Positions 1-64,000 of a DNA stretch of 64,000 bases are shown here, one piece after another. The notes under the pieces were generated by a model. It was not told the DNA's origin, made no database searches, and worked only from the letters and a program-made list of their open reading frames with translations. The stretch lies in assembly GCA_018897195.1 (NCBI GenBank), contig JAHILH010000006.1, positions 2,152 to 66,151 of the forward strand, read 5' to 3'. The stretch comes from Patescibacteria group bacterium (GTDB lineage: Bacteria > Patescibacteriota > Patescibacteriia > Patescibacteriales > UBA12075). The position numbers and the translations under genes are program-made. Every line of letters begins with the position of its first letter. Position 1 is the first letter of the stretch.

Positions 1-1
1 G

Positions 2-1360
2 CTCGGACAAGTCCCTGCCTTAGTGACTAATGATAATGGAGTAATTCGTCCAGGTGATTCTTTGACTTCCGCTTCATTAACCCCTGGCTTCCTAATGCGG
101 GCTAATCCTGGTGACTCCACTGTCGGTGTCGCCTTGGAAAGTTTTGATGCCAGCGCTGGCAAGATTAACGTTTTGATTTCACGTCGCAATAAAAGTTTAA
201 CCGTGGAAACAGTAGAAGCAGAAGTGTCAAAACGGATTGCCGATATGGCGATTGAAGATGATGTACGTGTAATGATTTCTGATTCTTTGAAATCTTTGGA
301 TGTAACTGATCAAATTAAGACGATAATTGCCAGTGAATTAAATATTTTTGATAGCCGTTTGACATTGAAGTTTGATGCAATGAGCGGACAACTCACTAGC
401 TTAGAAGATAAATATACCGACCTGGATACGCGACTAGTTCGCTTAGAAAACAATTTCAGTTTAATGAATGATGAGCTCGGTCAAGCGAGCACCACTATGG
501 CACGAATGCAGTCGGCTATAGATTTATTAAATGAAAACACAATCAGCTCTGTGGAAATCTTTGACCCGTTCCTAAATGCGAGCACGACCGTGGCGATTGC
601 GGATATTATTTCTAATCAAAACGTGGAAATTCTAAACTTGAAAAATAGAGTTGCTGAAAATACGGCTGGAATTACTGGATTAGAATCAAAGGTGATGAGC
701 ATTGAAGAGCGAATGGCTCTTTTGGAGGATGCAAATAAAACTACGGCAACTAATACAGCTGACGTTTTGTTGGCAGATCTGCCAACCTCTGACTCCATTT
801 TTGATATTGTAATTGCAAAACTAAATCTATTCGGTGTCTTTATCTCTGACAAGATTATCGGTGTCAAGAATCTGATTGCCGATATGATTGATACGCGTGA
901 AATCAAGATTACGCAGACGGAAGTAGCTACTGATAATATTATTGGTGGCGGATTTATTCCGGCCGGAGCAACCAGCACGGTGATTGTAAGTAGCAAGATT
1001 GCCACTAGTTCCAAAATATTTGTCACTTTCCGTAGCGATTATGGCTCACGTTGGTGGATTGGTGAGCAGGTGAGTGGCACGTCAACAATTGTAATTGCTG
1101 AACCATTAACGACTGATATTTATTTTGATTGGTGGGTGATTGGAGTTAATCCGATTATACCCCCAGTTGCCACAACAACGGAGGCGGTAATTCCCGATGT
1201 TAATGTAGATGATGCTATTGAAGCTATTATGGATACGGCAACCGCAACGACAACTGAAGCTACTGCTACCACAGAGATTGCGCCGGTTGATAATATTGCC
1301 ACGACTACGATAAGTAATTTAGTTGATAATACAGAAACAGTTGCAACGACCACGCCATAG
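2..1360 (+). CDS. C-terminal part of a large surface/fibre-like protein (5' end upstream of window)
   Basis: The frame is open from nt 2, with no stop before the GTG at 23 used by the ORF track, so the gene is probably truncated by the window edge. It has a coiled-coil-like stretch (SRLTLKFDAMSGQLTSLEDKYTDLDTRLVRLENNF) and a Thr/Ala-rich tail (TTTEATATTEIAPVDNIATTT). No family recognised. Confidence 0.5.
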   Translation, partial: LGQVPALVTNDNGVIRPGDSLTSASLTPGFLMRANPGDSTVGVALESFDASAGKINVLISRRNKSLTVETVEAEVSKRIADMAIEDDVRVMISDSLKSLDVTDQIKTIIASELNIFDSRLTLKFDAMSGQLTSLEDKYTDLDTRLVRLENNFSLMNDELGQASTTMARMQSAIDLLNENTISSVEIFDPFLNASTTVAIADIISNQNVEILNLKNRVAENTAGITGLESKVMSIEERMALLEDANKTTATNTADVLLADLPTSDSIFDIVIAKLNLFGVFISDKIIGVKNLIADMIDTREIKITQTEVATDNIIGGGFIPAGATSTVIVSSKIATSSKIFVTFRSDYGSRWWIGEQVSGTSTIVIAEPLTTDIYFDWWVIGVNPIIPPVATTTEAVIPDVNVDDAIEAIMDTATATTTEATATTEIAPVDNIATTTISNLVDNTETVATTTP

Positions 1361-1605
1361 TAAATAACTGTCATTATAAGACGATATTAAAATCATAATA
1401 TTGTTCTTGTGTGGTATTTATATAAAAAAAATAAAGCTCGCCTTGGCTAGAACTGTGGCGTGGCAAAACAAATCAAAATAAAAAATCAAAAATAAAAAAA
1501 AGATAATCTATCTTTATCCCTCCTTCGCAGGATGATGAAGTAGACCCACCTTCGCTAGGCTACGGCGCGGCGATGTAAAACAAAAAAAACTTAATAAAAA
1601 AAATA

Positions 1606-1636
1606 CAAAAGCCCCGAAAAGGGGTTTTTGTATTTT
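1606..1636 (+). terminator. Rho-independent terminator candidate
   Basis: aaaagCCCCgaaaaGGGGtttttgtatttttt. The GC stem is short but the T-run is long. Confidence 0.5.
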
Positions 1637-1665
1637 TTGACATTTGTCCTAATTTTTATTATAGT
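1637..1665 (+). promoter_or_regulatory. Sigma-70-type promoter TTGACA-17-TATAGT
   Basis: TTGACA at 1637-1642, a 17-nt spacer and TATAGT at 1660-1665, 36 nt upstream of the start at 1701. Confidence 0.65.
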
Positions 1666-1700
1666 ATAAAGGTAATTAAGCGCAAATTTATAGTAATTTT

Positions 1701-2960
1701 ATGTTTAAGAAAATAATTCTCACAATTATAGTTTTAGCCGGTTTCTGGGGCGCAAATGCTCAGGCGGTGGAAAACAAAAAAATCGATCTTTACTTCTTTT
1801 ATGGACAAGGATGCCCCCATTGTGCTAAGGAGGAAATTTTTTTGGCGAAATTGGAAGAGACCAAAAGTAATCTCGTTATTCATCGCTATGAAGTTTGGTA
1901 TAACAAGGATAATGCGGATTTATTAGCCAAGGTTGCCAAAAGTATTAACTTGAATGTTTCCGGAGTGCCGATTCTCTTCGTGGGGACGGAAAATGTGGTT
2001 GGTTATGGCGGTGATGAGTCAACCGGTAAAGATATTTTGAAGACAATTAAATATTACGAAGATTATGGTTGCACGGATATTATTGCGCCGATAATAGGCA
2101 ATGTTGTTAATGAAAAGACGGATTGTATTCATGATTGTGCCGGCGGACCGGATTGTCCTCATAATTGTGGTTGTAGCGCCAAGACCAATGAAGACACAAG
2201 CGCTACCAAGGTGCCAGAAGCCATTAAAGTTCCTTTTATTGGCGAGATAAAGATAGCATCTGTCTCATTGCCGGTTTTAACAATTATGATTGCGGCTGTT
2301 GATGGATTTAATCCGTGTGCAATGTGGGTGTTGATATTTTTAATTTCACTTTTACTGAAAATGGAAAATCGCAGACGGATGTGGATTTTGGGTGCTGCTT
2401 TTATCGGAGCCAGTGGAGCGGTTTATTTCCTTTTCTTATCGGCTTGGTTGAACTTGTTTATTTTTATTGGATATGTTTTCTGGATTCGATTGTTGATCGC
2501 CTTGGTAGCCTTAGGCAGTGGCGGTTACCATTTATATGATTTTTGGAAAAATCGTAATGGCGGCTGCATTGTTGAGGGTGGCGAAAAAAGACGCGCAGTT
2601 TTTGAGAGGATTAGGCACATCATTAGCGAACGTCATTTTTATTTAGCTTTGGGCGGAATTATGCTTTTGGCGGTTGCGGTCAATATGGTGGAGCTGGTTT
2701 GCAGCATCGGCTTGCCAGCTGTCTATACGCAAGTCTTGGCCTTATCCAATCTACCGAGCTGGCAATATTATTCCTATCTATTCTTGTATATTATAATTTT
2801 CATGTTAGATGATATGATAATTTTTGTGCTTGCCATGAAGACTTTAAAAATAAAAGCAATCAGTTCCAAATATAGCCGTTGGTCAGGATTAATCGGGGGA
2901 ATCGTGATGTTTATTATTGGCGTGTTGTTGATTTTTAAACCAGGATGGCTAATGTTCTAA
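1701..2960 (+). CDS. Thiol:disulfide oxidoreductase fusion: extracytoplasmic thioredoxin/DsbA-like domain (CPHC) plus CcdA/DsbD-like polytopic membrane domain
   Basis: N-terminal signal/anchor (ILTIIVLAGFWGANAQA), then YFFYGQGCPHCAKEE (CPHC). A Cys-rich linker follows (DCIHDCAGGPDCPHNCGC). The last ~235 aa contain about six hydrophobic helices, with one Cys in each half (GFNPCAMWVL ... VELVCSIGLPAV). Confidence 0.55.
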   Translation: MFKKIILTIIVLAGFWGANAQAVENKKIDLYFFYGQGCPHCAKEEIFLAKLEETKSNLVIHRYEVWYNKDNADLLAKVAKSINLNVSGVPILFVGTENVVGYGGDESTGKDILKTIKYYEDYGCTDIIAPIIGNVVNEKTDCIHDCAGGPDCPHNCGCSAKTNEDTSATKVPEAIKVPFIGEIKIASVSLPVLTIMIAAVDGFNPCAMWVLIFLISLLLKMENRRRMWILGAAFIGASGAVYFLFLSAWLNLFIFIGYVFWIRLLIALVALGSGGYHLYDFWKNRNGGCIVEGGEKRRAVFERIRHIISERHFYLALGGIMLLAVAVNMVELVCSIGLPAVYTQVLALSNLPSWQYYSYLFLYIIIFMLDDMIIFVLAMKTLKIKAISSKYSRWSGLIGGIVMFIIGVLLIFKPGWLMF

Positions 2961-2967
2961 CGAACAT

Positions 2968-2998
2968 AATTACGAATTATTAATTACGAATTACGAAT
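2968..2998. repeat. Short tandem repeat of ATTACGAA(T)
   Basis: aattacgaatt att aattacgaattacgaat: three copies of the 8-mer in the gap after the stop at 2960. Confidence 0.6.
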
Positions 2999-3007
2999 GT
3001 TTATATA

Positions 3008-3045
3008 CTCCCTCGCCCCGCGGGAGAGGGCTGGGGTGAGGGGAG
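3008..3045. repeat. GC-rich palindromic intergenic element, divergent copy (CTCCCTCGCCCCGCGGGAGAGGGCTGGGGTGAGGGG)
   Basis: It shares the 3' half GGGAGAGGG(C/T)TGGGGTGAGG with the copies at 34396 and 37894, and ends 8 nt before the start at 3053. Confidence 0.6.
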
Positions 3046-3052
3046 AAATGTC

Positions 3053-4168
3053 ATGAATTATATGTTCAGAAAAATCTTATTAATTTCCATATTAATCTTA
3101 ACACCTTTTTTAGCATCAGCGGAAGGCTTGGAAACGAGCGGGACTACTGATGTCATTTTTAAGGCGCGTGTGACGGAGATTTTACAAGATCAAAATACGA
3201 CATTGCCAGATGGAATAGTCGTGCGTCAGCAAAACGTAAAGTTAAAAGGCTTGAATGGTGATTTTGTGAATAAGGAAGTTGTTTTTACCGGCATTGGTGA
3301 TTTTGATGCAGTTAACAAGAATATTTATGAAGTCGGCGACAAGGTTTTAGCAGTGGCAAGTTATGACGCGGAAAATAATGTTAATTATTACATTACTGAC
3401 TATGTGCGTAATGATGCGCTCAATTGGCTTTTTGGTCTTTTCGTCTTGACGCTACTATTGGTTGGTCGCTGGAAAGGCCTGCGTTCAATAATTTCGCTGG
3501 TCTTATCTTTTTTGGTTATAATTAAATATATAATTCCGCAAATTTTAGATGGTGCCGATCCGATTATTGTGACGCTGATTGGCTCCTTGGTAATTTTATT
3601 AGCGGTTATATATTTTACCGAGGGTTTTAATAAGGTTTCACACATTGCGACCGTGAGTATGTTGTTGAGTCTCTCGTTCGCGATTTTTTTGTCCTGGTTT
3701 TTTGTGGAAGCGGTAAAATTATCCGGTTTTGCGAGTGAGGAAATGTCCTTCTTGGTAACCTTAAGCAGTGGGACAATAAATTTTAAAGGCTTACTTTTGG
3801 CCGGAATTATTATCGGTTTTCTGGGCGTGTTGGACGATGTAGTGATTTCGCAAATTGCGACCGTGGAGCAATTACTGGAAACTGATCCAATGCAAAGTCG
3901 TAAAGCATTATTTAAAAAAGCTCATAAGGTTGGCATCGCGCATATTAGTTCCATGACTAACACTTTATTTCTAGCTTATGCCGGCGCATCTTTACCTTTA
4001 TTGGTTTTGTTCTCCTCGGGACAAAGTGCGTTTACATCTTTTGCCGATATTATTAATAATGAATCGATTGCAGAGGAAATCGTGAGAACCTTAACTGGTA
4101 GCGTGGGCTTGATTTTGGCTGTGCCGATTTCCACTTGGATTGCGGTGCGCTGGTTGTCGAAACGCTAA
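3053..4168 (+). CDS. YibE/F family membrane protein
   Basis: Signal peptide, a soluble N-terminal domain, then a polytopic region with YibE/F-like strings (GRWKGLRSIISL, GVLDDVVISQIATVEQL, HISSMTNTLFLAYAGASLPLLVLF). Confidence 0.65.
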   Translation: MNYMFRKILLISILILTPFLASAEGLETSGTTDVIFKARVTEILQDQNTTLPDGIVVRQQNVKLKGLNGDFVNKEVVFTGIGDFDAVNKNIYEVGDKVLAVASYDAENNVNYYITDYVRNDALNWLFGLFVLTLLLVGRWKGLRSIISLVLSFLVIIKYIIPQILDGADPIIVTLIGSLVILLAVIYFTEGFNKVSHIATVSMLLSLSFAIFLSWFFVEAVKLSGFASEEMSFLVTLSSGTINFKGLLLAGIIIGFLGVLDDVVISQIATVEQLLETDPMQSRKALFKKAHKVGIAHISSMTNTLFLAYAGASLPLLVLFSSGQSAFTSFADIINNESIAEEIVRTLTGSVGLILAVPISTWIAVRWLSKR

Positions 4169-4172
4169 TATT

Positions 4173-5903
4173 ATGATTGATAAAAAAAATCAAACTTCAA
4201 ATAAGAAAAAGGCAAATATTTTTGACTTATTAAAGCCGTACACCTGGTCAATCGGTAGCTTGGTGGTTTTGGCGGTAACGAGCAGTGGCCTGGGTTTAGT
4301 TTTGCCAAAAATAATCGCGCACTCCATTGACTCTTATATTCACCACATTTTTGTTTTAAAGACATTGATTCTTCAATTTGGTCTGATCTCAATAGCTATT
4401 TTTGTAGCGACTTATTTACAGAGCATAGTTCAGACATATGCCTCAGAACGAGTGGCGCTAGATTTACGGCGTCAGCTGACGGACAAGATTTCTCGTCAAA
4501 GTCATGCCTTTATTGAGGGGGTGACTCAGGCTAAGCTCTTGACCAATTTAATGACCGATGTCGATGCAATTAAAATGTTTGTCTCAATGGCTATTGTTTC
4601 CTTGGTCTCATCGGTGATTATTGTAATCGGAGCTAGTATTTTATTACTGACCATTGATTGGGAGTTGGCCTTGGCAGTTTTGGTAATCATACCTATTATT
4701 GCTTTTATGTTCTACTTTATTTTTAGTCGTGTTAAGTTGTTAATGAAACAAAGAAGTGAGGTGATTGACTGGTTGAATAAGGTTATTAATGAAAGTATCT
4801 TGGGGGCAACCTTGATTCGTGTTTTAAATTCCCAGCAACCGGAGTATGAAAAGTTTGTTGCCGCTAATGCGCAAGCACAAAGTGTCGGTATTAAAATCTT
4901 GAGAATGTTCGCGAGCATGATGCCTGTAATTACCTTTGTTGGTAATATGGCGATGTTGATTATTCTCTCCCTGGGTGGACATTTTGTAATCACGAACGCC
5001 ATGACACTGGGAGACTTTACCGCCTTTAATAGTTACATTGCTTTGCTAATTTTTCCTGTGTTAATTATTGGGATGATGAGTAATGCTATTGCTCAAGCGA
5101 CGGCATCATATGAACGTATTGCCGAGGTGTTAGAGTCAGAAGAAGAACCAAGGACTGGAACGCTAACAACGCGCTTGCGTGGCGATGTTGAGGTGAAGGA
5201 TGTGGTGATTAAGCATGGCGATAAAGCGACTTTAAAAAATGTTTCTTTTTTGGCTCAAGCAGGTAGTCGCACGGCTATTATTGGACCAACGGCTGCGGGT
5301 AAGACCTTATTGCTTTATTCCTTGATTGGCCTGGTTAAACCAGATGCCGGCATGATTGAATATGACCAGCGCGTTATCAGTGATTATGACGCGGAGGCCT
5401 TGCATCAGCAAATCGGTTTTGTTTTTCAGGACAGTATTATTTTTAATTTAACTTTGCGCGAAAATATCGCGTTTAGCGATACGGTCAAAGATGCTGACTT
5501 GCAAAAAGCCTTGGACGCGGCCGAACTTAAGGATTTTGTTGATGCTTTACCGCAAGGCTTAGATACCATGGTGTCCGAGCGTGGCTCCTCTTTGTCTGGC
5601 GGTCAGAAGCAACGCATCATGTTGGCGAGGGCTTTGGCGCTCAATCCGCGCGTCTTGCTTTTGGATGATTTTACGGCCCGTGTTGATAATCGCACTGAAC
5701 AAAAGATTTTGGAAAATATTATTCATAATTATCCCGACTTAACCTTAATTTCGGTGACGCAAAAAATTAGTTCGATTGAAAAATACGACCAAATAATTTT
5801 ATTAATGGAGGGGGAGGTGATTGCAGCCGGACTGCACGATGATTTATTGAAAAATTGTCCGGAATACGTGCAGATTTATAATTCACAACAGAGCACCGAA
5901 TAG
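4173..5903 (+). CDS. ABC exporter, fused permease/ATPase subunit A (degenerate catalytic site)
   Basis: Six-helix TMD followed by an NBD: Walker A GPTAAGKTLL, signature LSGGQKQR, Walker B VLLLDDF (Asp where the catalytic Glu is expected). I prefer the ATG at 4173 (MIDKKNQ), 5 nt after the upstream stop, over the overlapping TTG at 4140 in the track. Confidence 0.85.
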   Translation: MIDKKNQTSNKKKANIFDLLKPYTWSIGSLVVLAVTSSGLGLVLPKIIAHSIDSYIHHIFVLKTLILQFGLISIAIFVATYLQSIVQTYASERVALDLRRQLTDKISRQSHAFIEGVTQAKLLTNLMTDVDAIKMFVSMAIVSLVSSVIIVIGASILLLTIDWELALAVLVIIPIIAFMFYFIFSRVKLLMKQRSEVIDWLNKVINESILGATLIRVLNSQQPEYEKFVAANAQAQSVGIKILRMFASMMPVITFVGNMAMLIILSLGGHFVITNAMTLGDFTAFNSYIALLIFPVLIIGMMSNAIAQATASYERIAEVLESEEEPRTGTLTTRLRGDVEVKDVVIKHGDKATLKNVSFLAQAGSRTAIIGPTAAGKTLLLYSLIGLVKPDAGMIEYDQRVISDYDAEALHQQIGFVFQDSIIFNLTLRENIAFSDTVKDADLQKALDAAELKDFVDALPQGLDTMVSERGSSLSGGQKQRIMLARALALNPRVLLLDDFTARVDNRTEQKILENIIHNYPDLTLISVTQKISSIEKYDQIILLMEGEVIAAGLHDDLLKNCPEYVQIYNSQQSTE

Positions 5904-5907
5904 GATT

Positions 5908-7674
5908 ATGAACAATTATGCCTTAAACAAACCGGATAGCCGGAAAAAGAAAGTTAATATTTGGCGCTCCTTGCAAAGGTTCACGCCTTTTCTGGTTGGT
6001 GAAAAAAAGAGATTACTGCTAGCGATGTTAGCGGTGTTTATTAACGCCGGTCTGAATTTACTAGCGCCGGTTTTGATTGGTCACACTGTCGATGCTTATA
6101 TTTTAACTAAGCAATATTCCGGCGTCTTAACGTTCTCAATTATTTTACTGACGATGTATGTTGTGGCCCTGATTGCCAATTATTTTCAAACAATGTTTAT
6201 GGGCACAGTGGGCCAGCATCTTTTGTTTAATTTGCGTAATGCTATTTTTAGCAAGATTCAATCTTTGCCGGTCGCCTTTTTTAATCAGAATAAGGCGGGT
6301 GATTTAATTTCGCGTATCAATAATGATACAGATAAGTTGAATCAATTTTTTTCCCAAAGTATTCATCAATTCATTGCCAACGTCATCACCATCATCGGGG
6401 CCGGTATTTTTATTGTCACGATTAATTGGCGTCTTGGTTTGGCGACACTGGCCCCAGCCTTATTGTTATTAATTTTTACCAGGATAATTTCGCCGTGGAT
6501 TAAGCGTACGAACGCTGCTAATCTGAAAACTATTGGCGGCTTGAGCGCAGAAATTTCTGAGAGCCTGGACAATTTCAAAGTTATTGTCGCTTTTAATCGT
6601 CGCGATTATTTCCGTCGCAAATTTCACATCGCCAACGAGACTAATTACCACAGTGCGATTAGCGTGGGCATTGCCAATAACACACTAACGCCAGCCTACG
6701 GCTTGGCTTCTAATTTGGCGCAAATCATTGTGATTGGTTATGGCTTATATTTGATTTCGATTGGTAGTTTTACTTTGGGAATTTTAATTAGTTTTTTGAC
6801 CTATGTTAGTCGCTTCTATGATCCACTTAAGCAAATGGCAACGATTTGGTCTAATTTTCAGACTGCCTTGGCGGGTTGGGATCGCATCAATGATATTTTA
6901 TCTTTGCGTTCTGATTTGTCAGTTACACCAGTAATAGAGAGAGGGTTGCAGTCAGATGCCTTGCTGGAATTTCGTAACGTCAGTTTCCGATATGCGCCCG
7001 ACAAAGAAGTTTTGCGCCAGATTAACTTCAGGCTCGAGCCAGGTAAGACTTACGCCTTAGTTGGTCCGACTGGCGGTGGTAAAACAACAACGGCCTCCTT
7101 GATTGCCCGTCTTTATGATCCGAGCGAGGGCACGATTTTCTTGCACGGCCAAGATCTGCATTCCTATGAGACGCGAGACCGAGTTCAGCGGATTGGCTTT
7201 ATTCTGCAAGAACCGTTCTTGTTTACTGGCACGATTCGTGATAATATTTTATATGGCAATGATAAGTATAAAAATTATAACAATGAGCAATTGGCAACTA
7301 TTATTAAAGAGGCTGGTTTGGAAACTTTGTTAATTCGCTTTGATGAAGGCTTGGAAACAAAAATTGCGACCAATGGTGGCACCTTGAGTCTGGGCCAAAA
7401 ACAGCTAGTCGCTTTTATTCGCGCCGTTCTGCGCAATCCCGACATCTTGATTCTTGACGAAGCGACTGCTAATATAGATACAGTCACTGAGCAATTACTT
7501 GAAGAGATTCTGGACAAATTGCCAGCTAAAACTACCAAAGTTATTATCGCGCACCGTCTCAATACAATTGCCAACGCTGATGAGATATTTTTTGTAAATG
7601 GCGGTGATGTTATTTGCGCCGGCTCCATGGCCAATGCCCTGGATATGCTTTTGCATGAGAAGCGAGCAAGCTAA
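5908..7674 (+). CDS. ABC exporter, fused permease/ATPase subunit B (canonical Walker B, non-canonical signature)
   Basis: Walker A GPTGGGKTTT, signature LSLGQKQL (not LSGGQ), Walker B ILILDEAT, H-loop IIAHRL. Starts 4 nt after subunit A. Confidence 0.85.
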   Translation: MNNYALNKPDSRKKKVNIWRSLQRFTPFLVGEKKRLLLAMLAVFINAGLNLLAPVLIGHTVDAYILTKQYSGVLTFSIILLTMYVVALIANYFQTMFMGTVGQHLLFNLRNAIFSKIQSLPVAFFNQNKAGDLISRINNDTDKLNQFFSQSIHQFIANVITIIGAGIFIVTINWRLGLATLAPALLLLIFTRIISPWIKRTNAANLKTIGGLSAEISESLDNFKVIVAFNRRDYFRRKFHIANETNYHSAISVGIANNTLTPAYGLASNLAQIIVIGYGLYLISIGSFTLGILISFLTYVSRFYDPLKQMATIWSNFQTALAGWDRINDILSLRSDLSVTPVIERGLQSDALLEFRNVSFRYAPDKEVLRQINFRLEPGKTYALVGPTGGGKTTTASLIARLYDPSEGTIFLHGQDLHSYETRDRVQRIGFILQEPFLFTGTIRDNILYGNDKYKNYNNEQLATIIKEAGLETLLIRFDEGLETKIATNGGTLSLGQKQLVAFIRAVLRNPDILILDEATANIDTVTEQLLEEILDKLPAKTTKVIIAHRLNTIANADEIFFVNGGDVICAGSMANALDMLLHEKRAS

Positions 7675-7701
7675 GTTTTTTTATTTGTAATTAAAATATT
7701 T

Positions 7702-8484
7702 ATGTTAACCAGTAAAGACAATCAAAAAATAAAAGATATTATTAAGTTGAGAAAATCAGCTAAACGAAAAAAAGACGACTTGATTATCGTCGAAGGTCGC
7801 AAGGAGATTGGCTTGGCCTTGAAATCTGGCTTGAAACCAGAGCAATTATTTTATTCCTTAGAATTTGAAAAAGAAGCGCGCTTTCCTGATTGGAATGTGG
7901 CAAGCTTCACTGAGGTAATTGAAGTTTCTCAAGATATTTTTGCTAAAATTGCTTTTCGGGAGACGCCTGATGGTTATCTGGCGACCTTTAAGCCTCTTAG
8001 ACTGGGTTTGAGTGAGGTGAAGTTGTCAGTAAGCCCCTTTGTGGTTATTTTGGAGTCGATTGAGAAGCCAGGCAATTTGGGGGCTATTTTGCGTACCTGT
8101 GATGCCGCTGGTGTAGATGCTGTTATTGTAGCGGATCAACGCACGGATATATATAATCCCAATGTAATTCGATCAAGCTTGGGTACGGTATTTACGGAAC
8201 AAATCGTTTCAGACACTTTTGAAAATATTATCGAATGGCTAGAGTTGCACAAAATAAAAACCTTTGCAGCAACGCCAGACACCAAGTTGTTGTTCACTGA
8301 GGCTGATTATAATGAACCGACCGCCATCCTAATCGGTACCGAGCATGAAGGCTTGTCTGCTAAGTGGCTAGAAATGGCTAATTATAAAATAAAAATTCCC
8401 ATGAAAGGGAAAATGGACTCACTTAATGCCAGCGTTTCAGCTGGAGTAGTAATTTACGAAGTTGTGCGTCAGCGTGGGTTGTAA
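7702..8484 (+). CDS. TrmH/SpoU family RNA 2'-O-methyltransferase
   Basis: SpoU motifs NLGAILRTCDAAGV, LIGTEHEGLS and IPMKGKMDSLNASVSAGVVIYE. Confidence 0.8.
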   Translation: MLTSKDNQKIKDIIKLRKSAKRKKDDLIIVEGRKEIGLALKSGLKPEQLFYSLEFEKEARFPDWNVASFTEVIEVSQDIFAKIAFRETPDGYLATFKPLRLGLSEVKLSVSPFVVILESIEKPGNLGAILRTCDAAGVDAVIVADQRTDIYNPNVIRSSLGTVFTEQIVSDTFENIIEWLELHKIKTFAATPDTKLLFTEADYNEPTAILIGTEHEGLSAKWLEMANYKIKIPMKGKMDSLNASVSAGVVIYEVVRQRGL

Positions 8485-8489
8485 AAATT

Positions 8490-8518
8490 TTGGCTTAAAA
8501 CTATATTTGTGGTATAAT
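8490..8518 (+). promoter_or_regulatory. Extended -10 promoter TTGGCT-17-(TGg)TATAAT
   Basis: TTGGCT 8490-8495, TG 8510-8511, TATAAT 8513-8518; 26 nt upstream of the start at 8544. Confidence 0.6.
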
Positions 8519-8543
8519 AAGGTTATTAAATATAGTTTTCCCC

Positions 8544-10898
8544 ATGCTAAATTTCAATAAGTTTAAATTAAAAACAAGCATAAAAATTGTGGCCGCTTTT
8601 TTGGTTATTTTACAGGCGGTTTTTTTGTTGCAAAAAGTATTTGCTGGCTCACCTAGTACTTTGGTGGTAAAACCGCTTACGAGCACGATGGGATTTAATT
8701 TAACTTGGAGTTTTAATGATAGTGATCCTGATGCAACTTATTTTTTATTAAAGTCATCATCTGTCACATCTTTAAGTTGTCCGCTTGTTCCGGTTTCTAC
8801 AATGTTTAACAAGCTATATTCTGGAAAAAACACAACGATCTACAATATGAATGTTGGTGATATTGTGCCTGGCATAAAATATTCTTTTAAAGCCTGTCTT
8901 TATGGTAGTAATAATTTTATTAGTGGAATTATTAATACGCCAAACTTATTAGAGGAGACAAATACGGCTAGTGCAATTTTTACTACCATAATCGCTTCGC
9001 CGACAAATGAAACTGTGGCAACGACAAGTCTAGTTGATCCTATTGATTTAAATACAGTTCCGGTGACCGCTGATGATACTGTTGCTACCACTACGGTTAT
9101 TGCCGACAATCCTGTTTTAAGCACAGACCCAATATTGAACGCCGATATCAAAAAAATTAACCTATCAAGTGTTGGTAAAGATTTATATTGGCAAACGAGT
9201 AGCTACTTTGCTTCTGGCTTTTATGTTCTTTGGTCTAAAACGGAAAGTCCGGTTTATCACTCCGGGGCTGTGGGTATGACTTATTTCATGGATCCGTTGG
9301 CTAAATTTTATACCATAAATTCTTATGACGGCGCCGGTGTTTATTATGTTCGAGTTTGTGAAGCTTTGCCTGCAGGCGATTGCGGGCTTTATAGCAATGA
9401 ATTGACTCTTAATTTGTTGGCCGATGTTGTGGTCTTAGAAAAGACGGTTGCTAGTACGACAACAGCGACAACCTCAATAATTATCAAAGAACCAGTCAAT
9501 GAGCCTTTAATTGGTAATACTGCCACTAATACTTTTGAGACGGTGGAGCCAATAGTGACTGACAAAAAAATTATGTCAGAACCGATTAAGACTACCGTTG
9601 ATTTATCAAAACAAATAACTCCTATTATTACTGAAACAAAGGCGGCTTTGAGGGTAAAAACTACCTTGCCTGTAAAAAAGCTAAATAAAATTTCTGAAAA
9701 AACTACTACTGCTTTAGAGAAAAAGGCAGCCGAGAAAGGTATTCCAGTTATTAAGATTAATAGTCCGGAGACAATGGCCGGCGTGTTAAAAGAGGAAGCG
9801 ACTAGTAGTCAGTTGATTCCATCTAATATAGGCGCCAACCTTAATAATCTGCCCAAGATTTGTGTTGCTAATAATATTTTGAATGAAAATGGCTGTAATC
9901 ATTATTTTTTCAGTGAAGCAACTAGAGAGGTAAAATGTCCCGATGGTGGTGATAGCTGCTTGATTGAAGCGCGGGAGAAATACTTGAATGGTATTACTAA
10001 TACACAACTTAAATTGGAGGCGGTTGATAAAGTTGCTGCTGAAAATACAAGTGGAGTGATGAGTGTTGGATTTTTAAAAGAAGCTTTGACTACTTTTTCC
10101 GACGTGGTTTCTTTGCTTGATAATGCGACAGGTGTAAAAATATTAAAATCTGAAGGTGGCGTCAGCTACCAGGACGATAAAATTATTCAAACCGGTTCTT
10201 CAATTTTGGTAATTGACAGCGATAATGATGGCTTGCCAGATGATATTGAGAAGAAGATTGGCACTGATCCAAACAACAAAGATACGGATATTGATGGTTA
10301 TGGTGATTACGAAGAATATACTAATGGTTATAATCCATTAGGTAGTGGCAAGCTAACAGCCGGAAATGAATTGGCGCCTGTAGAAATGGCAATTGTTAAT
10401 AATGAAATTTTTGAACAGCCAAAAAATAATGGTGTTCTTCACGAAGATTTTTTGACTGAATCAATTACGAATCTTGGAACAGCGACTAGTAGTGAGGCGG
10501 TCGGTTATTTATTACAAGGCAAAGCAACGCCTAATACGGTAATTGCTTTGTATATCTATTCTGATTTGCCACTAATGATTACTGTCAAAACTGATGATTA
10601 TGGTAATTGGAGATATGAATTAAAGCAATCTTTATCCGACGGTAATCACGAGGTGTATGTAGCCTTGAATGATGCTACTGGCAGGGTGGTTGCCAAGAGC
10701 AGTCCCTTGAGTTTTCTTGTGAAGGAGGCACAGGCGGCGAGTCTAGCTGACGTAGTTCTGGATAATACCGCGCCTACAATTGAAAGCGAGAATAATAATA
10801 TTTTTGTTTATTATTTATTAATCTTCGGAGTTTCAGTTTTGGCTGGTGTAATTATATTTATCAACCTGGTTAAGAGAAGAAGAAATTCAGATGTTTAA
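8544..10898 (+). CDS. Large secreted, C-terminally membrane-anchored protein with a thrombospondin-type-3-like Ca-binding module
   Basis: Signal peptide (VAAFLVILQAVFLLQKVFAG), Thr-rich linkers and a TSP3-like module (DSDNDGLPDDIEKKIGTDPNNKDTDIDGYGDYEEYTNGYNPLGSGKL). Also an Ig-like segment and a C-terminal TM helix followed by KRRRNSD. Confidence 0.6.
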   Translation: MLNFNKFKLKTSIKIVAAFLVILQAVFLLQKVFAGSPSTLVVKPLTSTMGFNLTWSFNDSDPDATYFLLKSSSVTSLSCPLVPVSTMFNKLYSGKNTTIYNMNVGDIVPGIKYSFKACLYGSNNFISGIINTPNLLEETNTASAIFTTIIASPTNETVATTSLVDPIDLNTVPVTADDTVATTTVIADNPVLSTDPILNADIKKINLSSVGKDLYWQTSSYFASGFYVLWSKTESPVYHSGAVGMTYFMDPLAKFYTINSYDGAGVYYVRVCEALPAGDCGLYSNELTLNLLADVVVLEKTVASTTTATTSIIIKEPVNEPLIGNTATNTFETVEPIVTDKKIMSEPIKTTVDLSKQITPIITETKAALRVKTTLPVKKLNKISEKTTTALEKKAAEKGIPVIKINSPETMAGVLKEEATSSQLIPSNIGANLNNLPKICVANNILNENGCNHYFFSEATREVKCPDGGDSCLIEAREKYLNGITNTQLKLEAVDKVAAENTSGVMSVGFLKEALTTFSDVVSLLDNATGVKILKSEGGVSYQDDKIIQTGSSILVIDSDNDGLPDDIEKKIGTDPNNKDTDIDGYGDYEEYTNGYNPLGSGKLTAGNELAPVEMAIVNNEIFEQPKNNGVLHEDFLTESITNLGTATSSEAVGYLLQGKATPNTVIALYIYSDLPLMITVKTDDYGNWRYELKQSLSDGNHEVYVALNDATGRVVAKSSPLSFLVKEAQAASLADVVLDNTAPTIESENNNIFVYYLLIFGVSVLAGVIIFINLVKRRRNSDV

Positions 10899-12297
10899 TT
10901 TAAAAGAATTTTTTGTAAAAAATAAGGAAGTTTCTCAATTGGTTTATGGTATTTTATTGATTATTTTGGTTATCTTTTTTATTTCGTTTAATTCCTTTAG
11001 TATTATAAAAAAATATAAAACTGGTTTAAACGAATCTTTAAATCATCAGGCTTATTTCTATGCGAAGTCGATTTATACCCTAATGAAACCAAATTTGGAT
11101 GACACGGCGACCTTGCAAAAACAAATTGATTCTTTGTTGGATAAAAATTCAGAGGTAGTTAATTTTTCGATTTTAAAAGAAGATGCTGGCGGCTTTGAGA
11201 CGGTTGCTTCAACTGATAAAGACTTAATTGGAAAGAAAAATTCTTTTTATCTTTATAAGTTCGCCTGGCAACAACCCGACTATCAAGGCGTAGCTACTGA
11301 TTCTTTCTCGGCTAGCCTGGCGAATAATAATGAAGACCGAAATTTTATTGAAAATATAAAAACCGATGGCACGAACTGGTTTGTGGCCTTGCCGATGTAT
11401 GATGAGGCGGGAGTGAAAAAGGCGATTTTGTCAGTAGTTATTTCTTCGCGTTTTGAGGATGGTATTACTAGTAAGAATAAAATAAACTCCCTGGTTGTAA
11501 CCTTGATTAGTATTGTGGTGGTGATTATGTTTTTATCTCTCGTGCTCAGAATCTGGGATTACGCCTTTTTATATAAAAAGGTAAAAGAAGTGGATGAGAT
11601 GAAAGATGAGTTTATTTCAATGGCATCGCATGAGTTGCGTACGCCGGTAACTGGCATCAAGGGTTATTCATCGATGATAATGGATGGTAGTCTAGGGGTT
11701 GTAAATAAACAGATTAAAGATGGGGCGACGATTATAAACGCAGCTGCGAATCGTTTGTCGGTTTTAGTTGATGATCTTTTGAACGTTAGTCGTATCGAAC
11801 AGGGGCGCATGCAAATTGCGCTCAAGCCCATGAATATTTACCAAACTATTAACGAAGTGGTACAGGAATTGAAAGTGCAAGCTGATCAAAAAAAACTGGA
11901 GTTGATTTATGCACCGACGCCAATTGATCTGCCATTGGTGGCTGTCGACGGCGATCACTTAAAGCAAGTGCTAATTAATTTAATTGGTAATTCGATTAAA
12001 TATACAGAAACTGGCAAGGTGGAAGTGCTTATTGAAACAGTAGATAAAAAATTAGCTATTAAAATAAAAGACACCGGACTAGGCATGTCCTCGGAAGCGC
12101 GCGCAAAACTATTTCAAAAATTTTACCGCGTCCAAACAGCTAAAACCAAAAATATCACTGGTACCGGTCTCGGTCTTTGGATCACTAAACAGATTGTTGA
12201 ATTAATGAATGGCAGTATTGAGGTCGAGTCAATTGAAGGTACTGGCTCACAGTTTACGGTTAAGTTTCCCATTTTAGGCTTAGGTCAAGGAAGATGA
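10891..12297 (+). CDS. Sensor histidine kinase (no cognate regulator adjacent)
   Basis: Two TM helices around a ~170-aa outside domain. H-box FISMASHELRTPVTGIKGY; ATPase motifs LINLIGNSIKYT and GTGLGLWITKQIVELMNGSIEVES. The start overlaps the upstream stop (ATGTTTAA). Confidence 0.8.
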   Translation: MFNLKEFFVKNKEVSQLVYGILLIILVIFFISFNSFSIIKKYKTGLNESLNHQAYFYAKSIYTLMKPNLDDTATLQKQIDSLLDKNSEVVNFSILKEDAGGFETVASTDKDLIGKKNSFYLYKFAWQQPDYQGVATDSFSASLANNNEDRNFIENIKTDGTNWFVALPMYDEAGVKKAILSVVISSRFEDGITSKNKINSLVVTLISIVVVIMFLSLVLRIWDYAFLYKKVKEVDEMKDEFISMASHELRTPVTGIKGYSSMIMDGSLGVVNKQIKDGATIINAAANRLSVLVDDLLNVSRIEQGRMQIALKPMNIYQTINEVVQELKVQADQKKLELIYAPTPIDLPLVAVDGDHLKQVLINLIGNSIKYTETGKVEVLIETVDKKLAIKIKDTGLGMSSEARAKLFQKFYRVQTAKTKNITGTGLGLWITKQIVELMNGSIEVESIEGTGSQFTVKFPILGLGQGR

Positions 12298-12361
12298 ATT
12301 CCTGGTCATGTAAAAAGTCTTTGACGTTTATAAAATAAACTAAGCAATTAAATAAAATTAT

Positions 12362-14359
12362 ATGTTCAAAAAAATATCTCTTTTATTATTCTCAGTTTTG
12401 TTTTTATTCGGCTTAGCCAGTTTTGCTTCGGCGACTACTTGTACTAGCGCTAAGGTAACTGTTATTGCCCGCGATCAGGATGGTGAGTATATCCCTAATA
12501 TTAATTTTGAAATTTATGAGCAAGTAGTGGATGTTGATGGTAATCCCAAGCCTGGCAAGAAGGTAGCAACTGGCAAGACTAGTGAAATTATTGGAAGCGG
12601 ACTAGCTTCTTTTGTTCCTGCTATAGATACGGCGATAACTACTGCGTCGTCTACTGTTTATGCCCTAAAGATGTGGGACAAAAATTCAACCTTGGGAGAG
12701 TTTTGGTTTTATAATCAGATTGCTTTAACTTGTGGCACCGAGGTGACAGTGACTAATGTTTTGAGCGGAGTCAGATTGGCTTTTTATAATACTGCTGGGG
12801 AGTTATTAAAAAATATCAAAGGCTCTTTATATACTCAAAGATTTGATTTGGAAAATAATCCAATTAGAGAGAGTCAAGACTTATTGGGTACTTTTGATAC
12901 TTCCAACGAGGGCGCAGCTTATTTTTATCTGGGTGGCAAGCAATACGACCTTGATAATAATTCAAGTGGTCTGTATACGGTTGAGTTCAAGAGTCCAAGT
13001 GGCACGCTGTATAAAAAATTTGGCATTTCTCTAGCTGATGAGAAGACGAGTTATATTAACTATGTTTTTGGCGAGGCGCGGTTTAATTTACGCGATGCGA
13101 ATACAAACGAATTATTGCCGAATTATAAAATTGAAATTTATCAACAAGATTATGATGTCTATAATGGTAATAAGCTAGGCACACTTATTAAGAGTGTCGC
13201 TGCCGACAGTCGCGGGGTGGTTATTTTTGAATCCCCAGAGACAATAGTATCCGTGAGAGCAAAAAATATAAAAGGCGATTATGAATATTTTTGGCAAAAA
13301 GAAATTTTGGATCAAAAAAGAGCGGATTATGATCTACACATAACTGCCAAGAATGAAACCGTAAAACCGGAAAGGACTTCTGACTCCTCTCTGATAATTA
13401 CACCCATCAAGGAGATAATCCCACAATTAATAAATGAGTCAGTTTCAGAATCGACACCTGAAGTGTTAAAAGCTGGTAAAATTAATATTGCGGTTCTGGA
13501 TAGTGCTGGCAAGACCGTAGCTGGCAAAGTTAATGTTTATCAATTGGTAAACATTAGCGGTCAGAGCTATAAAAAAGGGAGCAAGTTAAAAACACTAAGT
13601 TTGACCAAGGCAACTGATTTCGAATTTGAAAGTGGCGTGTATTTATTCACAATCACTAATTCTTGGGGTGAGTATGGTCAAGCTGTTTATATTGCCAGTG
13701 GGGAAAGCAAGTCGATAAAATTGAGAGTTTTGTCAACTATGGCGGTCAAGGTTGGTCAAATTTTTTCGGTGGCAACTCCCAAAGCTGCCGCGCCTAGCTC
13801 AGTGAATGGCGTCTCAAGCAATCTCTTAGGTAGAATTTTATTGGACGTGGAAGGCAATGGCGAGGCTTATTATGTTAATCCCGACAAGGGGCAAAAGTTT
13901 TATCTGAAAGATGGCGAGGTGGCCTTTAAAATGATGCGCAGCTTCGGTCTTGGCATTTCTGATGTTGATATTGCCAAAATCCCTGTTGGCATTGATGCAC
14001 GCTTTAATCTTGGGGATACCGACGGTGACGGCTTAGCCGACTCCTTAGAATTGGCACTAGGTACACAACCATATCAAAAGGATAGCGACGGCGATGGTTA
14101 TTCTGATGCCCTTGAAGTTAAATCAGGCTACAATCCGATTGGAGTGGGAAAATTAAAATTAGACACAGCAATGTCTTCGAAATTAAAAGGTAAAATCGTT
14201 CTCCAGGTCCAATCAAAAGGTGAAGCTTGGTATATTAATCCAAGCGACGGAAAACGCTATTATATGGGTAACGGCAAACAGGCCTTTGAAATAATGAAAT
14301 ATTTAAGCCTGGGGGCAAAGAAGAGTGTGTTGCAAGCAGTACCGGACGGACAGTTGTAA
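12362..14359 (+). CDS. Secreted protein with Ig/CarboxypepD_reg-like repeats, a TSP3-like module and two YYxNPxDGKxYY repeats
   Basis: Signal peptide (LLFSVLFLFGLASFASA) and a repeated beta-sandwich-like pattern (VTVIARDQDGEYIPNINFEIYEQ ..). The module GDTDGDGLADSLELALGTQPYQKDSDGDGYSDALEVKSGYNPIGVGKLK is flanked by GEAYYVNPDKGQKFYL and GEAWYINPSDGKRYYM. Confidence 0.6.
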   Translation: MFKKISLLLFSVLFLFGLASFASATTCTSAKVTVIARDQDGEYIPNINFEIYEQVVDVDGNPKPGKKVATGKTSEIIGSGLASFVPAIDTAITTASSTVYALKMWDKNSTLGEFWFYNQIALTCGTEVTVTNVLSGVRLAFYNTAGELLKNIKGSLYTQRFDLENNPIRESQDLLGTFDTSNEGAAYFYLGGKQYDLDNNSSGLYTVEFKSPSGTLYKKFGISLADEKTSYINYVFGEARFNLRDANTNELLPNYKIEIYQQDYDVYNGNKLGTLIKSVAADSRGVVIFESPETIVSVRAKNIKGDYEYFWQKEILDQKRADYDLHITAKNETVKPERTSDSSLIITPIKEIIPQLINESVSESTPEVLKAGKINIAVLDSAGKTVAGKVNVYQLVNISGQSYKKGSKLKTLSLTKATDFEFESGVYLFTITNSWGEYGQAVYIASGESKSIKLRVLSTMAVKVGQIFSVATPKAAAPSSVNGVSSNLLGRILLDVEGNGEAYYVNPDKGQKFYLKDGEVAFKMMRSFGLGISDVDIAKIPVGIDARFNLGDTDGDGLADSLELALGTQPYQKDSDGDGYSDALEVKSGYNPIGVGKLKLDTAMSSKLKGKIVLQVQSKGEAWYINPSDGKRYYMGNGKQAFEIMKYLSLGAKKSVLQAVPDGQL

Positions 14360-14382
14360 TAAGAAAATTTATTAATATAAAT

Positions 14383-14538
14383 ATGTCAAAAATAAACAAA
14401 AAAGACTTTGCTGGAGAAGTTGAAAAAATCCAAAAACAAATTACCGTGATTGAAAAAGAGCGTGATTTGGCATTGGAACAAATTCGAAAAAAAATAGAAG
14501 CGCGACAGATTAAAAAAGTTGTCGATAGTTTAAAATAA
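14383..14538 (+). CDS. Possible 51-aa coiled-coil protein (below the ORF-track size cut-off)
   Basis: The ATG..TAA frame that I translated by hand gives MSKINKKDFAGEVEKIQKQITVIEKERDLALEQIRKKIEARQIKKVVDSLK. It fills the gap before the next gene. No homology evidence. Confidence 0.3.
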   Translation: MSKINKKDFAGEVEKIQKQITVIEKERDLALEQIRKKIEARQIKKVVDSLK

Positions 14539-14563
14539 GAAGTTTATTTTGTATATAAATAAT

Positions 14564-17500
14564 ATGGCAAGAAAATACGAAGAAGATTTTGATCCCAAGG
14601 GTAGAAATAGAACTAGAGGTTCAGAAAACAGGGAAGAGGCGCGTGATCAAAAAAAAGCCAAAAAGATCGAAGCTAAAATTAATAGTTTGATTGGAAAAAT
14701 CGATAATACTATTTTAGGTGGTGATGAGTATTTGGAAAAAATAAAAGAAATGGACAGTGTTGATGATTCTGATATTAAGAGTGCTGAGCTTGTTATTCAA
14801 GAAGCACAGAGCGCTCTCTTGGAATTGAAAAATCAATTAACTGTTTTGGAGAATAGGGAGAATATTGAAATTGTTGGTGACAATATTAATATTGAAAGAA
14901 AAAAGATTAAGGACGTGAAAAATAAGATTAGCGAAAAAGAAAATAGCACGGTGAAGGAAGTTGAGGCTGTGAGGGTGGTTGAAATTGTAAAGGAAGGTAA
15001 GGTTCGAAAAAATTATGCAAAATATAAAAAAATTGAAAGAGTAGAAGAGACAGATGCTGAGTTATTGGCCAGAATAGAAAGAGAGGGGTTAGAAAAACTT
15101 AACTATAACAGTGAAATAGAAATTTATGAAGAAATAAAAAAGGTTGAAGATGAATTGGAGATGGCAAAAAAATTTTTAAACAAGACGGAAGATGCAAAAT
15201 TAATTAAAAATATAAATCGAATGATTGAGGTTAGAACAGATCGTCTGGAGGTATTACGTGGCAAAGTGTATGGTTCAGAAGTTGTTGAGATTGAGTCGGT
15301 TGAAAAATTAAAAAAGAGATTTGCAGAAGTTGAGACAATCGAAGATGAAAAAATTAAACGTCAAGAATTGATTAAATTGCTTCACGATGCCTTTGATTTT
15401 GGGGACGATGACTTGGTTAATCAAATCGAAGATGAACTAGGAATTCCCAAGGCGGTTAGGATGAATAAGATAAGACCAGTTGAAGGCGAAGCGAATACGG
15501 CGTCAGAGCTCAAGCGGGATGGCGAAAATGAGCACACTGTAACTGAAAAGCTGAAAAAATTAAGATGGAGAGTGCCAAACAAGAATAATAGTGGAGACAA
15601 GTGGAAGGAAAAGATGCGTTATATTCGTGTACTTAAAAAGAAGATTGGTGAAATTTCTGAAGACTTTCCAAATAAAGAAAAAAGAGAAGAGCTTGTCGGC
15701 AGGCTTGTTTACTTGTCTCAGAGGGTATATAAACAAGAAGACCCAACGGAAAAAAGCAAAGCATATTACATTCTTGGAAAGAAATATTATGAGGAGCACG
15801 TGCCAAAATCCGGAGTATTTATATTGATTAATGAATGGCACAATTTACTGGCTGAAAAGGAGGCATATGAGAATAAAGACGAGACAAGTGAAGTTGGTGA
15901 CATTAAAATCGCTGAAGATGGCATAGCGACTGATGATGAAACTGAAATTAAGTCAGCTGAGCTAGTAGGCGAAGAAGCTATTATTGATGATGGCAAAAAT
16001 ATTCTTGTTTCTCCAGAGGATGAAGTGGCAAATGTTGAATTTTTCGCGCAACTGCCGATTGCAGAGGTGAATCAAGTTGGTGAAGTAATCGAAGAGATTG
16101 AAAAACTACCACCCGCTGACAAAAAAACTTTATTTGAAGGAATGGCGGATATTGGATTCAAAACCTCAGAGGTGACAAATAAGGTAATGAAAAATTTTAT
16201 AAAACAACTTGGTGATAATAAACTGGTCAAAAAGGATAGCTTGTTGGGGAATTTCTTTTTGAAATATTCCGACATCTATCAAAAAAAGGAAAAGAGTGCT
16301 AAAAAAATGCAAGAAATTGTTGGCAAAGGAGGCCTGTCAAAGCTGTCTGGAGTTGGACAGGGATTTGGTGGTACTGTTGGAACAATGCTTAAGCTAGGAA
16401 GAATTCTTTATGATGTAACGGGGGCGAGTGTTGCTAATCCTTTTAAATATGTCACAATGGCTGGCATGACGGCTGGTAATAGTTTGGCGGCAATGAAGGA
16501 GGTGCGATTTGATAATGAAAAGGTGTTTGGGAAAAGAGGATTAGTTAAGGATGAAAAAAGAGCCTATGAAGAAGCCTGGAAAATACATGAAAAGGCTAAA
16601 AATAATATTGGAGACAGGGAATTGACAAAAGAAGATCTAGTTGATGCTTACAGTAAATTACTGCCCGAAGATATTAAGAATCGATTAGGTAGATATAATG
16701 TCGAAACTGGGCTTATAAAAAAAATGTTAGGCGCGAATATGGAAAATGGACACATAGAGTCGCACATTAATAAGTTGAATCAAAAAATAAGCGAAATTGA
16801 AGGAGATAAAAAATTAACGACTACTGACCAGAAAAATAAGATCGACAAACTTCTTTCAAGAAATGCAGATTTTTTACAGGATTTGGATAAAATTGTGAGC
16901 GATGCCGGAATGGTTGATAATATTGCTTTTTGGCTGAGAATGGGGGAGAAGACTAGTAAGACGATGGCTAATTTAATGATGATTGATTCTGTGGCCAGGT
17001 TAGCAAGTGCGAGCATGGACTGGCTTCATTTAACAAACAAGTTTCCTGAGTTTTTTGGTCATGAAGCAGTGCATGCGCCTGTTGGGCCTGTTGTTAAAAA
17101 AGCTGTTGAATTACATGGTCAATTCAGTACAGGGTCAGTTGTTAAGCCGTCTGTTGGACCAGTCTCTCCAGGGTTTATCGCCGAGACAAATTCGGGATCT
17201 GTTGCAGAAGTAGCTAGTGCTCAAAATATTGAAATAAAAATCGGCGGCAATGTGAATACGTTTTCCGGCGCTATTAACGAGGCGGTAAAAAATGCCGATT
17301 CGGCAGTAAAAGACAATTTCATTCATCAAGTTCTTGGTGATGATGTTGCTGTTTCTGGAGATAGTAGGCAGGATTTGTTGCACAAGGCGGTTGCGAAACT
17401 TTCTATTGGAGAAGTTTATAATGGAAAAGAGGTGCCTGACTTAATCCATGATGGAAATAAAGTAGTTCTTTTTCATAATGGCAGCTGGGAGGTGCAGAAG

Positions 17501-18283
17501 GGTGATGGAGTTTTTGAAGCTAAGGTGGTTGCGCCAATTGAGGTTGTTCAACATAGTAGTATGTCAGAAACTGACAAAATCGCGTTTGATGATTTAAAAG
17601 ATAGTATTAACGGACGAGGCAGTGAAGAGAAACTAATTGACGATACCGAATTGGCGCGTTTAAACGAAGTGTATAGAAAAACGCAATTGGAAATATTTCA
17701 TAATCATGGGGTTAGCGACAAGCTGATGCAAGAAATTGGTATTAATCCCGCTGATCCAAATTTGCTAGATAATCAACGGGCGATGGAGCGGATGGGCTTT
17801 TTGGCAAGTTATAGCGACGATAATGATCCTTCTAATTTTTCCAAGGCGGAAGATGTCTTAAAGTTGGTGAAAGATGTAGATATTAGTCCGAGAGATGCTT
17901 TTAATTATTATGATAATATAAAATCATTTAAGGGCGATGAGGAAAAAATAAAAGCCGTAGTTGATTTGATGAAAGGTGGCAACGTGGAAAAAGCTTTATT
18001 TAACTTGACTGGCGTAAAGGTGACTGAGGAAAATTTTGAAATTAAAGATGGTGTCTTTAGAGTCAGGGATTATTATAAAAAAGGATTTGACTTTGTTATG
18101 ACAAAGTCAAAAGGAGAGATTAAAATCGGTATTGATGGACCATCACGCTTTAACTGGAAAGCGCGTGGTTGGTGGGGTAATTTACGACCAGATGAAACGC
18201 TAACAGCTGAAAATTTAACGCTTGCCAAAGAAGAAGTGGAAAAAATGTCTAAGCAGTTGGAAGATCAAAGACCGAAGTACTAA
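14564..18283 (+). CDS. Very large Lys/Glu-rich coiled-coil protein, function unknown
   Basis: A single 3.7-kb frame. I prefer the ATG at 14564 (MARKYEEDF) over the TTG at 14549. There is no signal peptide. The N-terminal ~500 aa are E/K-rich with heptad character. A central Gly/hydrophobic patch reads GGLSKLSGVGQGFGGTVGTMLKLGRILYDVTGASVANPFKYVTMAGMTAGNSLAAM. Confidence 0.6.
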   Translation: MARKYEEDFDPKGRNRTRGSENREEARDQKKAKKIEAKINSLIGKIDNTILGGDEYLEKIKEMDSVDDSDIKSAELVIQEAQSALLELKNQLTVLENRENIEIVGDNINIERKKIKDVKNKISEKENSTVKEVEAVRVVEIVKEGKVRKNYAKYKKIERVEETDAELLARIEREGLEKLNYNSEIEIYEEIKKVEDELEMAKKFLNKTEDAKLIKNINRMIEVRTDRLEVLRGKVYGSEVVEIESVEKLKKRFAEVETIEDEKIKRQELIKLLHDAFDFGDDDLVNQIEDELGIPKAVRMNKIRPVEGEANTASELKRDGENEHTVTEKLKKLRWRVPNKNNSGDKWKEKMRYIRVLKKKIGEISEDFPNKEKREELVGRLVYLSQRVYKQEDPTEKSKAYYILGKKYYEEHVPKSGVFILINEWHNLLAEKEAYENKDETSEVGDIKIAEDGIATDDETEIKSAELVGEEAIIDDGKNILVSPEDEVANVEFFAQLPIAEVNQVGEVIEEIEKLPPADKKTLFEGMADIGFKTSEVTNKVMKNFIKQLGDNKLVKKDSLLGNFFLKYSDIYQKKEKSAKKMQEIVGKGGLSKLSGVGQGFGGTVGTMLKLGRILYDVTGASVANPFKYVTMAGMTAGNSLAAMKEVRFDNEKVFGKRGLVKDEKRAYEEAWKIHEKAKNNIGDRELTKEDLVDAYSKLLPEDIKNRLGRYNVETGLIKKMLGANMENGHIESHINKLNQKISEIEGDKKLTTTDQKNKIDKLLSRNADFLQDLDKIVSDAGMVDNIAFWLRMGEKTSKTMANLMMIDSVARLASASMDWLHLTNKFPEFFGHEAVHAPVGPVVKKAVELHGQFSTGSVVKPSVGPVSPGFIAETNSGSVAEVASAQNIEIKIGGNVNTFSGAINEAVKNADSAVKDNFIHQVLGDDVAVSGDSRQDLLHKAVAKLSIGEVYNGKEVPDLIHDGNKVVLFHNGSWEVQKGDGVFEAKVVAPIEVVQHSSMSETDKIAFDDLKDSINGRGSEEKLIDDTELARLNEVYRKTQLEIFHNHGVSDKLMQEIGINPADPNLLDNQRAMERMGFLASYSDDNDPSNFSKAEDVLKLVKDVDISPRDAFNYYDNIKSFKGDEEKIKAVVDLMKGGNVEKALFNLTGVKVTEENFEIKDGVFRVRDYYKKGFDFVMTKSKGEIKIGIDGPSRFNWKARGWWGNLRPDETLTAENLTLAKEEVEKMSKQLEDQRPKY

Positions 18284-18314
18284 GTGAATAATCCTTTAAA
18301 TTAATTCTATAAAA

Positions 18315-18341
18315 AAGGCCGCCCATAAAATGAGCGGCCTT
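18315..18341. terminator. Bidirectional terminator hairpin between convergent genes
   Basis: AAGGCCGC-11 nt-GCGGCCTT with an A-run upstream; sits between the 14564-18283 gene (+) and comFC (-). Confidence 0.6.
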
Positions 18342-18357
18342 TGACTTGTCTAAGAAG

Positions 18358-19068
18358 TTAACCATTAGCCAGAACCAATCCCCAAACTTCATTAGCACCA
18401 TTAGCCTTGAGAATTTTGGCGCATTCGTTTAAGGTGGCACCAGTAGTAGTGACGTCGTCAACGAGGATAATGTTTTGATGGTTTAGCTTGGCGCCTTGCC
18501 AGGTAAAAACATTCTGAATGTTTTTAAGCCGTGCTTCTTTTTTTAAACTAGCCTGTGGTTTTTTGAATTTAATTCTTTTCAGATTTTCTGTATTAATTTT
18601 TATCTGTGATTTATTGGCGATGAAATGGGCTAGTTTTTCCGACTGATTAAAACCGCGCCAGCGTAGTCTTTTGTTGTGTAGGGGGACAGGAATGATTAGG
18701 ATTGTTTCGGTATTAAATTTTTTTTGCTGATTAATAATTTGCTTATTCAAAAAATTGAATAAAAAAAATCCCAAAGACTCGGCGATATCTTGGGCGAATT
18801 TATATTTATATAACTTGATTAGTTTATTGATGTTCTTATTTTGAAAATCACTGGCAATCCAAACTTTGTCGAGATGAAAGATGGGGGCGCAGTTGTTGCA
18901 AAACTCACCCAGTCTTGTTTGTCGTTTGCAGCTAAGACAGTAATGAATTGTGTTATAGGGGGTTTTGTTCAAGCAGTTGTTACAAATCCAAGTGCCTTCT
19001 TGATTGCAACTGACGCAGTTAACAGGGAAGATGGTGTCAGTTAGTAATTTGAGAAAATTATGCAACAT
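18358..19068 (-). CDS. comFC: ComF family protein (ComFC-type phosphoribosyltransferase-fold competence protein)
   Basis: N-terminal Cys4 motif (CVSCNQ..CNNC ... CLSC..CNNC) and a C-terminal PRTase motif (IILVDDVTTTGATLNECAKIL). Confidence 0.75.
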   Translation of the reverse strand: MLHNFLKLLTDTIFPVNCVSCNQEGTWICNNCLNKTPYNTIHYCLSCKRQTRLGEFCNNCAPIFHLDKVWIASDFQNKNINKLIKLYKYKFAQDIAESLGFFLFNFLNKQIINQQKKFNTETILIIPVPLHNKRLRWRGFNQSEKLAHFIANKSQIKINTENLKRIKFKKPQASLKKEARLKNIQNVFTWQGAKLNHQNIILVDDVTTTGATLNECAKILKANGANEVWGLVLANG

Positions 19069-19081
19069 TAATGATTCACTA

Positions 19082-20320
19082 TTATAATTTTACTTGATAA
19101 ATATTTTCACTTCTCTTGTCAGTAAAATATAAATTGCGCTCGTCTTGAGAAATAGTGATATTGGCAATGGTGTAGTCACCGTCAGGAATAGCAATGAGTT
19201 TTTTCTGCCCAGTGGCCGTATTTATTTTGTAAAGATTATCCTTGGTAGAGTTTGCCAGTTCTGGGAAAAGACCGGAACCTTCTTCTAGTTTTTCGGGAAC
19301 AGCACAATAAACATCGGAAGTATTGGCAAAATAACATTTTTCGGCCCAGGTCGCAACGTTTAATTCTTTGCGGCCACTGCCGATAGCCTCACCTTGAGCG
19401 TTGGAAATCCATAAACTAGGATTGAGATTGTTGGCGCTAGAATAAACACTGTACAAAAGTCGGTCGCCGTTAGGGGACCACTTGGGTTGGAAGTCACGAC
19501 CTTCGACGGTGAGTGATTTGAAATTCTCGTTATTTAAGCCGACGAAAAAAACTTCTTGCCTATCAAAACCAACTCCTTCTGTGTACATTGCAATCGTCTG
19601 GTTGTTCGGTGACCAAGATGGATAAACACTAGCATCTTTGCTGCCGATTTGTTCAATGGCCCTAACCTGAGAACCATCATCACTGGATATAGCCAGCCAG
19701 CGGTTATTTTCATCAAGACCAATGCTCTTCATGACAATCTTGTCGCCCTGGGGAGAGAATTCAAAATCTTTCCAGTGTGCTGGCAGGGTTGTTTGTTTTT
19801 TAGTTTCGAAATTATAAACAATATTGGCACCATCGGGATATTCAATGACGGCCTTATTTTGTGTTCCAGCCCAGGTAACATTTTGGACATTGTGGAAAAC
19901 TTTGTCAGATAACAAAACTTTATCCCCAGCGCTATTCAGGCGATAAAATTTCTCGTCATTCTTGTTGTAGTATCTGATATCAGAGCCATTTTTAGCCATA
20001 GCTGCTCCTATGGTAGGCGCGCTTTCTAATTGTTTGGTAGTGGTGATGCCCCCCCGGGCGATTGGGTCTGTTTTTGGATAGGTGTCAGTCGTGGGAAGAG
20101 TATTATCTGTATTTTTTTCGATTATTGGTTGATTATTACCAGTGTTGGCAATCGGCAGGGAGCCAGTGGGCGTGCTTGTCGCCTGATTGTCGGTGGTATT
20201 ATTGGGAGTGCTTACGAGTTGTTTAAAAAAAGTGGCATAAATTAAATACCCCAACAAGATTGTTGTTAGTAAGAAGCCAACTGCTAATAATAATTTTTTA
20301 TATTTAAAAAGTAAGTCCAT
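19082..20320 (-). CDS. Membrane-anchored TolB-like (PD40/WD40-like) beta-propeller protein
   Basis: N-terminal TM helix, a Thr/Asn-rich linker, then repeated PD40-like strings (YPSWSPNNQTIAMY, FQPKWSPNGDRLLYS, FEFSPQGDKIVM). Confidence 0.65.
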   Translation of the reverse strand: MDLLFKYKKLLLAVGFLLTTILLGYLIYATFFKQLVSTPNNTTDNQATSTPTGSLPIANTGNNQPIIEKNTDNTLPTTDTYPKTDPIARGGITTTKQLESAPTIGAAMAKNGSDIRYYNKNDEKFYRLNSAGDKVLLSDKVFHNVQNVTWAGTQNKAVIEYPDGANIVYNFETKKQTTLPAHWKDFEFSPQGDKIVMKSIGLDENNRWLAISSDDGSQVRAIEQIGSKDASVYPSWSPNNQTIAMYTEGVGFDRQEVFFVGLNNENFKSLTVEGRDFQPKWSPNGDRLLYSVYSSANNLNPSLWISNAQGEAIGSGRKELNVATWAEKCYFANTSDVYCAVPEKLEEGSGLFPELANSTKDNLYKINTATGQKKLIAIPDGDYTIANITISQDERNLYFTDKRSENIYQVKL

Positions 20321-20325
20321 TTAAT

Positions 20326-20354
20326 TTGTTTGTCAGGTGAAAGTATGTTATAAT
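20326..20354 (+). promoter_or_regulatory. Extended -10 promoter for pilM: TTGTTT-17-(TGt)TATAAT
   Basis: TG 20346-20347 and TATAAT 20349-20354, in the divergent intergenic region. Confidence 0.55.
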
Positions 20355-20416
20355 TTAAACAATGCATCACTGTGTATTAATTATATAAAGTAATTGACTT
20401 AATGTCAAAGTAATAT

Positions 20417-21457
20417 ATGAGTTTTTTTCAAATGGAAACAAGTTTTATTGGTGTTGATATTGGAATTAACGGAATTAAAGTAGTAGAGCTTCAAAAAAAA
20501 GACAATAAACCGGCCTTGGTTAACTATGGTTTTAGCGAAGATGCTACCTTTAAGGGAGAGGATTGGGCAAATGATGTTGTAAAAACGGCCGGCATTATAA
20601 ATAAAATTTGCGAAGACTCTGGAATAATAAATAAAAATGTTGTTTCAGCCTTGCCGACCTTTGCGGTTTTTTCATCGATAATTAATATTCCTGATGTTCC
20701 AAAGAGTGATATTGACTACACTATTGAGTGGGAAGCAAAAAAAGTAATCCCTTTGCCTATTGAAGATATGATTTTGGATTGGAAAAAAATTGAAAATAAG
20801 GAAGATGAGAAACAAAAAGGTTCAAATTATTTATTAACCGGTGCTCCTAAAATTTTAGTTAAAAAACAACTAGATATTTTTCGAGAGGCAGGCTTAAACT
20901 TGTTAAGTCTAGAGACAGAAACTTTTTCTTTGATAAGGTCTTTACTAGGAAATAATAAGTCGGCAGTAATATTAATAGAAATTGGTGCTGGCACGACAGA
21001 TGTTTCGTTGATAGAAAATGCCATCCCTGTCTTTAGTAGGAGTATTGACGTTGGCGGTGATACGATTTCCAAAACAATTAGTCAGCATCTAAATATCGGT
21101 ATTGAAAGAGCAGAGCAATTTAAATACGACCTGGGAATAGTTTCCATGGATTCAGATGATAATATCGTGCCAAAATTAATTATTAATTCTTTGTCGGCGG
21201 TGGTAAATGAAATAAAATATGTTGTCAGCATGTATCAGAATAGAAATAATAAAAAAGCTGAAAAAATAGTTCTATCTGGTGGATCAGCACTGCTTCCGGG
21301 ATTGGCTGGTTATTTATCAAAAATTTTAGATATGAATGTGGTGATTGGTGATCCCTGGTCATTTGTATCTTGCCCCGATGATTTAAAACCAATGTTAAAT
21401 GAAATCGGTCCCAGGATGTCAGTGGCAGTGGGCCTAGCGTTAAGAAATTTTAAATAA
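20417..21457 (+). CDS. pilM: Type IV pilus assembly protein PilM (actin-like ATPase fold)
   Basis: IGVDIGINGIKVVEL, IEIGAGTTDVSL and VLSGGSALLPGLAGYLS. It sits first in a pilMNO-like row. Confidence 0.8.
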   Translation: MSFFQMETSFIGVDIGINGIKVVELQKKDNKPALVNYGFSEDATFKGEDWANDVVKTAGIINKICEDSGIINKNVVSALPTFAVFSSIINIPDVPKSDIDYTIEWEAKKVIPLPIEDMILDWKKIENKEDEKQKGSNYLLTGAPKILVKKQLDIFREAGLNLLSLETETFSLIRSLLGNNKSAVILIEIGAGTTDVSLIENAIPVFSRSIDVGGDTISKTISQHLNIGIERAEQFKYDLGIVSMDSDDNIVPKLIINSLSAVVNEIKYVVSMYQNRNNKKAEKIVLSGGSALLPGLAGYLSKILDMNVVIGDPWSFVSCPDDLKPMLNEIGPRMSVAVGLALRNFK

Positions 21458-21498
21458 GATTATTTTGCAGCATTTTGGCTATATAAGTAAGGCATAAA

Positions 21499-22428
21499 AT
21501 GAAAAAGGAGGAACAACAAAAAAATAAAAGCGATGAAAAGATTAGCTTTTTTGAAGGTGTCGTAAAAACCGGAGAGAGTGTTGGTTTTTTTAGTCAGGCA
21601 AGGAAATTTTTTCAAAATAAGATTAATGCCAAGAAGTTTAATTTTCATCTTATAAAAGATGATGAAGATAAGGGGGTAAATACAGCCAAGGGGGTTAAAA
21701 ATAAAATTACCCCTAAAAAAGAAAATATAGCCAGTTCAATAGGTAACCTGTTTAGGGAGTCTAGAGCGGAAAGCAAGAAAAATTCCAATAGTAAGCAGTT
21801 GAAGTTTGTTCCCGATTGGTCAGCCTCTAACACTTTAAGCACTAATTTAATCAAGGGAGAGTCTACTTTGACATATCACTGGAACAAGAAGATATATGTA
21901 TTACTAATAAATGTGTTTTTAGTTATTGTTGTGAATGGCTTCGCCTATGGTGGGTTACTTTATTGGGAGAAGGTAGGAAACGCAGCTAATAAGCAACTGG
22001 ATTTACGAGCTAGTGACTTAAAGGTGCGAATTGAGGGTCTAAAAAAAGAGGCTGAAGAGATAAACATATTTAATGAAAAAATTGCCCTTGCTAAGAATTT
22101 GCTTGATAAACATGTCTATTGGAACAATCTTTTTGAATTCTTGGAGAATAATATTTTATCCAATGTTTACTTGGAAAATACCTTTAGTGGCGGAACGGAT
22201 GGTGAGTACGTTTTTCGAGCATATACAAAAGACCTAAAGACGATGCTTGATCAGGTTAATTATTTACGACAAGAGGACAAAAAAGATAAAACTTTGTCAG
22301 TTGAGATCGCTAATGTTGTTACCAATGATGGCATTGATAGTGAAGCGGGTGAGATTATTGATGAGAAATATAAAGTGAGCTTTGATTTGATTTTAAAAAT
22401 TAATAAAAATATTTTCTATAAAAAATAA
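21499..22428 (+). CDS. PilN-like bitopic pilus alignment protein (long N-terminal extension)
   Basis: Position after pilM. It has one TM helix (IYVLLINVFLVIVVNGFAYGGLLYW) followed by a coiled coil and an alpha/beta region. The TNLIKGE segment before the helix resembles the PilN INLLP-type PilM-binding peptide. Confidence 0.45.
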   Translation: MKKEEQQKNKSDEKISFFEGVVKTGESVGFFSQARKFFQNKINAKKFNFHLIKDDEDKGVNTAKGVKNKITPKKENIASSIGNLFRESRAESKKNSNSKQLKFVPDWSASNTLSTNLIKGESTLTYHWNKKIYVLLINVFLVIVVNGFAYGGLLYWEKVGNAANKQLDLRASDLKVRIEGLKKEAEEINIFNEKIALAKNLLDKHVYWNNLFEFLENNILSNVYLENTFSGGTDGEYVFRAYTKDLKTMLDQVNYLRQEDKKDKTLSVEIANVVTNDGIDSEAGEIIDEKYKVSFDLILKINKNIFYKK

Positions 22429-22445
22429 TTTGAGAAGATAATTTT

Positions 22446-23135
22446 ATGGCTGAAACAAAGGAGGATAAAAATATATTAAACCACCGCGTGGTTAAAATAA
22501 TAAATGGATACTTGATTGATTATTTTTCCTTCATTGTTATTTATGTTGTTTTGGTTATGTTCGTTGTTGGCTATTTTTATTTATTAAATCAAAAGTATAA
22601 GAACATTATTAAAAATAATGAATTGCATCAGGTTTATAAAAAGAAGGAAATTGGCCAATTAATTGGGGCTGTTGGAAATTACCAAAATTATAAAAATGTT
22701 TATAATGCTGTATCCGACAACGATAAGAATAAGATTAATAATTTCTTACCAAGCAAGGACGACTCTGAGGAGTTATTATTGTACATGAGAAATATGTTAA
22801 CCAGGGGCGGATATCAACTGTTGTCTTTGGAAGTTGGTCCGTTTATTAGGACGGGCCCGAGTGTTAGTATCGCTGTTGGCACGGTTGCTAAAACATCGTC
22901 AATAAAAAAGATAGGTGGAAGTTCTTTGCCGACAAGTGCTGATCAGGCAACCACGACCAGTGAGTTGGGCGAAATTGATATTTCTTTGATGGTTGGCGGT
23001 CTTAATTATAGTGCACTAAAAAACTTTCTTTATTTCATTGAAAGAGATTCTCGTTTTTTTAATATCGAATATGTTGATTTTTCCTTGACAGAAGGAATAG
23101 TTGATTTAAAATTAAAGGCATATTATCTAAAATAG
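22446..23135 (+). CDS. PilO-like bitopic pilus alignment protein
   Basis: One TM helix, a coiled coil, then FLPSKDDSEELLLYMRNMLTRGGYQLLSLEV, which is PilO-like. Gene order also supports the call. Confidence 0.45.
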   Translation: MAETKEDKNILNHRVVKIINGYLIDYFSFIVIYVVLVMFVVGYFYLLNQKYKNIIKNNELHQVYKKKEIGQLIGAVGNYQNYKNVYNAVSDNDKNKINNFLPSKDDSEELLLYMRNMLTRGGYQLLSLEVGPFIRTGPSVSIAVGTVAKTSSIKKIGGSSLPTSADQATTTSELGEIDISLMVGGLNYSALKNFLYFIERDSRFFNIEYVDFSLTEGIVDLKLKAYYLK

Positions 23136-23138
23136 CTT

Positions 23139-23459
23139 ATGAAAGAAGAAGATAACAACAATAATGAATATTATATTTTTATAGGGATGATATTGTTTTT
23201 TTTGATAGTCGGAATTTATATTATTTTTAATTTAGTATTTAATCGTTCTCCTTTTGATATTTTGGGAAATTTTATTAATGTTCCAGTTGAAGAACCCGCG
23301 AAGATTGAAAATGTCGAACTTAAGAGGGATATATTTACAAAAGAAAAATTTAAAGAGTTGGAGTTGAGTAACAATTATAAATTTGATATCAATGGTTTAG
23401 TTGTTGGTGGAAAAAATCCATTTGTAATTAAGCCCTTGAATGCCAAGGAAAAGAAATAA
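23139..23459 (+). CDS. Small bitopic membrane protein, possible PilP analogue
   Basis: One TM helix. The C-terminal GGKNPF recalls the (R/K)(D/N)PF motif of PilP-type proteins. The gene starts 3 nt after the PilO-like gene. Confidence 0.3.
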   Translation: MKEEDNNNNEYYIFIGMILFFLIVGIYIIFNLVFNRSPFDILGNFINVPVEEPAKIENVELKRDIFTKEKFKELELSNNYKFDINGLVVGGKNPFVIKPLNAKEKK

Positions 23460-23541
23460 GGGAATAAGTATTTTATTGTTGAGGAGATTAAATTCTCGAC
23501 CATAAAAAAAGCTTTGGCTTTTATAAGTAGTAATTAATTTT

Positions 23542-25284
23542 ATGTTTCATAAAGAGAATCTATTAGATATTTTAGTTCAAAAGGGAGTATTCATAACTCC
23601 TGAGGTCTTGGCTGACATAGTGAAAACATCTGAGACTACTCATGAGAGTATTGAGAATGTAATTTTGGAAAGAAAAATCATCAGCGAAGAGGATTTGGCA
23701 CAAATAAAATCAGAAATTTATGGCTTGCCTTATGTTGATTTGCGCAAAAAAGAAGTTGGGACTGCGATTTTGAATAAAATTTCTAAAAATATTGCGGAAA
23801 ATTATCGAGTAGTTTGTTTTGGTTGGGATAAGAATGTTATTAAGATAGGCATTGTGGATCCTGATAATTTTAAGGCGATTGAGGCTGTGGACTATTTAGC
23901 TAAAGGGCAAGGATTGCACGTTGAATATTATTATATCTCTTCGCAAAGTTTTTTATCTGTGCACAAACAATATGTTTCCCTGACACAGGAGCTATCTTCA
24001 GCCTTAGAGACAAAAAAGGCAGAGTCTGATTTGATTGATATCGAGGAGGCGGAAAAAATAGAAATAGGCGATGCTACCAAGAGCGCTCCAGTAATTAGAA
24101 TTGTGTCGGTTATTATTCGTCATGCTGTCGAGGGCGGTGCTTCTGATATTCATATTGAGCCAATGCAGAAGGAGACTAGAGTTAGATATCGTATTGATGG
24201 AATTTTACACACTTCATTAGTCTTACCAAGGAGTGTGCATGATGCAATTATTGCCAGAATTAAAGTAATGGCCAATTTGAAACTGGACGAAACGCGTATT
24301 CCGCAAGATGGTCATATTCGTCTAGTGGTTAATGAAAAAGAATACGATTTTCGTGTTTCAATCTTGCCGTTAGTTGATACTGAAAAGGTGGTTATGAGGG
24401 TTTTAGATACAGCTAAGGGGGCGCCAACAATTGAGGATTTGGGATATGAGGGAGAGCAATATAAGCTAATCAAAGAGGCGGCAGAAAAAACCGAAGGTTT
24501 AATCGTAGTTACCGGTCCAACAGGATCAGGAAAATCAACTACACTTTTTGCCATTTTAAACCTTGTTAATAAGGAGGGTGTTAATATTGCCACCCTAGAG
24601 GACCCAGTTGAATATCGAATTAAGGGCATTAATCAATCACAGGTGAAGCCGGAAATTGGTTACACTTTTGCGGCTGGCTTGCGTTCTTTTTTACGTCAAG
24701 ACCCAGATATTATTATGGTGGGAGAAATTCGTGATCAAGAGACTTGCGAATTGGCTGTTCATGCTGCCATGACCGGGCATTTAGTTTTTTCTACTGTCCA
24801 CACCTTGGATTCTATCAGTACTGTTGCGCGTTTGGAGGATTTGGGAGTGGAGCCGTTTTTGTTGGGCGCAACCTTAAAAATGATAGTTGCTCAAAGATTG
24901 GTTCGCAAGGTTTGTAAACAATGTAAAGAAGAAACTGTTTTGCCAGAAAATTATTTAAATGAAATCAGAGAGGAATTAGACAAGGTGGGTGTTGAATATA
25001 TTAGTACGCTAATTAAGGATTATAAAAAAGAAAATATCAAATTTTTTAAAGGCAAGGGGTGTGGACATTGTGGTAACACTGGCTATGCTGGACGAGTAGC
25101 TATTTCCGAAGTTTTATTCGTTAATAGAGAATTAAAAGAATTGATTAGTGCTAGTAAAGAATTGTTGTCAATTGAAACAATTCGTAAATACCAAAAATTT
25201 ATTAGCATTAAGCAGGATGGAATAATCAAAGCTTTAAAAGGGGAAACAACTATGGAGGAGGTTTTACGAGTAATGAGAGATTAA
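23542..25284 (+). CDS. pilB: Type IV pilus assembly ATPase PilB (GspE family)
   Basis: Walker A GPTGSGKSTT, Walker B/Asp box DPDIIMVGEIRD, His box TGHLVFSTVHT, tetra-Cys CKQCKEE..CGHCGNTGYAGR, and an N-terminal MshEN-like domain. Confidence 0.9.
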   Translation: MFHKENLLDILVQKGVFITPEVLADIVKTSETTHESIENVILERKIISEEDLAQIKSEIYGLPYVDLRKKEVGTAILNKISKNIAENYRVVCFGWDKNVIKIGIVDPDNFKAIEAVDYLAKGQGLHVEYYYISSQSFLSVHKQYVSLTQELSSALETKKAESDLIDIEEAEKIEIGDATKSAPVIRIVSVIIRHAVEGGASDIHIEPMQKETRVRYRIDGILHTSLVLPRSVHDAIIARIKVMANLKLDETRIPQDGHIRLVVNEKEYDFRVSILPLVDTEKVVMRVLDTAKGAPTIEDLGYEGEQYKLIKEAAEKTEGLIVVTGPTGSGKSTTLFAILNLVNKEGVNIATLEDPVEYRIKGINQSQVKPEIGYTFAAGLRSFLRQDPDIIMVGEIRDQETCELAVHAAMTGHLVFSTVHTLDSISTVARLEDLGVEPFLLGATLKMIVAQRLVRKVCKQCKEETVLPENYLNEIREELDKVGVEYISTLIKDYKKENIKFFKGKGCGHCGNTGYAGRVAISEVLFVNRELKELISASKELLSIETIRKYQKFISIKQDGIIKALKGETTMEEVLRVMRD

Positions 25285-25317
25285 GGGCAATTAATAATTT
25301 ATTTATTTTTAAACATT

Positions 25318-25716
25318 ATGTCAGATCAAAAAATAAAAATTCTTTTAATAGAAGACGATCCTTTTTTGTCAAGCATGTATTCGACAAAATTTGAATTGGA
25401 AAATTTTCAAGTTTTTTCCGGCGATGATGGTCGCAAGGGCTTGGATTTAGCCTTGGCTGAGATTCCGGATATTATTTTATTGGATATTTTAATGCCGGTG
25501 ATGGATGGGTTTCAGGTTTTGGAAAATTTGAAAAAAGATGATCGGACCAAAAATATCCCAGTTATTCTTTTGACTAATTTAAATCAAAAAGATGATATTG
25601 AAAGAGGGCTTTCGATGGGGGCTAACGATTATTTAATCAAAGCTCATTTTATGCCTTCGGAGGTGGTTGATAAGATTCGAAAAGTCATGAACGATAAAAA
25701 TAATGCCAAACTTTAA
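25318..25716 (+). CDS. Stand-alone response-regulator receiver domain (CheY/PilH-like)
   Basis: ILLIEDDPFL, DIILLDILMPVMDGF, PVILLTNL and DYLIKA. There is no output domain. Confidence 0.85.
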   Translation: MSDQKIKILLIEDDPFLSSMYSTKFELENFQVFSGDDGRKGLDLALAEIPDIILLDILMPVMDGFQVLENLKKDDRTKNIPVILLTNLNQKDDIERGLSMGANDYLIKAHFMPSEVVDKIRKVMNDKNNAKL

Positions 25717-26911
25717 GTACAAAGGAGTTAATAGTCATGGACAAGTTGTTAACGGTCTTGTTGAGGCAGTTGATAGTCAGATGGCTAACAAGTCACTGGC
25801 CAATAATGGCATTGATGTGTTTTTTTTACGTGAAAAAAAAGGCATCCAACTATTATTTAATTTATCTTTTCTATCTGGAGTTACCACTAAGGAAGTTGTT
25901 ATTTTTATTCGACAATTTTCAGTTTTGATTTCGGCAAGCGTTACCCTGTCAGATGCTTTGCAGTTATTGGCCGCGCAAACAGAGGGCAAGACTTTGAAAA
26001 AAGTAATTTCGGAAATTGCGGGAAATGTTGAAGGTGGTATGCGCCTATCTGATGCTTTTGAGAAACATGCAACGGTTTTTTCTAAGTTTTTTATTAACGT
26101 TGTTCGTTCTGGAGAAACATCTGGAAAACTTGATGAGGTTTTAAATTATTTGGCCGATGAGTTGGAAAAAGATTATGACATGTTGAGCAAGATTAAAGGA
26201 GCAATGATTTACCCAGCTTTTGTCTTTTTTGGTTTACTGGTTGTTGGTGGTATCATGATGGTTTTCGTGGTGCCAAAATTGGTCAATATGATGCTTGAAA
26301 CTGGCGGCGAACTTCCAGCGTCAACAAGAGCATTAATTACTATTTCTGATTTCTTTGTTCATTTTTGGCCCTTAATGATAATTTCTATAATTGGGCTGGT
26401 AATGCTTTTCCGTTACCTTAAAAAAACAAAAAAAGGAAAAAAAATTATTGATTCAATGAGTTTAAAAGTGCCAATTTTTGGTAATCTGATGAATAAAATT
26501 TACTTGGTGCGTTTTTCCAGATCTTTACGAACGTTGATTGTCGGCGGCTCAACAATTACTAGTGGCTTAAAAGTGGCTGCGGGCGTGATCGATAATAGTG
26601 TTTATCAAGATTTGATTAATCAGACAATTAAGGAAGTAGAAGATGGAAACTCTATTTCGGGTGTGTTTATGGCAAATAGTCATATTATCCCAGGAATGGT
26701 GCCACAAATGATGATGGTCGGTGAAAAAACCGGTCGCCTTGACTTTACTTTGGAAAAAATTGTAGATTTTTATACACGTGAAATAAATAACATCGTTGCC
26801 AATTTGATGACTCTAATGGAGCCGATTATTATGGTAGTAATGGGCATTGGTGTAGGTGTAATGGTTGCGGCAATTGTAATGCCGATGTATCAGATGTCGT
26901 CGAATATGTAA
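25703..26911 (+). CDS. pilC: Type IV pilus platform protein PilC (GspF family)
   Basis: Two T2SSF repeats (FIRQFSVLISASVTLSDAL .. ; LVRFSRSLRTLIVGGSTITSGL ..) and three TM helices. Its start overlaps the receiver-domain gene by 14 nt. Confidence 0.9.
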   Translation: MPNFKYKGVNSHGQVVNGLVEAVDSQMANKSLANNGIDVFFLREKKGIQLLFNLSFLSGVTTKEVVIFIRQFSVLISASVTLSDALQLLAAQTEGKTLKKVISEIAGNVEGGMRLSDAFEKHATVFSKFFINVVRSGETSGKLDEVLNYLADELEKDYDMLSKIKGAMIYPAFVFFGLLVVGGIMMVFVVPKLVNMMLETGGELPASTRALITISDFFVHFWPLMIISIIGLVMLFRYLKKTKKGKKIIDSMSLKVPIFGNLMNKIYLVRFSRSLRTLIVGGSTITSGLKVAAGVIDNSVYQDLINQTIKEVEDGNSISGVFMANSHIIPGMVPQMMMVGEKTGRLDFTLEKIVDFYTREINNIVANLMTLMEPIIMVVMGIGVGVMVAAIVMPMYQMSSNM

Positions 26912-26948
26912 ATTAATAAATTATTTAATTGTTGGGGGGTTTTAACCT

Positions 26949-28361
26949 ATGGAATCTTTGTTTAAACATTTTGGCTTATCTGGCGAGGATATAAAAGCCA
27001 TAAATAAAAGAGGAATAAAGAAAGGCGCTGAAGCTGGGTCAAGAGATGATGGTGCTGAGTTGGTGATGGCTGAAGATGCTAATTTTAAGGAGATTGATAT
27101 AATTAGTAACAGGGGTGAAGTTGGTGAAGTGTTTGATATTAATATAGAAGCAAATAAAATTAATAATGGTGTTAAAAAAGGCGAACCTGCAAACGAGGGG
27201 CGTCGTTTTTTTTTGAAGCAAGCTGCTGGGGCCACGGTGGGTGCCGCCGCGATTGGTTTTCTAGGAAATGATGTAGTCCGAGGTAGTATTAAGGGCTTAG
27301 AAAAAATTATGGAGTTTGACGACAGGAATCAGGGAAGTGAAGATTTGATAAATGAGGAGACGAAAAAAATGCTTGAAGAAAATGCACTACCAATTCGGGA
27401 TTTAATAAAGTACAATGCACCTGGTAGGATTGATTTAACTACAATCGATACATTGGAAATATTAAAAAACTATTGGAAAGAAAGACATCAGAAGAGTCCC
27501 GAATTAAGAAATAGCCTGGCAAAGGCTTATCGTGAAATGACCACTTATCATGAAGGCTTAGATGGGTCCTACGCTGATATTATAAAAGAGAAATTTCGAG
27601 AAGTGGGTGTGCCGGAAGAATTTTGTTTTTTGGCAATTCCGGAATCCTATTGGAATATGAAGGCGCGCTCAGGGGCTGGAGCAGTTGGTCCGTATCAATT
27701 TACAGTTAAAACAGCTAAGCAGTGGAAATTAATAACTGATGATCGTAACGATGAGAGAATGGACCCAGTGCGTAGCGGCTGGGCTTGTGCTAAACAATTA
27801 AAATATCTTTATGATAATGCGCGTAAGGATTGGAACTTAGCCCTTTCTGGGTACAACGGTGGACAGCTTTGGCTATATTTACACAAGGATCATAAGAAAA
27901 ATCATAACTTAACACCATATAGGGATTTTTTGGCGTATGTTGAAGATGAAGTAAATAAAATAAGGGATGAAATTAAAAAAGAGAATTATCAAAAACATAA
28001 AGTCGTAAAGGGGGACACTATTGGTGCAATCGCAGTGAAATATGGCAAGAAAAAGGCGGAAATTATTTCTTTAAATAAAATTAAAAATACGGAAATAAAA
28101 ATAGGCGAGGTGTTAAATGTGCCATATACGGAAGAGGAGAAAGAAAATGTCTTTAATGCCAGGATTGCGGAACTTGGTTATTTTGAAAACTTAACATATC
28201 CCGCAAAGTTTAATGCTATTAATGAATTAATTAAGGAGGGTTTTGTTGTGGCTGAGCGTCATCCTAATAATAGTAAATTGGCCCACCATAATCAGGGAAA
28301 AGGTCATAAAATAGCCGTAATAGAGCCTGATTTACGCCAGACCAAGAACAAGAAAGTATAA
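26949..28361 (+). CDS. Membrane-anchored lytic transglycosylase (SLT domain) with C-terminal LysM
   Basis: SLT catalytic region LAIPESYWNMKARSGAGAVGPYQF and LysM HKVVKGDTIGAIAVKYGKKKAEIISLNKIKNTEIKIGEVLNVP. One hydrophobic helix is preceded by GRRFFLK. Confidence 0.75.
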   Translation: MESLFKHFGLSGEDIKAINKRGIKKGAEAGSRDDGAELVMAEDANFKEIDIISNRGEVGEVFDINIEANKINNGVKKGEPANEGRRFFLKQAAGATVGAAAIGFLGNDVVRGSIKGLEKIMEFDDRNQGSEDLINEETKKMLEENALPIRDLIKYNAPGRIDLTTIDTLEILKNYWKERHQKSPELRNSLAKAYREMTTYHEGLDGSYADIIKEKFREVGVPEEFCFLAIPESYWNMKARSGAGAVGPYQFTVKTAKQWKLITDDRNDERMDPVRSGWACAKQLKYLYDNARKDWNLALSGYNGGQLWLYLHKDHKKNHNLTPYRDFLAYVEDEVNKIRDEIKKENYQKHKVVKGDTIGAIAVKYGKKKAEIISLNKIKNTEIKIGEVLNVPYTEEEKENVFNARIAELGYFENLTYPAKFNAINELIKEGFVVAERHPNNSKLAHHNQGKGHKIAVIEPDLRQTKNKKV

Positions 28362-28364
28362 TTT

Positions 28365-30755
28365 ATGAAAAAGCGCTTAATAATTTTAGGCATTGTTGTA
28401 CTGACAGTGCTTCAATTGAAAAGGGGCGCTTTTGTGTTTGCGAATAACAATTTGCAATTCAGCGAAATTGCCTGGATGGGGACCGCGACTTCGAGTAATG
28501 ACGAGTGGATCGAGTTAAAAAATAATTATAATGAGACAATTGATTTGAATGGCTGGAAAATCATCGCACGTGATGGTGTGCCAATTATTAATTTGACCGG
28601 CAGTATTATTCCCGGCGGTTTTTATTTACTGGAAAGAACGGATGATGACACCGTGGTTGATATTCCAGCGGATTTGCTTTATAGTGGCGCCTTGGTAGAC
28701 ACTGGCGAGTTTTTGGAGTTATGGAATTCAACTGGTGAAGTAATTGATACAGTTGATGCTTTGGCGGGTTGGCCGGCGGGTGATAAGATAACGAAGCAGA
28801 CAATGGATTGGGACGGGTCTAATTGGGTAATGAGCGTGAGTGCTGGTGGCACGCCCAAGGCGGAGCGTGCGGCAGTGATTGTTGAGCCAGTACCGGCTGT
28901 TGTGTCTCAAGTCGAGTATAACAATGCACCGCTTATTGCTAACAATGATGCTGACGACCTGGTTGTTGTAAAGAGGTATTTACTAGGCGACGTAGTTGTT
29001 AATGAGTTTGTATCCGATCCAAGCGCTGGCGAAGATGAGTGGGTGGAATTATTTAATAACACCGATCAGGTTATTGATTTGAGCGGTTGGACGATTACAG
29101 AAGGCAGTGGCAAGGAAACAGTTCTAAGTGGTAGTATTTTGAAGCACAAATATTTTGTAGTGGAAAAGATTAAGGGTAATTTAAATAATGATGGCGATGT
29201 AATTGTTTTGCGTGATGCGGGAAAAAATTTGGTTGACAAGGTAGCTTATGGTAATTGGGATGATGGACAGGCGAAGGATAATGCACCGGCAGCCAAGGAT
29301 CCCAAAAGCGCGGCGCGTAAGATTGATGGTTATAATAGTTATAATAATAAATTTGATTTTGTAAAAACAGATCAGCCATCCAAGAACGCCGGTAATATAA
29401 TTTTGAATGAGGTATTGCAAAGTGTAATTAATGAAATAGCGAGTAGCACGGCGACCACCACGGCTAGTAGTAGTCAAATAAAGATTGATAATTTGATTAT
29501 AGCGACAACAACAGTGGCGACGACTACAAAGAAAAATTTAGAAATAAAAATTAACGAAATATTACCAAGTCCAGACAAGGGTGGTGAAGAGTGGATTGAA
29601 TTATACAATGATAGCACGACGAAGATTAATCTTTTTAATTGGAGTGTTGATGACGATGACCAGGGTGGGAGTAAGCCGTATAAATTTGCGACTACTACCT
29701 GGATTGGACCGAAAGAGTTCTATATTTTAAAAGGGACAGTATCAAAATTAGCCTTAAACAATGATGGCGACAAGGTGATTTTGATTGACGACAATGGAGG
29801 CATTGTTGATAAAATTATTTACGAAAAAACTGTTGTCGGCCAGGCTTATGCGAGAAACGATGAGGGGCAGTGGTTGTGGACGATGGTAGTGACACCGGGT
29901 GAGAAAAACAATTTAATGCAAAAAGAAATAATTTTGGCTGAGCAAGAATTTAGCACAGTGCAGGGCGATGACATGGTCCTGGATATTCCGTTGATGATAA
30001 GTCTGGAAGAGGCACGCAAAATGGAAAAAGGCGCCTATATTTTAGTTGAGGGCACAGTCACGGTTTTGCCCGGTGTGCTGGGAAGTCAATATTTTTACAT
30101 TGGAATAAATCAAAAAACTTCTGATGGTGTAGTTAATTTTGGTTTGCAAATTTACAGCAATAAAAAAGATTTTCCTGTTTTGAAAGTGGGCGACAACGTG
30201 GAGGTGCTTGGCGAAATCTCAGAAACCAATGGTGAGAAGCGCTTAAAGACGTCTTCTGAAAAAGATATACATATTATTGGTAGGGGGAAAACGGTGATAC
30301 CGCAAAAAATGACTTGTGAAAATATTGACGACAGTTTATTTGGCGTCTTGGTGGAGGTTGATGGAGAAATTAGCGATATCAAATCGACGGGAATATACCT
30401 TGATGATGGTACAGATGAAATGCGGGTTTATGTCAAAAAAACAACAGGAATTGATTATAAGGAATATAAAGAAGCGAGTAAAATTAGGGTAATCGGTATC
30501 GTTGGTTCGGCTAAAAGTGAGCTTAGATTGTTGCCCAGAAGTAAAGATGATATAATAATATTAGATAAAAAAATGGCCGTGGATACAGTCAAAAATACAT
30601 CTTTGGAGCCAAAAGTGTTGGGAGCAACCTTGGATAATAGTGATTTGGTAATTGAGCCACGAGCTGGTAATGAGGCTATAAAATATTTGGTAGTTTTATT
30701 GGGTGGTGGCATGCTTATGTCACTGGTGTGGTTTTTTAAGTTTAGAAAAATATAG
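28365..30755 (+). CDS. Surface-anchored protein with three lamin-tail domains and OB-fold-like C-terminal barrels
   Basis: Signal peptide and three LTD signatures (EIAWMGTATSSNDEWIELKNN..IDLNGWKI; VVNEFVSDPSAGEDEWVELFNNTDQVIDLSGWTI; KINEILPSPDKGGEEWIELYNDSTTKINLFNWSV). Two OB-like segments follow (ILVEGTVTVLPG ... VGDNVEVLGEISETNGEKRLK; VLVEVDGEISDIK). Ends in a C-terminal TM helix. Confidence 0.7.
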   Translation: MKKRLIILGIVVLTVLQLKRGAFVFANNNLQFSEIAWMGTATSSNDEWIELKNNYNETIDLNGWKIIARDGVPIINLTGSIIPGGFYLLERTDDDTVVDIPADLLYSGALVDTGEFLELWNSTGEVIDTVDALAGWPAGDKITKQTMDWDGSNWVMSVSAGGTPKAERAAVIVEPVPAVVSQVEYNNAPLIANNDADDLVVVKRYLLGDVVVNEFVSDPSAGEDEWVELFNNTDQVIDLSGWTITEGSGKETVLSGSILKHKYFVVEKIKGNLNNDGDVIVLRDAGKNLVDKVAYGNWDDGQAKDNAPAAKDPKSAARKIDGYNSYNNKFDFVKTDQPSKNAGNIILNEVLQSVINEIASSTATTTASSSQIKIDNLIIATTTVATTTKKNLEIKINEILPSPDKGGEEWIELYNDSTTKINLFNWSVDDDDQGGSKPYKFATTTWIGPKEFYILKGTVSKLALNNDGDKVILIDDNGGIVDKIIYEKTVVGQAYARNDEGQWLWTMVVTPGEKNNLMQKEIILAEQEFSTVQGDDMVLDIPLMISLEEARKMEKGAYILVEGTVTVLPGVLGSQYFYIGINQKTSDGVVNFGLQIYSNKKDFPVLKVGDNVEVLGEISETNGEKRLKTSSEKDIHIIGRGKTVIPQKMTCENIDDSLFGVLVEVDGEISDIKSTGIYLDDGTDEMRVYVKKTTGIDYKEYKEASKIRVIGIVGSAKSELRLLPRSKDDIIILDKKMAVDTVKNTSLEPKVLGATLDNSDLVIEPRAGNEAIKYLVVLLGGGMLMSLVWFFKFRKI

Positions 30756-30757
30756 TT

Positions 30758-30785
30758 TTGTTGTTTGTAGGTATTATGTTATAAT
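30758..30785 (+). promoter_or_regulatory. Extended -10 promoter for ftsK: TTGTTG-16-(TGt)TATAAT
   Basis: TG 30777-30778 and TATAAT 30780-30785. Confidence 0.5.
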
Positions 30786-30853
30786 ATTTAAATATTGAAT
30801 TAATTATTTTAATTCCTGGATCCTCGCTTTTGCGATGGTAACGGAAGAAGACT

Positions 30854-33502
<2,649 letters not shown>

Positions 33503-33564
33503 TCATTGACACCCAATCTTTACAAAATTATCAAAATATATCATTATAATGTGTAGTAACCTGT

Positions 33565-33692
33565 TTTTGTCATTTCGACCATGGCCGGGCGACGGGAGAA
33601 ATCGCTTCGATTGCGCTATTAATAATTAACATTGTTTAGTAAAAATAGTTAAGTCGAAGCGATTTCTACGCTTTCGCTACGAAATGACAAAA
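33565..33692. repeat. 128-nt palindromic (MITE-like) intergenic element
   Basis: Outer arms TTTTGTCATTTCG / CGAAATGACAAAA (13 nt) and inner arms AGAAATCGCTTCGA / TCGAAGCGATTTCT (14 nt) are perfectly inverted. The centre is 43 nt and AT-rich, and the segments between the arm pairs are unrelated. Confidence 0.6.
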
Positions 33693-33723
33693 TTAAATTA
33701 ACTAATAATTAAATAAAAACTAT

Positions 33724-34371
33724 ATGATAATTTCTTGGCTCGGACATTCTTGTTTCAAACTTCAGGACAAAGCAGGCGCGGAGGGAATCACCGTGATTAC
33801 TGATCCGTTTGATAAAAAAATCGGCTTAAAAATGCCTTCGCTAGAGGCGGATATTGTGACCGTGAGTCATGATCACTACGACCACAATAATGTAGCGGCG
33901 GTGAAAAATAACCCTTATTTAGTGAATATGGCCGGTGAATATGATGTTAAAGGTGTTGCGATTCACGGCATTGAGTCTGATCACGACGACAAGGGTGGCA
34001 AAGAGCGTGGTAAAAATATTATTTTCCGTTTTGAGATAGATGATATTTCCGTCACCCACTTGGGCGATTTAGCCACAACACTAACTGACGCACAATTAGA
34101 AGTCTTAGTGGGTACTGATATATTATTAATTCCAATTGGAGGTAAATATACATTGGATGCCAAAAAGGCGGTGGAAGTAATCTCACAAATCGAGCCCAGA
34201 ATTGTGATTCCAATGCATTATAAAACTCCCGACTTGGCGATGGACGACCTCGATGGTTTGGAAAAATTCATCAAGGAATTTGGTGTGAAGCCAACGGAGG
34301 AACAAAAGTTGAAAATTAGCAAAAAAGATTTACCACAGGAGGATATGGAGTTGGTGATTTTGAGTATGTAA
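33724..34371 (+). CDS. MBL-fold metal-dependent hydrolase (UPF0173-like)
   Basis: ISWLGHSCFKLQ, VITDPF and VSHDHYDHNN (HxHxDH). Confidence 0.75.
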   Translation: MIISWLGHSCFKLQDKAGAEGITVITDPFDKKIGLKMPSLEADIVTVSHDHYDHNNVAAVKNNPYLVNMAGEYDVKGVAIHGIESDHDDKGGKERGKNIIFRFEIDDISVTHLGDLATTLTDAQLEVLVGTDILLIPIGGKYTLDAKKAVEVISQIEPRIVIPMHYKTPDLAMDDLDGLEKFIKEFGVKPTEEQKLKISKKDLPQEDMELVILSM

Positions 34372-34395
34372 TTTGTGATATATAGTATTAATATT

Positions 34396-34434
34396 TCTCC
34401 CTCTCCTGGACAGGAGAGGGTTGGGGTGAGGTGG
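34396..34434. repeat. GC-rich palindromic intergenic element (TCTCCCTCTCCTGGACAGGAGAGGGTTGGGGTGAGGTGG)
   Basis: 38 of 39 nt match the copy at 37894-37932. It contains the hairpin CCCTCTCC-tggaca-GGAGAGGG. Confidence 0.75.
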
Positions 34435-34498
34435 TGACGAAGTTGGCTATGTTGATAATTCGATTTTGACAAAAAGTCGAATTTTTTATTTGCCAAAA

Positions 34499-34528
34499 TT
34501 TCAACTTTTTTCTATTATATGGTATAAT
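34499..34528 (+). promoter_or_regulatory. Extended -10 promoter for the pilin gene (weak -35, TGgTATAAT)
   Basis: TG 34520-34521 and TATAAT 34523-34528. This leaves a ~85-nt 5' UTR containing the hairpin AAGTAG-10 nt-CTACTT (34543-34564). Confidence 0.6.
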
Positions 34529-34536
34529 GTGGATAA
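34528..34536 (-). promoter_or_regulatory. Perfect DnaA-box-like 9-mer TTATCCACA (minus strand)
   Basis: The plus strand reads TGTGGATAA and overlaps the last base of the pilin -10 hexamer. Confidence 0.4.
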
Positions 34537-34617
34537 CTAATTAAGTAGGTTTTATAATCTACTTTTAATAAAATAATTTTATCCATTTTCACTGATTTAA
34601 ATTCTAGAATTAAATTA

Positions 34618-35124
34618 ATGAAAATGCGAAAAACAAAATCTATGAAAAAAACCAACGAAAGTGGTTTTACATTGATCGAGTTACTAGTTGTAATCTCTAT
34701 CATTGGCTTGCTGTCAACTATGGCAGTTATTTCTTTAAACAGTGCTCGATCTAAGGCTAGAGATGCTAAGAGAGTTAGCGACATTAAGGGTCTTTCAACT
34801 ATGCTTGAAATGGAAAGAGCTAATCAAGGTGATACAGTTGGAGTTGGCACTTGCGTTCTTGCTGATGCTTTAACTTATACTTGTACCGGCGGTGAGCTTA
34901 CGGCTCAAGTTGCAAACTTTAAAGATCCTGTAACACCAGCTACTGCATGTACCAACACTACTACTACAACTTGTGGTTATTCTATTAGTACGGCAGCGGG
35001 AGCGGCTGCTGCCGCCTATGGTGATTATCAAATCTGCGCCTATCTTGAAAATGGATCTGGTGGATTTGGAGCCGGCTTGATTAGTGTTAAGACTGGTGGC
35101 GTAATGGCGGCTGGTTGTAACTAG
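34618..35124 (+). CDS. Type IV pilin (prepilin with class III signal)
   Basis: Basic leader, then G/FTLIELLVVISIIGLLSTMAVISL. The C-terminal domain has Cys pairs. It has its own extended -10 promoter and a strong terminator. Alternative in-frame starts lie at 34624 and 34642. Confidence 0.8.
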   Translation: MKMRKTKSMKKTNESGFTLIELLVVISIIGLLSTMAVISLNSARSKARDAKRVSDIKGLSTMLEMERANQGDTVGVGTCVLADALTYTCTGGELTAQVANFKDPVTPATACTNTTTTTCGYSISTAAGAAAAAYGDYQICAYLENGSGGFGAGLISVKTGGVMAAGCN

Positions 35125-35145
35125 TTCGATTATTGCCTATCCTTT

Positions 35146-35187
35146 AATCAGTCTAACTCTGAAAAGAGTTAGACTGATTTTTTTTGT
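35146..35187 (+). terminator. Strong rho-independent terminator after the pilin gene
   Basis: Perfect 14-bp stem AATCAGTCTAACTC / GAGTTAGACTGATT, loop tgaaaa, then T8. Confidence 0.85.
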
Positions 35188-35255
35188 GCTATTTTGCAAT
35201 TATTTGATTTATTTTGAGATGCTATTTCTTAATAAAATCAATACAGGTGAATTAC

Positions 35256-35287
35256 TTGATTTTTTTCTACATAAGTGTTATTATAAT
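35256..35287 (+). promoter_or_regulatory. Promoter for lepB: TTGATT-17-(TGt)TATTAT/TATAAT
   Basis: TTGATT 35256-35261, TG 35276-35277, TATTAT 35279-35284, overlapping TATAAT 35282-35287. Confidence 0.5.
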
Positions 35288-35368
35288 TTTATTAAATTAA
35301 ATAAAATTACTTGTTTTATTAATCGTTTTTGCCAATGATTCATTTTTTAGGTAATATTAGATAAACCC

Positions 35369-35932
35369 ATGTTTAAAAATTTCGCTTTATTTGTTTTTGA
35401 GTTACTCAAAATTGTGCTAATCTCACTGGTTATTATCATTCCGGTGCGGTATTTTTTGATTCAGCCTTTTTATGTAAAAGGCGCTTCAATGGAGCCTAAT
35501 TTTCATGATAAAGAATACTTAATTGTTGACGAGATTTCTTATCGATTGAATAGCCCTCAACGAGGTGATATTATTGTTTTTCGTTATCCGCGTAACCCGC
35601 AAGAATATTTTATCAAGCGTTTGATTGGCTTGCCGGGGGAGAAAGTGCAAGTGAAAGATGGTGCTGTTTTTATTTTTAATAAAGAGCATCCGGAAGGATA
35701 TCGTCTTGACGAGGCTTATTTGGGTGATGGTGTGAAGACTTACGGTTTTTCAGAGGATGTGACTACTTTGGGCGATGATGAAATTTACGTTTTGGGAGAC
35801 AATCGTAACGCTTCAAAGGATTCACGAACATTCGGGCCGGTAAACAAAAGTTTCTTAATCGGACGAGTTTTGTTTAGAGGTTATCCGTTCGACAAGATCG
35901 GCACTTTTACAGCGCCACAGTATAGTTTTTAA
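35369..35932 (+). CDS. lepB: Signal peptidase I
   Basis: VKGASMEPNF (catalytic Ser), IKRLIGLPGE (Lys) and GDNRNASKDSR. Confidence 0.85.
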   Translation: MFKNFALFVFELLKIVLISLVIIIPVRYFLIQPFYVKGASMEPNFHDKEYLIVDEISYRLNSPQRGDIIVFRYPRNPQEYFIKRLIGLPGEKVQVKDGAVFIFNKEHPEGYRLDEAYLGDGVKTYGFSEDVTTLGDDEIYVLGDNRNASKDSRTFGPVNKSFLIGRVLFRGYPFDKIGTFTAPQYSF

Positions 35933-35940
35933 TTACAACT

Positions 35941-36109
35941 GTCATTCCCATGAAAATGGGAATCCAGGCGCCACAGATTTTGAATACTTAATTATAGAGA
36001 CTAGTCTTGATAAAAAAATTGATAATAAAAAAAACTTCGTAAATTTTAATTTTCCTGATAGCGAGAGAAATCTACGAGGCACCTGGATCCCCGCCTTCGC
36101 GGGGATGAC
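35941..36109. repeat. ~170-nt MITE-like element with hairpin-forming terminal inverted repeats
   Basis: The left end is GTCATTCCCATGAAAATGGGAATCCAGGCGCC. The reverse complement of the right end is GTCATCCCCGCGAAGGCGGGGATCCAGGTGC. Each end is itself a hairpin, and the differences between the ends are paired (compensatory) within each hairpin. The centre is AT-rich. Confidence 0.55.
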
Positions 36110-36149
36110 GGAGGAATAATTAACTAATTAATATTTAACATAATATAGT

Positions 36150-37529
36150 ATGCCAAAAAAGCCAGGAATTAGTAAAAAACCAATTGTGAAGGAAAAGAAT
36201 AATCCCAAATTTTCTCGTTTACGAGGAATGAAGGATATTTTGATTGACGAATATAAATATTGGGATTTGATTGTGAAGAAGTCAAATAAGCTTGCCAAGG
36301 TTTATGGTTTTAATCGAATTGATACACCGGTAATGGAGCGTTTAGATTTGTATGAGCGTTCAACAGGCAAGGAGACTGATATTGTTTCCAAGGAGATGTA
36401 TACCTTTATCGATAAAGGCGGTGACAAAATCGCTTTGCGCCCAGAGGCAACCCCTGGATTGGTGCGTGCTTATGTCGAGCATGGCATGTTCAATATGCCA
36501 CAACCAGTGAAGACTTACTGGATGGGACCGCTTTTTCGTCATGAAAAACCTCAAGCTGGTCGTTTTCGACAGCACACGCAATTTAACTTTGATATGTTTG
36601 GTGAAGAGAGTCCAGTGGCTGATGCCCAGTTGATTTTGATTGCTTATAATTTTTTTAGTGAATTACAAATTGATACGCAAGTAGCAATCAACAGTATTGG
36701 TTGTCATGAATGTCGTCCAGACTATATCAAGAAATTAACAGATTTTTACAAAGAAAGAGGTAAGAGATCAAAACTTTGTAATGATTGCAAAAAACGTTTT
36801 GTAAAAAACCCTTTACGATTATTGGATTGTAAAGAGCATGACTGCGTTGAAGTTCGTGATGGCGCGCCGCAAATGGTTGATTTCTTGTGTGATGGCTGTC
36901 GCGATCATTTTATTAAAGTATTGGAATATTTAGATGAAATGGAAATTCCGTATAATCTTGAACCAACCCTAGTTCGTGGTTTGGATTATTATAACCGGAC
37001 CGTGTTTGAATTTATTGCCACCGAAGGCAATGAGGCTGATGGTGAAAATAATCCGCACAAGGAAGAGCGCAAGAAAAAGATTTCTATGGGCGGTGGCGGT
37101 CGTTATGACGGCTTAGTTGAGCATATGGGCGGTCGTCCAACTCCAGCGGTTGGTTTTGGACTTGGCGTAGAGCGGGTTGTAATGAAGATTAAGGAATTAA
37201 ATATCCCAATTACCAGAGATACTGAAGAATGTATTTTTGTTGCCCAATTGGGTGATCAGGCGAGACGAAAAACATTTAAGCTTTTTGAAGAAATGCGTAA
37301 GAACGGCTACAAGGTTGCCCAGATGTTTGTAAAAGATAGCTTGAAAGCGCAATTAGAAGAAGCAAATCGCATCGGCGCTAGATTATGCTTGATTCTGGGA
37401 CAGAAAGAACTTTTAGACGGCACAATTATTTTGAAAGACATGGTGTCAGGCACGCAGGAAATTATTGACTACAAAAAGATATATGTAGAAATTGCCAAGA
37501 GATTGGGAGAAGGTGCGACAGCTGAATAA
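36150..37529 (+). CDS. hisS: Histidine--tRNA ligase
   Basis: RGMKDIL, LRPEATPGLVRAY, FRHEKPQAGRFRQHTQFN (motif 2), GGGGRYDGL (motif 3) and a C-terminal anticodon-binding domain. Confidence 0.9.
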   Translation: MPKKPGISKKPIVKEKNNPKFSRLRGMKDILIDEYKYWDLIVKKSNKLAKVYGFNRIDTPVMERLDLYERSTGKETDIVSKEMYTFIDKGGDKIALRPEATPGLVRAYVEHGMFNMPQPVKTYWMGPLFRHEKPQAGRFRQHTQFNFDMFGEESPVADAQLILIAYNFFSELQIDTQVAINSIGCHECRPDYIKKLTDFYKERGKRSKLCNDCKKRFVKNPLRLLDCKEHDCVEVRDGAPQMVDFLCDGCRDHFIKVLEYLDEMEIPYNLEPTLVRGLDYYNRTVFEFIATEGNEADGENNPHKEERKKKISMGGGGRYDGLVEHMGGRPTPAVGFGLGVERVVMKIKELNIPITRDTEECIFVAQLGDQARRKTFKLFEEMRKNGYKVAQMFVKDSLKAQLEEANRIGARLCLILGQKELLDGTIILKDMVSGTQEIIDYKKIYVEIAKRLGEGATAE

Positions 37530-37575
37530 TAAATTTTTTAATTATTAATATAAAACTAGAAGGGTAGGTGTCAAT

Positions 37576-37812
37576 ATGGTTGATTTTAAAAGAAACAAGA
37601 ATGAAAGTTTTGAAGGGTTTTTGCGAAGATTCAACAAGACTTTGATTAAAAGTCGTAAATTGAACGAAGTTCGTAAACGTAAATACGTTTCGAAGAAAAA
37701 GAACAAAATCCAGCAAAAAGAAAAAGCTTTGATTGGTTTGAAACTTCAAGAAAAGAATGAATACTTGAAGAAGATTGGTAAACTAAAAGAAGAATCACGC
37801 GGTAAATGGTAA
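37576..37812 (+). CDS. rpsU: 30S ribosomal protein S21
   Basis: 78 aa and very basic. KRNKNESFEGFLRRFNKTLIKSRKLNEVRKRKY matches the S21 pattern (..ENESFD.ALRRFKR...K.G.L.E.R.R..Y). Confidence 0.7.
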   Translation: MVDFKRNKNESFEGFLRRFNKTLIKSRKLNEVRKRKYVSKKKNKIQQKEKALIGLKLQEKNEYLKKIGKLKEESRGKW

Positions 37813-37834
37813 AAATTTTATCGTTATAAAAAAA

Positions 37835-37878
37835 GGAACCCGGTTCCCCATATCGGGGTGACCGGGTTTCTTGTTTTT
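37835..37878 (+). terminator. Rho-independent terminator after rpsU
   Basis: GGAACCCGGTTCCCC-atat-CGGGGTGACCGGGTTTC (about 13 pairs with one bulge), followed by ttgttttt. Confidence 0.8.
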
Positions 37879-37893
37879 AATACGGCGGCGGAG

Positions 37894-37932
37894 TCTCCCT
37901 CTCCTGGATAGGAGAGGGTTGGGGTGAGGTGG
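37894..37932. repeat. GC-rich palindromic intergenic element (same family)
   Basis: TCTCCCTCTCCTGGATAGGAGAGGGTTGGGGTGAGGTGG. The single difference from the 34396 copy lies in the hairpin loop. Confidence 0.75.
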
Positions 37933-37981
37933 AAAACGCGCGTAAATAACAAAAATTAATTTTTATTATTAAACTTAATAT

Positions 37982-38434
37982 ATGGAAAATTTAACAGAAA
38001 AAATCAACGCTGATATTAAGACGGCGATGATTGCTAAAAGCGAGTTGGAACTTTTGACTTTGCGGATGTTGACGGCGGCCTTAAAAAACAAGCGCATCGA
38101 TCTAGGCAAGGAAGCAGTTTTGAGCGATGAAGATGTTGTCGCTGTTATTCAAACTGAGATTAAAAAACGCAAAGACTCAGCCGAGGCTTATTTGGCTGGT
38201 AATCGCGCTGACTTAGCTGACAAGGAAAAAGCGGAGATTGCGATTTTGGCAAAATACATGCCGGAGCAAATGAGCGCGGAGGAGTTGGAAAAAATTACCC
38301 AAGATACTATTGCGCAATTGGGCGCAAGTGGAATGAAAGATTTTGGCAAGGTGATGGGTGTGGTGATGAGCAAGGTTAAGGGTAAAGCGGACGGTAATCA
38401 GGTGAATGTGGCAGTGAAGAAATTGTTGGGTTAA
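37982..38434 (+). CDS. GatB/YqeY domain protein
   Basis: LTLRMLTAALKNKRIDL, IKKRKDSAEAYLAGNRADLADKEKAEIAILAKYMP and MKDFGKVMGVVMSKVKGKADGNQVN. Confidence 0.8.
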   Translation: MENLTEKINADIKTAMIAKSELELLTLRMLTAALKNKRIDLGKEAVLSDEDVVAVIQTEIKKRKDSAEAYLAGNRADLADKEKAEIAILAKYMPEQMSAEELEKITQDTIAQLGASGMKDFGKVMGVVMSKVKGKADGNQVNVAVKKLLG

Positions 38435-38453
38435 TCACTAGAATCATGGATAT

Positions 38454-38491
38454 AAAAAAAAGAGTCGCGAAATTTCGAGACTCTTTTTTTA
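38454..38491. terminator. Bidirectional terminator between yqeY-like (+) and rel (-)
   Basis: A7, then AGAGTCgCGAAATTTCGaGACTCT, then T7. Confidence 0.7.
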
Positions 38492-38501
38492 TTGAATAAA
38501 T

Positions 38502-39965
38502 TTATTTTATTCCCGGAATCATCTTTCTTAATTTTTCAAAGCGAGAAACTCTTTCAGCATGTTTGATTTTTTCTTTCGCTCTGTGCGTTTTGACAAATTT
38601 CAACCAGTTTTGATTTGGGGCTTTGCGATTTTTTTGAATCGTGATTTCGACTAAGTCGCCATTTTTTAAGACCTGATCTAGTGGGGCGATTTTGTCATTG
38701 ACCAGAGCACCGGTCATCTTGTTGCCGATTTCAGTGTGGACCAAGAAGGCAAAATCGACCGGAGAAGAGCCTTCGGGGAGGTCGAAGACATCGCCTTTTG
38801 GGGAGAAGACAAAAATGCGATTATGAAAAACGTTAATTTTTAATTCATTAATAAAATCATCAGTCGTTTCTGATTGTTGCTGAATTTTTAAAATTTCTCG
38901 AACCCAATTTGGTTGTTTGCTTTCCTTTTCACCTCTTTTTTGTTTGTAGTGCCAATGAGAAGGGACGCCATAAAGAGATTCTTCTTGCATTTCCATGGTG
39001 CGGAGCTGAAATTCGGTGGCTTTGTTTTCTGGTCCAAAAACAGTGGTGTGAAGAGAGCGATAACCATTTGGTTTTGGGACGGCAATGTAATCTTTGAACC
39101 GATCAGATTTTGGTTTCCAGATCGAATGAATAATACCTAATGTTTTGTAGCAATCGGAAACAGACGGAACAATAATGCGCAAAGCAAATACGTCATAAAT
39201 TTCGTCGAAGCGACGATCCTTGGTTTGCATTTTTTTATAAATACTATAGAGATGTTTAAAGCGACCTTCAATTTTGTAATTAATACCTTGGTCTAATAAT
39301 TTTTGTCCCAAAATATCTTTGATTTTTTGGATGTATTGGTTTCTTTCAGTTCTTTTTTCAACCTCGTATTTATATTCCAATTTTTTGTAGTCTTCTGGGT
39401 AAAGATATTTGAAGCAAATATCTTCCATTTGCCATTTGAGACGCCAGATGCCGAGTAGGCCGGCAATCGGGACGTAGATTTCCATGGTTTCCTTGGCAAT
39501 TCGGATTTTTTTCTCATCGGGCTGAGCATCAAGAGTACGGAGATTATGAAGACGGTCGCAAAACTTAATCAAGATGACGCGCACGTCTTCGGCCATGGCT
39601 AAGAACATTTTACGCAAAGATTCACGGTGTCTTTCCACGCCCCGGTATTTGATTTTACTTAATTTGGTAATACCTTCAACTAAAAAGGCGATTTCTTCGC
39701 CAAAAAGTTCTTTGACGTCTTCTAGAGTTCTGTCCGTGTCCTCAGGGACATCGTGAAGAATGCCGGCAATGATGGTACTTTGGTCAGCCTTAATTTGGGC
39801 TAGCATGAAAGCGGTATGCAGACAGTGCTGAATATAAGGCTCACCAGTTTTTCGTTTTTGGTTGCCGTGCGCCTCGTCAGCGAACTCATAAGCAAACTTA
39901 ATAAGATCCACATCGGTGTTGGGATTATTCTCCTTGGCCTTTTTGATAATTTGTTCAATAGTCAT
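38502..39965 (-). CDS. rel: RelA/SpoT-family (p)ppGpp synthetase/hydrolase, short form (HD-synthetase-TGS, no ACT)
   Basis: HD domain HGNQKRKTGEPYIQHCLHTA..ILHDVPEDT, synthetase NGYRSLHTTV and TGS IFVFSPKGDVFDLPEGSSPVDFAF. Confidence 0.85.
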   Translation of the reverse strand: MTIEQIIKKAKENNPNTDVDLIKFAYEFADEAHGNQKRKTGEPYIQHCLHTAFMLAQIKADQSTIIAGILHDVPEDTDRTLEDVKELFGEEIAFLVEGITKLSKIKYRGVERHRESLRKMFLAMAEDVRVILIKFCDRLHNLRTLDAQPDEKKIRIAKETMEIYVPIAGLLGIWRLKWQMEDICFKYLYPEDYKKLEYKYEVEKRTERNQYIQKIKDILGQKLLDQGINYKIEGRFKHLYSIYKKMQTKDRRFDEIYDVFALRIIVPSVSDCYKTLGIIHSIWKPKSDRFKDYIAVPKPNGYRSLHTTVFGPENKATEFQLRTMEMQEESLYGVPSHWHYKQKRGEKESKQPNWVREILKIQQQSETTDDFINELKINVFHNRIFVFSPKGDVFDLPEGSSPVDFAFLVHTEIGNKMTGALVNDKIAPLDQVLKNGDLVEITIQKNRKAPNQNWLKFVKTHRAKEKIKHAERVSRFEKLRKMIPGIK

Positions 39966-39995
39966 TTGCAGTCTTTTAGTATTTTATGCTATAAT
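39966..39995 (+). promoter_or_regulatory. Extended -10 promoter for the 40-51 kb operon: TTGCAG-18-(TGc)TATAAT
   Basis: TG 39987-39988 and TATAAT 39990-39995. It is the only good promoter match I see before 51.1 kb, and the gaps between the eight downstream genes are 4-30 nt. Confidence 0.55.
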
Positions 39996-40072
39996 CAATA
40001 TAATCATAATATTATAAAATTGTGAATAAGTCAATTTGATATTTATCAATTGCCGATTTGTAATATTGCTTA

Positions 40073-42754
40073 ATGCTTGTCAAAAAACACAATAAAAAAT
40101 TCTTGTTAAGAGCAGCTAGTCTGGGTATTTTTATATTTCTAGGCGCTGTTTTTTTATTGGGAAATGTTAATTTATCTTTGGCGGCAACAGCTGATGAATT
40201 AGCCTGGAATGGTCAGCAAGCTCAATTTGAACAGCAGACTGGTCTGTCTTCAACTAATCCTGTGATTGTGGTGACGAGAATTATCCAAATATTTTTAGGC
40301 TTCCTGGGTTTTATTGCAGTTATTTTAATAATTTATGCTGGTTTTTTATGGATGACTAGTGCGGGGGATGCGGATAAGGTTAAGAAGGCCAAGGATATTC
40401 TTAAAAATGCCTTTATCGGTTTGATAATAATCCTGTCTTCGGTTGGAATTGTTACTTTTATTTTAAATATGCTTATCAATGATAACGGTTCTGGCAGTGG
40501 CAATGGCGCTGGTGGCGGACCTGGTAATGTGCCACCAGGAACAGGGGCAATCGGCAATTGTGCGATTGTAGACTATTATCCAGCGGCCAATCAGCGCGAG
40601 GTGCCGAGAAATTCAGTAGTATTGGTAACTTTTCGTGAGGCATTCAAATTTGATACAGTGGCTGACAATAATTTAGACATCAATACCAGTAATGTAAAAT
40701 TATTCAATAAATGTAATGATACTTGCCAAGTTAGCACGGGTAAGGGTTGCGATGCTTGCTTGGTAGAGGCGACGGCGACATCAACAGACGACAACAAAAC
40801 ATTAGTTATAATGCCAAAGGCTTATCTTGGTTCGCCGACTGAAAATGTGAATTATTACATGGTTATGAATAATGGCATTCAGAATAATAAAGGGAAGGGC
40901 ATTTTTGGTAACTGTACTCCGGATTCAGCAGCTTGGTCTTTTGAGGTGAACACAATGTTGGATTTGGATCCACCTCAAGTTTTAAAAAGAGATCAGGGGG
41001 GCGTTTTCCCTTTGCCAGATAGTCAAAAGGATGTACCTTTGACAAATACAGCCGCCAAGGCGGTCGGAGGAATTACAGTTAATGATATTAATGTTAAAAC
41101 TTTGGTAAAGGCTAGTATTGCAAGTGTTGTAAAAAATCCTGCTAACGCTGGATGGGGCAATATTGATAAAAATTTAAGCAATATTAATAATGGCTGCCAG
41201 GCGAGCCAGATAAAAATTGGCGTAAATGCTGCCTTGACGGCAACGCTAAAGGTTGGAACTGCCAACGCAGGAGTTGGTAAGATTAGTGATGATAAGAAAG
41301 TTTTTAATTTTGATTACTGTGATTTAAAAATTGTCCTTGAAAATGATAAAAATTTTCTAACTGAATGCGGAACAGGTGGTTGTGTTTGGGACATGAGCAT
41401 TACGCCTTATCAAGAGCCTGATTATTTAATGATCGGAAGTTATCAATATATTTTTGTAAATTCAGGCACTAATTCTAATGAAATTGCCCTTGGAGCCAAT
41501 CTACTGACCAAAAATAGCATTGCTGCGGCGATAGCAAGTAAGAATTATTCAGATGTTACGGCTACTGTTTTAGCCAATATTGTAACATTGACTGCGCAAA
41601 AAGCGGGCAATGTCGGCAATGGTATAAGTATTTCCGTTAGCAATCCAAATCTTTTTACTGTGACGGCAATGTATGGCGGAGCGGACTTAAATGACAATGT
41701 TGACGTTAAGGGAGTGCGAGATGAGCCGCGTAATGCGATTATTAAGATGAATTATAATGATCAAATGTTGCCGATCAACGTTTCCGGAGAGGCGACTGTT
41801 AACTCTTCTATTTTTGTCCAATGCGTAAATGCGGGCAATTGTAATGATGCTAATTATTTTTTTGATTGCAATGCCGGCAATAAATGTGTGAAAGGTAAGT
41901 TTAAAATTTCTAATCAATATAAGACAGTGGAGTTTCAGAGTAATAATGAGTGTGGTGTGAATAGTTGTGGTGAAAAAATTTACTGTTTGCCGGCTAATAC
42001 TGAATTACACGTCGGTATGAAGGCGGCAACGCTGGCTGTTTGCGCCAGTGACGGCGATTGCACAAGTAAAAATCCTTTTAACAAATGTGTTGGCGGTCAT
42101 TGTCAGGACGTAACTCTTGGCAAGAACTATCCCTTAGCAAACACAAGTTTCGACGGCTTAATGGATAAAGCAAGGAACTCACTTGATGGTAATCGCAATG
42201 CCTTGGCAATCGGTCCGGTAGCTTTCTATAATGAAAATACCACCCTCGGCTTGGGTGATAGTTTTGAATGGTTATTTTTTATTACTGATAAAATTGATTT
42301 AACTCCACCAAAGGTTGTTAGCACTTTGCCGGCAGGTGGAGGCGCCCCTATTGCAGAGCCAGTTAAAATGAGTTTTAGTAAGATAATGATGTCCTCAAGT
42401 CTTATTCCGGGTTATGTCATGATTCCTGATATGTCCAACAATGACAATGAAATGAAGCACAAAACTCTTAATATTTGGGCGAAGAGTGGTTTTCCAATCG
42501 GTTATTGGGTGACAAGTGAAGATAGTTATGACGCAATGCAGATCGGAAGAACGAATGTGAATATTAATCATTCTGATTTTGATGATTATAATAACTATCG
42601 TGCACAGTCTGGGTCAGGAATTAAAGATATTTATCAGAATTGTTTTAAGCCAAGTGACAAAGTTTCACCTAACTGCACGGCTAATGGTAAACCGTCTTGT
42701 TGTAACGGTGTGGCAACTGATGCTTTAAACAATGAAGGAAATTGTGCTAATTAA
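40073..42754 (+). CDS. Giant surface protein 1: VirB2/TrbC-like pilin-type N-terminal module plus Ig-like/Cys-containing ectodomain
   Basis: Signal peptide, then PVIVVTRIIQIFLGFLGFIAVILIIYAGFLWMTSAGDADKVKKAKDILKNAFIGLIIILSSVGIVTFILNML (two helices) and a Gly-rich linker. Ig-like segments follow (DYYPAANQREVPRNSVVLVTFRE; PPKVVSTLPAGGGAPIAEPVKMSFSKIM). Confidence 0.65.
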   Translation: MLVKKHNKKFLLRAASLGIFIFLGAVFLLGNVNLSLAATADELAWNGQQAQFEQQTGLSSTNPVIVVTRIIQIFLGFLGFIAVILIIYAGFLWMTSAGDADKVKKAKDILKNAFIGLIIILSSVGIVTFILNMLINDNGSGSGNGAGGGPGNVPPGTGAIGNCAIVDYYPAANQREVPRNSVVLVTFREAFKFDTVADNNLDINTSNVKLFNKCNDTCQVSTGKGCDACLVEATATSTDDNKTLVIMPKAYLGSPTENVNYYMVMNNGIQNNKGKGIFGNCTPDSAAWSFEVNTMLDLDPPQVLKRDQGGVFPLPDSQKDVPLTNTAAKAVGGITVNDINVKTLVKASIASVVKNPANAGWGNIDKNLSNINNGCQASQIKIGVNAALTATLKVGTANAGVGKISDDKKVFNFDYCDLKIVLENDKNFLTECGTGGCVWDMSITPYQEPDYLMIGSYQYIFVNSGTNSNEIALGANLLTKNSIAAAIASKNYSDVTATVLANIVTLTAQKAGNVGNGISISVSNPNLFTVTAMYGGADLNDNVDVKGVRDEPRNAIIKMNYNDQMLPINVSGEATVNSSIFVQCVNAGNCNDANYFFDCNAGNKCVKGKFKISNQYKTVEFQSNNECGVNSCGEKIYCLPANTELHVGMKAATLAVCASDGDCTSKNPFNKCVGGHCQDVTLGKNYPLANTSFDGLMDKARNSLDGNRNALAIGPVAFYNENTTLGLGDSFEWLFFITDKIDLTPPKVVSTLPAGGGAPIAEPVKMSFSKIMMSSSLIPGYVMIPDMSNNDNEMKHKTLNIWAKSGFPIGYWVTSEDSYDAMQIGRTNVNINHSDFDDYNNYRAQSGSGIKDIYQNCFKPSDKVSPNCTANGKPSCCNGVATDALNNEGNCAN

Positions 42755-42777
42755 TTAGCAATTACAAATTATAAATA

Positions 42778-45700
42778 ATGAAAGCAAAAAACGTAAAAAA
42801 ATTAATTCTTCCAATTATACTGTTAACATTAGCAATGACGGTTTTTTTGGCTGCACCAGCTTTGGCTCAACTTAATCCTTGGGGTCAATCGAGCGCCATT
42901 CAGGATCAAACCGGTTTGTCAGCGACAAGTCCTGTTTTGGTGGTTGCTAATATTATTAAATTTGTTTTAGGTTTTCTAGGTTTTATTACTTTAATTTTGA
43001 TAATATATGCCGGCTTCCTTTGGATGATGTCTAACGGCAATGCTGATAGGGTGGCCAAGGCGAAAAAAACTATAATTGCAGCCGTGGTTGGCTTGACTAT
43101 TGTCTTGTCCTCTTATGGAATTGCTAGCTTTGTTTTAAATTTATTACTTGATGGTAATGGTGGGAATGGTGGATCAGCCCTTTGTGCTAACGGCAATGAG
43201 ACTACTTGTTGCAGTGGTAGCGGAACACGACTTTGCATTGATGGTGTTTGGGGTGCTTGCAGCAATTCTTTTTGTGATGGTTATGGCGGTTCTGGAGGAA
43301 CTTCTTTTCCAGCGGGAGCCGGTTTGGGAGAATCTTGCGGAACGACTCCTGGTAACTGTGAAGCGTCAACAACTTGTGCTATTGGCTTGAATTGTGATAT
43401 TGCTGCTTGTACTTGTCAGGGTCCGCCAGTGATTGACTGGGTAAGTCCGGTGGGTGGATTTTGCTGGAATAAGCTTGGCAGCTCGACTGATTCAGCTTGT
43501 TTAACCGACCAGGATTGTTCGAATGTAACAGCTGGGCCGGGAACTTGTGCAACTAGTACACCTAATGGTGCGGTGAATTCAATGATGACAATTGGTGGAC
43601 GTTACTTTGCGTCAGCGACTTCGACGCCGGCCATTGGTAAAGTTTATTTTAAAACTGCAGCTGGGGCAGATGTGGAGGCGAAATTAGCCAATAATCCTGC
43701 CGGTGGCAATGCGCAATGTACTAATGTCTGGAGCAGTGACAAGGTGGTCGTATTGGTTCCTGGTAACGTGGCCGATACTAGTTTAATTAAAATTAGAAGA
43801 GCAGACGGCGAAGAGGATACCACTAATAATCAAGAAAGGGGCCCGATTATTCCTAATTTTTTAAAAAATAATATTATTAGACCAGGCTTGTGTAGTATCA
43901 GTCCTAATGGCGGAGTGATCGGTAAAGAAATAAAATACTTTGGAGTTAATTTGTCGGGTGCAAGTGCTTTCTTCGGTAGTTATTCAGTCGCAGCTATTCC
44001 GGGTGATAGCTCCGTCTTTGTTGGTGATTTGTCTGGGAAAACTAATGTGCCCAACATGCAAGCTGGCAAAACTACCACTTATATTCAAAAAGGCCTAACA
44101 AATAGTAATTATTATCCTTTCGAAAAGCTAAAAGAGGGAGTGGGTGAGCCACGTATCATTAGCTTTGACCCGATAAAAGGTAACAGTGGACAGTATGTCA
44201 CTATTCATGGTGCTGATTTTGGCTATGCGACTGCGGCACAACTGGGAATTACTAATCATGTTTATTTGGATAATAATCTAACTGATAATGACAAGGGTGT
44301 TGAAGCTTCTTTTGCTTTTCCTGATGTTTGTACTGAGAGTGTCTGGAGTGATAAGCAAATTATTTTTAAAGTAGCTTCTTCTACCAAGCTTATTGATAAT
44401 GCAAAATATTATGTAGTTATTGCCACCAAGGACTGGGTGATTGATAGTGGTAATTTACTTACGATTGGTGGTATTTCTCCAACCTTTACTTTTAGTTCTT
44501 CAACGCCTTTATCACCAAGCCTATGTTTAATTTCTCCCAAGATTGGTATGCCAAACATTACCGACGTGAGTCTGTATGGTGAGTATTTTGGCAATAAGGT
44601 GGCTGGTAAAGTTAAATTTTATAAAAATGTTGATATCTCCGGTTTTAATGATTCTTCTTGGTTGTATAATAGCGCTGATAAGTTTTATCAGGTAGCGACC
44701 AAAACACCAGTGACAGCGATTAGTGGTCCCGTGGTTGTTTCGCAAGGAGTTAATATTAGTAATAGTCTCAATTTTGAAGTCGGTTCTTGTTTGGCGGTTG
44801 GAGGTACCCAGCAAGATAAAAATATCGCTTGCGGTTCTATCTGCTGTCCAGAAAATAGCAGTATGGCTGGTCAGTGTGCTGATACCATGAACACTTGTTA
44901 TGTTGGTGGGGCGCTAACTTCTGTCTATGAATGGGATTTTGATACAAGTAAAAAGGGCGCAATTGGCGAACCTTGTGATGCGGCCACTTCGACGGCTGTT
45001 TGTGAGCCTGACAACACTAAATGTGCTAGTGGCTTAGTCTGTAAGGCCGACAAAGATTGTACTTGCCAACCAGATGTTAGCGCTTGCTCCTCTTATGATT
45101 TATTACAATGTATTGATACTTTGTTTTGTCCAAATTCACCAGGAAAATGTTCTCCATATCAAGGTGGGGAAAATTTATTTGACACAAATGTGACTTGCTC
45201 GACGGTGAATAGCAGTGACTTGATTTATAATGCAAATTTAAATCGTTATGCAAGTTCAACGCAGAATTGTTCCTTGGGGGCGACGACTAAAGATGTTTTA
45301 GGCAAAGATGTTCAGACTTTTTGTGCTCTTTACAACCAGTCTCCGCGTTACCAATTTAAAACCAGTATGAGTTGTCCTACCGGTTGGACTTTGGCCCTTG
45401 GTGGCGTTTGCGTGGACTTGGTTAATAGTTGTAATTTGTGTGCCGGCAATTTGAAATGCGCGGATAATAGTGGTACCGGTGTTTGTGTTGATGATAGGCC
45501 AGTTTGTTCGAGTGGGTCGAAATGTGTTAGCGAAAAATGTGTTAAAGATGATAAGGCTTCTTGTGATTGTTGTTGTGAAATAGGTAAAGAAGGTGACTGT
45601 TGTGCTGGCTTAACTTGCGGTGGTACTTGCGGCAGTGACACTACAAACGATGGTGCTGGTTTTGGTGAGTGTAGTGGCTGTAACATTGACGGCGATCAAA

Positions 45701-48234
45701 GCAAGTCAGATTTGGCTTGTAATTGTAGTGGTACTAATGGAAAATATTGTGACATGACGGCAGCCAGTAATAAAGGCGTTTGCCTAGACTGTGCGTCCTT
45801 GCCAGCAGATTCTTGTTCTGATCATAGTTCGACCTGTTGTGTTGATGGTGTGAATGGCAATAAATGTGCCGGCGGCGCGGGAAATCTTGCTTTAGATATT
45901 TTTAAAGTTCCAGCTAAAGACGCCTATTGCGCTTATTATGATTGTAATAGTAATGGCACTTGTGGCGTGGCAAGCACGACGGGGCAATATTTTAATGACA
46001 ATACTTGTAATCAGGAATGCACCTTGACTTTGGCGGGGGCAAAGTGTTCCAAGGTGGTTTCGAACGCAACTAAATGTTCTTATGATTTTTGTAAGGATTT
46101 ATATTGTTTGGATGAGTCTGGCGATAAATTAGCCGGTTGCGATGCTAATGGTAATAATTGCACGCCTTGCACTGATGGCACATGTGGTAATTGTTGTTGT
46201 GATCCGGCAAAAACCGGAACTGATCCAAATGATGCTACGACTTATGATAAATGTAAAAAAATTAACTCTGTTTTAGATTGTCGAGCCAATGTCGGCCCCT
46301 GTGATGGTGCTGGACGCGGTCTTTGTTGTGGTTGCTCTGATGATCAGAGTTGTGGCGATGAAGGAGTATCCAATGGTTGCAGTACAGACACTTGTTGTCG
46401 AGCGCGTCCAAATGTGGCCTCTTCTAGTCCGGCCGATGATGCAACCGCTGTTTGCCGTAATGCCAAAATAGAAGTTACCTTTGATCAAGTGATGGATATT
46501 AATAGTTTTTCTGATAACACGATTGTGGCGGGTGACTACGGCACTGGACAGTGTCCAGCCGAAACACAATATGTAGCAATGACTGGAATGAGCGACAAGC
46601 ATAATCTTTTCGCGAGAATTTATTATCGGGTTATTGATTTTATCGAACCTATTTTACCAACATCAATTGCTAATGCCTTGATGATGCCAACAACTAATAA
46701 TTATTGCGCGATCCCCGGATCAGTGAGTGGTTATGTAACAGCTGGCGACAAGGCTGTGTTGGAATTTAGTCCTAAAAAATTACTAGATACAAAAAGATTG
46801 TATTATGTTATAATAAAGGGCGATGAAAACTTAAATAGTAAGACGGGTGTAAAAAGCAATTGGGGAGTAGGAATGAATGGTGAATCCATGGACGCGGGAA
46901 TAATGTTCAATGGCATAACTTACAAAAACTCACACGTCTTGTCTTTTGAAACCTTGGGTAGTCAAGGAGCCAACAAAGGTGTTTGCTTGGTGAACAAGGT
47001 TAGTATTAATCCAAGTTCTTATCTTTTTCAAACTAATATTAATAATTTTGGTGACGATGTTTATGGTAGTGCTAATTTTGATAAAGTTAAGGATAGCGAT
47101 AAGGTTTTTATTTCTAAAGCCTTGAGCATTGATGGACAGCTATTGTCAGGAATTTCTGGTGTGTATGACTGGAGTTGGGGTTGGAATTCTACCAATCAAG
47201 GAGTGGCGAGCAATGTATCGCTTGCTGAATTGCCTGATTACGAAAGTTTAGTCAAGGTAAAAGATGGTGTTGTTGAAGGCAAAACGGATATTGGCGCAAA
47301 ATTAACAATTACTGCCTCATCTCTTGATGGGAGCTCACTTGGCGCAAGTTTAAGCGCCACGTCAAAGGTGTATGTCTTTATTTGTGCGAATCCTTGGCCA
47401 CCGGTAAAAGATGATGGAACGTGGTTGCCGTGGATTGACAGTAATACCAATTGCGATATCAATAGTGGCGCTTGTAATAATGCTAATTTTGAATCATATT
47501 ATTGCCGTGATCTTGGCAGCGACAGCACCTTGGATGATTTGCCGGCAATTGGTAATAACGACAGTATTGTTCATGGCACAAGTAGTCAAAAATCAATGGC
47601 CGACTTAGTAAAAGAAGTTTATTTTTTCCGTGGTCGAGAGGCGAGTACGAATAATAGTGCAACTTTTACGGCAGCTGTAAATTCAATGGCTATTGATGGC
47701 GGCGAGGTGAGTGTTAATTGGTCTGATAATGCGTTTGATGTTTTGTCAGTAAAAAATTACAAAGTTTATTGGGGCGTTAAGACCGGTAGTCATACTTTTT
47801 CTAGGGTAGTATCGCCAGACCTTAATAGTGTGAATATTAATGGTTTAAAAAATAATACCACTTATTATTTTAATATGACGGCTATTGCTAGTGATTCTGG
47901 TGCAGAAAGTGAATTTTTGAAAAATGAAGATATAGTTGTTTTGGTAAAAGATGTTTATTCTCCTGCCAAGGTGGAAAACTTTACCGCTACTTATAGCGAT
48001 AGTAATTCAATGTTGTTGAACTGGAATAAGGTTAATGGAAATCCGGCTAAATATATTATATATTATGGCGTTAATAATGGTTACGGTTATTCTAAAGAAG
48101 TTAGCAGTCTTAGCAGTAGTGTAGTCATTGCTGGCTTAACCAACGGCGGTAGTTATAATTTTGGCATTATCGCTGTCGACCTATCTGGAAACGCAAGTGC
48201 GACAACCACAGTTCAGGCAATATTAAATCCTTAA
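42778..48234 (+). CDS. Giant surface protein 2 (1818 aa): same pilin-type N-terminal module, IPT/TIG repeats, extremely Cys-rich core, two FN3 domains
   Basis: The N-terminus is paralogous to the upstream gene (PVLVVANIIKFVLGFLGFITLILIIYAGFLWMMSNGNADRVAKAKKTIIAAVVGLTIVLSSYGIASFVLNLL). About four IPT-like units (e.g. EPRIISFDPIKGNSGQYVTIHGADFG). I hand-counted roughly 70 Cys between residues ~660 and ~1200. The C-terminus carries FN3 units (NYKVYWGVKTG..NGLKNNTTYYFNMTAI; AKYIIYYGVNNG..GLTNGGSYNFGIIAVD). Confidence 0.65.
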   Translation: MKAKNVKKLILPIILLTLAMTVFLAAPALAQLNPWGQSSAIQDQTGLSATSPVLVVANIIKFVLGFLGFITLILIIYAGFLWMMSNGNADRVAKAKKTIIAAVVGLTIVLSSYGIASFVLNLLLDGNGGNGGSALCANGNETTCCSGSGTRLCIDGVWGACSNSFCDGYGGSGGTSFPAGAGLGESCGTTPGNCEASTTCAIGLNCDIAACTCQGPPVIDWVSPVGGFCWNKLGSSTDSACLTDQDCSNVTAGPGTCATSTPNGAVNSMMTIGGRYFASATSTPAIGKVYFKTAAGADVEAKLANNPAGGNAQCTNVWSSDKVVVLVPGNVADTSLIKIRRADGEEDTTNNQERGPIIPNFLKNNIIRPGLCSISPNGGVIGKEIKYFGVNLSGASAFFGSYSVAAIPGDSSVFVGDLSGKTNVPNMQAGKTTTYIQKGLTNSNYYPFEKLKEGVGEPRIISFDPIKGNSGQYVTIHGADFGYATAAQLGITNHVYLDNNLTDNDKGVEASFAFPDVCTESVWSDKQIIFKVASSTKLIDNAKYYVVIATKDWVIDSGNLLTIGGISPTFTFSSSTPLSPSLCLISPKIGMPNITDVSLYGEYFGNKVAGKVKFYKNVDISGFNDSSWLYNSADKFYQVATKTPVTAISGPVVVSQGVNISNSLNFEVGSCLAVGGTQQDKNIACGSICCPENSSMAGQCADTMNTCYVGGALTSVYEWDFDTSKKGAIGEPCDAATSTAVCEPDNTKCASGLVCKADKDCTCQPDVSACSSYDLLQCIDTLFCPNSPGKCSPYQGGENLFDTNVTCSTVNSSDLIYNANLNRYASSTQNCSLGATTKDVLGKDVQTFCALYNQSPRYQFKTSMSCPTGWTLALGGVCVDLVNSCNLCAGNLKCADNSGTGVCVDDRPVCSSGSKCVSEKCVKDDKASCDCCCEIGKEGDCCAGLTCGGTCGSDTTNDGAGFGECSGCNIDGDQSKSDLACNCSGTNGKYCDMTAASNKGVCLDCASLPADSCSDHSSTCCVDGVNGNKCAGGAGNLALDIFKVPAKDAYCAYYDCNSNGTCGVASTTGQYFNDNTCNQECTLTLAGAKCSKVVSNATKCSYDFCKDLYCLDESGDKLAGCDANGNNCTPCTDGTCGNCCCDPAKTGTDPNDATTYDKCKKINSVLDCRANVGPCDGAGRGLCCGCSDDQSCGDEGVSNGCSTDTCCRARPNVASSSPADDATAVCRNAKIEVTFDQVMDINSFSDNTIVAGDYGTGQCPAETQYVAMTGMSDKHNLFARIYYRVIDFIEPILPTSIANALMMPTTNNYCAIPGSVSGYVTAGDKAVLEFSPKKLLDTKRLYYVIIKGDENLNSKTGVKSNWGVGMNGESMDAGIMFNGITYKNSHVLSFETLGSQGANKGVCLVNKVSINPSSYLFQTNINNFGDDVYGSANFDKVKDSDKVFISKALSIDGQLLSGISGVYDWSWGWNSTNQGVASNVSLAELPDYESLVKVKDGVVEGKTDIGAKLTITASSLDGSSLGASLSATSKVYVFICANPWPPVKDDGTWLPWIDSNTNCDINSGACNNANFESYYCRDLGSDSTLDDLPAIGNNDSIVHGTSSQKSMADLVKEVYFFRGREASTNNSATFTAAVNSMAIDGGEVSVNWSDNAFDVLSVKNYKVYWGVKTGSHTFSRVVSPDLNSVNINGLKNNTTYYFNMTAIASDSGAESEFLKNEDIVVLVKDVYSPAKVENFTATYSDSNSMLLNWNKVNGNPAKYIIYYGVNNGYGYSKEVSSLSSSVVIAGLTNGGSYNFGIIAVDLSGNASATTTVQAILNP

Positions 48235-48264
48235 TTTAATTAACATAATTAAAAGTAAAACTTT

Positions 48265-49170
48265 ATGTTCGATGATTTAAACCAACAAAGTGATCCCAGT
48301 CAAAATGGGCCAAAAATAAATAACATTCCTTCGCCAGTGGCAGAGGATATGTTCGCTGCTATTGAGCCAGCTGTTGAGAAGCCAGTTCAATTCCAGCCAC
48401 GAGTTAATAATGCCAATGAGGTAATTGGTGACAATGAGGAGCACAAAGGAAATATGCAAAAAGTTTTTGTTTTAGCAATGACCGTTCTTGGCTTTGCGCT
48501 ATTGGGCGTTGGTGCTTATTTCGGGTATGGCTATTTGATGACAAAAAAGACAGCCGTACTTATAAAGAATGAGCCAATCGTGGAGGAGAAAAAACCGGTA
48601 GAAACTCCAGCGGTTGCTGATGTTGCTAGCACTACTGCAAATGTGTCGTTAGAACAAGGAATTGATACTGATAAAGATGGATTAACTGATGCCGAGGAAC
48701 AACAACTAGGAACAAATATTGACAGTACTGATACTGATTCTGATGGTCTTTTTGATCGAGAGGAAGTAAAGGTTTACAAGACAAACGCTTTGAATCCTGA
48801 TACTGACGGTGATGGCATGAGCGATGGCGATGAGGTGAAGATTGGTAGAAATCCGAATGGAGAGGGTAGCCTCTTGAACTCAGTTACAACCGAGACAGCA
48901 GCCGCTTCTACATCAGTGCCGTTGCAATCAAGTCCGGTAGCAGGAAGTGAGGCAGTTGTTACAGGGTCTGCAAATAGCGAAGTAACACCAGTGGCCACCA
49001 ATCCAGTTGATTCTACAATTGATTCTGATCAAGATGGTTTGACTGATGCAGAAGAAGCGAAATATGGGACTGATCCGCTAAATAGCGACTCTGATGGCGA
49101 TACTTATCTTGATGGTGCCGAAGTTAAGGGTGGCTATAATCCATTGGGAGCTGGTAAGTTGGTAAAATAA
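48265..49170 (+). CDS. Bitopic membrane protein with two TSP3-like Ca-binding modules
   Basis: One TM helix (VFVLAMTVLGFALLGVGAYFGYGYL) and two modules: DTDKDGLTDAEEQQLGTNIDSTDTDSDGLFDREEV..NPDTDGDGMSDGDEV and DSDQDGLTDAEEAKYGTDPLNSDSDGDTYLDGAEVKGGYNPLGAGKLVK. Confidence 0.55.
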   Translation: MFDDLNQQSDPSQNGPKINNIPSPVAEDMFAAIEPAVEKPVQFQPRVNNANEVIGDNEEHKGNMQKVFVLAMTVLGFALLGVGAYFGYGYLMTKKTAVLIKNEPIVEEKKPVETPAVADVASTTANVSLEQGIDTDKDGLTDAEEQQLGTNIDSTDTDSDGLFDREEVKVYKTNALNPDTDGDGMSDGDEVKIGRNPNGEGSLLNSVTTETAAASTSVPLQSSPVAGSEAVVTGSANSEVTPVATNPVDSTIDSDQDGLTDAEEAKYGTDPLNSDSDGDTYLDGAEVKGGYNPLGAGKLVK

Positions 49171-49191
49171 TTACTTTTTTAAGATAAAAAA

Positions 49192-50298
49192 ATGAATCAA
49201 GAAGAAGAAAATAAAAATATTGGTAGCGAAAAAAAATATGAAAATTTTTTGCGCGATGGAATAGTTGTGCATACCATGCCAAAGAGTTTTAGAAGGGCTA
49301 AATCTGCCAGCGAGGGTAGTCATATGAGCGCCGGTGTTTTTGTAATGGCTGGGGGCTTGATTTTATTGGTTGGTCTTGGTTTTTTGTTGTATTACATGGT
49401 TGTTAAAAAAGATTTTTTTTCTTTAAACAAAAATATTGACATGATGATAGAGGAGGAGAAAGCAGCGCTTGGTGATAATGAAAAAAAAGACACTAATCCA
49501 GTGGCTACAACAACGTCTTTGATAAATGCGACAAGTACCGAGGCGCTTGTCGATGGAGCGACTAGCACTATTGATGATTTGATTAATGAATTTAATCAAG
49601 ACTTGAGCACTTCGACGTTTAGTACCTCTTCGGAGTCATTGGATATTTCCAGCAGTATTGATTCGACAACGATAAATTCAGACATTGTTAATTCCGGCGA
49701 AAGCTATGTGCGCGATGAGTTAAAAAAAGAAGCTATTATTGGAGAGGCGACTGACAGCGATGCTGATGGTTTAAGCGATCTTGAGGAGGTGCTTTTGGGA
49801 ACGGATTTTAATAAAATGGATACTGATGGTGATGGTTATAGCGATTTTCAGGAACTTGATAAAATGTATGATCCAGTCGGTAAGGGCAGTTTGGCTAGTA
49901 ATAAGGCAATTACGAGTTATTCTAATCCAACCCATGGATATTCGTTGATTTATCCCATGGCTTGGACACCTAGTAATTTCGACAAGGATGATTCGATAAT
50001 GTTTAAGATTGACGGTTTTCAATTTGTGCAAATTATTGTTCAGCCCATTCCCGATAATCAAGTGATTGAAGAATGGTATAAAAAAACGGCTAACATTGAC
50101 ATGATTAATGAGTCGCAAAAGGTTAGCACTAAGGCGGGTTGGAGCGGAATTGTTAGCAAGGATGGTTTAAATTACTATTTGACTAAGAATGGTTCCAGTG
50201 ATGTCTATATTATTTCGTATAATTTAGGCGCCAGTAATGCGCTTAATTATCAAAAATTATTTGAGATGATGGTGAATAGCTTGGATGTTGTAAATTAA
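49192..50298 (+). CDS. Bitopic membrane protein with one TSP3-like module and a C-terminal globular domain
   Basis: TM helix (AGVFVMAGGLILLVGLGFLLYYMV), a Ser/Thr-rich linker, DSDADGLSDLEEVLLGTDFNKMDTDGDGYSDFQELDKMYDPVGKGSL, then ~130 aa of mixed alpha/beta. Confidence 0.55.
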   Translation: MNQEEENKNIGSEKKYENFLRDGIVVHTMPKSFRRAKSASEGSHMSAGVFVMAGGLILLVGLGFLLYYMVVKKDFFSLNKNIDMMIEEEKAALGDNEKKDTNPVATTTSLINATSTEALVDGATSTIDDLINEFNQDLSTSTFSTSSESLDISSSIDSTTINSDIVNSGESYVRDELKKEAIIGEATDSDADGLSDLEEVLLGTDFNKMDTDGDGYSDFQELDKMYDPVGKGSLASNKAITSYSNPTHGYSLIYPMAWTPSNFDKDDSIMFKIDGFQFVQIIVQPIPDNQVIEEWYKKTANIDMINESQKVSTKAGWSGIVSKDGLNYYLTKNGSSDVYIISYNLGASNALNYQKLFEMMVNSLDVVN

Positions 50299-50303
50299 AA
50301 TTT

Positions 50304-50705
50304 ATGGTGGATGTTGTTAATAAAACTAGATCGAATATAAATTTGAAATTGGTGGAAAAAGTTTCAAGTAAATTTTTAGAGTTGATTAAAGAAAAGCGCG
50401 ATGTGTCGATTGTGTTTGTGGGTGATAAGCGAATTCAGGATTTAAACAAGTCTTATCGCCATAAAGATAAGGTTACTGATATTTTATCTTTTGATGGTGA
50501 CCGGGACTTTTTTGGCGAAATTATTATCGACTACGCCCAAATCAAAAGACAGGCCAAAATTTTTTCTAAAAGTGTTAAAGATGAGTTGGTTTTTATTTTG
50601 ATTCATGGCTTATTGCATTTGCAAGGCTACGATGATAAAACCGAAAAGGGGCGCTTGCAAATGGAAAAATTAGGAGAGAGTTTTGTTAAAAAAATAAAAT
50701 ACTAA
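50304..50705 (+). CDS. ybeY: rRNA maturation endoribonuclease YbeY
   Basis: HGLLHLQGYDD zinc-binding motif; size and position next to dgkA fit. Confidence 0.85.
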   Translation: MVDVVNKTRSNINLKLVEKVSSKFLELIKEKRDVSIVFVGDKRIQDLNKSYRHKDKVTDILSFDGDRDFFGEIIIDYAQIKRQAKIFSKSVKDELVFILIHGLLHLQGYDDKTEKGRLQMEKLGESFVKKIKY

Positions 50706-50709
50706 AAAT

Positions 50710-51072
50710 ATGTTTAAAATAAAACGCTTATTCAAAAGTTTTAAATACGCCGTCAAGGGTCTTTTTTTAGTAATGCGCGACGAGCAGAATTTTCGCGTGC
50801 ATATTATTTTCGCCATACTGGCCTTAGGTTTTTCTTGGTTTTTTCATATTACGCAGATAGAGTTAATTATTGTTATTTTGCTAATAGCGCAGGTGATGTT
50901 AATGGAAGTTGTTAATAGCGCCATTGAGCGCGTGACCGATATCTTAAAACCGCGCATCAATGACTTTGTGATGGAAATTAAGGATATTATGGCTGCAGCA
51001 GTCATGTTGTCTTCAATGGTGGCGATAATAGTTGGTTTAATTATTTTTATACCGTATATATTAGGCAATTAA
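50710..51072 (+). CDS. dgkA: Diacylglycerol/undecaprenol kinase (DgkA family)
   Basis: 120 aa with three TM helices; EQNFRVH and EVVNSAIERVTD motifs. Confidence 0.8.
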   Translation: MFKIKRLFKSFKYAVKGLFLVMRDEQNFRVHIIFAILALGFSWFFHITQIELIIVILLIAQVMLMEVVNSAIERVTDILKPRINDFVMEIKDIMAAAVMLSSMVAIIVGLIIFIPYILGN

Positions 51073-51180
51073 GCTAATTTTGTTTGGACTGGTAATTATT
51101 TTGTGATTATATTATAATATTAAAAGAAAATACATTTTTGTGCATTACTTGTGTACAGTTTATTTTTGTAATTTTAAACA

Positions 51181-52440
51181 ATGGCTGAGAATATTATTGC
51201 CGGACTTGATGTCGGCTCAACAGAAATTCGTTTAGTTATCGGTCAACATGATCGAGAAGACAAGCTCCAAATCATCGGTGCGGTCTCTGTGCCGTCACAG
51301 GGAATTAGTAAGGGAGTAGTCAAAAGCATAGAGGATGTTACATCTTCTATTTCAGAGTGTCTAGAAAAGGCCGAGAGATTGGTGGGTGTGCCGGTTGAGA
51401 GTGTTTGGGTGAGCATTAATAGCCCCTTTGTACGTTGTGAAAAATCTCGTGGCGTTGTGGCAGTGAGTCGTAGTGATGGTGAGATTAGCCAGGACGACAT
51501 TGAACGCGCGCTTGAAGCAGCACGTGCTTTATCTGTGCCACCAAATTATGAAATTATTCACGTTGTGCCTGTTAAATTTATCGTTGATAACCAGGAAGAC
51601 ATCAAGGACCCAATTGGCATGACCGGTGTTCGTTTGGAGGTGGTAACCTTAATTATTCAAGGTCTATCTAGCCAGATCAAGAACTTAACTAAAGCTATTT
51701 TTAGAACCGGTTTAGATATTGACGATTTAGTGCTGTCGCCATTGGCTGCTGCTGAAGCAGTAATCGGTTCACGCCAGAAAGAAATCGGCTCCGCTTTGAT
51801 TAATATTGGCGCTGCAACAACTTCGTTGGCTGTTTTTGAGGAGGGCGAGCTTTTGCATACAGCCGTTATTCCAATTGGCTCTGATCACATTACTTCCGAT
51901 GTCGCGATTGGCTTACGTTGCCCAATTAGCCTAGCAGACAAGATTAAAATCAATTTTGGTTCAGCTAATCCGGAGAAATTTACCGAAGACAAGCAATTCG
52001 ATATACGCAAATTAGTCGAAGAAGAAGAAGCACAGGACGAGGTGACCGAAATTTCAGCCAGATATTTGTCAGAAATTATCGAGGCGAGAGTAGAAGAGAT
52101 TTTTGAAAAAGTTGATTTAGAATTAAAGAAAATTGAAAGATCGGGCATGTTGCCAGGTGGCGTCTTTTTAGTCGGTGGTGGCACCAAATTAGCTGATATT
52201 ACTGATGTTGCGAAGCGTCATTTACGCCTACCAGCTTCTTTGGGTAGAAATACCAATATTAGTACAATTATCGACAAAGCCAATGATACCGAATTTTTAA
52301 ATGCTTTGGGATTGGTGGCCTGGGGTGATCAAACTAAGGATAACAGCTCCAAAGGTTTTAGCTTAAAAATGCCGAAAGGCGAATCAGTGGCTAAGATTGC
52401 AGAAAAAGCTAAGAAGTGGATTCAGTCATTAATACCGTAA
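51181..52440 (+). CDS. ftsA: Cell division protein FtsA
   Basis: GLDVGSTEIRLVIG, INIGAATTSLAVFEEG and VFLVGGGTKLADI; immediately upstream of ftsZ. Confidence 0.9.
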   Translation: MAENIIAGLDVGSTEIRLVIGQHDREDKLQIIGAVSVPSQGISKGVVKSIEDVTSSISECLEKAERLVGVPVESVWVSINSPFVRCEKSRGVVAVSRSDGEISQDDIERALEAARALSVPPNYEIIHVVPVKFIVDNQEDIKDPIGMTGVRLEVVTLIIQGLSSQIKNLTKAIFRTGLDIDDLVLSPLAAAEAVIGSRQKEIGSALINIGAATTSLAVFEEGELLHTAVIPIGSDHITSDVAIGLRCPISLADKIKINFGSANPEKFTEDKQFDIRKLVEEEEAQDEVTEISARYLSEIIEARVEEIFEKVDLELKKIERSGMLPGGVFLVGGGTKLADITDVAKRHLRLPASLGRNTNISTIIDKANDTEFLNALGLVAWGDQTKDNSSKGFSLKMPKGESVAKIAEKAKKWIQSLIP

Positions 52441-52534
52441 AAAGATTTCTTTGATGTCTATTGATTTATTCGCCTCGATTATATATAATCTTCTTATAAA
52501 CAAATTTTAACCTATAATTATTAATAACTATAAT

Positions 52535-53776
52535 ATGGCTGAAATTAAACCAGCAGTTGAGACATTTGCAAAAATTAAAGTGGTCGGCGTCGGTGGCGGT
52601 GGCGGAAGTGGTGTAAACCGTATGGTTGATGCTGGTGTTAAGGGAGTCGAATTTATTGCTGTTAATACTGATGTGCAAGCTTTACACTATAATAAAGCCT
52701 CTAAGAAAATTCATATTGGAAAAGCGGTTACTAGGGGATTGGGTGCTGGTATGAATCCGGAGCTAGGAAGACAGGCAGCCGAAGAGTCACAGAATGAAAT
52801 CCGAGAAGCTTTAAAAGATGCTGATATGGTTTTTGTTACATGTGGCTTAGGTGGTGGTACTGGAACAGGCGCGTCACCGGTTGTGGCCGAGATTGCACGC
52901 GACTTAGGCGCTTTGACAGTAGCAGTGGTAACCAAGCCTTTTTCTTTTGAAGGTGCGCAACGCAAGAATATTGCTGAGCGTGGTTTGATGGAATTGAGCG
53001 ACAAAGTTGATACGATTATTACCATTCCCAATGATAAATTATTACAAGTGATTGATAAGAAAACCTCATTATTAGATGCCTTTATGGTAGTTGATGAGAT
53101 TTTGCAACAGGGTGTTCAGGGTATTGCCGAATTAATTACCATCCCAGGTTTGATTAACGTCGACTTTGCCGATGTTAAAGCAGTTATGTCTAATGCTGGA
53201 TCCGCCCTGATGGGTATCGGTACGGCGAGCGGTGAGAATAAAGCAATTGAAGCGGCAAAGGCAGCTATTAGTTCACCAATGTTGGAAATGTCTATCGAAG
53301 GTGCTCGTGGCATCTTGTTCACCATTACTGGTGGCGAGAACTTGAGCATGATTGAGGTTAATGAAGCTGCTAAGATTATTACCGCCTCGGCTGACGAAGA
53401 AGCGAAGATTATATTTGGCACGGTGATTAATAGCAAAATGAAGGACGAGATAAAGATTACGGTAGTGGCGACTGGCTTTGATAATCCACTACACGGTCTT
53501 AAGGAAGCAAGTGTTAGTGACCGAGCCTATGTTCCAAGCTCCTATATCGCTGATCGTGATAAAACATCTCGAACAGCTGTGGCGACACCGGTAGCTATGG
53601 ATAACAGCCCTTTAATAGAAGAAGATAATTATGCTATTGAGAGAAGAAAAACAAAACCATCACCGCTAAAAGCGGCTCAAGCGGAGCCAGCACAAAAGAA
53701 AGAGATTGTCGGCCGCGAAGGAGAAGATGATGAAGAATTAGGTATCCCGGCGTTTATTCGGAAGAAGATGATGTAA
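52535..53776 (+). CDS. ftsZ: Cell division protein FtsZ
   Basis: [17 protein letters not shown], tubulin signature [18 protein letters not shown], and the C-terminal peptide [10 protein letters not shown]. Confidence 0.95.
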
Positions 53777-53797
53777 TTTTGAATAAAATATTAAAAA

Positions 53798-53820
53798 AGA
53801 GCTATTATTAGCTCTTTTTT
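53798..53820 (+). terminator. Rho-independent terminator after ftsZ
   Basis: AGAGCTA-ttat-TAGCTCT followed by a T-run. Confidence 0.7.
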
Positions 53821-53870
53821 GTTTTGGTTTATATTTTAGTTCCTTGGTTTGATTTTACTTGCCAAATAGC

Positions 53871-53897
53871 TTGACTTTTTGCTAATATTGTGATAAT
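53871..53897 (+). promoter_or_regulatory. Promoter for the atypical islet: TTGACT-15-(TGt)GATAAT
   Basis: TTGACT 53871-53876 and TGTGATAAT 53889-53897, downstream of the ftsZ terminator. The spacer is short. Confidence 0.4.
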
Positions 53898-53989
53898 AAT
53901 AGCATATTAAATTACATTGGTATTTATCGGTGTTTTAGGACATTGACAATGGGCGTCTCGCCCTAAATAAAGAAAAGTCCAAGCGGACT

Positions 53990-53996
53990 AAGGAGG
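53990..53996 (+). promoter_or_regulatory. Canonical Shine-Dalgarno AAGGAGG
   Basis: 5-nt spacer to the ATG at 54002. Confidence 0.7.
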
Positions 53997-54001
53997 CAGA
54001 G

Positions 54002-55150
54002 ATGCGCAAGGTACAAATACTATGGGTGGCAATTTTTTGTCTTTCAGTTAGCGGCCTGGCTTGGGCAGAAATCAATGGCGCGAGTCTGAGAATTACCGGC
54101 TACAAGGCCGGTGAAACAACGATTAGCGAGGAGACAAAAAAATCGTTGCACAAGACTGTTGCAGACCTGGATAAGAGCTTGTTGAGCGTTAAAGATCAGT
54201 CAAAGCTGAGTCTTACCGTAGCGGGTGCAGCTGATGACAATGACAAAAACGATTCTTCTTTGGGTCGTGTGCGGGCAAACGGAGTAATATTTGTATTGAA
54301 AAGTCTTTATCCGCAAGCCAAGATATCAGTAGTGCCGTCCAGCGGTACTGATATTAAACCAGGCGAAGTTCTCGTTTGGTCAAAGCTGGAAACAGCTCAG
54401 GCTGGAATGATTACGTCTGCACCAGCAAAAATAGCGGTGGTTAAAAAAGAATCCGTTAAAGTGGAACAGCCCAAGATGGAGTCAGGGCCAGTCATTAAAC
54501 AGCCGACGCGTTCCAATTCTCAGGAAACGTCATGGTTTAATGTCCAATTGGTAGCATCTGCGCTTACCTTTGTCGGTCTTCTTGGCGTGATTCTTTTTGT
54601 CTATAAAAAAATCCCAAAACGTCCCGATGTTGTTAGTAAAGGAACAGAAGAGGAAGTGTCTGATTCGGGGAAGATGGGAGAAGAGCCGAATGTGTTAGAT
54701 GCCATAATCAAACCAGCGACAATGGTGCCTGCGGTAGAAGTTGTTGTTGAGAAAATTGAAGAAAAATCGGCGCCGGTCTTGGTGGCGAATAGTCTTGCCG
54801 AAATTATCGAAGTCGATGTCCCTGGTTTTATTGTCAAAATTGAAAAATTACTACACGATAATATTGTAAGACTTGAATCGCCTTTTACTACGCTTACATT
54901 GGGTGTTGATAAAATGATTCCAAAGACTTTACTTTTTGATGATACACCCAAGGGTATGGAGGAGTTGAAGACATCTTTAAAAAAGTGTCTTAATTCTGTT
55001 CAGTATAGTGGACAGAAGGATGATTTGTTGAGAGCTGAAGTTGTGAGAAAGAGCTTGCCCGCAGCATCAGTAAAAACATCGAAGTCATTGCATGTTGTTG
55101 GGGCAAAAGCCGCTGAGCCAGCAGTCGCTGCTCAAAAGGTTGGTGGGTGA
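54002..55150 (+). CDS. Type I membrane protein with a degenerate OmpA-C-like outer domain (compositionally atypical islet, gene 1)
   Basis: Signal peptide (VAIFCLSVSGLAWA/E). LTVAGAADDNDKNDSSLGRVRANGVIFVL loosely follows the OmpA-C pattern (GhtD..G....N..LS..RA..V). TM helix LVASALTFVGLLGVILFVY, then a ~175-aa C-terminal tail. Canonical AAGGAGG lies 5 nt upstream of the ATG. Confidence 0.5.
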   Translation: MRKVQILWVAIFCLSVSGLAWAEINGASLRITGYKAGETTISEETKKSLHKTVADLDKSLLSVKDQSKLSLTVAGAADDNDKNDSSLGRVRANGVIFVLKSLYPQAKISVVPSSGTDIKPGEVLVWSKLETAQAGMITSAPAKIAVVKKESVKVEQPKMESGPVIKQPTRSNSQETSWFNVQLVASALTFVGLLGVILFVYKKIPKRPDVVSKGTEEEVSDSGKMGEEPNVLDAIIKPATMVPAVEVVVEKIEEKSAPVLVANSLAEIIEVDVPGFIVKIEKLLHDNIVRLESPFTTLTLGVDKMIPKTLLFDDTPKGMEELKTSLKKCLNSVQYSGQKDDLLRAEVVRKSLPAASVKTSKSLHVVGAKAAEPAVAAQKVGG

Positions 55151-55158
55151 TTAATCTG

Positions 55159-55190
55159 GGCGGAAGATAAAACTTCCGCCTGTCATTTTT
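55159..55190 (+). terminator. Intercistronic GC-rich hairpin (partial terminator or mRNA-processing element) between the two islet genes
   Basis: GGCGGAAG-ataaaa-CTTCCGCC, then tgtcattttt, directly abutting the second AAGGAGG. Confidence 0.4.
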
Positions 55191-55197
55191 AAGGAGG
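55191..55197 (+). promoter_or_regulatory. Canonical Shine-Dalgarno AAGGAGG
   Basis: 6-nt spacer to the ATG at 55204. Confidence 0.7.
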
Positions 55198-55203
55198 TGC
55201 ACG

Positions 55204-56004
55204 ATGGCGACCAAACAAGAAAGAAGGTTACATTATACGATTATCCTGCTGGCGATATTGCTGGCGGCAGCCCTTGGTGGCTGTGGTTATTATTACAACA
55301 AGATTGCTGGCTTTGAAAGTCAGAAAACAGAAGACATTGTAAAACTGAACAGGGAACATGCAACTGAATTGGCGGTTGCCAAGGGCAATCTTAAGGCAGC
55401 CGAAGAGAAATTAACTGTGGCTGAGGGAAAGATTGCCAAGTTTAGTGAGAAAGAGACGGCGTATAAGGAGAAGATTGACGAACTTAGGGGGGATGTAGGG
55501 CCTGGTAAACAGAAACAGGCATTAGCGCCAGCCAAGAAATCAACCCCAGTTGCATCGCCTGAAAAAAAGAAACACACAATCGTAGCAACTAATTCGCAAA
55601 AGACTATTGTTGCCGCGAAAACGATAAAGACTGTGCATAAAACCAGGCCGGCCAAGAAAATGAAGCCCCGTCACATTAAAAAGGCTCATAATCACAAAAA
55701 TGTTGGCCATATTAGCAAGAAGAGTAGTCATGGCAAAAAGCATGCGCACATCAACAAGAAGACTAGCCATGCCAAGAAGCAGCACAAGAGCACAATGAAG
55801 AAACATGAAAAAATTCAGACCGTTGTCAAAGACTTGTCTTTGTCAGCTCTTTGTGAAGAGCAGAGCGTGGATCGTCCTTTTTTCCTACAGTTGACGAAGG
55901 ATGCGGTTACGTATGGCTATACTGCAAAAGTGTGGGAAGTACAGCATGGTTCGACCAAAAATATCCAGATCTTGCTGACGAGTTCGGAAATGCCAAATTC
56001 GTAA
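55204..56004 (+). CDS. Membrane/lipoprotein-anchored coiled-coil protein with a Lys/His-rich basic region (islet gene 2)
   Basis: N-terminal helix ending in the lipobox-like LGGC, a coiled coil, then KKAHNHKNVGHISKKSSHGKKHAHINKKTSHAKKQHKSTMKKHEK. Canonical AAGGAGG lies 6 nt upstream of the ATG. Confidence 0.5.
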   Translation: MATKQERRLHYTIILLAILLAAALGGCGYYYNKIAGFESQKTEDIVKLNREHATELAVAKGNLKAAEEKLTVAEGKIAKFSEKETAYKEKIDELRGDVGPGKQKQALAPAKKSTPVASPEKKKHTIVATNSQKTIVAAKTIKTVHKTRPAKKMKPRHIKKAHNHKNVGHISKKSSHGKKHAHINKKTSHAKKQHKSTMKKHEKIQTVVKDLSLSALCEEQSVDRPFFLQLTKDAVTYGYTAKVWEVQHGSTKNIQILLTSSEMPNS

Positions 56005-56094
56005 TCAGACAAGTCTGTGTTTAAGATTTAATTTCTGAAGTTGGCTTGTATAATCTCGTAATCAAAGGGAAGCTTTGAATAAGATATAGCAAAG

Positions 56095-56116
56095 ACTAAG
56101 AGCAAAAGTTCTTAGT
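56095..56116 (+). ncRNA. Hairpin copy 1 of a three-member family with invariant GAGCAAAAGTTC core
   Basis: ACTAAGA-gcaaaagt-TCTTAGT (7-bp stem); core at 56100-56111. Confidence 0.35.
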
Positions 56117-56194
56117 ATTATATGTCAAAATTCAAGCAACAACTATCTAAATCCCTTAAAAATAGTTTCGAATAAACCGCAAAATTAGAAGTGG

Positions 56195-56226
56195 GTGACG
56201 CTAGGAGCAAAAGTTCCAGGTGCCTC
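56195..56226 (+). ncRNA. Hairpin copy 2 (same invariant core, different stem sequence)
   Basis: GGTGACGCTAGGA-gcaaaagt-TCCAGGTGCCTC, an imperfect stem with G-U pairs; core at 56205-56216. Confidence 0.35.
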
Positions 56227-56293
56227 ATTATTCAGAGATGTACGCGGTGATCAAAAAGTTTAAGACAGTTCTGGAAATGGGCTGTTATACAAT

Positions 56294-56343
56294 GAGTGGT
56301 TACTTAAGAGCAAAAGTTCTTGGTGCCACTCATTTTTTATTTT
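56294..56343 (+). ncRNA. Hairpin copy 3 with an extra outer stem and T-run (terminator-like)
   Basis: GAGTGG-ttac-TTAAGA-gcaaaagt-TCTTGG-tg-CCACTC, then attttttattttt; core at 56308-56319. Confidence 0.4.
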
Positions 56344-56361
56344 TAAAATTTGTATGATATA

Positions 56362-56712
56362 ATGAAGTCTATGAACAAACAACGATTATTATTAATATTT
56401 ATATTGATTTTTTTATCCAATATTACCAGTGGATGTGTTATTGATAACAATAGCAACAAAGAGCAGGTGCGTAGTAAAAATGTTGATGGCAAAACTGTGG
56501 GCTACGATAAAACGCTAAGCAAGAATATTGCGGTGAAAAAAGTAACCATACTAGATGGTTGCATTGGTTGTGGTGTTTGCGCAAAGATTGACCGGGAACA
56601 TTTTGTAATAGCTGCTCATCGGGCAAAAGTAATATCTCAAAATAATTTAGAGGCGCCATTGTTGACGGCAGCGATTAAGAATTGCCCAACCGCCGTAATT
56701 GCGTTGAATTAA
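56362..56712 (+). CDS. Small single-cluster ferredoxin-like protein with lipoprotein-type signal sequence
   Basis: LLLIFILIFLSNITSGC (lipobox-like ITSGC), then CIGCGVCAKIDREHF ... AIKNCPTAVI (CxxCxxC...CP). I prefer the ATG at 56362 or 56371 over the TTG at 56350. Confidence 0.6.
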   Translation: MKSMNKQRLLLIFILIFLSNITSGCVIDNNSNKEQVRSKNVDGKTVGYDKTLSKNIAVKKVTILDGCIGCGVCAKIDREHFVIAAHRAKVISQNNLEAPLLTAAIKNCPTAVIALN

Positions 56713-56715
56713 TTT

Positions 56716-57210
56716 ATGTTCCTAGAAACCCACACCTTCTTCGCCAACTTGAGTTGGATATTGTTGATTATTATTCTTGTCTCACGACCCTTGGCAGAAA
56801 TTACCAAAAATAAGATCTTATTTCGAGTTTTGCGCTATCGAAAACAATTGGGTGTAATCTGTGGATTAGCAGCTATTGTCCATGTACTATTCTTTTTACT
56901 TGGTAGCGGCTTGGCAGGAATTTATTTTTTAGATGCCGAGTTTTGGTCATTGCAAAATTTCTATGGCTGGGGGAGTTTAGCCGTGGTGGCGATGCTGTTT
57001 CCGCTTCTTACTTCTAATAATTTTTCCTTGCATTTTTTTGGCAAATACTGGAAAAAAATTCAGCGGGGAACCTATTTGGTTTTTATCGCAACCGCTATTC
57101 ATATCGCCATGGTCAAAGATGAGTGGTTTGAGGTGATGGGGCCGGTGCTTATTTGGTTATTTCTATGGACCTGGGCAGAGCTTAGGAGACGAAAAAGGTT
57201 TAAAGTTTAA
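56716..57210 (+). CDS. MsrQ/YedZ-like ferric-reductase-type heme-b membrane protein
   Basis: About five TM helices. The pattern VSRPLAEI..RYRKQLGVICGLAAIVHVLFFL ... LLTSNNFSLHFFGKYWKKIQRGTYLVFIATAIHIAM parallels E. coli MsrQ (TPLAR..R.RR.LG......H ; TS....R.LG..W..L....Y......H). Starts 3 nt after the ferredoxin gene. Confidence 0.55.
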   Translation: MFLETHTFFANLSWILLIIILVSRPLAEITKNKILFRVLRYRKQLGVICGLAAIVHVLFFLLGSGLAGIYFLDAEFWSLQNFYGWGSLAVVAMLFPLLTSNNFSLHFFGKYWKKIQRGTYLVFIATAIHIAMVKDEWFEVMGPVLIWLFLWTWAELRRRKRFKV

Positions 57211-57221
57211 TATTTAGCAAT

Positions 57222-57884
57222 ATGAGCATTTTTAAACATAAGGCTATTAAAAAAGTTTTAGCACTGACATTTTTTTTGTTTTTGATGGTGAGCATCTTTG
57301 GGGCCTTGTATTATTTTCGTGAGACTGTTTATTCTTCAGTGGATCAATTGGCTTTTTTTATAAAAGAGCATATTTTTGTTGGAATTCTCGCATTTGTTCT
57401 CATTTCTATTTTGGCCGTTGTTTTTTCTCCGCTCTCTAGTCTGCCGTTGGTGCCATCTGCCATTATTGCCTGGGGTGATTTTTGGACCTTTGTTTTTTTA
57501 TTATCAGGCTGGTTTATTGGATCCTTGGTTGGTTATTTTTTGGGGTATTTTACACGAGAGGGGGTTTTGGAAAAATTTTTTTCACTTAAAAAGATTGAGT
57601 ATTATAAAAGTCAAATTTCGCAGGATGCACAATTTTTATTAGTTTTGATTTTTCGTTTAGCCATTCCTTCTGAGATTACCGCTTATACATTGGGAATTGT
57701 GCGATATGATTTGAAAAAGTTTATGATCATTGCTGTTCTTTCAGAATTACCCTTTGCCTTGTTGGTTGTTTACTCTGGCAGGGCGGTCTATGATGGCAAT
57801 ATTTTTCTTTTTATTGGTATTATTACCTTTGCCTTGGTTTTTATTACATTTTTCTCCCTTTTGCTTAAGAAGAGATTTAAATAA
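57222..57884 (+). CDS. TVP38/TMEM64 (DedA-related, VTT-domain) membrane protein
   Basis: Polytopic, with FSPLSSLPLVPSAIIAWGDFW and FRLAIPSEITAYTLGI strings typical of the family. Confidence 0.55.
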   Translation: MSIFKHKAIKKVLALTFFLFLMVSIFGALYYFRETVYSSVDQLAFFIKEHIFVGILAFVLISILAVVFSPLSSLPLVPSAIIAWGDFWTFVFLLSGWFIGSLVGYFLGYFTREGVLEKFFSLKKIEYYKSQISQDAQFLLVLIFRLAIPSEITAYTLGIVRYDLKKFMIIAVLSELPFALLVVYSGRAVYDGNIFLFIGIITFALVFITFFSLLLKKRFK

Positions 57885-57907
57885 AAATGGTCAATGAGCT
57901 TGGTAAC

Positions 57908-57916
57908 TTATCCACA
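57908..57916 (+). promoter_or_regulatory. Perfect DnaA-box-like 9-mer TTATCCACA
   Basis: One nucleotide upstream of the -35 of the promoter at 57918-57946. Confidence 0.4.
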
Positions 57917-57917
57917 A

Positions 57918-57946
57918 TTGACCAGATTTTAAATCTGGTGTATAAT
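57918..57946 (+). promoter_or_regulatory. Near-consensus promoter TTGACC-17-TATAAT with a perfect 8+1+8 palindrome in the spacer
   Basis: TTGACC 57918-57923 and TATAAT 57941-57946. The palindrome CCAGATTT-t-AAATCTGG occupies 57922-57938. TTATCCACA at 57908-57916 abuts the -35. Confidence 0.65.
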
Positions 57947-58263
57947 ATAGTTATATCTTTGTAGGGCTGTGCAAAAGAGTAACAGTGCTACGAAGAAAAT
58001 CGCTAAAAATAAGCGAAACAAAACAAAAAGCAAAATAAAAATCAAAAAATAAAAACAAAATTGACAATTAGATATTCTTGAATTGGTATAAGGAATTTTT
58101 CGGTAAGAGGGGATTGAAGTGTGTGATTTGAGTCAAAACTAAATAGGGATAAATTTTTTTTGAAAATGCTTTTTGTTGAAAGGCATTTTTTTTATTGCTC
58201 TGCCTTACGAATACACAAACCTCTTACAAAAGTGATTTTGTAGAAGATTCGTTGATTCGTGGA

Positions 58264-58324
58264 AAATAAATCCCCATGCAATCGGCAGAATGCTTATAAA
58301 AAGATTTAATTAATAAATCCCCAT
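58264..58324 (+). repeat. Exact 14-nt direct repeat AATAAATCCCCATG (2 copies, 47 nt apart) in the 5' region of paralogue 1
   Basis: Copies at 58264-58277 and 58311-58324. Each ATG opens only a 5-7 codon frame. The string resembles the real start context of paralogue 2 (TTATTCCCATGCAA). Confidence 0.6.
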
Positions 58325-58439
58325 GATTTCCATTGTCTAGGCATAGACGGTGGGCAGGTCGAAGTCAGGGTTTTAAAAGCTACATCCTTTATAGGATGTA
58401 TATAAGCGCTTATATCTTAACTAAAATAAAACAAAAATT

Positions 58440-59480
58440 ATGAAACAAAAAAAATTCATAGCCTCGTTGGCGATTGCTTCTTTGGTGTTGGCCGTAGTTG
58501 GTTATTACCCAGGAGTAAACAGCGCCCAAGCCGTCAATTCGTTAACGGCCGCTAAGGCTCTATTGAGTGAGTCAGCCCCTGGTACGGCTGCAACAACGAC
58601 TATTTCTTTTACCTCAGGAACATCAACTGATGCGACTGGTTATTTCGAAGTGGTTATGCCAGCTGGTTTTGGCGATGTCTTGGTTGGTAACGTGACTTGT
58701 TCAACTGGTGCTGCTAGCGCGTTTAACACAGAAACAATTCGTTGTACTGGTGTTCAAGCCGCTGGTGTTAAAACTATTACCTTGGCCAATACAACTAATC
58801 CGACAGCAACTACAAGTCAAGTTATTAATATTGCTCACTACGATGTGGCTGGAAATTTAGCAGAACGGGTACAGGTTGTTGTACAAATCATTGATAATGT
58901 TTGGATGACAGCGCGTGTTGACGCTACCTTAACATTCACAGTGGCTGGTATGAATAAAGATGCCACTGTTAACGGTGCTGTTTGTACTGCTACCACGTCA
59001 GCAACTTCGACACCGTTTGGAACCTTAATTCCAACTATTCCATCAACTGTTTGTCAGGAATTGAAGGTGACAACTAATTCATCTGCTGGTTTTGTAGTCA
59101 CAGTCGAACAGGATACAGAAATGACATCTGATGGTAACGACAATATTAATAGCTTTAAAGATGCTGCTGATGGTGCTGGTTTGGGCGTAGCTGAGGCATG
59201 GGTTTCTCCAAGTACAGTTCTTGATAATGATTGGACTTATGGTCACATGGGTTTAACTTCAGATGATACAACTGTTGTTGGCATGGATTATAATGGTACA
59301 AAGTATGCCGGTCTTATTGGTTCAAGCGTTATGAATGTGATGACACATGATGGTCCAGCTGATGGATCAACTCAAGATAAGGGTAGAGTGGCAGTAGCCT
59401 ATACTGCGGAAATTAACGCCTTGCAACAAGCGGGTGATTATGAAAACACACTGACTTATATTGCGACACCGACTTACTAA
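58440..59480 (+). CDS. Secreted beta-rich surface protein, paralogue 1 (WxL-like C-terminal signature)
   Basis: Signal peptide ending SAQA/V and N-terminal LLSESAPGTAATTTISFTSG. The C-terminal half reads DATLTFTV..TPFGTL..ELKVTTNSSAGFVVTVEQD..YGHMGLTSDD..AGDYENTLTYIATPTY. Own promoter and terminator. Confidence 0.6.
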   Translation: MKQKKFIASLAIASLVLAVVGYYPGVNSAQAVNSLTAAKALLSESAPGTAATTTISFTSGTSTDATGYFEVVMPAGFGDVLVGNVTCSTGAASAFNTETIRCTGVQAAGVKTITLANTTNPTATTSQVINIAHYDVAGNLAERVQVVVQIIDNVWMTARVDATLTFTVAGMNKDATVNGAVCTATTSATSTPFGTLIPTIPSTVCQELKVTTNSSAGFVVTVEQDTEMTSDGNDNINSFKDAADGAGLGVAEAWVSPSTVLDNDWTYGHMGLTSDDTTVVGMDYNGTKYAGLIGSSVMNVMTHDGPADGSTQDKGRVAVAYTAEINALQQAGDYENTLTYIATPTY

Positions 59481-59509
59481 TATTTGATTGCCCTCGGGCA
59501 TGATTTTGC

Positions 59510-59549
59510 TCCCTCCTTGGGTTAATAACCCGAGGAGGGGTTTTGTTTG
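59510..59549 (+). terminator. Strong rho-independent terminator after paralogue 1
   Basis: CCCTCCTTGGGTT-aat-AACCCGAGGAGGG (13 pairs including one G-U), then ttttgtttg. Confidence 0.8.
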
Positions 59550-59683
59550 TCCACAGGTCTAATGAACTTTATTTTTTTAAATGAAATATTCAGCCATTGC
59601 TTAATAATTTTTTTTATTTTTTGTTACTAATTTTAGCCCACCGTTGGGCTTTTATTGTTTTCATTTTACTTTAATAATATGGT

Positions 59684-59713
59684 ATGACAAAATTGGTAAA
59701 AATATGTTATAAT
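59684..59713 (+). promoter_or_regulatory. Extended -10 promoter for paralogue 2: ATGACA-18-(TGt)TATAAT
   Basis: TG 59705-59706 and TATAAT 59708-59713. The string AATGTTATAATAA.TTTAG.AA is shared with the promoter at 61337-61366. Confidence 0.55.
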
Positions 59714-59777
59714 AAGTTTAGTAAGATTTCTCTGTGGACAACATGGAGAAGGTCGAAAATCTTGCGAAAATAAAAGC

Positions 59778-59893
59778 AGTTAAAGTTTAAAGAGGCTTTG
59801 ATTGTTAAAAAAAATATAATATCTAAGATTTAAAGAGGTTTTGGATATTTAAAAAAAATATTTAAAGTTTAAAGAGGCTTTAATTATTTAAAA
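59778..59893 (+). repeat. Three ~40-nt direct repeats (core TTTAAAGAGG(C/T)TTT) in the 5' UTR of paralogue 2
   Basis: Cores at 59786, 59829 and 59868 (spacing 43 and 39 nt), each followed by an A-run. The perfect hairpin CGCTATAGC-caaa-GCTATAGCG follows at 59896-59917. Confidence 0.6.
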
Positions 59894-60083
59894 TCCGCTA
59901 TAGCCAAAGCTATAGCGCGACGAGGAAAAACAAAATAGTTTAAAATAAACTATAAACACAAACAAAAATAAGCTTATTTTTTAATTGATTGCCTAAATAA
60001 CAATCAATTTATCCCTTATAAATTTAAAATAAATTTAATTAATTAATCTGCCTCGGCGGATTGATTGCTTGAATTTTATTCCC

Positions 60084-61130
60084 ATGCAAAAAACAAAAAC
60101 AAGAAGATTTCTTGTTGCCTTAGTAATATTTTCTATGGTAACAACTTATTTGACAATGCCTACGGCAAAAGCGGCTTCATTTGATTCTGCAAAAGACACA
60201 ATCAGTGATTCAGCACCGAGTATTGTTACAACACATACTATCACAGTCAATCTAGGCACCGCTTTGGTAGCTGGTGATTATGTTAGTATTGATTTCGGCT
60301 CCTTTACTGGTGCTGTGGAAGGCAATACTAGTTGTGCTGCTTTTGGTGATTCAACTGCAACCACTACCGTTGACGGAGTTGGTTGTGAGGTTAACACTGC
60401 AGTTAGCTCAACAACAGATCAGACAATTACTGTTACTGGTGTAACCAGTCCAGTGGCTGGTGGTTACTCTGTTTACGCTCGAACTTATAATGCTAGTGGC
60501 GTAGAAATTGAAAATGCGCAAATGATTGTGTATTTAGTAGATGCTGTAACTGTTACCGCTCACGTTAACGCAACTTTGACATTCGGAGTTGCTGCAATTA
60601 ATGCTGGCGTTGAGATTAATGGCGCAACAACAACTGCTACTTCAACAGCAACTGCAGTTCCTTTCGGAACTTTGAGTTCTGTGGCACCTTCAGTAGTGGG
60701 CCAAGAGTTATCAGTAACAACTAATGCTAGTAATGGTTTTAGTGTGACTGTTCAACAAGACGGTGAAATGGTTTCAGCTGCCGGAGCTAACATTAACAGC
60801 TTTAAAATGGCTGCTAATAACGCTGGTTTAGCGACACCTGAAGTTTGGTCTGATCCAGTGGCAACATTGGGCAGTGATAATACTTATGGTCACATGGGTC
60901 TTACCACTGATGATTCTGATGGTGCTATCGGAACAGCCTTTGGTGGTGCTAAGCTTGCAGGTTTAGCTGCAACTGCTCCTATGGAGATTATGTCTCACAC
61001 TGGTGCAGCTGATGGTTCTACACCTGATAAGGGTAAAGTTAGAGTGGCTTACGAAGTTGGTATTACTGACTTACAAGAAGCTGGTGATTATCAATCAACT
61101 TTGACTTACGTTTGTACACCTACTTACTAA
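60084..61130 (+). CDS. Secreted beta-rich surface protein, paralogue 2
   Basis: About half of positions are identical to paralogue 1 by eye (NATLTFGV..VPFGTL..ELSVTTNASNGFSVTVQQD..YGHMGLTTDD..AGDYQSTLTYVCTPTY). I prefer the ATG at 60084 (MQKTKTRRFLVALVIF) over the TTG at 60069. Confidence 0.6.
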   Translation: MQKTKTRRFLVALVIFSMVTTYLTMPTAKAASFDSAKDTISDSAPSIVTTHTITVNLGTALVAGDYVSIDFGSFTGAVEGNTSCAAFGDSTATTTVDGVGCEVNTAVSSTTDQTITVTGVTSPVAGGYSVYARTYNASGVEIENAQMIVYLVDAVTVTAHVNATLTFGVAAINAGVEINGATTTATSTATAVPFGTLSSVAPSVVGQELSVTTNASNGFSVTVQQDGEMVSAAGANINSFKMAANNAGLATPEVWSDPVATLGSDNTYGHMGLTTDDSDGAIGTAFGGAKLAGLAATAPMEIMSHTGAADGSTPDKGKVRVAYEVGITDLQEAGDYQSTLTYVCTPTY

Positions 61131-61156
61131 TATTTAGTAAATAGATTCTATATAGT

Positions 61157-61194
61157 AAAAACTCCTCCGGTTTTACCGGGGGAGTTTTTGTTTT
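61157..61194 (+). terminator. Strong rho-independent terminator after paralogue 2
   Basis: AAAACTCCTCCGG-tttta-CCGGGGGAGTTTT, then tgtttt. Confidence 0.8.
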
Positions 61195-61236
61195 ACCTTC
61201 GCCACGCCGTAGCTTTTTTAGCGTAGGCGGGTTTTT

Positions 61237-61245
61237 TTATCCACA
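61237..61245 (+). promoter_or_regulatory. Perfect DnaA-box-like 9-mer TTATCCACA
   Basis: Just downstream of the paralogue-2 terminator and ~115 nt upstream of the -10 at 61361. Confidence 0.4.
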
Positions 61246-61336
61246 GTGTTATTTTTAAGGCTATTTCGGTTCCTTGCTATGTTCAAAAGTGCTTTAAATA
61301 TGACAAATTTTCTTCCTTTTCTTGTTTGTTAAATTA

Positions 61337-61366
61337 TTGCAAAGAGTGCCTAAAAAATGTTATAAT
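61337..61366 (+). promoter_or_regulatory. Extended -10 promoter for the large 3' ORF: TTGCAA-18-(TGt)TATAAT
   Basis: TG 61358-61359 and TATAAT 61361-61366. Confidence 0.55.
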
Positions 61367-61512
61367 AACTTTAGGAATCATAAATTTGTGCATAAAAATA
61401 TTTCAAATAAATTTCTTCAAAAATAAAAACAAATCATTTCAGTATCCAGCTAAAATTAAGCAAAAACAAAAACAAAATTAATTAAACAAATAATTAATTT
61501 TTTTATTTTTCC

Positions 61513-64000
61513 ATGCTTGTAAGAAAAGGAAAGACTAATATACCCTTTGATTTGTTAAAAAATCTCAGAAGTCAGCTAAAAGAACGAAAGTTTAGCTGGC
61601 GTTTTGTTTTTTTAGCGGGATTAATTATTTATGTGTTTGGTTTTTCGCCTTTTGGTTTTGCACGCAAGACTATTCGAGCGATTATGGGCGTAGATGTGGC
61701 GGTGGTGGATTTATATGTTGGTAATGCGAGTCTTAGTAGTGAGCAAACTGATTTTAAGACTGGTTGGTGGAGTGAGCAGAAGACCCTGGGTGAGCCTGAT
61801 TTGGGACCAAATGATGAGTTAATGGCTTTTAATGATGGTAATTCAGCTTTTTATTCAGGCGGAAAATATTCTTTAATTTTAGATAATTTTTTGCCATCAA
61901 CTGATTACAGCGTAGCCACTGACGATCAAGCAATAATATCAGTTGAGCAGCCAGTAGAAGCCAGCTCATCGGTGACGGAGCCGGAGGTGCAAGGCGATAT
62001 TGATTTAGCTACAACGACTGAGGTGCAAGGCGATATTGATATAGCTACAACGACTGAGGATGTTGTTCAGCCAGATTTAAACACAGAAGAGGAGGCACCG
62101 ATGTCATCTAGTGATGAACCGCTAGTTGATGATTACGACAATGTTCAAATAATAGAATCAATTCAGACACCAGTATTGGATAATGATTCAGTGGAGGTGA
62201 TTGAGCCAGTGCAAAATCCTGGTGGAGCAGAAGAGACGCCAAAAGAAGTTTCTTGGCTCGATAAAACTCTTAATTTTTTTGGAAAAATTAGCGCTAGTGT
62301 GAATAATTATTATGCTTTGGCACAGGATAGTGTAATTGACTTAGAGAGTTTTGGTAATTTTCAAGGAGCGACGATTAAATTTTCTTTAGCTACAGCAAAT
62401 ATAAAGCAAGAAGCAGGCAGTCTTGAGCAGGGGGTTGATAGTGTTGTGAATGTGGAAAATGATTTGCAGCAACTAGCGACATCGTCTGATGAGATAGCCA
62501 GTTCAACTGATGTTTTGCCAAGCGTTGAAGATTTGGTGGCAACTAGTACGCAGTCGCGACTAGATGTGCTCAGGGATTTTTTTGCAAAAAAAGTGAATGC
62601 ACAGACTGATGATAAAATTGTTATTTGGTATGCAGTGGGCGAGGTAACTAGCACATCAACTGATAGTCTTTTATGGCAGGAATTGGGACGAATTAGCAAT
62701 GCGGATGCCTCGAATGCTTTACATGGCGGTTATTTTGAGTATGACGCTAGTTTCTTGAAAAATTGGACAGATGTGAAAAATTTACACTTGAAGCTGGAGG
62801 GTGTAAACGACAGTGAGGATGGTTTTGTTTTTTATTTGGACAGTGCTTGGGTGTCAGCGGAATATGAGGTCGCGGATAATGCGCCAGAGTTGGAGGCTTT
62901 GCGACGAGCACGTTGGGAACAGGCTTTGCAAATGTTGTCCGATCAGAAGGATTTTAAGATTAACGAAAAAGGTGAGATTCGTTTTAAGTATACTAAAAAT
63001 AACGAAAAACTATTATCCAAAGTAGGTGAATTTTTGGGTTGGACGAGTTATTGGAGCGACATTGACTTACGCGCCGAGTTAATTGGTAAAGATGGTCAAG
63101 TTTTAAATTTCCAACCGACGATTTTCTTCGAAGATGACGGTGAATTTGTGATTACCTTGCCCGATTTACCAGCTGATTTTGAGCCAGGTAAATATTCGAT
63201 TAAATTTATTATTATTGACAACTCTGGCGATGTGCCAGAGACGATTGAAATAACTCGAGATTTTAGTTGGGGAGTTTTGGCTTTGAATTATGACAAGTCT
63301 GTTTACCGGGAGAATGAGCGCGCTTATTTGCAGATGGCGGCCTTGGACGACGGTGGCCATACCCTGTGTGATGCGGAATTGCTCTTAAGGATAATTAGCC
63401 CCAGCGGTGTAGTCAAGGAATTTGATACGGCGAGTGGAACGATTGCGCTTAGTCCTGCTTGCGGTCCCGAAACAGTGACTGATGTTCCGGATTATTTTGC
63501 GTATTATGATGTCGCTGAAGCAGGGCAGTATGCCATTGAATTAACAGCAATTACCAGAAACGGGACACGCAACATCAGTGATGTCTTGGAGGTGAAGGGT
63601 AACCTACCCCTTGAGGTGCAGCGAGTGGGGGCGACGCGTATTTTTCCAAAAGCTGATTATGTAATGACGATGCTCGTAACAGCCAAGGAGGATTATTCTG
63701 GCGACATTGTTGAGTCTATGCCAGCAAATTTTAGGGTTGTTAGTAATGATTTACGAATTACTAATTCGATTGAGCGCGATCCCTATGGACCTAGTTTTGA
63801 ATATGAAGAGAATGTTGTCGGTGATCGAAAAATTTTAACTTGGAAAGGTGTGGAGATTTTGAAGGGAGATATTTTGGAGATTAAATATCGCTACGATGCC
63901 CCTGATGTGTCGCCGGAATTCTATTTACTGGGACCATTGACTATTGGCTCTGCGACAGAGATGCGTCCTTGGCAGATTGCTTCGGATGCAGTGATTAACA
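61513..64000 (+). CDS. Large membrane-anchored surface protein, 3' end beyond the window (not in the ORF track)
   Basis: I translated frame 1 by hand from the ATG at 61513 to the window end (829 codons) and found no stop. The product starts MLVRKGKTNIPFDLLKNLRSQLKERKFSWRFVFLAGLIIYVFGFSPFGF (N-terminal TM). An acidic linker with a direct repeat follows (EVQGDIDLATTTEVQGDIDIATTTE), then beta-rich domains. The three track ORFs inside it are in other frames or on the other strand. Confidence 0.6.
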   Translation, partial: MLVRKGKTNIPFDLLKNLRSQLKERKFSWRFVFLAGLIIYVFGFSPFGFARKTIRAIMGVDVAVVDLYVGNASLSSEQTDFKTGWWSEQKTLGEPDLGPNDELMAFNDGNSAFYSGGKYSLILDNFLPSTDYSVATDDQAIISVEQPVEASSSVTEPEVQGDIDLATTTEVQGDIDIATTTEDVVQPDLNTEEEAPMSSSDEPLVDDYDNVQIIESIQTPVLDNDSVEVIEPVQNPGGAEETPKEVSWLDKTLNFFGKISASVNNYYALAQDSVIDLESFGNFQGATIKFSLATANIKQEAGSLEQGVDSVVNVENDLQQLATSSDEIASSTDVLPSVEDLVATSTQSRLDVLRDFFAKKVNAQTDDKIVIWYAVGEVTSTSTDSLLWQELGRISNADASNALHGGYFEYDASFLKNWTDVKNLHLKLEGVNDSEDGFVFYLDSAWVSAEYEVADNAPELEALRRARWEQALQMLSDQKDFKINEKGEIRFKYTKNNEKLLSKVGEFLGWTSYWSDIDLRAELIGKDGQVLNFQPTIFFEDDGEFVITLPDLPADFEPGKYSIKFIIIDNSGDVPETIEITRDFSWGVLALNYDKSVYRENERAYLQMAALDDGGHTLCDAELLLRIISPSGVVKEFDTASGTIALSPACGPETVTDVPDYFAYYDVAEAGQYAIELTAITRNGTRNISDVLEVKGNLPLEVQRVGATRIFPKADYVMTMLVTAKEDYSGDIVESMPANFRVVSNDLRITNSIERDPYGPSFEYEENVVGDRKILTWKGVEILKGDILEIKYRYDAPDVSPEFYLLGPLTIGSATEMRPWQIASDAVIN

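What the first reader, a model, noticed from the sequence alone, without database searches (positions are those of the whole stretch)
34528..61245. Perfect DnaA-box 9-mers (TTATCCACA) sit only at promoters and terminators of surface-structure genes
I found three perfect TTATCCACA sites. One is at 34528-34536 on the minus strand, overlapping the last base of the pilin -10. One is at 57908-57916, 1 nt upstream of the -35 of the promoter ahead of paralogue 1. One is at 61237-61245, just after the paralogue-2 terminator and upstream of the next promoter. Two one-mismatch sites (TTGTCCACA) flank the paralogue-2 promoter: 59547-59555 just after the paralogue-1 terminator, and 59733-59741 on the minus strand, 20 nt downstream of the -10. 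Three of the five extend to CCACAG. For a 9-mer with this composition I estimate fewer than one perfect hit in 64 kb on both strands (about 0.8, assuming ~38% GC and independent bases). All three perfect hits fall in the ~8% of the window that is intergenic. No dnaA or dnaN gene is present and the sites are kilobases apart, so this does not look like oriC. Two readings remain. DnaA may act as a transcription factor linking pilin and surface-protein expression to the replication state. Or an unrelated regulator may use a look-alike site. One-mismatch matches also occur in coding DNA (e.g. TTTTCCACA at ~19890, minus strand), so only the perfect sites carry weight.
Basis: partly seen in the sequence, partly recalled or inferred. 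Interest (0 to 1): 0.6.

Follow-up and report, generated by a model that had tools for sequence, protein, structure and literature searches.

The report
Conserved DnaA-box sites flanking surface-protein genes

Summary
The window (Patescibacteria MAG GCA_018902835.1) has exactly three TTATCCACA, all intergenic. The whole-window count alone is not significant (0.81 expected), but only 0.04-0.10 are expected in the 8.3% that is intergenic (P about 1e-5 to 1e-4).

The comparative evidence is decisive. In 56 loci from about 52 Falkowbacteria/Parcubacteria species (GC 30-60%) that carry homologues of paralogue 1, there are 61 exact boxes in 62 kb of family-flanking intergenic DNA (0.5-2 expected). 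There are 5 in 56 kb of other intergenic DNA and 2 in 742 kb of coding DNA. TTATCCACA is the commonest 9-mer upstream of these genes (53 of 79). All five reader sites, plus a sixth, are conserved in close relatives while their flanks diverge. Pilin promoters elsewhere are also enriched (7 boxes versus 0.25 expected).

It is not oriC. The best reading is single high-affinity DnaA boxes acting as operators or roadblocks for abundant surface-protein genes. DnaA as the binder is inferred, not shown (about 0.55). The main rival is another monomeric DNA-binding factor. I found no prior description.

The parts
34528..34536 (-). Exact box (TGTGGATAA on the + strand) overlapping the last base of the pilin -10 and the expected start site
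   Evidence: The arrangement TATAATGTGGATAA is conserved in L143, L144 and L150.
34500..34528 (+). Pilin promoter: TTCAAC, 17 nt, TATAAT (-10 at 34523-34528)
   Evidence: Read from the sequence. The -10 is conserved in relatives.
34618..35124 (+). Type IV pilin gene (168 aa, prepilin N-methylation motif)
   Evidence: Pfam N_methyl. 5428 homologues were found.
57908..57916 (+). Exact box, 24 nt after the stop codon of the upstream VTT-domain gene and 1 nt before the -35
   Evidence: TTATCCACA-N-TTGACC is conserved in L139, L140, L141 and L016 with unrelated upstream flanks.
57918..57946 (+). Promoter TTGACC-17-TATAAT of the unit upstream of paralogue 1
   Evidence: The same promoter type occurs in relatives.
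57953..58195 (+). A-rich stretch downstream of that promoter, presumably transcribed from it, ending in a terminator-like hairpin plus T run (about 58162-58195)
   Evidence: Read from the sequence. A comparable layout occurs in L009 and L014. Its function is unknown.
58440..59480 (+). Paralogue 1: secreted protein of 346 aa with two Ig-like beta-sandwich domains
   Evidence: No Pfam match. 428 homologues. AF2 model with pLDDT 83 and adhesin-like fold matches.
59510..59546 (+). Intrinsic terminator of paralogue 1 (stem 59510-59540 plus T tract)
59547..59555 (+). Variant box TTGTCCACA, continuous with the terminator T tract
   Evidence: It is conserved as TTGTCCACA in L139, L140, L141 and L142.
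59684..59713 (+). Paralogue-2 promoter (ATGACA-18-TATAAT with an extended TG)
59721..59765 (+). Leader RNA element: P1 5' arm at 59721-59729, hairpin P2 at 59730-59748, AGGTCGA at 59750-59756, P1 3' arm at 59757-59765
   Evidence: P2 covaries in L140 and L141. No Rfam match.
59733..59741 (-). Variant box (TGTGGACAA on the + strand), 19 nt after the -10 and in the loop of P2
   Evidence: It is conserved in L139, L140 and L141. Exact TGTGGATAA occupies the equivalent place in L006, L019 and L035.
60084..61130 (+). Paralogue 2 (probable ATG at 60084; the ORF is open from TTG at 60069)
   Evidence: 44% identical to paralogue 1.
61161..61236 (+). Two successive terminator-like hairpins with T runs after paralogue 2
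   Evidence: Read from the sequence. The scan tool lists only part of this region.
61237..61245 (+). Exact box directly after the second T run and 91 nt before the next -35
   Evidence: An exact box occupies the equivalent place in L141.
61337..61366 (+). Promoter of the giant fn3 protein gene (TTGCAA-18-TATAAT with TG)
61387..61395 (-).
   Evidence: It is conserved in L141.
61513..64000 (+). 5' part of the 2079-aa fn3-domain surface protein gene (it runs off the window)

Best explanation
The TTATCCACA sites (and the conserved variants TTGTCCACA and TTATGCACA) are protein-binding cis-regulatory sites that belong to the genes for abundant surface proteins. These genes are the type IV pilin, two paralogous secreted proteins with two Ig-like domains, and a giant fn3 protein. 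The most likely binder is DnaA, which recognises this 9-mer as a monomer through its domain IV.

Inferred mechanism:
- At the pilin promoter the box overlaps the -10 and the transcription start, so a bound protein would occlude RNA polymerase (repression).
- At the paralogue-1 unit the box abuts the -35 (about -45 to -37), a position from which a bound protein can touch RNA polymerase, as at E. coli nrdA.
- At paralogue 2 and the giant gene, an upstream box sits directly after the preceding terminator and a weaker inverted box sits 19-20 nt after the -10. The two would bracket the promoter and could block read-through and/or initiation.

Because DnaA level and nucleotide state follow the replication cycle, this would tie surface-protein output to replication state.

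Shown: the sites, their positions and their conservation. Inferred: the binder, the sign of regulation and the physiological link.
For: Sites and geometry.

Enrichment and specificity:
- Intergenic-only enrichment in the window, P = 1e-5 to 1e-4.
- Across 56 homologous loci: 61 exact boxes in 62 kb of family-flanking intergenic DNA against 0.5-2.0 expected (P < 1e-60), 5 in 56 kb of other intergenic DNA, and 2 in 742 kb of coding DNA against about 6 expected.
- It is the commonest 9-mer in 79 upstream regions (53 of 79), ahead of poly-A/T words.
- Flanks are at background composition apart from T/G at -1 and G/A at +1.

Position and orientation:
- The position is non-random: median fractional position in the intergenic region is 0.19 (KS P = 6e-8).
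- Orientation bias is 42:16 (P = 9e-4).
- 11 of 68 boxes lie within -8 to +20 nt of the end of a terminator T tract, against 3.5% of random intergenic positions.

Conservation in relatives:
- Close relatives at 88, 63 and 58% protein identity keep every window site while the flanks change, including TTATCCACA-N-TTGACC, the post-terminator TTGTCCACA, TGTGGACAA and TGTGCATAA.
- The pilin site TATAATGTGGATAA is kept in L143, L144 and L150.
- In 80 metagenomic pilin loci, 7 boxes fall in the 300 nt upstream (0.25 expected, P = 9e-9).

DnaA-like properties:
- The enriched variants differ mainly at box positions 3 and 5 (TTGTCCACA, TTATACACA), while positions 2, 4 and 8 are intolerant.
- L047, L052 and L053 have head-to-tail arrays at 10-11-bp phase. 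There is a weak general excess of second boxes at +10/+11 and +21.

Precedent: E. coli DnaA regulates promoters including fliC and nrdA, and acts as a roadblock at the asnC terminator (PMC11317965; PMC10950094).
Against: - No binding data exist. No dnaA gene or oriC of this lineage could be retrieved to show that its DnaA uses this 9-mer, and some bacteria (Thermotoga, from my own knowledge) use a different box.
- Most sites are solitary. In E. coli ChIP-seq, DnaA prefers pairs spaced 2-3 bp apart, and only 13 of 32 consensus single boxes are bound (PMC11317965).
- The distance to the next strong promoter varies from 0 to about 175 nt. No single initiation-control geometry therefore fits all loci.
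- TGTTGATAA (a change at box position 6, which the classic relaxed DnaA consensus as I recall it does not tolerate) recurs next to exact boxes and replaces the box at one pilin promoter.
- Other surface-protein genes in the window (TSP3, Big_5 and T4SS-pilin-like proteins) have no box.
Confidence: 0.55

Rival explanations
1. The 9-mer is the operator of a different, lineage-specific DNA-binding protein and only looks like a DnaA box. Candidates are the 70-aa MerR-type (BldC-like, no effector domain) HTH protein encoded between the leader and gene 1 in many relatives, or a stand-alone paralogue of DnaA domain IV.
For: - A conserved 68-73-aa ORF ([44 protein letters not shown]) lies directly upstream of gene 1 in 19 of 56 loci. 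It matches Pfam MerR and MerR_1.
- The site is specific to one regulon of surface genes, not to replication or nucleotide genes as in model DnaA regulons.
- TGTTGATAA variants and inverted pairs at variable spacing occur.
Against: - The MerR-like gene is absent from the 64-kb window and from more than 20 box-bearing loci with 10-kb flanks.
- Classical MerR proteins bind palindromes in the promoter spacer as dimers, whereas this site is a single asymmetric 9-mer in either orientation.
- All nine positions are identical across GC 30-60% and across deep lineages (Falkowbacteria, Lloydbacteria). That fits a universal, slowly evolving binder better.
- Any resident DnaA with a canonical domain IV would bind these sites anyway.
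Confidence: 0.28
2. The boxes do bind DnaA, but their main role is not promoter control. They would act as transcription roadblocks or insulators at the end of the upstream transcription unit, or as DnaA-titrating sites whose occupancy is modulated by read-through from very active genes.
For: - Boxes sit in the first fifth of the intergenic region: 2-66 nt after the upstream stop codon, or -3 to +16 nt from a terminator T tract.
- Orientation is biased 42:16 relative to transcription.
- The distance to the downstream promoter is loose, 0-175 nt.
- E. coli precedents exist at the asnC terminator and at datA.
Against: - The boxes are specific to intergenic regions that precede surface-protein genes, whatever the upstream gene is.
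- In the window's subclade the box is fixed 1 nt from the -35, and at the pilin it overlaps the -10. These are initiation-control positions.
- One box per site titrates little DnaA.
Confidence: 0.12
3. The matches are due to chance, shared ancestry of paralogous flanks, or an RNA-level element rather than a DNA site.
For: - The whole-window count is not significant.
- Sites 4 and 5 flank tandem paralogues.
- Site 5 lies in the loop of a conserved leader-RNA hairpin.
- A DnaA-RNA interaction has been proposed in E. coli (PMC10989985).
Against: - 61 observed against 0.5-2 expected in independent species with unalignable flanks.
- Both orientations occur, which argues against a purely RNA-level role.
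- Boxes lie upstream of promoters and after terminators, outside the transcripts.
- The same word occurs at unrelated pilin promoters.
Confidence: 0.03

Closest known systems
DnaA-regulated promoters of E. coli (dnaA, mioC, nrdA, polA, fliC and others)
   Same: - The same 9-bp box, TTATCCACA, in promoter regions.
- Positions next to the -35 or over the start site.
- A surface-filament gene (fliC) is among the reported targets (PMC11317965).
   Different: - E. coli sites bound in vivo are mostly pairs 2-3 bp apart, and the regulon centres on replication and nucleotide metabolism.
- Here most sites are single and the regulon is pilin plus secreted surface proteins.
- The conservation spans a whole candidate class.
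DnaA/DnaA-box roadblock at the E. coli asnC terminator (Schaefer and Messer 1988, 1989, as cited in PMC11317965 and PMC10950094)
   Same: A DnaA box placed at or just after an intrinsic terminator. The effect was reported to depend on box orientation (title of the 1989 paper). Here the boxes abut terminator T tracts and show an orientation bias.
   Different: I could not read the 1989 paper, so I cannot say whether the favoured orientation here is the active one. Here the association follows the downstream gene family, not the upstream gene.
DnaA-box clusters outside oriC (E. coli datA, DARS1/2; the B. subtilis clusters, from my own knowledge)
   Same: High-affinity DnaA boxes in intergenic DNA far from oriC.
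   Different: Those elements are clusters of three or more boxes with a defined arrangement. The window sites are single and kilobases apart, apart from the inverted pairs 150-186 bp apart that bracket two promoters.
Caulobacter DnaA regulon (gcrA, ftsZ, podJ; from my own knowledge)
   Same: DnaA is used as a cell-cycle transcription factor for genes outside replication, including polarity and envelope functions.
   Different: A different phylum, and the sites there are degenerate. No link to pilin or secreted Ig-like proteins is known to me.

Membership tests
DnaA box / DnaA-controlled promoter | Asymmetric 9-bp site matching TTATCCACA | tested here: met
   There are three exact sites in the window. 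There are 68 exact sites in 56 related loci plus the window, and it is the top 9-mer upstream of the family genes.
DnaA box / DnaA-controlled promoter | Tolerated variants follow TT(A/T)TNCACA: positions 3 and 5 are loose, positions 4, 6, 7 and 8 are strict | tested here: inconclusive
   Variants at positions 3 and 5 are enriched 8-14 fold (TTGTCCACA 4:1, TTATACACA 8:1), and positions 2, 4 and 8 are not tolerated. However, TTATCAACA (position 6) is also enriched. The excess of TTATCCCCA comes from a separate start-codon motif.
DnaA box / DnaA-controlled promoter | Bound by DnaA domain IV of the same organism | not testable with these tools
   This needs EMSA, DAP-seq or ChIP.
DnaA box / DnaA-controlled promoter | The lineage's own oriC/dnaA region uses the same 9-mer | not tested
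   No dnaA was found in the window or in any fetched locus (tblastn with E. coli DnaA).
DnaA box / DnaA-controlled promoter | Sites bound in vivo in E. coli are pairs spaced 2-3 bp apart | tested here: not met
   Only 13 of 86 exact boxes have a second box matching at least 6 of 9 positions at +10/+11. Clear tandem arrays occur only in L047, L052 and L053. This rule comes from E. coli and may not hold in other phyla.
Chromosomal origin (oriC) | Cluster of boxes beside an AT-rich unwinding element, next to dnaA/dnaN, at a GC-skew switch | tested here: not met
   The sites are 1.7-23 kb apart. GC skew is positive across all 64 kb. There is no dnaA and no dnaN among the annotated ORFs.
datA / DARS / DnaA-box cluster | Three or more boxes within about 100-1000 bp in a defined arrangement | tested here: not met
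   There are at most two boxes per promoter region in the window.
DNA uptake sequence (DUS/USS) | Hundreds to thousands of copies per genome, about one per kb, also in coding DNA | tested here: not met
   There are 3 copies in 64 kb, 2 in 742 kb of coding DNA, and 5 in 56 kb of intergenic DNA not adjacent to the family genes.
MerR/BldC-type operator | Cognate regulator gene present, and a palindromic or direct-repeat site in the promoter | tested here: not met
   The MerR-type ORF is present in 19 of 56 loci but absent from the window. The site is a single asymmetric 9-mer. A copy elsewhere in the genome cannot be excluded.

The most novel reading that the evidence does not exclude
In Parcubacteria and perhaps more widely in CPR bacteria, which have very few transcription factors, the replication initiator DnaA may have been recruited as the master regulator of the cell surface. 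Single perfect DnaA boxes at pilin and major surface-protein genes would couple pilus and adhesin output, and hence host attachment, to the replication cycle. Some boxes would double as terminator-adjacent roadblocks, or even act within leader RNAs.
Probability: 0.4. Interest if true: 0.8.

Novelty: new member of a known kind. Interest (0 to 1): 0.68.

Why it matters
Nothing is known about gene regulation in CPR/Patescibacteria, and almost none of them are cultured. A 9-bp site conserved across dozens of species, next to the genes for their pili and dominant secreted surface proteins, gives a concrete handle that can be tested. The tests could use recombinant DnaA, DAP-seq on MAG DNA, or metatranscriptome start sites. 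If DnaA is the binder, this would be the first predicted regulon in this radiation. It would also be an unusual case of the replication initiator controlling the cell surface of an episymbiont. If it is not DnaA, the site defines a new regulator with a recognition sequence identical to the DnaA box, which would itself create cross-talk with replication control.

Tried and rejected
- **oriC:** rejected. There is no skew switch, no dnaA or dnaN, and the sites are far apart.
- **Chance:** rejected by the comparative counts.
- **Known RNA family covering the sites:** no Rfam hit at gathering threshold over the window, and none of note at E <= 1 over 57850-61550.
- **Alternative-sigma -35 element:** rejected, because the spacing to the -10 varies and both orientations occur.
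- **DNA uptake sequence or Chi-like word:** rejected on copy number and absence from coding DNA.
- **Adapter artefact (the Tn5 mosaic end contains TTATACACA):** rejected. The sites are internal to contigs from many independent assemblies and lack the adapter context.
- **Fixed distance to a strong promoter:** not found. Distances fall into two groups, 0-20 nt and about 100-175 nt.
- **Retrieving a dnaA/oriC locus of this lineage:** failed.
- **Reading Schaefer and Messer 1989 for the active box orientation:** the paper is not held.
- **MAFFT/RNAalifold on the leader motif:** gave no structure because the inner hairpin varies in length. A direct helix search was used instead.
- **Literature:** searches for DnaA boxes in Patescibacteria/CPR found nothing relevant.

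Full report
**Observation.** The window has exactly three TTATCCACA: 34528-34536 (-), 57908-57916 (+) and 61237-61245 (+). There are 27 one-mismatch sites, including TTGTCCACA at 59547-59555 (+) and 59733-59741 (-).
- The pilin -10 (TATAAT, 34523-34528) shares its last T with the box.
- The promoter TTGACC-17-TATAAT at 57918-57946 starts 1 nt after the box.
- The terminator at 59510-59540 runs through its T tract into TTGTCCACA.
- The promoter at 59684-59713 has the inverted TTGTCCACA 19 nt after its -10.
- The third box follows the paralogue-2 terminators and precedes the promoter at 61337-61366.

As a whole-window count, three hits are unremarkable: 0.81 expected, and 9 of 100 shuffles reach 3. 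However, all three lie in the 8.3% of the window that is intergenic, where Markov models of order 0-3 expect only 0.04-0.10 (P = 1e-5 to 1.6e-4). In an unbiased list of intergenic 9-mers the word ranks 7th of 4166, behind one repeat element and poly-A words.

**Source and context.** The window is part of contig JAHIQA010000005.1 of the Patescibacteria MAG GCA_018902835.1. The genes present include:
- a type IV pilus assembly set (PilM, PilB, a receiver-only protein, PilC), FtsK and an MBL-fold protein;
- the pilin (N_methyl motif), signal peptidase, HisRS and RelA/SpoT;
- several giant Ig/fn3/TSP3 surface proteins, then YbeY, FtsA and FtsZ;
- the two paralogues followed by a 2079-aa fn3 protein.

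There is no dnaA, no dnaN, and GC skew is positive throughout. This is not an origin. Paralogue 1 has no Pfam match. An AlphaFold model (pLDDT 83) shows a signal peptide and two beta-sandwich domains. Its nearest solved folds are two-domain adhesins and BslA, consistent with a secreted surface protein.

**Comparative test.** Homologues of paralogue 1 are common in Parcubacteria (428 hits). A profile-guided scan of one genome per species returned 56 loci, mostly Falkowbacteria/Parcubacteria with GC 30-60%. In these loci plus the window (about 860 kb) I called ORFs and classed each base as coding, family-flanking intergenic or other intergenic.
- Exact boxes: 61 in 62 kb of family-flanking intergenic DNA, 5 in 56 kb of other intergenic DNA, and 2 in 742 kb of coding DNA.
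- Locus-wise Markov expectations are 0.5-2.0, 0.4-0.6 and about 6 respectively.
- Without any prior, TTATCCACA is the commonest 9-mer in the 79 upstream regions of the 320-430-aa family genes (53 of 79), ahead of all A/T-rich words.
- The flanks of the 68 boxes are at background composition, except T/G at -1 and G/A at +1. The signal is therefore the 9-mer itself, not shared ancestry of a longer block.

**Close relatives.** Contigs encoding proteins 88%, 63% and 58% identical to paralogue 1 (L139, L140, L141) keep every site while the surrounding sequence changes.
- TTATCCACA-N-TTGACC at the paralogue-1 unit is kept. It is also present in L016.
- TTGTCCACA after the gene-1 terminator is kept as TTGTCCACA in L139-L142, so the G at position 3 is itself conserved.
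- TGTGGACAA after the paralogue-2 -10 is kept.
- TTATCCACA after gene 2 is kept.

In this subclade two consecutive promoters are bracketed by an upstream box in the sense orientation and a weaker inverted box just after the start site, 186 and 150 bp apart.

**Pilin.** The arrangement TATAATGTGGATAA is kept in pilin loci at 71-75% protein identity (L143, L144, L150). At 58% identity TGTTGATAA sits 8 nt after the -10. At 54% identity an exact box lies 259 nt upstream. In 80 broadly sampled metagenomic pilin loci, 7 exact boxes fall in the 300 nt upstream of the pilin gene (23.7 kb, 0.25 expected, P = 9e-9). Only 5 fall in the other 277 kb (2.6 expected). The few other box-preceded genes seen also encode surface-type proteins, for example a Laminin_G_3 protein in L038.

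**Anatomy across loci.**
- Boxes lie at the upstream edge of the intergenic region: median fractional position is 0.19 (KS P = 6e-8).
- They lie 2-66 nt after the upstream stop codon, or -3 to +16 nt from the end of a terminator T tract. That applies to 11 of 68 boxes against 3.5% of random intergenic positions.
- The sense orientation is favoured 42:16 (P = 9e-4).
- The distance to the next strong promoter falls into two groups: 0-20 nt (the window, L016, L013 and others) and about 100-175 nt across very AT-rich DNA.
- Most boxes are solitary. In L047, L052 and L053 (Lloydbacteria and relatives) there are three or four head-to-tail boxes at 10-11-bp phase running up to the -10. Overall there is a weak excess of second boxes at +10/+11 and +21.
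- Enriched one-mismatch variants differ mainly at positions 3 and 5 (TTGTCCACA, TTATACACA, TTATGCACA). Changes at positions 2, 4 and 8 are not enriched.

**What binds.** Several features fit DnaA domain IV, which binds this exact box as a monomer:
- a single asymmetric 9-bp site with all nine positions fixed across deep lineages and a two-fold GC range;
- looseness at positions 3 and 5;
- occasional helical-phase tandem arrays.

A canonical DnaA would occupy such sites whatever their 'purpose'. E. coli offers precedents for each position seen here: boxes beside the -35 or over the start site in regulated promoters (including nrdA and the flagellin gene fliC), and a DnaA roadblock at the asnC terminator (PMC11317965; PMC10950094).

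Against DnaA:
- nothing here shows binding;
- I could not retrieve a dnaA/oriC region from this lineage;
- E. coli DnaA prefers box pairs in vivo;
- TGTTGATAA (a change at position 6) recurs.

The main rival is a dedicated factor. In 19 of 56 loci a conserved 70-aa MerR-type HTH protein is encoded just upstream of gene 1. It is absent from the window and from more than 20 box-bearing loci, and the site does not resemble a MerR operator.

I put DnaA at about 0.55, another factor at about 0.28, and a mainly roadblock or titration role for DnaA at about 0.12. That the sites are functional protein-binding elements I put at over 0.9.

**Comparison with known systems and novelty.** DnaA acting as a transcription factor or roadblock through DnaA boxes is well known. 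This would be a new regulon of that kind, in a radiation with no characterised regulation and with an unusual target set (pilin and dominant secreted proteins). Full-text searches found no paper linking DnaA boxes with Patescibacteria/CPR or with these genes.

**Other features.** The same intergenic regions hold further conserved elements that are not part of the finding. They are listed under items noticed in passing:
- a leader RNA with helix P1, a variable hairpin P2 and the invariant single-stranded AAAGGUCGA; window site 5 sits in its P2 loop;
- an A-rich, terminator-ended unit driven by the box-adjacent promoter;
- a C-rich start-codon context.

Noticed in passing
window 59721-59765; also 58356-58362; L006 11164-11240, L009 7734-7810, L021 11348-11425 and about 20 other loci: A conserved 5' leader element follows a TGTTATAAT promoter. 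It consists of helix P1 (window GTAAGATTT / AAATCTTGC), a variable inner hairpin P2, and the invariant single-stranded AAAGGTCGA between P2 and the 3' arm of P1. It is often followed by the palindrome AAAAATAAGCTTATTTTT. AAGGTCGA occurs 44 times on the sense strand of intergenic DNA against 2 times antisense. P1 is 7 bp or longer, with compensatory changes, in many loci (control median 5 bp). There is no Rfam match.
   Followed up: partly
L009 6136-6351, L006 9753-9968, L014 9758-9964 and 16 other loci (absent from the window): A conserved 68-73-aa MerR-type HTH protein with no effector domain ([44 protein letters not shown]...) is encoded between the AAAGGTCGA motif and family gene 1. It is a candidate local regulator.
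   Followed up: partly
window 57918-58195; L009 5806-6015; L014 9349-9560: The promoter next to the box (TTGACC-17-TATAAT) is followed by TATAG(T/C)A-type short repeats. It drives an A-rich, G-poor stretch of about 220 nt that ends in a terminator-like hairpin before the paralogue-1 leader proper. This may be a small RNA or an attenuated leader. It is conserved in layout but not in sequence.
   Followed up: no
window 60075-60086, 58262-58274, 58316-58328; L004 2181, L007 3288, L021 11544 and others: The start codon of the second-type paralogue sits in a conserved C-rich context, TTTTATCCCCATGC, in 16 loci (TTTTATTCCCATGC in the window), with no Shine-Dalgarno sequence. The window's paralogue-1 leader carries AAATCCCCATG twice, each in front of a 5-7-codon mini-ORF. 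The word is one mismatch from the DnaA box, and this inflates naive one-mismatch counts.
   Followed up: partly
window 34399-34432 and 37897-37918; L150 about 845-880: A GC-rich palindromic repeat, CCTCTCCTGGACAGGAGAGGG(TTGGGGTGAGG), follows the MBL-fold gene and the HisRS gene. It is the most over-represented intergenic word in the window, and a copy is kept in a relative. It is probably a terminator-like repeat element.
   Followed up: partly
L021 11169, L025 2409, L038 9688, L145 2387, window 34450-34458: TGTTGATAA (reverse complement TTATCAACA) recurs 12-18 nt downstream of exact boxes in inverted orientation. It replaces the exact box at one pilin promoter. It could be a second half-site or the site of a different protein.
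   Followed up: partly
L003-L058, for example L006 1-9219, L031 1-9702, L012 2-9307; window 61513 onwards (2079 aa in L001): The locus architecture is conserved: a giant 2000-3200-aa protein that shares a domain with the family, then one to three 340-385-aa paralogues in tandem, then often a family member of about 600 aa some 5 kb downstream. In the window the giant gene follows the paralogues instead of preceding them.
   Followed up: no

Follow-up and report, generated by a model that had tools for sequence, protein, structure and literature searches.

A probable structured non-coding RNA with three like-tipped hairpins in a hypervariable locus downstream of ftsZ in Patescibacteria

What is encoded by a gap between two genes in which one 12-nucleotide sequence recurs three times at nearly regular spacing? 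The window analyzed here (the whole 64,000-nucleotide stretch of DNA) carries the 12-mer GAGCAAAAGTTC on the + strand at positions 56100-56111, 56205-56216 and 56308-56319. An exact search of the 64-kb window agrees with the first-pass annotation of this DNA on these positions and on their spacings of 105 and 103 nt, and it finds no fourth exact copy. The relaxed pattern GAGCNNNNGYTC yields no additional copies within the window either, and looser matches with at most two mismatches occur at chance level (6 observed versus 8.3 expected). By our own estimate, a 12-mer should occur in three exact copies inside 250 nt at a rate of approximately 1e-5 per 64 kb.

The gap extends from 56005 to 56349. 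It is preceded by an open reading frame (ORF) for a 266-aa protein (55204-56004) and followed by a ferredoxin-like ORF, whose start lies at 56362 or 56371. Just two ORFs, of 17 and 45 codons, are found inside the gap. Both are broken in the sole informative homologue, a related Parcubacteria contig designated L060 (Logan SRR22387826), where the shorter ORF has lost its start codon and its frame and the longer one has gained a stop codon. The gap is therefore non-coding, as the first reading had it. The insertions and deletions that distinguish the two versions of the gap are 1-2 nt each.

On the + strand, the region from 56061 to 56344 is predicted to fold as an RNA of approximately 285 nt that contains three extended hairpins and one small GAAA hairpin, with a minimum free energy (MFE) of -80.7 kcal/mol. 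Each copy of the 12-mer forms the apex of one extended hairpin. This sequence had been described as an invariant loop, but most of it is paired: a 4-bp helix (G-C, A-U, G.U and C-G) closes an AAAA tetraloop and sits atop longer, interrupted stems. The tip can be written as GAGC/GUUC, with its G.U wobble, capped by AAAA. The first hairpin, H1 (56074-56136; -18.6 kcal/mol, z = -5.6), is built from the helices TTGAA/TTCAA, GATATA/TATGTC and ACTAAGAGC/GTTCTTAGT. The second, H2 (56187-56231; -15.8 kcal/mol, z = -2.6), combines GGAGC/GTTCC, GCT./.GGTG and AGTGGG/CCTCAT, with several G.U pairs, and a possible closing helix ACCGC/GCGGT around it would define a larger domain from 56176 to 56248. The small hairpin (56266-56284), predicted by RNAalifold as CAGT(T)CTG-GAAA-TGGGCTG with a GNRA-type tetraloop, is weak when considered alone (z = -2.5 in the window and -1.4 in L060).

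The third extended hairpin, H3, differs from the others in how it ends. Its stem-loop spans 56291-56334, from AATGAGTGG to CCACTCATT, and folds at -21.4 kcal/mol (z = -5.7). Its stems consist of TTAAGAGC/GTTCTTGG and an outer GAGTGG/CCACTC helix, and a T6-A-T5 run follows at 56333-56344, which completes the feature at 56291-56344. Intrinsic (Rho-independent) terminators are stable GC-containing stem-loops followed by a U-tract, and H3 alone has this form; there is no U-tract after H1 or H2. The counterpart of H3 in L060 has the same arrangement, with a T7 run. The earlier description of the third hairpin as terminator-like, with an added outer stem and a T-run, is thus borne out, and all of the stems that had been listed for the three hairpins are present in the window, differing in sequence and retaining their pairing.

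These structures are a property of one strand. Compared with shuffled sequences, the 291-nt stretch that includes them has a z-score of -5.5 on the + strand and -1.05 on the - strand. The asymmetry arises because the stems contain many G.U pairs, which become C.A mismatches on the other strand, and it therefore points to an RNA transcribed from the + strand rather than to a palindrome in DNA. For the same reason, the suggestion that the hairpins might be a recombination site is not supported. A broader explanation at the DNA level would have them be operator or recombination sites set approximately ten helical turns apart, or the scar of a mobile element. The 105- and 103-bp spacings are close to that distance, GAGC-N4-GTTC resembles a GAAC-N4-GTTC palindrome, and relatives have prophage-like or Fic/CreD genes at this locus, which is a hotspot (see below). 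However, besides the pairs that exist on the + strand only, the stems differ among copies and yet remain complementary, unlike operators for a single protein, no integrase or transposase is encoded nearby, and phage, plasmid and viral collections hold no matches. Operator, recombination-site or mobile-scar explanations are accordingly regarded as extremely unlikely. As for dispersed repeats of the REP, BIME or MITE type, which are strewn in many copies through intergenic regions, the 64-kb window has no extra copies and the L060 element is orthologous by position.

Comparison with L060 indicates how the element has been maintained. Its counterpart there lies at 8835-9135, directly 3' of the orthologue of the 266-aa gene and just before the end of the contig, and folds with z = -7.1. 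Copies of the 12-mer are spaced by 102 and 103 nt in L060, as against 105 and 103 nt in the window. The FtsZ proteins encoded by the two sequences are 98.5% identical, whereas third codon positions of ftsA and ftsZ match at 59-61%, so that neutral sites are saturated. The two genes that precede the gap, which encode 382-aa and 266-aa proteins, share 61-64% of their nucleotides (58% and 52% amino acid identity, respectively). Against this background, the RNA region is 83% identical counting gaps, and approximately 74 nt around H2 are nearly invariant. The RNA region thus appears, from these sequence comparisons, to be under purifying selection. Its conservation is less exceptional than the contrast with coding sequence implies, because other, shorter intergenic regions of the same two genomes are also 80-86% identical. 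Contigs L046-L053, which derive from the same population as the window, are 100% identical across the gap and so add no information.

Substitutions between the two genomes also bear on the proposed pairing. RNAalifold, given the window and L060, predicts 82 pairs, of which 4 have changed on both sides, 11 on one side and none is broken, a count skewed by the method's own preference for compatible pairs. An independent test is to project the MFE structure of each single sequence onto the other genome. In this test, ten of ten changed pairs within local hairpins stay paired, three of them by double changes. Two independent sequences (the window and L060) provide covariation below the significance level of R-scape, the check that the first-pass annotation had proposed. 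Five of the ten lie in H1 (two double changes), and three lie in the small GAAA hairpin, where G.U pairs in the window have become Watson-Crick pairs in L060. The remaining two are in H3. One is a double change from U.G to A-U, and the other converts the G.U pair of the apex to G-C, such that the third apex copy of L060 reads GAGCAAAAGCTC. This last change is in line with the reading of the 12-mer as a helix. H2 is nearly invariant, which indicates strong conservation and provides zero covariation information. Predicted long-range helices are mostly broken by the projection, so that only the four local hairpins are supported.

The six hairpin copies of the two genomes can also be aligned as paralogues. 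In this alignment 93% of cells are paired, compared to 24-47% when the 3' partners are slid out of register, and two positions have changed on both sides. Across the six copies the apex does not vary, save for the one G.U to G-C change, and the adjoining stem pairs do. Stems had been claimed to vary while keeping their pairing, and compensatory changes of this sort are indeed found both among the three copies and between the two species. Together with folding that is confined to the + strand, they support the proposal of a structured element at the level of RNA. Overall, the + strand of the gap most likely encodes a true structured, non-coding RNA that is maintained by selection, restricted to its lineage and outside the described families. 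The observation made in the first pass is confirmed, and the interpretation that came with it is partly supported.

One part of that interpretation that must be revised is the portrayal of the hairpins as an array of separate units. H2 and H3 are paralogous over approximately 45 nt, and H1 is more diverged. Segments between the hairpins had been called unrelated to each other. This is correct in that they share nothing apart from the H2/H3 paralogy, but that paralogy is real and the linkers (56137-56186 and 56232-56265) are strongly conserved between species. The absence of a U-tract from H1 and H2 and the conservation of the linkers make the hairpins three domains of a single conserved RNA (approximately 285 nt) rather than independent units.

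Conserved linkers also raise the possibility of a regulatory RNA that acts by base pairing, or of a precursor to sibling small RNAs (sRNAs) of approximately 100 nt each. The linkers would then be seeds, and the hairpins would serve as modules for stability or processing. The linkers are conserved at least as well as the stems, and the period of approximately 104 nt is like that of tandem sibling-sRNA clusters, such as LhrC1-4. sRNAs derived from 3' UTRs are likewise common in bacteria. However, separate siblings would have to do without U-tracts after H1 and H2 and without promoters for units 2 and 3, and L060 has lost the TATACAAT-like box that precedes H3 in the window. When 44 translation-start regions of the window were crudely scanned for duplexes, nothing stood above the shuffled background; the best score was -45 kcal/mol, compared to a background minimum of -41, and involved implausibly large loops. 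Base pairing by the linkers would also leave the invariant apex unexplained. We consider this explanation unlikely, although it deserves to be weighed.

The surroundings of the RNA offer some indication of how it might be transcribed. Local gene order is ybeY, dgkA, ftsA, ftsZ, the genes for the 382-aa and 266-aa proteins, the gap, and then genes for a Fer4_13 ferredoxin, a Ferric_reduct protein and a VTT-domain protein. The two genes immediately upstream form an islet on the + strand (54002-56004), and both recur upstream of the RNA in L060. The element had been placed exactly at the 3' edge of this islet, where it indeed lies, and it is inherited with both genes. The 382-aa protein has a signal peptide and a transmembrane segment. 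The 266-aa protein is lipoprotein-like, with an LGGC lipobox, a coiled coil, a conserved K/H-rich disordered region and a small carboxy-terminal alpha/beta domain. Judged by these sequence features, both look like exported envelope proteins. They are also orphans, in that the 266-aa protein has two matches among 5.8 billion clusters and the 382-aa protein has five among 1.84 billion representatives. Neither has a PHROG, PADLOC, NCBIfam or gathering-level Pfam match. The AF2 model of the 266-aa protein is made up of the coiled coil, the disordered region and the small alpha/beta domain, and its Foldseek comparison with the PDB yields no fold match.

Between the stop codon of the 266-aa gene and H1 there is no convincing terminator; the one site that a scan flags is H1, which has a poor tail. 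Transcription of the islet operon is therefore likely to yield the RNA as its 3' end. Perhaps an internal promoter contributes as well. A possible extended -10 element, TGTATAAT (TG-T-TATAAT), can be read from the sequence at 56047-56054 on the + strand and predicts a transcript start near 56061. A consensus promoter scan misses it because it has no -35 element, and it is not conserved: the aligned position in L060 reads TTTACTAAT, and the sole consensus promoter match in L060 lies approximately 100 nt upstream, inside the gene.

This arrangement invites a simpler explanation, namely that the RNA is a passive module at the 3' end of the islet operon that provides termination and protection from 3'-to-5' exonucleases, and that it has no function in trans. 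Such a module would be in keeping with the lack of a convincing terminator after the 266-aa gene, with the strength of the H3 terminator, with the constant company of the two islet genes and with the lack of conservation of the internal promoter. However, a stabilizer would not need an identical 12-nt apex in six copies. Nor would it account for the nearly invariant stretch of approximately 74 nt around H2 or for the conserved single-stranded linkers, given that neutral sites are saturated, and, at approximately 285 nt, the RNA would make a long terminator module for a bacterium. A purely passive role is therefore improbable, if not to be dismissed.

Alternatively, the RNA could belong to the genes downstream, serving in cis as the leader or attenuator that regulates the operon for the ferredoxin, the ferric reductase and the VTT-domain protein. 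The layout is suggestive, with a promoter, a structured leader of approximately 280 nt, a terminator and the start of a gene 27-36 nt farther on. However, Fer4_13/Ferric_reduct gene pairs from four other lineages have upstream regions that are short and unrelated and that do not carry the motif. Since these lineages keep the gene pair without the hairpin element, the idea of a leader or riboswitch is rejected. In addition, the element tracks the upstream islet instead, there is no conserved alternative fold that could serve as an anti-terminator, and a TATAAT sequence lies at 56358-56363, shortly upstream of the ATG at 56371, which suggests a separate promoter for the downstream operon. Control of this operon by the RNA is thus very unlikely.

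The element is also narrowly distributed. Seven relatives with 80-96% FtsZ identity, including some at 92-96%, have neither the motif nor a match to a covariance model of the RNA. In the same seven relatives, synteny breaks off precisely at the stop codon of ftsZ; it is recovered near window position 57900. What follows ftsZ in these genomes consists mostly of prophage-like genes (AAA_24, HNH, methyltransferase and terminase); one relative has Fic and CreD genes at this site and another has a short gene on the reverse strand. Because synteny breaks and resumes at these points, the RNA, the islet upstream of it and the ferredoxin operon all reside inside a single hypervariable locus downstream of ftsZ. 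The very narrow distribution, with close FtsZ relatives that do not carry the element, argues against a core cellular role.

Searches of larger collections are consistent with this limited distribution. The covariance model (R1), used on sequences that include the FtsZ relatives and the motif loci, matches its two source sequences only. Two copies of GAGCAAAAGTTC separated by 78-108 nt occur at 3 loci in GTDB genomes and 35 loci in JGI metagenomes, in scans of collections that include neither the record of the window nor L060, so that true relatives could not be recovered from them; all 38 loci are unrelated to the RNA. Approximately 16 of these loci are tandem duplications of longer units, with flanks at least 85% identical. 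Another 19 or so are arrays of 16-nt GGGAGCGAAAGTTCCA mini-hairpins, such as the inverted arrays in a eukaryote-like contig (L007), and the remaining two or three arise by chance or in coding sequence (L003 and L025). Viral contigs have no match for the double motif, its relaxed version, two conserved segments of the RNA or the 382-aa protein, and blastn searches of GenBank phages and PLSDB plasmids yield no match. In the literature, the 12-mer turns up only in unrelated PCR primers. The three-hairpin architecture is therefore not widespread, a finding from scans that do not establish uniqueness. It had been anticipated that absence of the motif elsewhere would undermine the element, and absence is nearly what is observed, since the array is found in one close relative only. 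The suggested small-RNA family thus has two members so far.

The RNA does not correspond to a class that has already been described. Searching Rfam 15, as had been recommended, matches no family at gathering level in the whole window, and at E <= 10 both the gap and the L060 homologue give noise only (9-18 bits, compared to gathering thresholds of 34-200 bits). ARAGORN finds no tRNA or tmRNA in the window. Integron attC sites, 6S RNA, SRP RNA, RNase P RNA, tmRNA and lambda boxB-like nut sites are ruled out by anatomy. Domain V of group II introns, which belongs to an intron with domains D1-D6, is a 34-nt hairpin with a GNRA loop, a 2-nt bulge and, at its base, an AGC triad and a G.U wobble, and the GAGC/GUUC helix bears some likeness to that base. 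Here, however, the helix is apical and closed by AAAA, and there is no Intron_gpII match and no match to a group II intron model in Rfam.

Several repeat-based systems share features with the element. As in CRISPR arrays and in the ToxI antitoxins of type III toxin-antitoxin systems, direct repeats in a non-coding transcript are followed by a terminator. A CRISPR array has three or more nearly identical repeats of 23-47 nt with spacers about as long, usually beside cas genes, whereas the shared core here is 12-23 nt with 70-87% identity, the 'spacers' are approximately 80-90 nt within a period of approximately 104 nt, and cas genes are absent. ToxI repeats are identical and approximately 34-36 nt long and precede a gene for an endoribonuclease toxin; the units here are not identical, the downstream gene encodes a Fer4_13 ferredoxin, and PADLOC reports no relevant match. 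TIGR-Tas systems, which are common in CPR bacteria and also occur in phages, use units of approximately 36 nt with two spacers of approximately 9 nt, together with a Nop-domain protein encoded alongside (Faure et al. 2025, PMC12045711). The candidate RNA resembles them in its tandem hairpins, variable palindromic stems, short conserved motifs, terminal terminator and CPR host. It differs in its period of 103-105 nt and in having a 4-nt tetraloop and no spacer-like variable loops. No Nop domain is present in the Pfam annotation of genes within approximately 5 kb or in the AF2 model of the 266-aa protein.

Two further groups of bacterial RNAs offer instructive comparisons. Like the 3'-UTR sRNAs DapZ and MicL (internal promoters) and CpxQ (processing), the candidate RNA follows the last ORF and shares the terminator of its operon, and it has a possible internal promoter in one genome, that of the window. 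In length and in degree of structure it goes well beyond typical 3'-UTR sRNAs, and its host is a Patescibacteria MAG. The closest functional analogy is with decoy RNAs of the CsrB/RsmZ type. In CsrB/CsrC, RsmX/Y/Z and CrcZ, as here, several stem-loops with variable stems present one tip sequence and the RNA ends at a terminator. The tips themselves differ, being GAGC-AAAA-GUUC rather than GGA or CA-rich loops, and there are three copies approximately 104 nt apart. The exposed GGA (ANGGA) loops that define this group are absent, and the lone AGGA sequence (56202-56205) is paired within the H2 stem. Within the 64 kb of the window, there is also no CsrA, Rsm or Hfq partner for the candidate RNA.

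Taken together, these comparisons suggest a mechanism. An RNA of approximately 285 nt would be transcribed on the + strand and end at the H3 terminator. Its transcription would start with the upstream envelope-protein operon, as for a 3'-UTR-type sRNA, at the internal extended -10 promoter, or by both routes. The RNA would present three paralogous extended hairpins with identical tips on supporting stems that drift while they stay paired. A trans-acting factor, most likely an RNA-binding protein, may recognize each of the identical tips, in which case the RNA would be a multivalent decoy or scaffold comparable to CsrB/RsmZ or CrcZ. Linkers around H2, which are highly conserved, could add further contacts or base-pairing. 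We infer recognition at the tips because the apex is invariant in six copies while adjoining stems drift and the spacing is conserved. Counting against a decoy mechanism, no candidate partner is encoded next door, as both neighboring proteins look exported. Searches of the neighboring proteins against Pfam, PHROGs, PADLOC and NCBIfam, and by AF2 and Foldseek, assign no function and reveal no RNA-binding or Nop domain. We also know of no protein-binding signature that corresponds to AAAA tips. A multivalent decoy or scaffold RNA that is recognized at its tips by a trans-acting factor, probably a protein, is thus a tentative proposal, plausible but held with some reserve.

Patescibacteria are uncultured bacteria with reduced genomes, from which classical sRNA chaperones are mostly absent, and to our knowledge almost nothing has been described of regulatory RNAs in this group (also known as CPR). 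In its boldest form, the proposal above would make this RNA the first of a class: a Patescibacteria-specific riboregulator whose three GAGC-AAAA-GUUC tips titrate or scaffold an unrecognized RNA-binding protein, carried with two orphan envelope proteins in a mobile module at a hypervariable, prophage-targeted locus downstream of ftsZ. This version is speculative and rather doubtful. The reach of the finding is limited to two closely related genomes, a hypervariable accessory locus and orphan neighbors, and with these features a niche accessory RNA is more likely than a widespread new class. The RNA would offer a concrete entry to riboregulation in CPR bacteria, by providing the seed for a covariance model and a hairpin that can be used as bait for a binding protein.

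In this Parcubacteria clade, the gene content of the locus directly 3' of ftsZ is hypervariable, as judged by comparing window positions 53777-57900 with contigs of relatives (L060, L039-L045 and L061-L063). Homology ends at the ftsZ stop codon or the ftsZ terminator. Beyond this point, the window carries the islet of two orphan genes, the three-hairpin RNA, and an operon encoding ferredoxin, ferric-reductase and VTT proteins. L060, the contig with the only RNA homologue found, has an additional Amidase_2 gene at this locus. Prophage-like genes (AAA_24, HNH, N6_N4 methyltransferase and Terminase_3) occupy the position in L039-L045 and L062, Fic and CreD are found there in L063, and L061 has a single 118-aa gene on the reverse strand.

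The L060 contig terminates directly 3' of its RNA homologue in a repeat (9148-9177) with the pattern CCCTCGCC..GGCGGGAGAGGG(T)TGGGGTGAGG. The same repeat type occurs in a second contig of this sample (SRR22387826), L057, at 4245-4290. Because L060 ends here, the repeat probably exists in many copies and interrupts the assembly.

The second islet gene (55204-56004) encodes a lipoprotein-like protein of 266 aa that has an overall identity of only 52% between the window and L060. Residues ~120-205, which are lysine/histidine-rich and predicted to be disordered, are among its best-conserved parts (HIKKA..HKNVGHISKK..HGKKHAH). The composition of this region suggests metal or polyanion binding.

On the other side of the RNA, the NCBI-called start codon of the 113-aa Fer4_13 protein is the ATG at 56371. 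A TATAAT box (56358-56363) lies 7 nt 5' of this codon and no Shine-Dalgarno sequence precedes it (window 56355-56373), which suggests that the ferredoxin operon mRNA is leaderless.

Many JGI metagenome contigs (L004-L008, L012-L014, L016-L018, L021-L024, L027, L031-L033, L035 and L037) contain arrays of the 16-nt unit GGGAGCGAAAGTTCCA, a GAGC-GAAA-GUUC mini-hairpin that shares its helix with the window motif but is closed by a GNRA loop. L007 carries two of these arrays (7101-7272 and 7871-8114), ~600 nt apart and in opposite orientation, within AT-rich, eukaryotic-looking DNA; they resemble the subterminal repeats of a transposon. The arrays have no relation to the window RNA but constitute a recurrent repeat family. 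The 12-mer of the RNA hairpins also occurs by chance in several tandem repeats whose units are near-identical and 96-106 nt long (L001, 7229-7660 on the minus strand; L010/L019/L036; L009/L030/L038). Among these repeats are four 106-nt units in an intergenic region of a Lutisporaceae MAG, and 105-nt units bearing a GCGAGGGGCTTTAGCCCC hairpin in Ga0315282 contigs.

A second long non-coding gap (57885-58439, 555 nt) lies 5' of the gene for a 346-aa surface protein and is kept in L061 (2700-3380), with conservation reaching up to the start codon. It includes a good promoter (TTGACC-17-TATAAT, near 57918-57946) and a terminator-like hairpin (58166-58195), and has no Rfam match. An A-rich stretch forms a 25-codon K-rich open reading frame in L061 (annotated as 28 aa); its window counterpart lacks a start codon. 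This gap may represent an extended 5' UTR or a further RNA.

The genes at 58440-59480 and 60069-61130 encode secreted proteins (~350 aa each) that are paralogues of one another and have no Pfam domains, and a giant cysteine-rich surface protein (1818 aa, weak T4SS_pilin match) is encoded at 42778-48234. The RNA locus sits within a cell-surface gene neighbourhood.

Follow-up and report, generated by a model that had tools for sequence, protein, structure and literature searches.

A predicted lipoprotein ferredoxin and a predicted one-haem ferric-reductase-domain protein form a candidate transmembrane electron-transfer pair in a Patescibacteria bacterium

The membrane protein MsrQ of Escherichia coli has R77, R78, H91, S135, W147, H151, and H164 as its defined residues, and in both MsrQ and STEAP a single haem lies on the outer side and a flavin on the inner side (PMC12525009). 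Electrons are expected to reach MsrQ from a flavin reductase in the cytoplasm and not from quinol, and the MsrQ haem has an Em of about -250 mV. Elsewhere, MsrQ-like and DUF4405/PepSY-like cytochromes occur with ApbE-flavinylated extracytosolic lipoproteins, and these ApbE-associated systems have been proposed to act in the reduction of iron or in electron transfer to the outside of the cell (PMC8238504; PMC11334425).

Here we describe two adjacent genes from a Patescibacteria group bacterium, located in a window of 64,000 nucleotides (the whole stretch of DNA that was analysed; all positions refer to it), whose products would move electrons by a related route. The extracytoplasmic Fe-S proteins known so far receive their clusters in the cytoplasm and are then exported by Tat; Fe-S carriers on the outer side of the cytoplasmic membrane include NapG and subunits of the DmsB/NrfC/HybA type. 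We know of no mechanism that loads a Sec-exported ferredoxin outside the cell. CPR bacteria (Patescibacteria) are regarded as lacking electron-transport chains and are generally thought to be without haem synthesis.

The first gene (ORF A; 56371 to 56712, plus strand) encodes 113 amino acids from the ATG at 56371 (MNKQR...), a start supported by the public annotation and by homologues; another in-frame start lies at 56362. Its translation contains LLLIFILIFLSNITSGC, CIGCGVCAKIDREHF, and NCPTAV. The predicted product comprises a signal peptide (residues 1 to 21), a lipobox cysteine (Cys22), a disordered linker (residues 23 to 57), and a Fer4_13 [4Fe-4S] domain (residues 58 to 113), and it matches Pfam PF13370 (Fer4_13) at 34.8 bits (E = 2.7e-8), above the gathering cut-off of 24.5. 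The AF2 model shows a helix at residues 3 to 19, a low-confidence linker, and a domain with pLDDT of 96 to 98; its best PDB fold match is the Thermotoga maritima 4Fe-4S ferredoxin (1vjw; 36% identity, rmsd 1.8 Å, TMt 0.83). The predicted cluster ligands, encoded on the plus strand between 56560 and 56685, are C64 (56560 to 56562), C67 (56569 to 56571), C70 (56578 to 56580), and C105 (56683 to 56685), all of them invariant in ferredoxin alignments A2, A3, and A4. Judged by family and modelled fold, ORF A is a single-cluster Fer4_13 ferredoxin, in agreement with an earlier sequence-only reading of this DNA.

The second gene (ORF B; 56716 to 57210, plus strand) begins 3 nt past the TAA of ORF A and encodes a 164-amino-acid, MsrQ/STEAP-like ferric-reductase-domain (FRD) membrane protein with five transmembrane (TM) helices (h2 to h6) in a predicted N-out/C-in orientation. 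Its translation contains IVHVLFF, AIHIAM, and LTSNNFSLHFFGKYWKK; both ORFs, their coordinates, their 3-nt spacing, and every string quoted in the sequence-only reading were found as given there. Because both have conserved homologues, ORF A and ORF B are real genes rather than chance ORFs. Residues 12 to 126 of ORF B align with positions 6 to 120 of Pfam PF01794 (Ferric_reduct) at 34.1 bits (gathering cut-off, 28; E = 3.2e-8), which places the protein in the family proposed for it. The best named model is NCBIfam MsrQ (NF003831), with an alignment that spans only profile positions 53 to 182 of 212 and a score of 31.7 bits, far under the equivalog cut-off of 130. The AF2 model (pLDDT 89) has five helices and no counterpart of the first ~35 residues of MsrQ (h1). 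Its top PDB folds are STEAP1, STEAP2, and then the NOX5 TM domain (probability 0.9 to 1.0, with weak Foldseek E values of 0.02 to 1.4), and the STEAP matches 8ucd, 7tai, and 6y9b have a probability of 1.0, TMq of 0.65 to 0.69, and 13 to 15% identity. Loop charges are +16 inside and -5 outside in ORF B, and range from +9 to +16 inside and from -5 to +3 outside across the FRDs. These matches put ORF B in the MsrQ/STEAP branch of the FRD superfamily but outside MsrQ proper. The MsrQ/YedZ identity first suggested for it survives in that MsrQ is the best named model; it fails on the score, on the five rather than six TM helices, and on msrP, since no msrP (Oxidored_molyb) match turned up among the 39 window ORFs scanned or in paired loci L001, L003, L004, and L062.

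The only TM histidines conserved in FRD alignment A1 are H56 (56881 to 56883) and H129 (57100 to 57102, plus strand), the predicted axial ligands of a haem b, and across 58 FRD homologues the two are either kept jointly or lost jointly. The predicted flavin-site residues S100, W112, and Q116 lie between them, with R42 and K43 upstream (56839 to 56844, plus strand). R42, H56, S100, W112, Q116, and H129 are invariant in A1; R42 and S100, which are flavin-pocket residues outside the search pattern, are also conserved in nearly all homologues. R42, K43, H56, S100, W112, Q116, and H129 each correspond to one of the experimentally defined residues of MsrQ, whose numbers are uniformly 35 higher (PMC12525009). 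The inner-haem positions of ORF B are occupied by R42 and Q116, and the two bis-His pairs of NOX/FRE-type di-haem proteins (four TM histidines on h3 and h5) are not present. The sequence-only reading had called this a di-haem protein, a description that has to be withdrawn: there is one conserved histidine pair, and R42, K43, S100, W112, and Q116 take the place of a second haem. ORF B is thus predicted to be a one-haem FRD with an outer bis-His site (H56/H129) and an inner flavin site. By analogy with MsrQ, the potential of such a haem would be low enough to reach the ferredoxin cluster; typical [4Fe-4S]2+/1+ potentials are more negative than -250 mV, so that transfer from haem to cluster may be uphill.

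The pair recurs in seven other lineages, with different flanks and in both gene orders. In L001, L003, L004, L058, and L062, a ferredoxin precedes a five-TM FRD; the flanks of these pairs are unrelated, and the gap between the two genes ranges from -4 to +40 nt. The reverse order, a six-TM FRD followed by a lipobox ferredoxin, is found in L009 from a Gracilibacteria genome. In the natural fusions P0108 and P0115, a six-TM FRD is followed by a basic loop (RRHHK or KKRGLLRR), a seventh TM helix (TM7), a linker, and Fer4_13. A His-bearing membrane protein adjoins the ferredoxin in 10 of 10 informative loci. The two genes stay together in every informative related locus and are fused in some organisms. 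The family match, the conserved cysteines, and the co-occurrence on which the sequence-only reading had said it would stand or fall were all found. FRDs have five TM helices in all six ferredoxin-first pairs and six in all three FRD-first or fused cases. This count only hints at a ferredoxin signal helix standing in for the absent FRD helix h1, an idea weakened because a cleaved lipoprotein signal could not act as a helix.

A profile search, with ~1200 hits, recovered at least 262 ferredoxin clusters (50% identity; E ≤ 1e-10). All of the 146 top profile matches carry CxxCxxC (146/146), 123 have the C-P motif, and 140 have a hydrophobic N-terminus. Some exported ferredoxins pair with a 113-amino-acid protein that is weakly DUF4405-like (a sub-threshold match); comparison of this alternative partner with the FRD by hhalign was not significant. 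No third conserved gene for an acceptor was found in the paired loci examined, and none of the 39 window ORFs scanned was an acceptor gene. The features that define ApbE-flavinylation systems were absent near the window pair and its paired homologues, and no apbE lies beside the His-containing FRDs. In CPR genomes, ApbE lies beside another FRD clade, one that lacks the histidines. Nothing like this exported ferredoxin and FRD system turned up in searches of the literature.

The predicted SPII-type lipoprotein signal peptide (56371 to 56436, plus strand; MNKQR-LLLIFILIFL-SNITSG-C) ends at Cys22 (56434 to 56436), the predicted lipidation site. Its lipobox matches a PS51257-like pattern, with a -3 residue (Thr) that is not the commonest there. 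A lipobox cysteine occupies the same place in four of six paired close homologues and in 78 of 146 family representatives, and is missing from the L001 and L003 ferredoxins (the other two of the six). The n-region carries a charge of +2 or +3 in the window protein and close homologues, and the apolar core of the h-region is 10 to 17 residues long in close homologues and ~10 in the window protein, where it precedes the polar lipobox region. Family-wide mean charges are +1.9 for the n-region and -2.8 for the linker. A twin-arginine motif is absent from the window ferredoxin, as had been noted; its n-region is MNKQR, those of close homologues read KKR, KKK, or KK, and of 146 family members a single one has an RR.[hydrophobic][hydrophobic] motif. 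The one signal peptidase seen in the window is of type I (35369 to 35932). The core of the tethered ferredoxins is near neutral (-1 to +4) and that of untethered relatives averages -3.9; a near-neutral core is compatible with the outer face, which is acidic, and does not match the strongly basic inner one.

The TM7 of the fusions implies that their ferredoxin lies on the opposite side from the FRD C-terminus, which would be outside the cell if the FRD is oriented as in MsrQ. Four features together favour an extracytoplasmic Fe-S protein over a cytoplasm-facing anchor: the presence of a lipobox, the shortness of the h-region, the charges in the n-region and the linker, and the fusions with an FRD-TM7-ferredoxin layout. 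The sequence-only reading had offered both; its option of an unusual extracytoplasmic Fe-S protein is the one favoured, and the same four lines of evidence count against the other.

Some support is left for a cytoplasmic ferredoxin. It is conceivable, though we think it unlikely, that the ferredoxin is a cytoplasmic donor on an uncleaved N-out/C-in anchor, feeding the flavin site or haem of an FRD that reduces an external target directly, as STEAP does with Fe(III). The lack of a Tat motif would then pose no problem, with cluster loading in the cytoplasm, and the missing lipobox cysteine of L001 and L003 would also fit. Moreover, in ferredoxin-FNR-FRD-like fusions (L035, L036, and L052), Fer4_13 is joined to FAD_binding_6, NAD_binding_1, and an FRD-like TM domain, and the ferredoxin domain must be cytoplasmic because it has no signal. 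However, the FRD-like domains of these three fusions have lost both haem histidines and so represent a different subtype. The n-region is always positive and the linker acidic on average, the reverse of what an N-out anchor needs, and the short apolar core leads into a lipobox in the proportions of close and distant members given above. In the FRD-TM7-ferredoxin fusions, the ferredoxin domain and the cytoplasmic C-terminus of the FRD come to lie on opposite sides of the membrane, and the inner face of the FRD carries +12 to +16 (+9 in L009) whereas tethered ferredoxin cores are neutral or basic.

A second alternative accepts export and changes the function: the four-Cys domain would bind iron, an Fe-S cluster, or some other metal outside the cell and serve in iron or Fe-S scavenging or delivery, or as a redox or metal sensor, and electrons from the FRD would assemble or repair the metal centre, or release it reductively so that it can be taken up. 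In L001, Rrf2-SufC-SufB-SufD-SufS comes immediately downstream of the pair and on its strand, a His/Lys-rich lipoprotein is encoded just 5' of the pair in the window, no downstream acceptor enzyme is conserved, and Sec export implies that the apo-protein meets its metal outside. The Suf linkage is nevertheless confined to one locus, no transporter is conserved beside the pair, and the domain folds like a typical electron-transfer ferredoxin, its CxxCxxC...CP motif being invariant, and we regard this explanation too as improbable. That the adjacency is incidental, or that the ORFs are one split or read-through gene (same frame, with TAA-TTT between them), is very hard to credit: the two ORFs do share a frame in the window, L058, and L003, and true fusions exist elsewhere, but the frame varies (+1 in L001 and L004, an overlap as TAATG in L062), L003 has two stops, the fusions place the FRD ahead of the ferredoxin, the reverse of the order here, both ORFs have a start of their own and encode a complete domain, and the pairing recurs in at least seven lineages with differing flanks.

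Immediately upstream of the pair is a structured non-coding element (56060 to 56346, plus strand) with three hairpins tipped by GAGCAAAAGTTC at 56100, 56205, and 56308, the third of which is extended and followed by a terminator-like T-run. The element has fold z-scores of -6.1 and -5.6 and a compensatory change in its terminator stem. It is 80 to 84% identical to the region 5' of the L058 pair (near 100% over 56140 to 56270), and despite this the window and L058 ferredoxins are only 57% identical. An Rfam search gave no match at E ≤ 1, and BLAST and motif searches of the examined loci found the element only in the window and L058. A Cheo/LexA-box reading of GAGC-N4-GTTC is less favoured: all six copies share an asymmetric mismatch that is compatible with G.U pairing, and all lie at the tips of hairpins, which speaks for a role at the RNA level. 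The element could act as a regulatory leader or be a small RNA in its own right, and its membership of the module is uncertain. Downstream, 11 nt past the FRD stop, a gene for a VTT/DedA-family membrane protein (57222 to 57884, plus strand; Pfam VTT_dom, E = 1.1e-16) is probably co-transcribed with the pair; it is absent from the homologous loci examined and shows no conserved adjacency to the pair.

On balance, we favour the reading in which the two genes form a minimal transmembrane electron module that runs from flavin through haem b to a tethered extracytoplasmic [4Fe-4S] cluster. The pair stands for a large family, so far unstudied, whose members probably carry electrons across the cell membrane. 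The FRD would hold its flavin at the cytoplasmic face, in the pocket formed by R42, K43, S100, W112, and Q116, and a single haem b in the outer leaflet between His56 and His129. The ferredoxin would be made with a Sec-type lipoprotein signal, exported unfolded, and anchored on the outer face of the membrane through lipidated Cys22; in some relatives an uncleaved signal anchor may replace the lipid. On a flexible linker of ~35 residues, it would carry one [4Fe-4S] cluster on C64, C67, C70, and C105, loaded independently of Tat. As with MsrQ/Fre, a reductant in the cytoplasm, either a flavin reductase or reduced flavin, would supply electrons that pass via flavin and haem b to the ferredoxin and from there to an extracytoplasmic acceptor. 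Since no third gene is conserved, the acceptor would most plausibly be a small oxidant such as Fe(III), serving iron assimilation or as an electron sink of a fermentative cell. The family assignments, conserved ligands, operon conservation, fusions, and signal-peptide features are observed here; the cofactor occupancy, the direction of electron flow, the Tat-free external cluster loading, and the acceptor are inferred.

More tentatively, these ferredoxins could be a large unrecognised class of extracytoplasmic Fe-S proteins that use Sec/lipoprotein export and gain their cluster without Tat. With either a one-haem FRD or a small, weakly DUF4405-like, three-TM, His-rich partner, they might form an extracellular conduit by which respiration-less bacteria (Parcubacteria and Gracilibacteria) dump fermentation electrons or reduce iron for uptake. 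If they are loaded outside, hundreds of ferredoxins with Sec/lipoprotein signals would challenge the rule of folded Tat export and pose the problem of how Fe-S clusters could be assembled or maintained outside the cell. In CPR bacteria, a two-gene transmembrane conduit would offer a concrete means, open to testing, of balancing redox, reducing iron, or exchanging electrons with a host. The small size of the pair (113 and 164 amino acids) makes expression, spectroscopy, and topology mapping practical, and natural controls are at hand in the fusions and in the two alternative membrane partners.

The pair shares with E. coli MsrQ (YedZ) the FRD superfamily, the site for a single outer haem on two histidines (H91/H164, corresponding to H56/H129), the residues of an inner flavin pocket (R77/R78/S135/W147, corresponding to R42/K43/S100/W112), and an operon partner that acts, or here would act, outside the cytoplasm. 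Unlike MsrQ, the window protein has no helix 1 (five TM helices versus six) and has Gln at the H151 position, as in STEAP. It also differs from MsrPQ in the lack of msrP, its partner being a predicted small Fe-S lipoprotein without a Tat signal rather than a Tat-exported molybdoenzyme. STEAP1 to STEAP4 provide the best structural matches, with one outer haem, an inner flavin, and Gln at the MsrQ H151 position, and they send electrons outward to Fe(III)/Cu(II). In contrast to the window FRD, however, they are eukaryotic and STEAP2 to STEAP4 bear an N-terminal NADPH-oxidoreductase domain, and STEAPs reduce metal ions directly at the haem without a separate protein carrier. The ApbE-flavinylation systems follow the same logic, a transmembrane b-type cytochrome beside a secreted or lipidated small redox carrier, but their carrier is an FMN-binding domain loaded outside by ApbE, whereas here it is a predicted [4Fe-4S] ferredoxin with no known external loading system. 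In further contrast to the window FRD, the MsrQ-like proteins associated with ApbE are described as having two haems and, often, a fused NAD-binding domain. Soluble Fer4_13 ferredoxins (1vjw, Desulfovibrio africanus Fd I, and Pyrococcus furiosus Fd) have the same fold and CxxCxxC...CP ligands; they are ~60 amino acids long, cytoplasmic, and strongly acidic, whereas the window protein combines a signal peptide and lipobox with a ~35-residue linker and a near-neutral core. Proteins of the NapG/DmsB type are multi-cluster, rely on folded Tat export or hitch-hiking, and belong to large enzyme complexes, in contrast to the one predicted cluster and Sec/SPII-type signal of the window ferredoxin. The pair extends the MsrQ-like extracytosolic electron-transfer modules as a new variant.

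The ferredoxin gene and the membrane protein gene proposed by the sequence-only reading are both present on the forward strand, exactly where that reading had placed them. ORF A (56362 to 56712) starts at the ATG at 56371 in the public annotation and in all homologues and encodes 113 aa (MNKQR...); ORF B (56716 to 57210; 164 aa) starts 3 nt past the TAA of ORF A. Both products are publicly annotated from Candidatus Parcubacteria bacterium, labeled only "ferredoxin" and [quoted passage not shown] The ORF A product opens with a positive n-region and a hydrophobic segment (apolar core, ~10 residues), followed by a lipobox-like SNITSG-C22, from which a polar linker of ~35 residues leads to a C-terminal domain with the cysteine arrangement C64-x2-C67-x2-C70 ... 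C105-P. This product scored above threshold against Pfam Fer4_13 (34.8 bits; threshold, 24.5), as did ORF B against Pfam Ferric_reduct (34.1 bits; threshold, 28), the ferric-reductase domain (FRD).

The best named NCBIfam model for ORF B was MsrQ, at 31.7 bits against a cutoff of 130 and aligned only over profile positions 53 to 182 of 212. According to a 2025 study of Escherichia coli MsrQ, MsrQ and STEAP are an FRD subgroup with a single outer-side heme (ligands in MsrQ, H91 and H164) and a cytoplasmic-side flavin, held in MsrQ by R77, R78, S135, W147, and H151; position 151 is Gln in STEAP (PMC12525009). Residues R42, K43, H56, S100, W112, Q116, and H129 of ORF B each lie exactly 35 below their MsrQ counterparts, an offset that explains the absence of helix h1 as well. 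In an alignment of six homologues, H56 and H129 were the only transmembrane histidines conserved and H106 was not, which removes the di-heme part of the initial claim. Across 58 FRD homologues drawn from genomic and metagenomic data, H56 and H129 were either both kept or both replaced, as expected of a ligand pair. The search pattern for these homologues included W112, K113, Q116, and Y120, whose invariance there carries no weight; R42, H56, S100, and H129 were outside the pattern. From these alignments, ORF B is best described as a predicted member of the MsrQ/STEAP branch, with 5 TM helices, one outer heme, and an inner flavin pocket: the MsrQ-like assignment stands at the level of the branch and fails at that of the MsrQ equivalog.

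Loop charges in seven paired FRDs were unambiguous (+9 to +16 for predicted inside segments, −5 to +3 for predicted outside segments), and the 5-TM FRD is thus predicted to be N-out/C-in. In the predicted topology, the flavin-pocket residues sit at the cytoplasmic helix ends and the two histidines lie 13 to 14 residues deeper, towards the outside. AlphaFold2 models of both proteins were built from small alignments. The FRD model has five long helices (mean pLDDT, 89), and its top Foldseek matches in the PDB were STEAP1 and STEAP2 (probability, 1.0; TMq, 0.65 to 0.69), followed by NOX5 transmembrane domains. In the ferredoxin model, an N-terminal helix (residues 3 to 19) and a low-confidence linker (pLDDT, about 50) precede a very confident ferredoxin domain (pLDDT, 96 to 98), for which the top match was the Thermotoga maritima 4Fe-4S ferredoxin 1vjw (36% identity; rmsd, 1.8 Å; TMt, 0.83), followed by other single-cluster ferredoxins.

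Close homologues were few in a word-indexed search (six FRDs and two ferredoxins). The same pair was nevertheless found on the homologues' contigs among unrelated neighbors—between an efflux operon and Rrf2-SufCBDS at L001, between topoisomerase I and PGI at L003, and at the further loci L004/L005 and L058—so that the two genes do co-occur in other genomes, a point on which the initial reading depended. One more locus, from Gracilibacteria (L009; genetic code 25), came from a genome scan and has the order reversed, a 6-TM FRD preceding a ferredoxin with a textbook lipoprotein signal (MNKKTIIILFLVLLNLLSSC). At L062, from a ferredoxin-side lookup, the genes for a lipobox ferredoxin and a 160-aa 5-TM FRD follow each other with overlapping stop and start codons (TAATG), in the vicinity of Thioredoxin_3, DsbD_2, and nitroreductase genes. 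Spacing within pairs ranges from −4 to +40 nt across loci. Read-through of ORF A into ORF B is unsupported, the in-frame arrangement of the window not being conserved. At all 10 informative loci the exported ferredoxin adjoins a His-bearing membrane protein, either an FRD (seven loci) or a small ~113-aa protein (three loci). In a Peribacteria genome (L008, 3193 to 4952), a His-containing 6-TM FRD that has no ferredoxin neighbor lies 11 nt past the stop of a gene for an HI0933-like FAD flavoprotein, a candidate cytoplasmic electron donor for FRDs of this kind.

A family profile of five full-length tethered ferredoxins, searched against 1.84 billion cluster representatives, matched 1215 proteins at E ≤ 1e-3 and 262 at E ≤ 1e-10. 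Among the 146 best new matches, CxxCxxC was present in every one, a fourth Cys followed by Pro in 123, a hydrophobic N-terminal segment in 140, and a lipobox in 78 (69 under a stricter pattern); a twin-arginine-like motif occurred in only one. The same 146 proteins have an n-region with a mean charge of +1.9, an S/N/T-rich linker (median, 38.5 residues; mean charge, −2.8), and a ferredoxin core with a mean charge of +0.7, compared with −3.9 in 35 untethered relatives. Many exported ferredoxins are paired or fused with the ~113-aa protein in place of an FRD. It has three helices and a WxHVExG...FH...H motif with invariant histidines (H77, H91, and H95 in L064 numbering), and its genes lie directly beside the ferredoxin at L060 (3345 to 3692), L064 (211 to 552), and L065 (444 to 575). 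Profile comparison with the FRD gave no significant similarity, and the match to DUF4405 was below threshold (22.8 bits; threshold, 26.7). Recent work identified DUF4405 proteins as heme b cytochromes (PMC11334425); given the subthreshold match, a small dimeric cytochrome b is a possible identity for this partner.

Four family representatives are natural fusions. P0108 (301 aa; named "YedYZ heme-binding membrane subunit/ferredoxin" by JGI) and P0115 (309 aa) share a plan that begins with an FRD of six helices, both histidines included, and continues through a short basic loop (EARRHHK and KKRGLLRR, respectively), helix 7, and a polar linker (of net acidic charge in P0108) to Fer4_13; the seventh hydrophobic helix of P0115 still ends in FGGC. 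In P0060 and P0138, the small three-helix protein leads through a lipobox helix and a linker into the ferredoxin. If the FRD is N-in/C-in, as established for MsrQ and supported by loop charges, the fused ferredoxin must be outside. Fusions and signal-peptide features together make an extracytoplasmic ferredoxin the best-supported predicted topology. The sequence-only reading had offered this location alongside a ferredoxin that donates electrons to the FRD from the cytoplasm, an arrangement we consider improbable and retain because a cytoplasmic ferredoxin partner is possible for the FRD fold: three metagenomic polypeptides (L036, 1933 to 3855; L035, 365 to 2296; L052, 1741 to 3192) join Fer4_13, FAD_binding_6, NAD_binding_1, and an FRD-like membrane domain, and their signal-less ferredoxin domain must be cytoplasmic. 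However, these FRD-like domains have lost both heme histidines, fall below Pfam significance, and belong to a different, His-less clade. L036 and L035 carry an extra, extracellular-looking C-terminal domain; for L052, translation with genetic code 25 gives one unbroken ORF, whereas code 11 gave no ferredoxin-profile match. Other CPR members of the His-less clade (L010, 3903 to 6200; L012, 548 to 2998; L032, 1973 to 4181; L038, 122 to 1667) lie between a gene for ApbE, a flavin transferase, and one for a separate FNR-like FAD/NAD protein. Their heme histidines are replaced (F/Y and I/Y) and the flavin-pocket residues kept, which suggests a heme-free, flavin-only transmembrane electron path. For the extracytoplasmic ferredoxin, the main difficulty is biochemical, since we know of no route for cluster loading of a Sec-exported ferredoxin.

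With the ferredoxin outside, a flavin in the inner pocket would be reduced by a cytoplasmic reductant and would pass electrons to the outer heme b and on to the tethered [4Fe-4S] cluster, the ~35-residue linker letting the ferredoxin shuttle between the heme edge and its acceptor. In E. coli MsrQ, the electron donor is the flavin reductase Fre, not quinol, and the midpoints are about −340 mV for FMN and about −250 mV for heme (PMC12525009). No third gene is conserved beside the pair across loci, and the 39 window ORFs scanned encode no MsrP, ApbE, Tat components, or heme enzymes, so a small oxidant is a more likely acceptor than a dedicated enzyme. Three observations hint at an iron-related role: the Rrf2-Suf linkage in L001, the STEAP-like fold, and published proposals that connect MsrQ-like systems with assimilatory iron reduction. 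An electron sink for fermentation would fit equally well.

Several other features of the window were recorded, all on the forward strand. An extended −10-like element (TGATATAAT, within 56355 to 56373; L058 counterpart, TGTTATAAT) stops 7 nt short of the ATG at 56371, so the ferredoxin mRNA may be leaderless, starting at 56371 and not 56362; a simple promoter scan omitted the element because it has no −35. Directly upstream of the ferredoxin gene, a structured noncoding element (56060 to 56346; L058 counterpart, 75 to 340) has three hairpins tipped by GAGCAAAAGTTC, which occurs in only these three copies in the whole 64 kb. A T-run follows the last hairpin, which is extended and in which an A-T pair of one species is replaced by G-C in the other, a compensatory change. 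The element is ~100% identical to L058 over about 130 nt (adjacent proteins, 57%), with fold z-scores of about −6 and neither an Rfam match nor a conserved ORF; possible identities are a leader of the riboswitch type, an RNA bound by protein, and an independent sRNA/3′ UTR. Upstream, a predicted lipoprotein of 266 aa (55204 to 56004; ...LLAAALGGC...) without a Pfam family combines a coiled coil with an extended low-complexity stretch rich in His and Lys (...HKTRPAKKMKPRHIKKAHNHKNVGHISKKSSHGKKHAHINKKTSHAKKQHK...); a possible function is metal binding at the cell surface, close to the redox pair. Two secreted paralogues, each about 350 aa long (58440 to 59480 and 60069 to 61130) with common motifs (...NINSFK...YGHMGLT...DKG+V.VAY...AGDY..TLTY..TPTY) are probably specific to CPR and associated with the surface or with pili; the former, the sole paralogue scanned, matched no Pfam family. 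A secreted 419-aa protein (1701 to 2960) with an N-terminal thioredoxin-like CPHC motif and a subthreshold Thioredoxin_2 match, whose gene is followed by one for a YibE/F-family membrane protein, is possibly another extracytoplasmic redox protein.

The window module resembles both MsrPQ and the ApbE-dependent MsrQ-like/DUF4405/PepSY systems in pairing a membrane b-type cytochrome with a secreted or lipidated carrier, yet it belongs to neither. Unlike MsrPQ, it has no MsrP, no sixth helix, and a subthreshold equivalog score; unlike the ApbE-dependent systems, it has no ApbE and no FMN-binding carrier. Our literature search returned no account of Fer4_13 ferredoxins that are exported or are lipoproteins, nor of FRD proteins as their partners. 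The surprise lies in a large family of Fe-S proteins that are apparently extracytoplasmic and independent of Tat.
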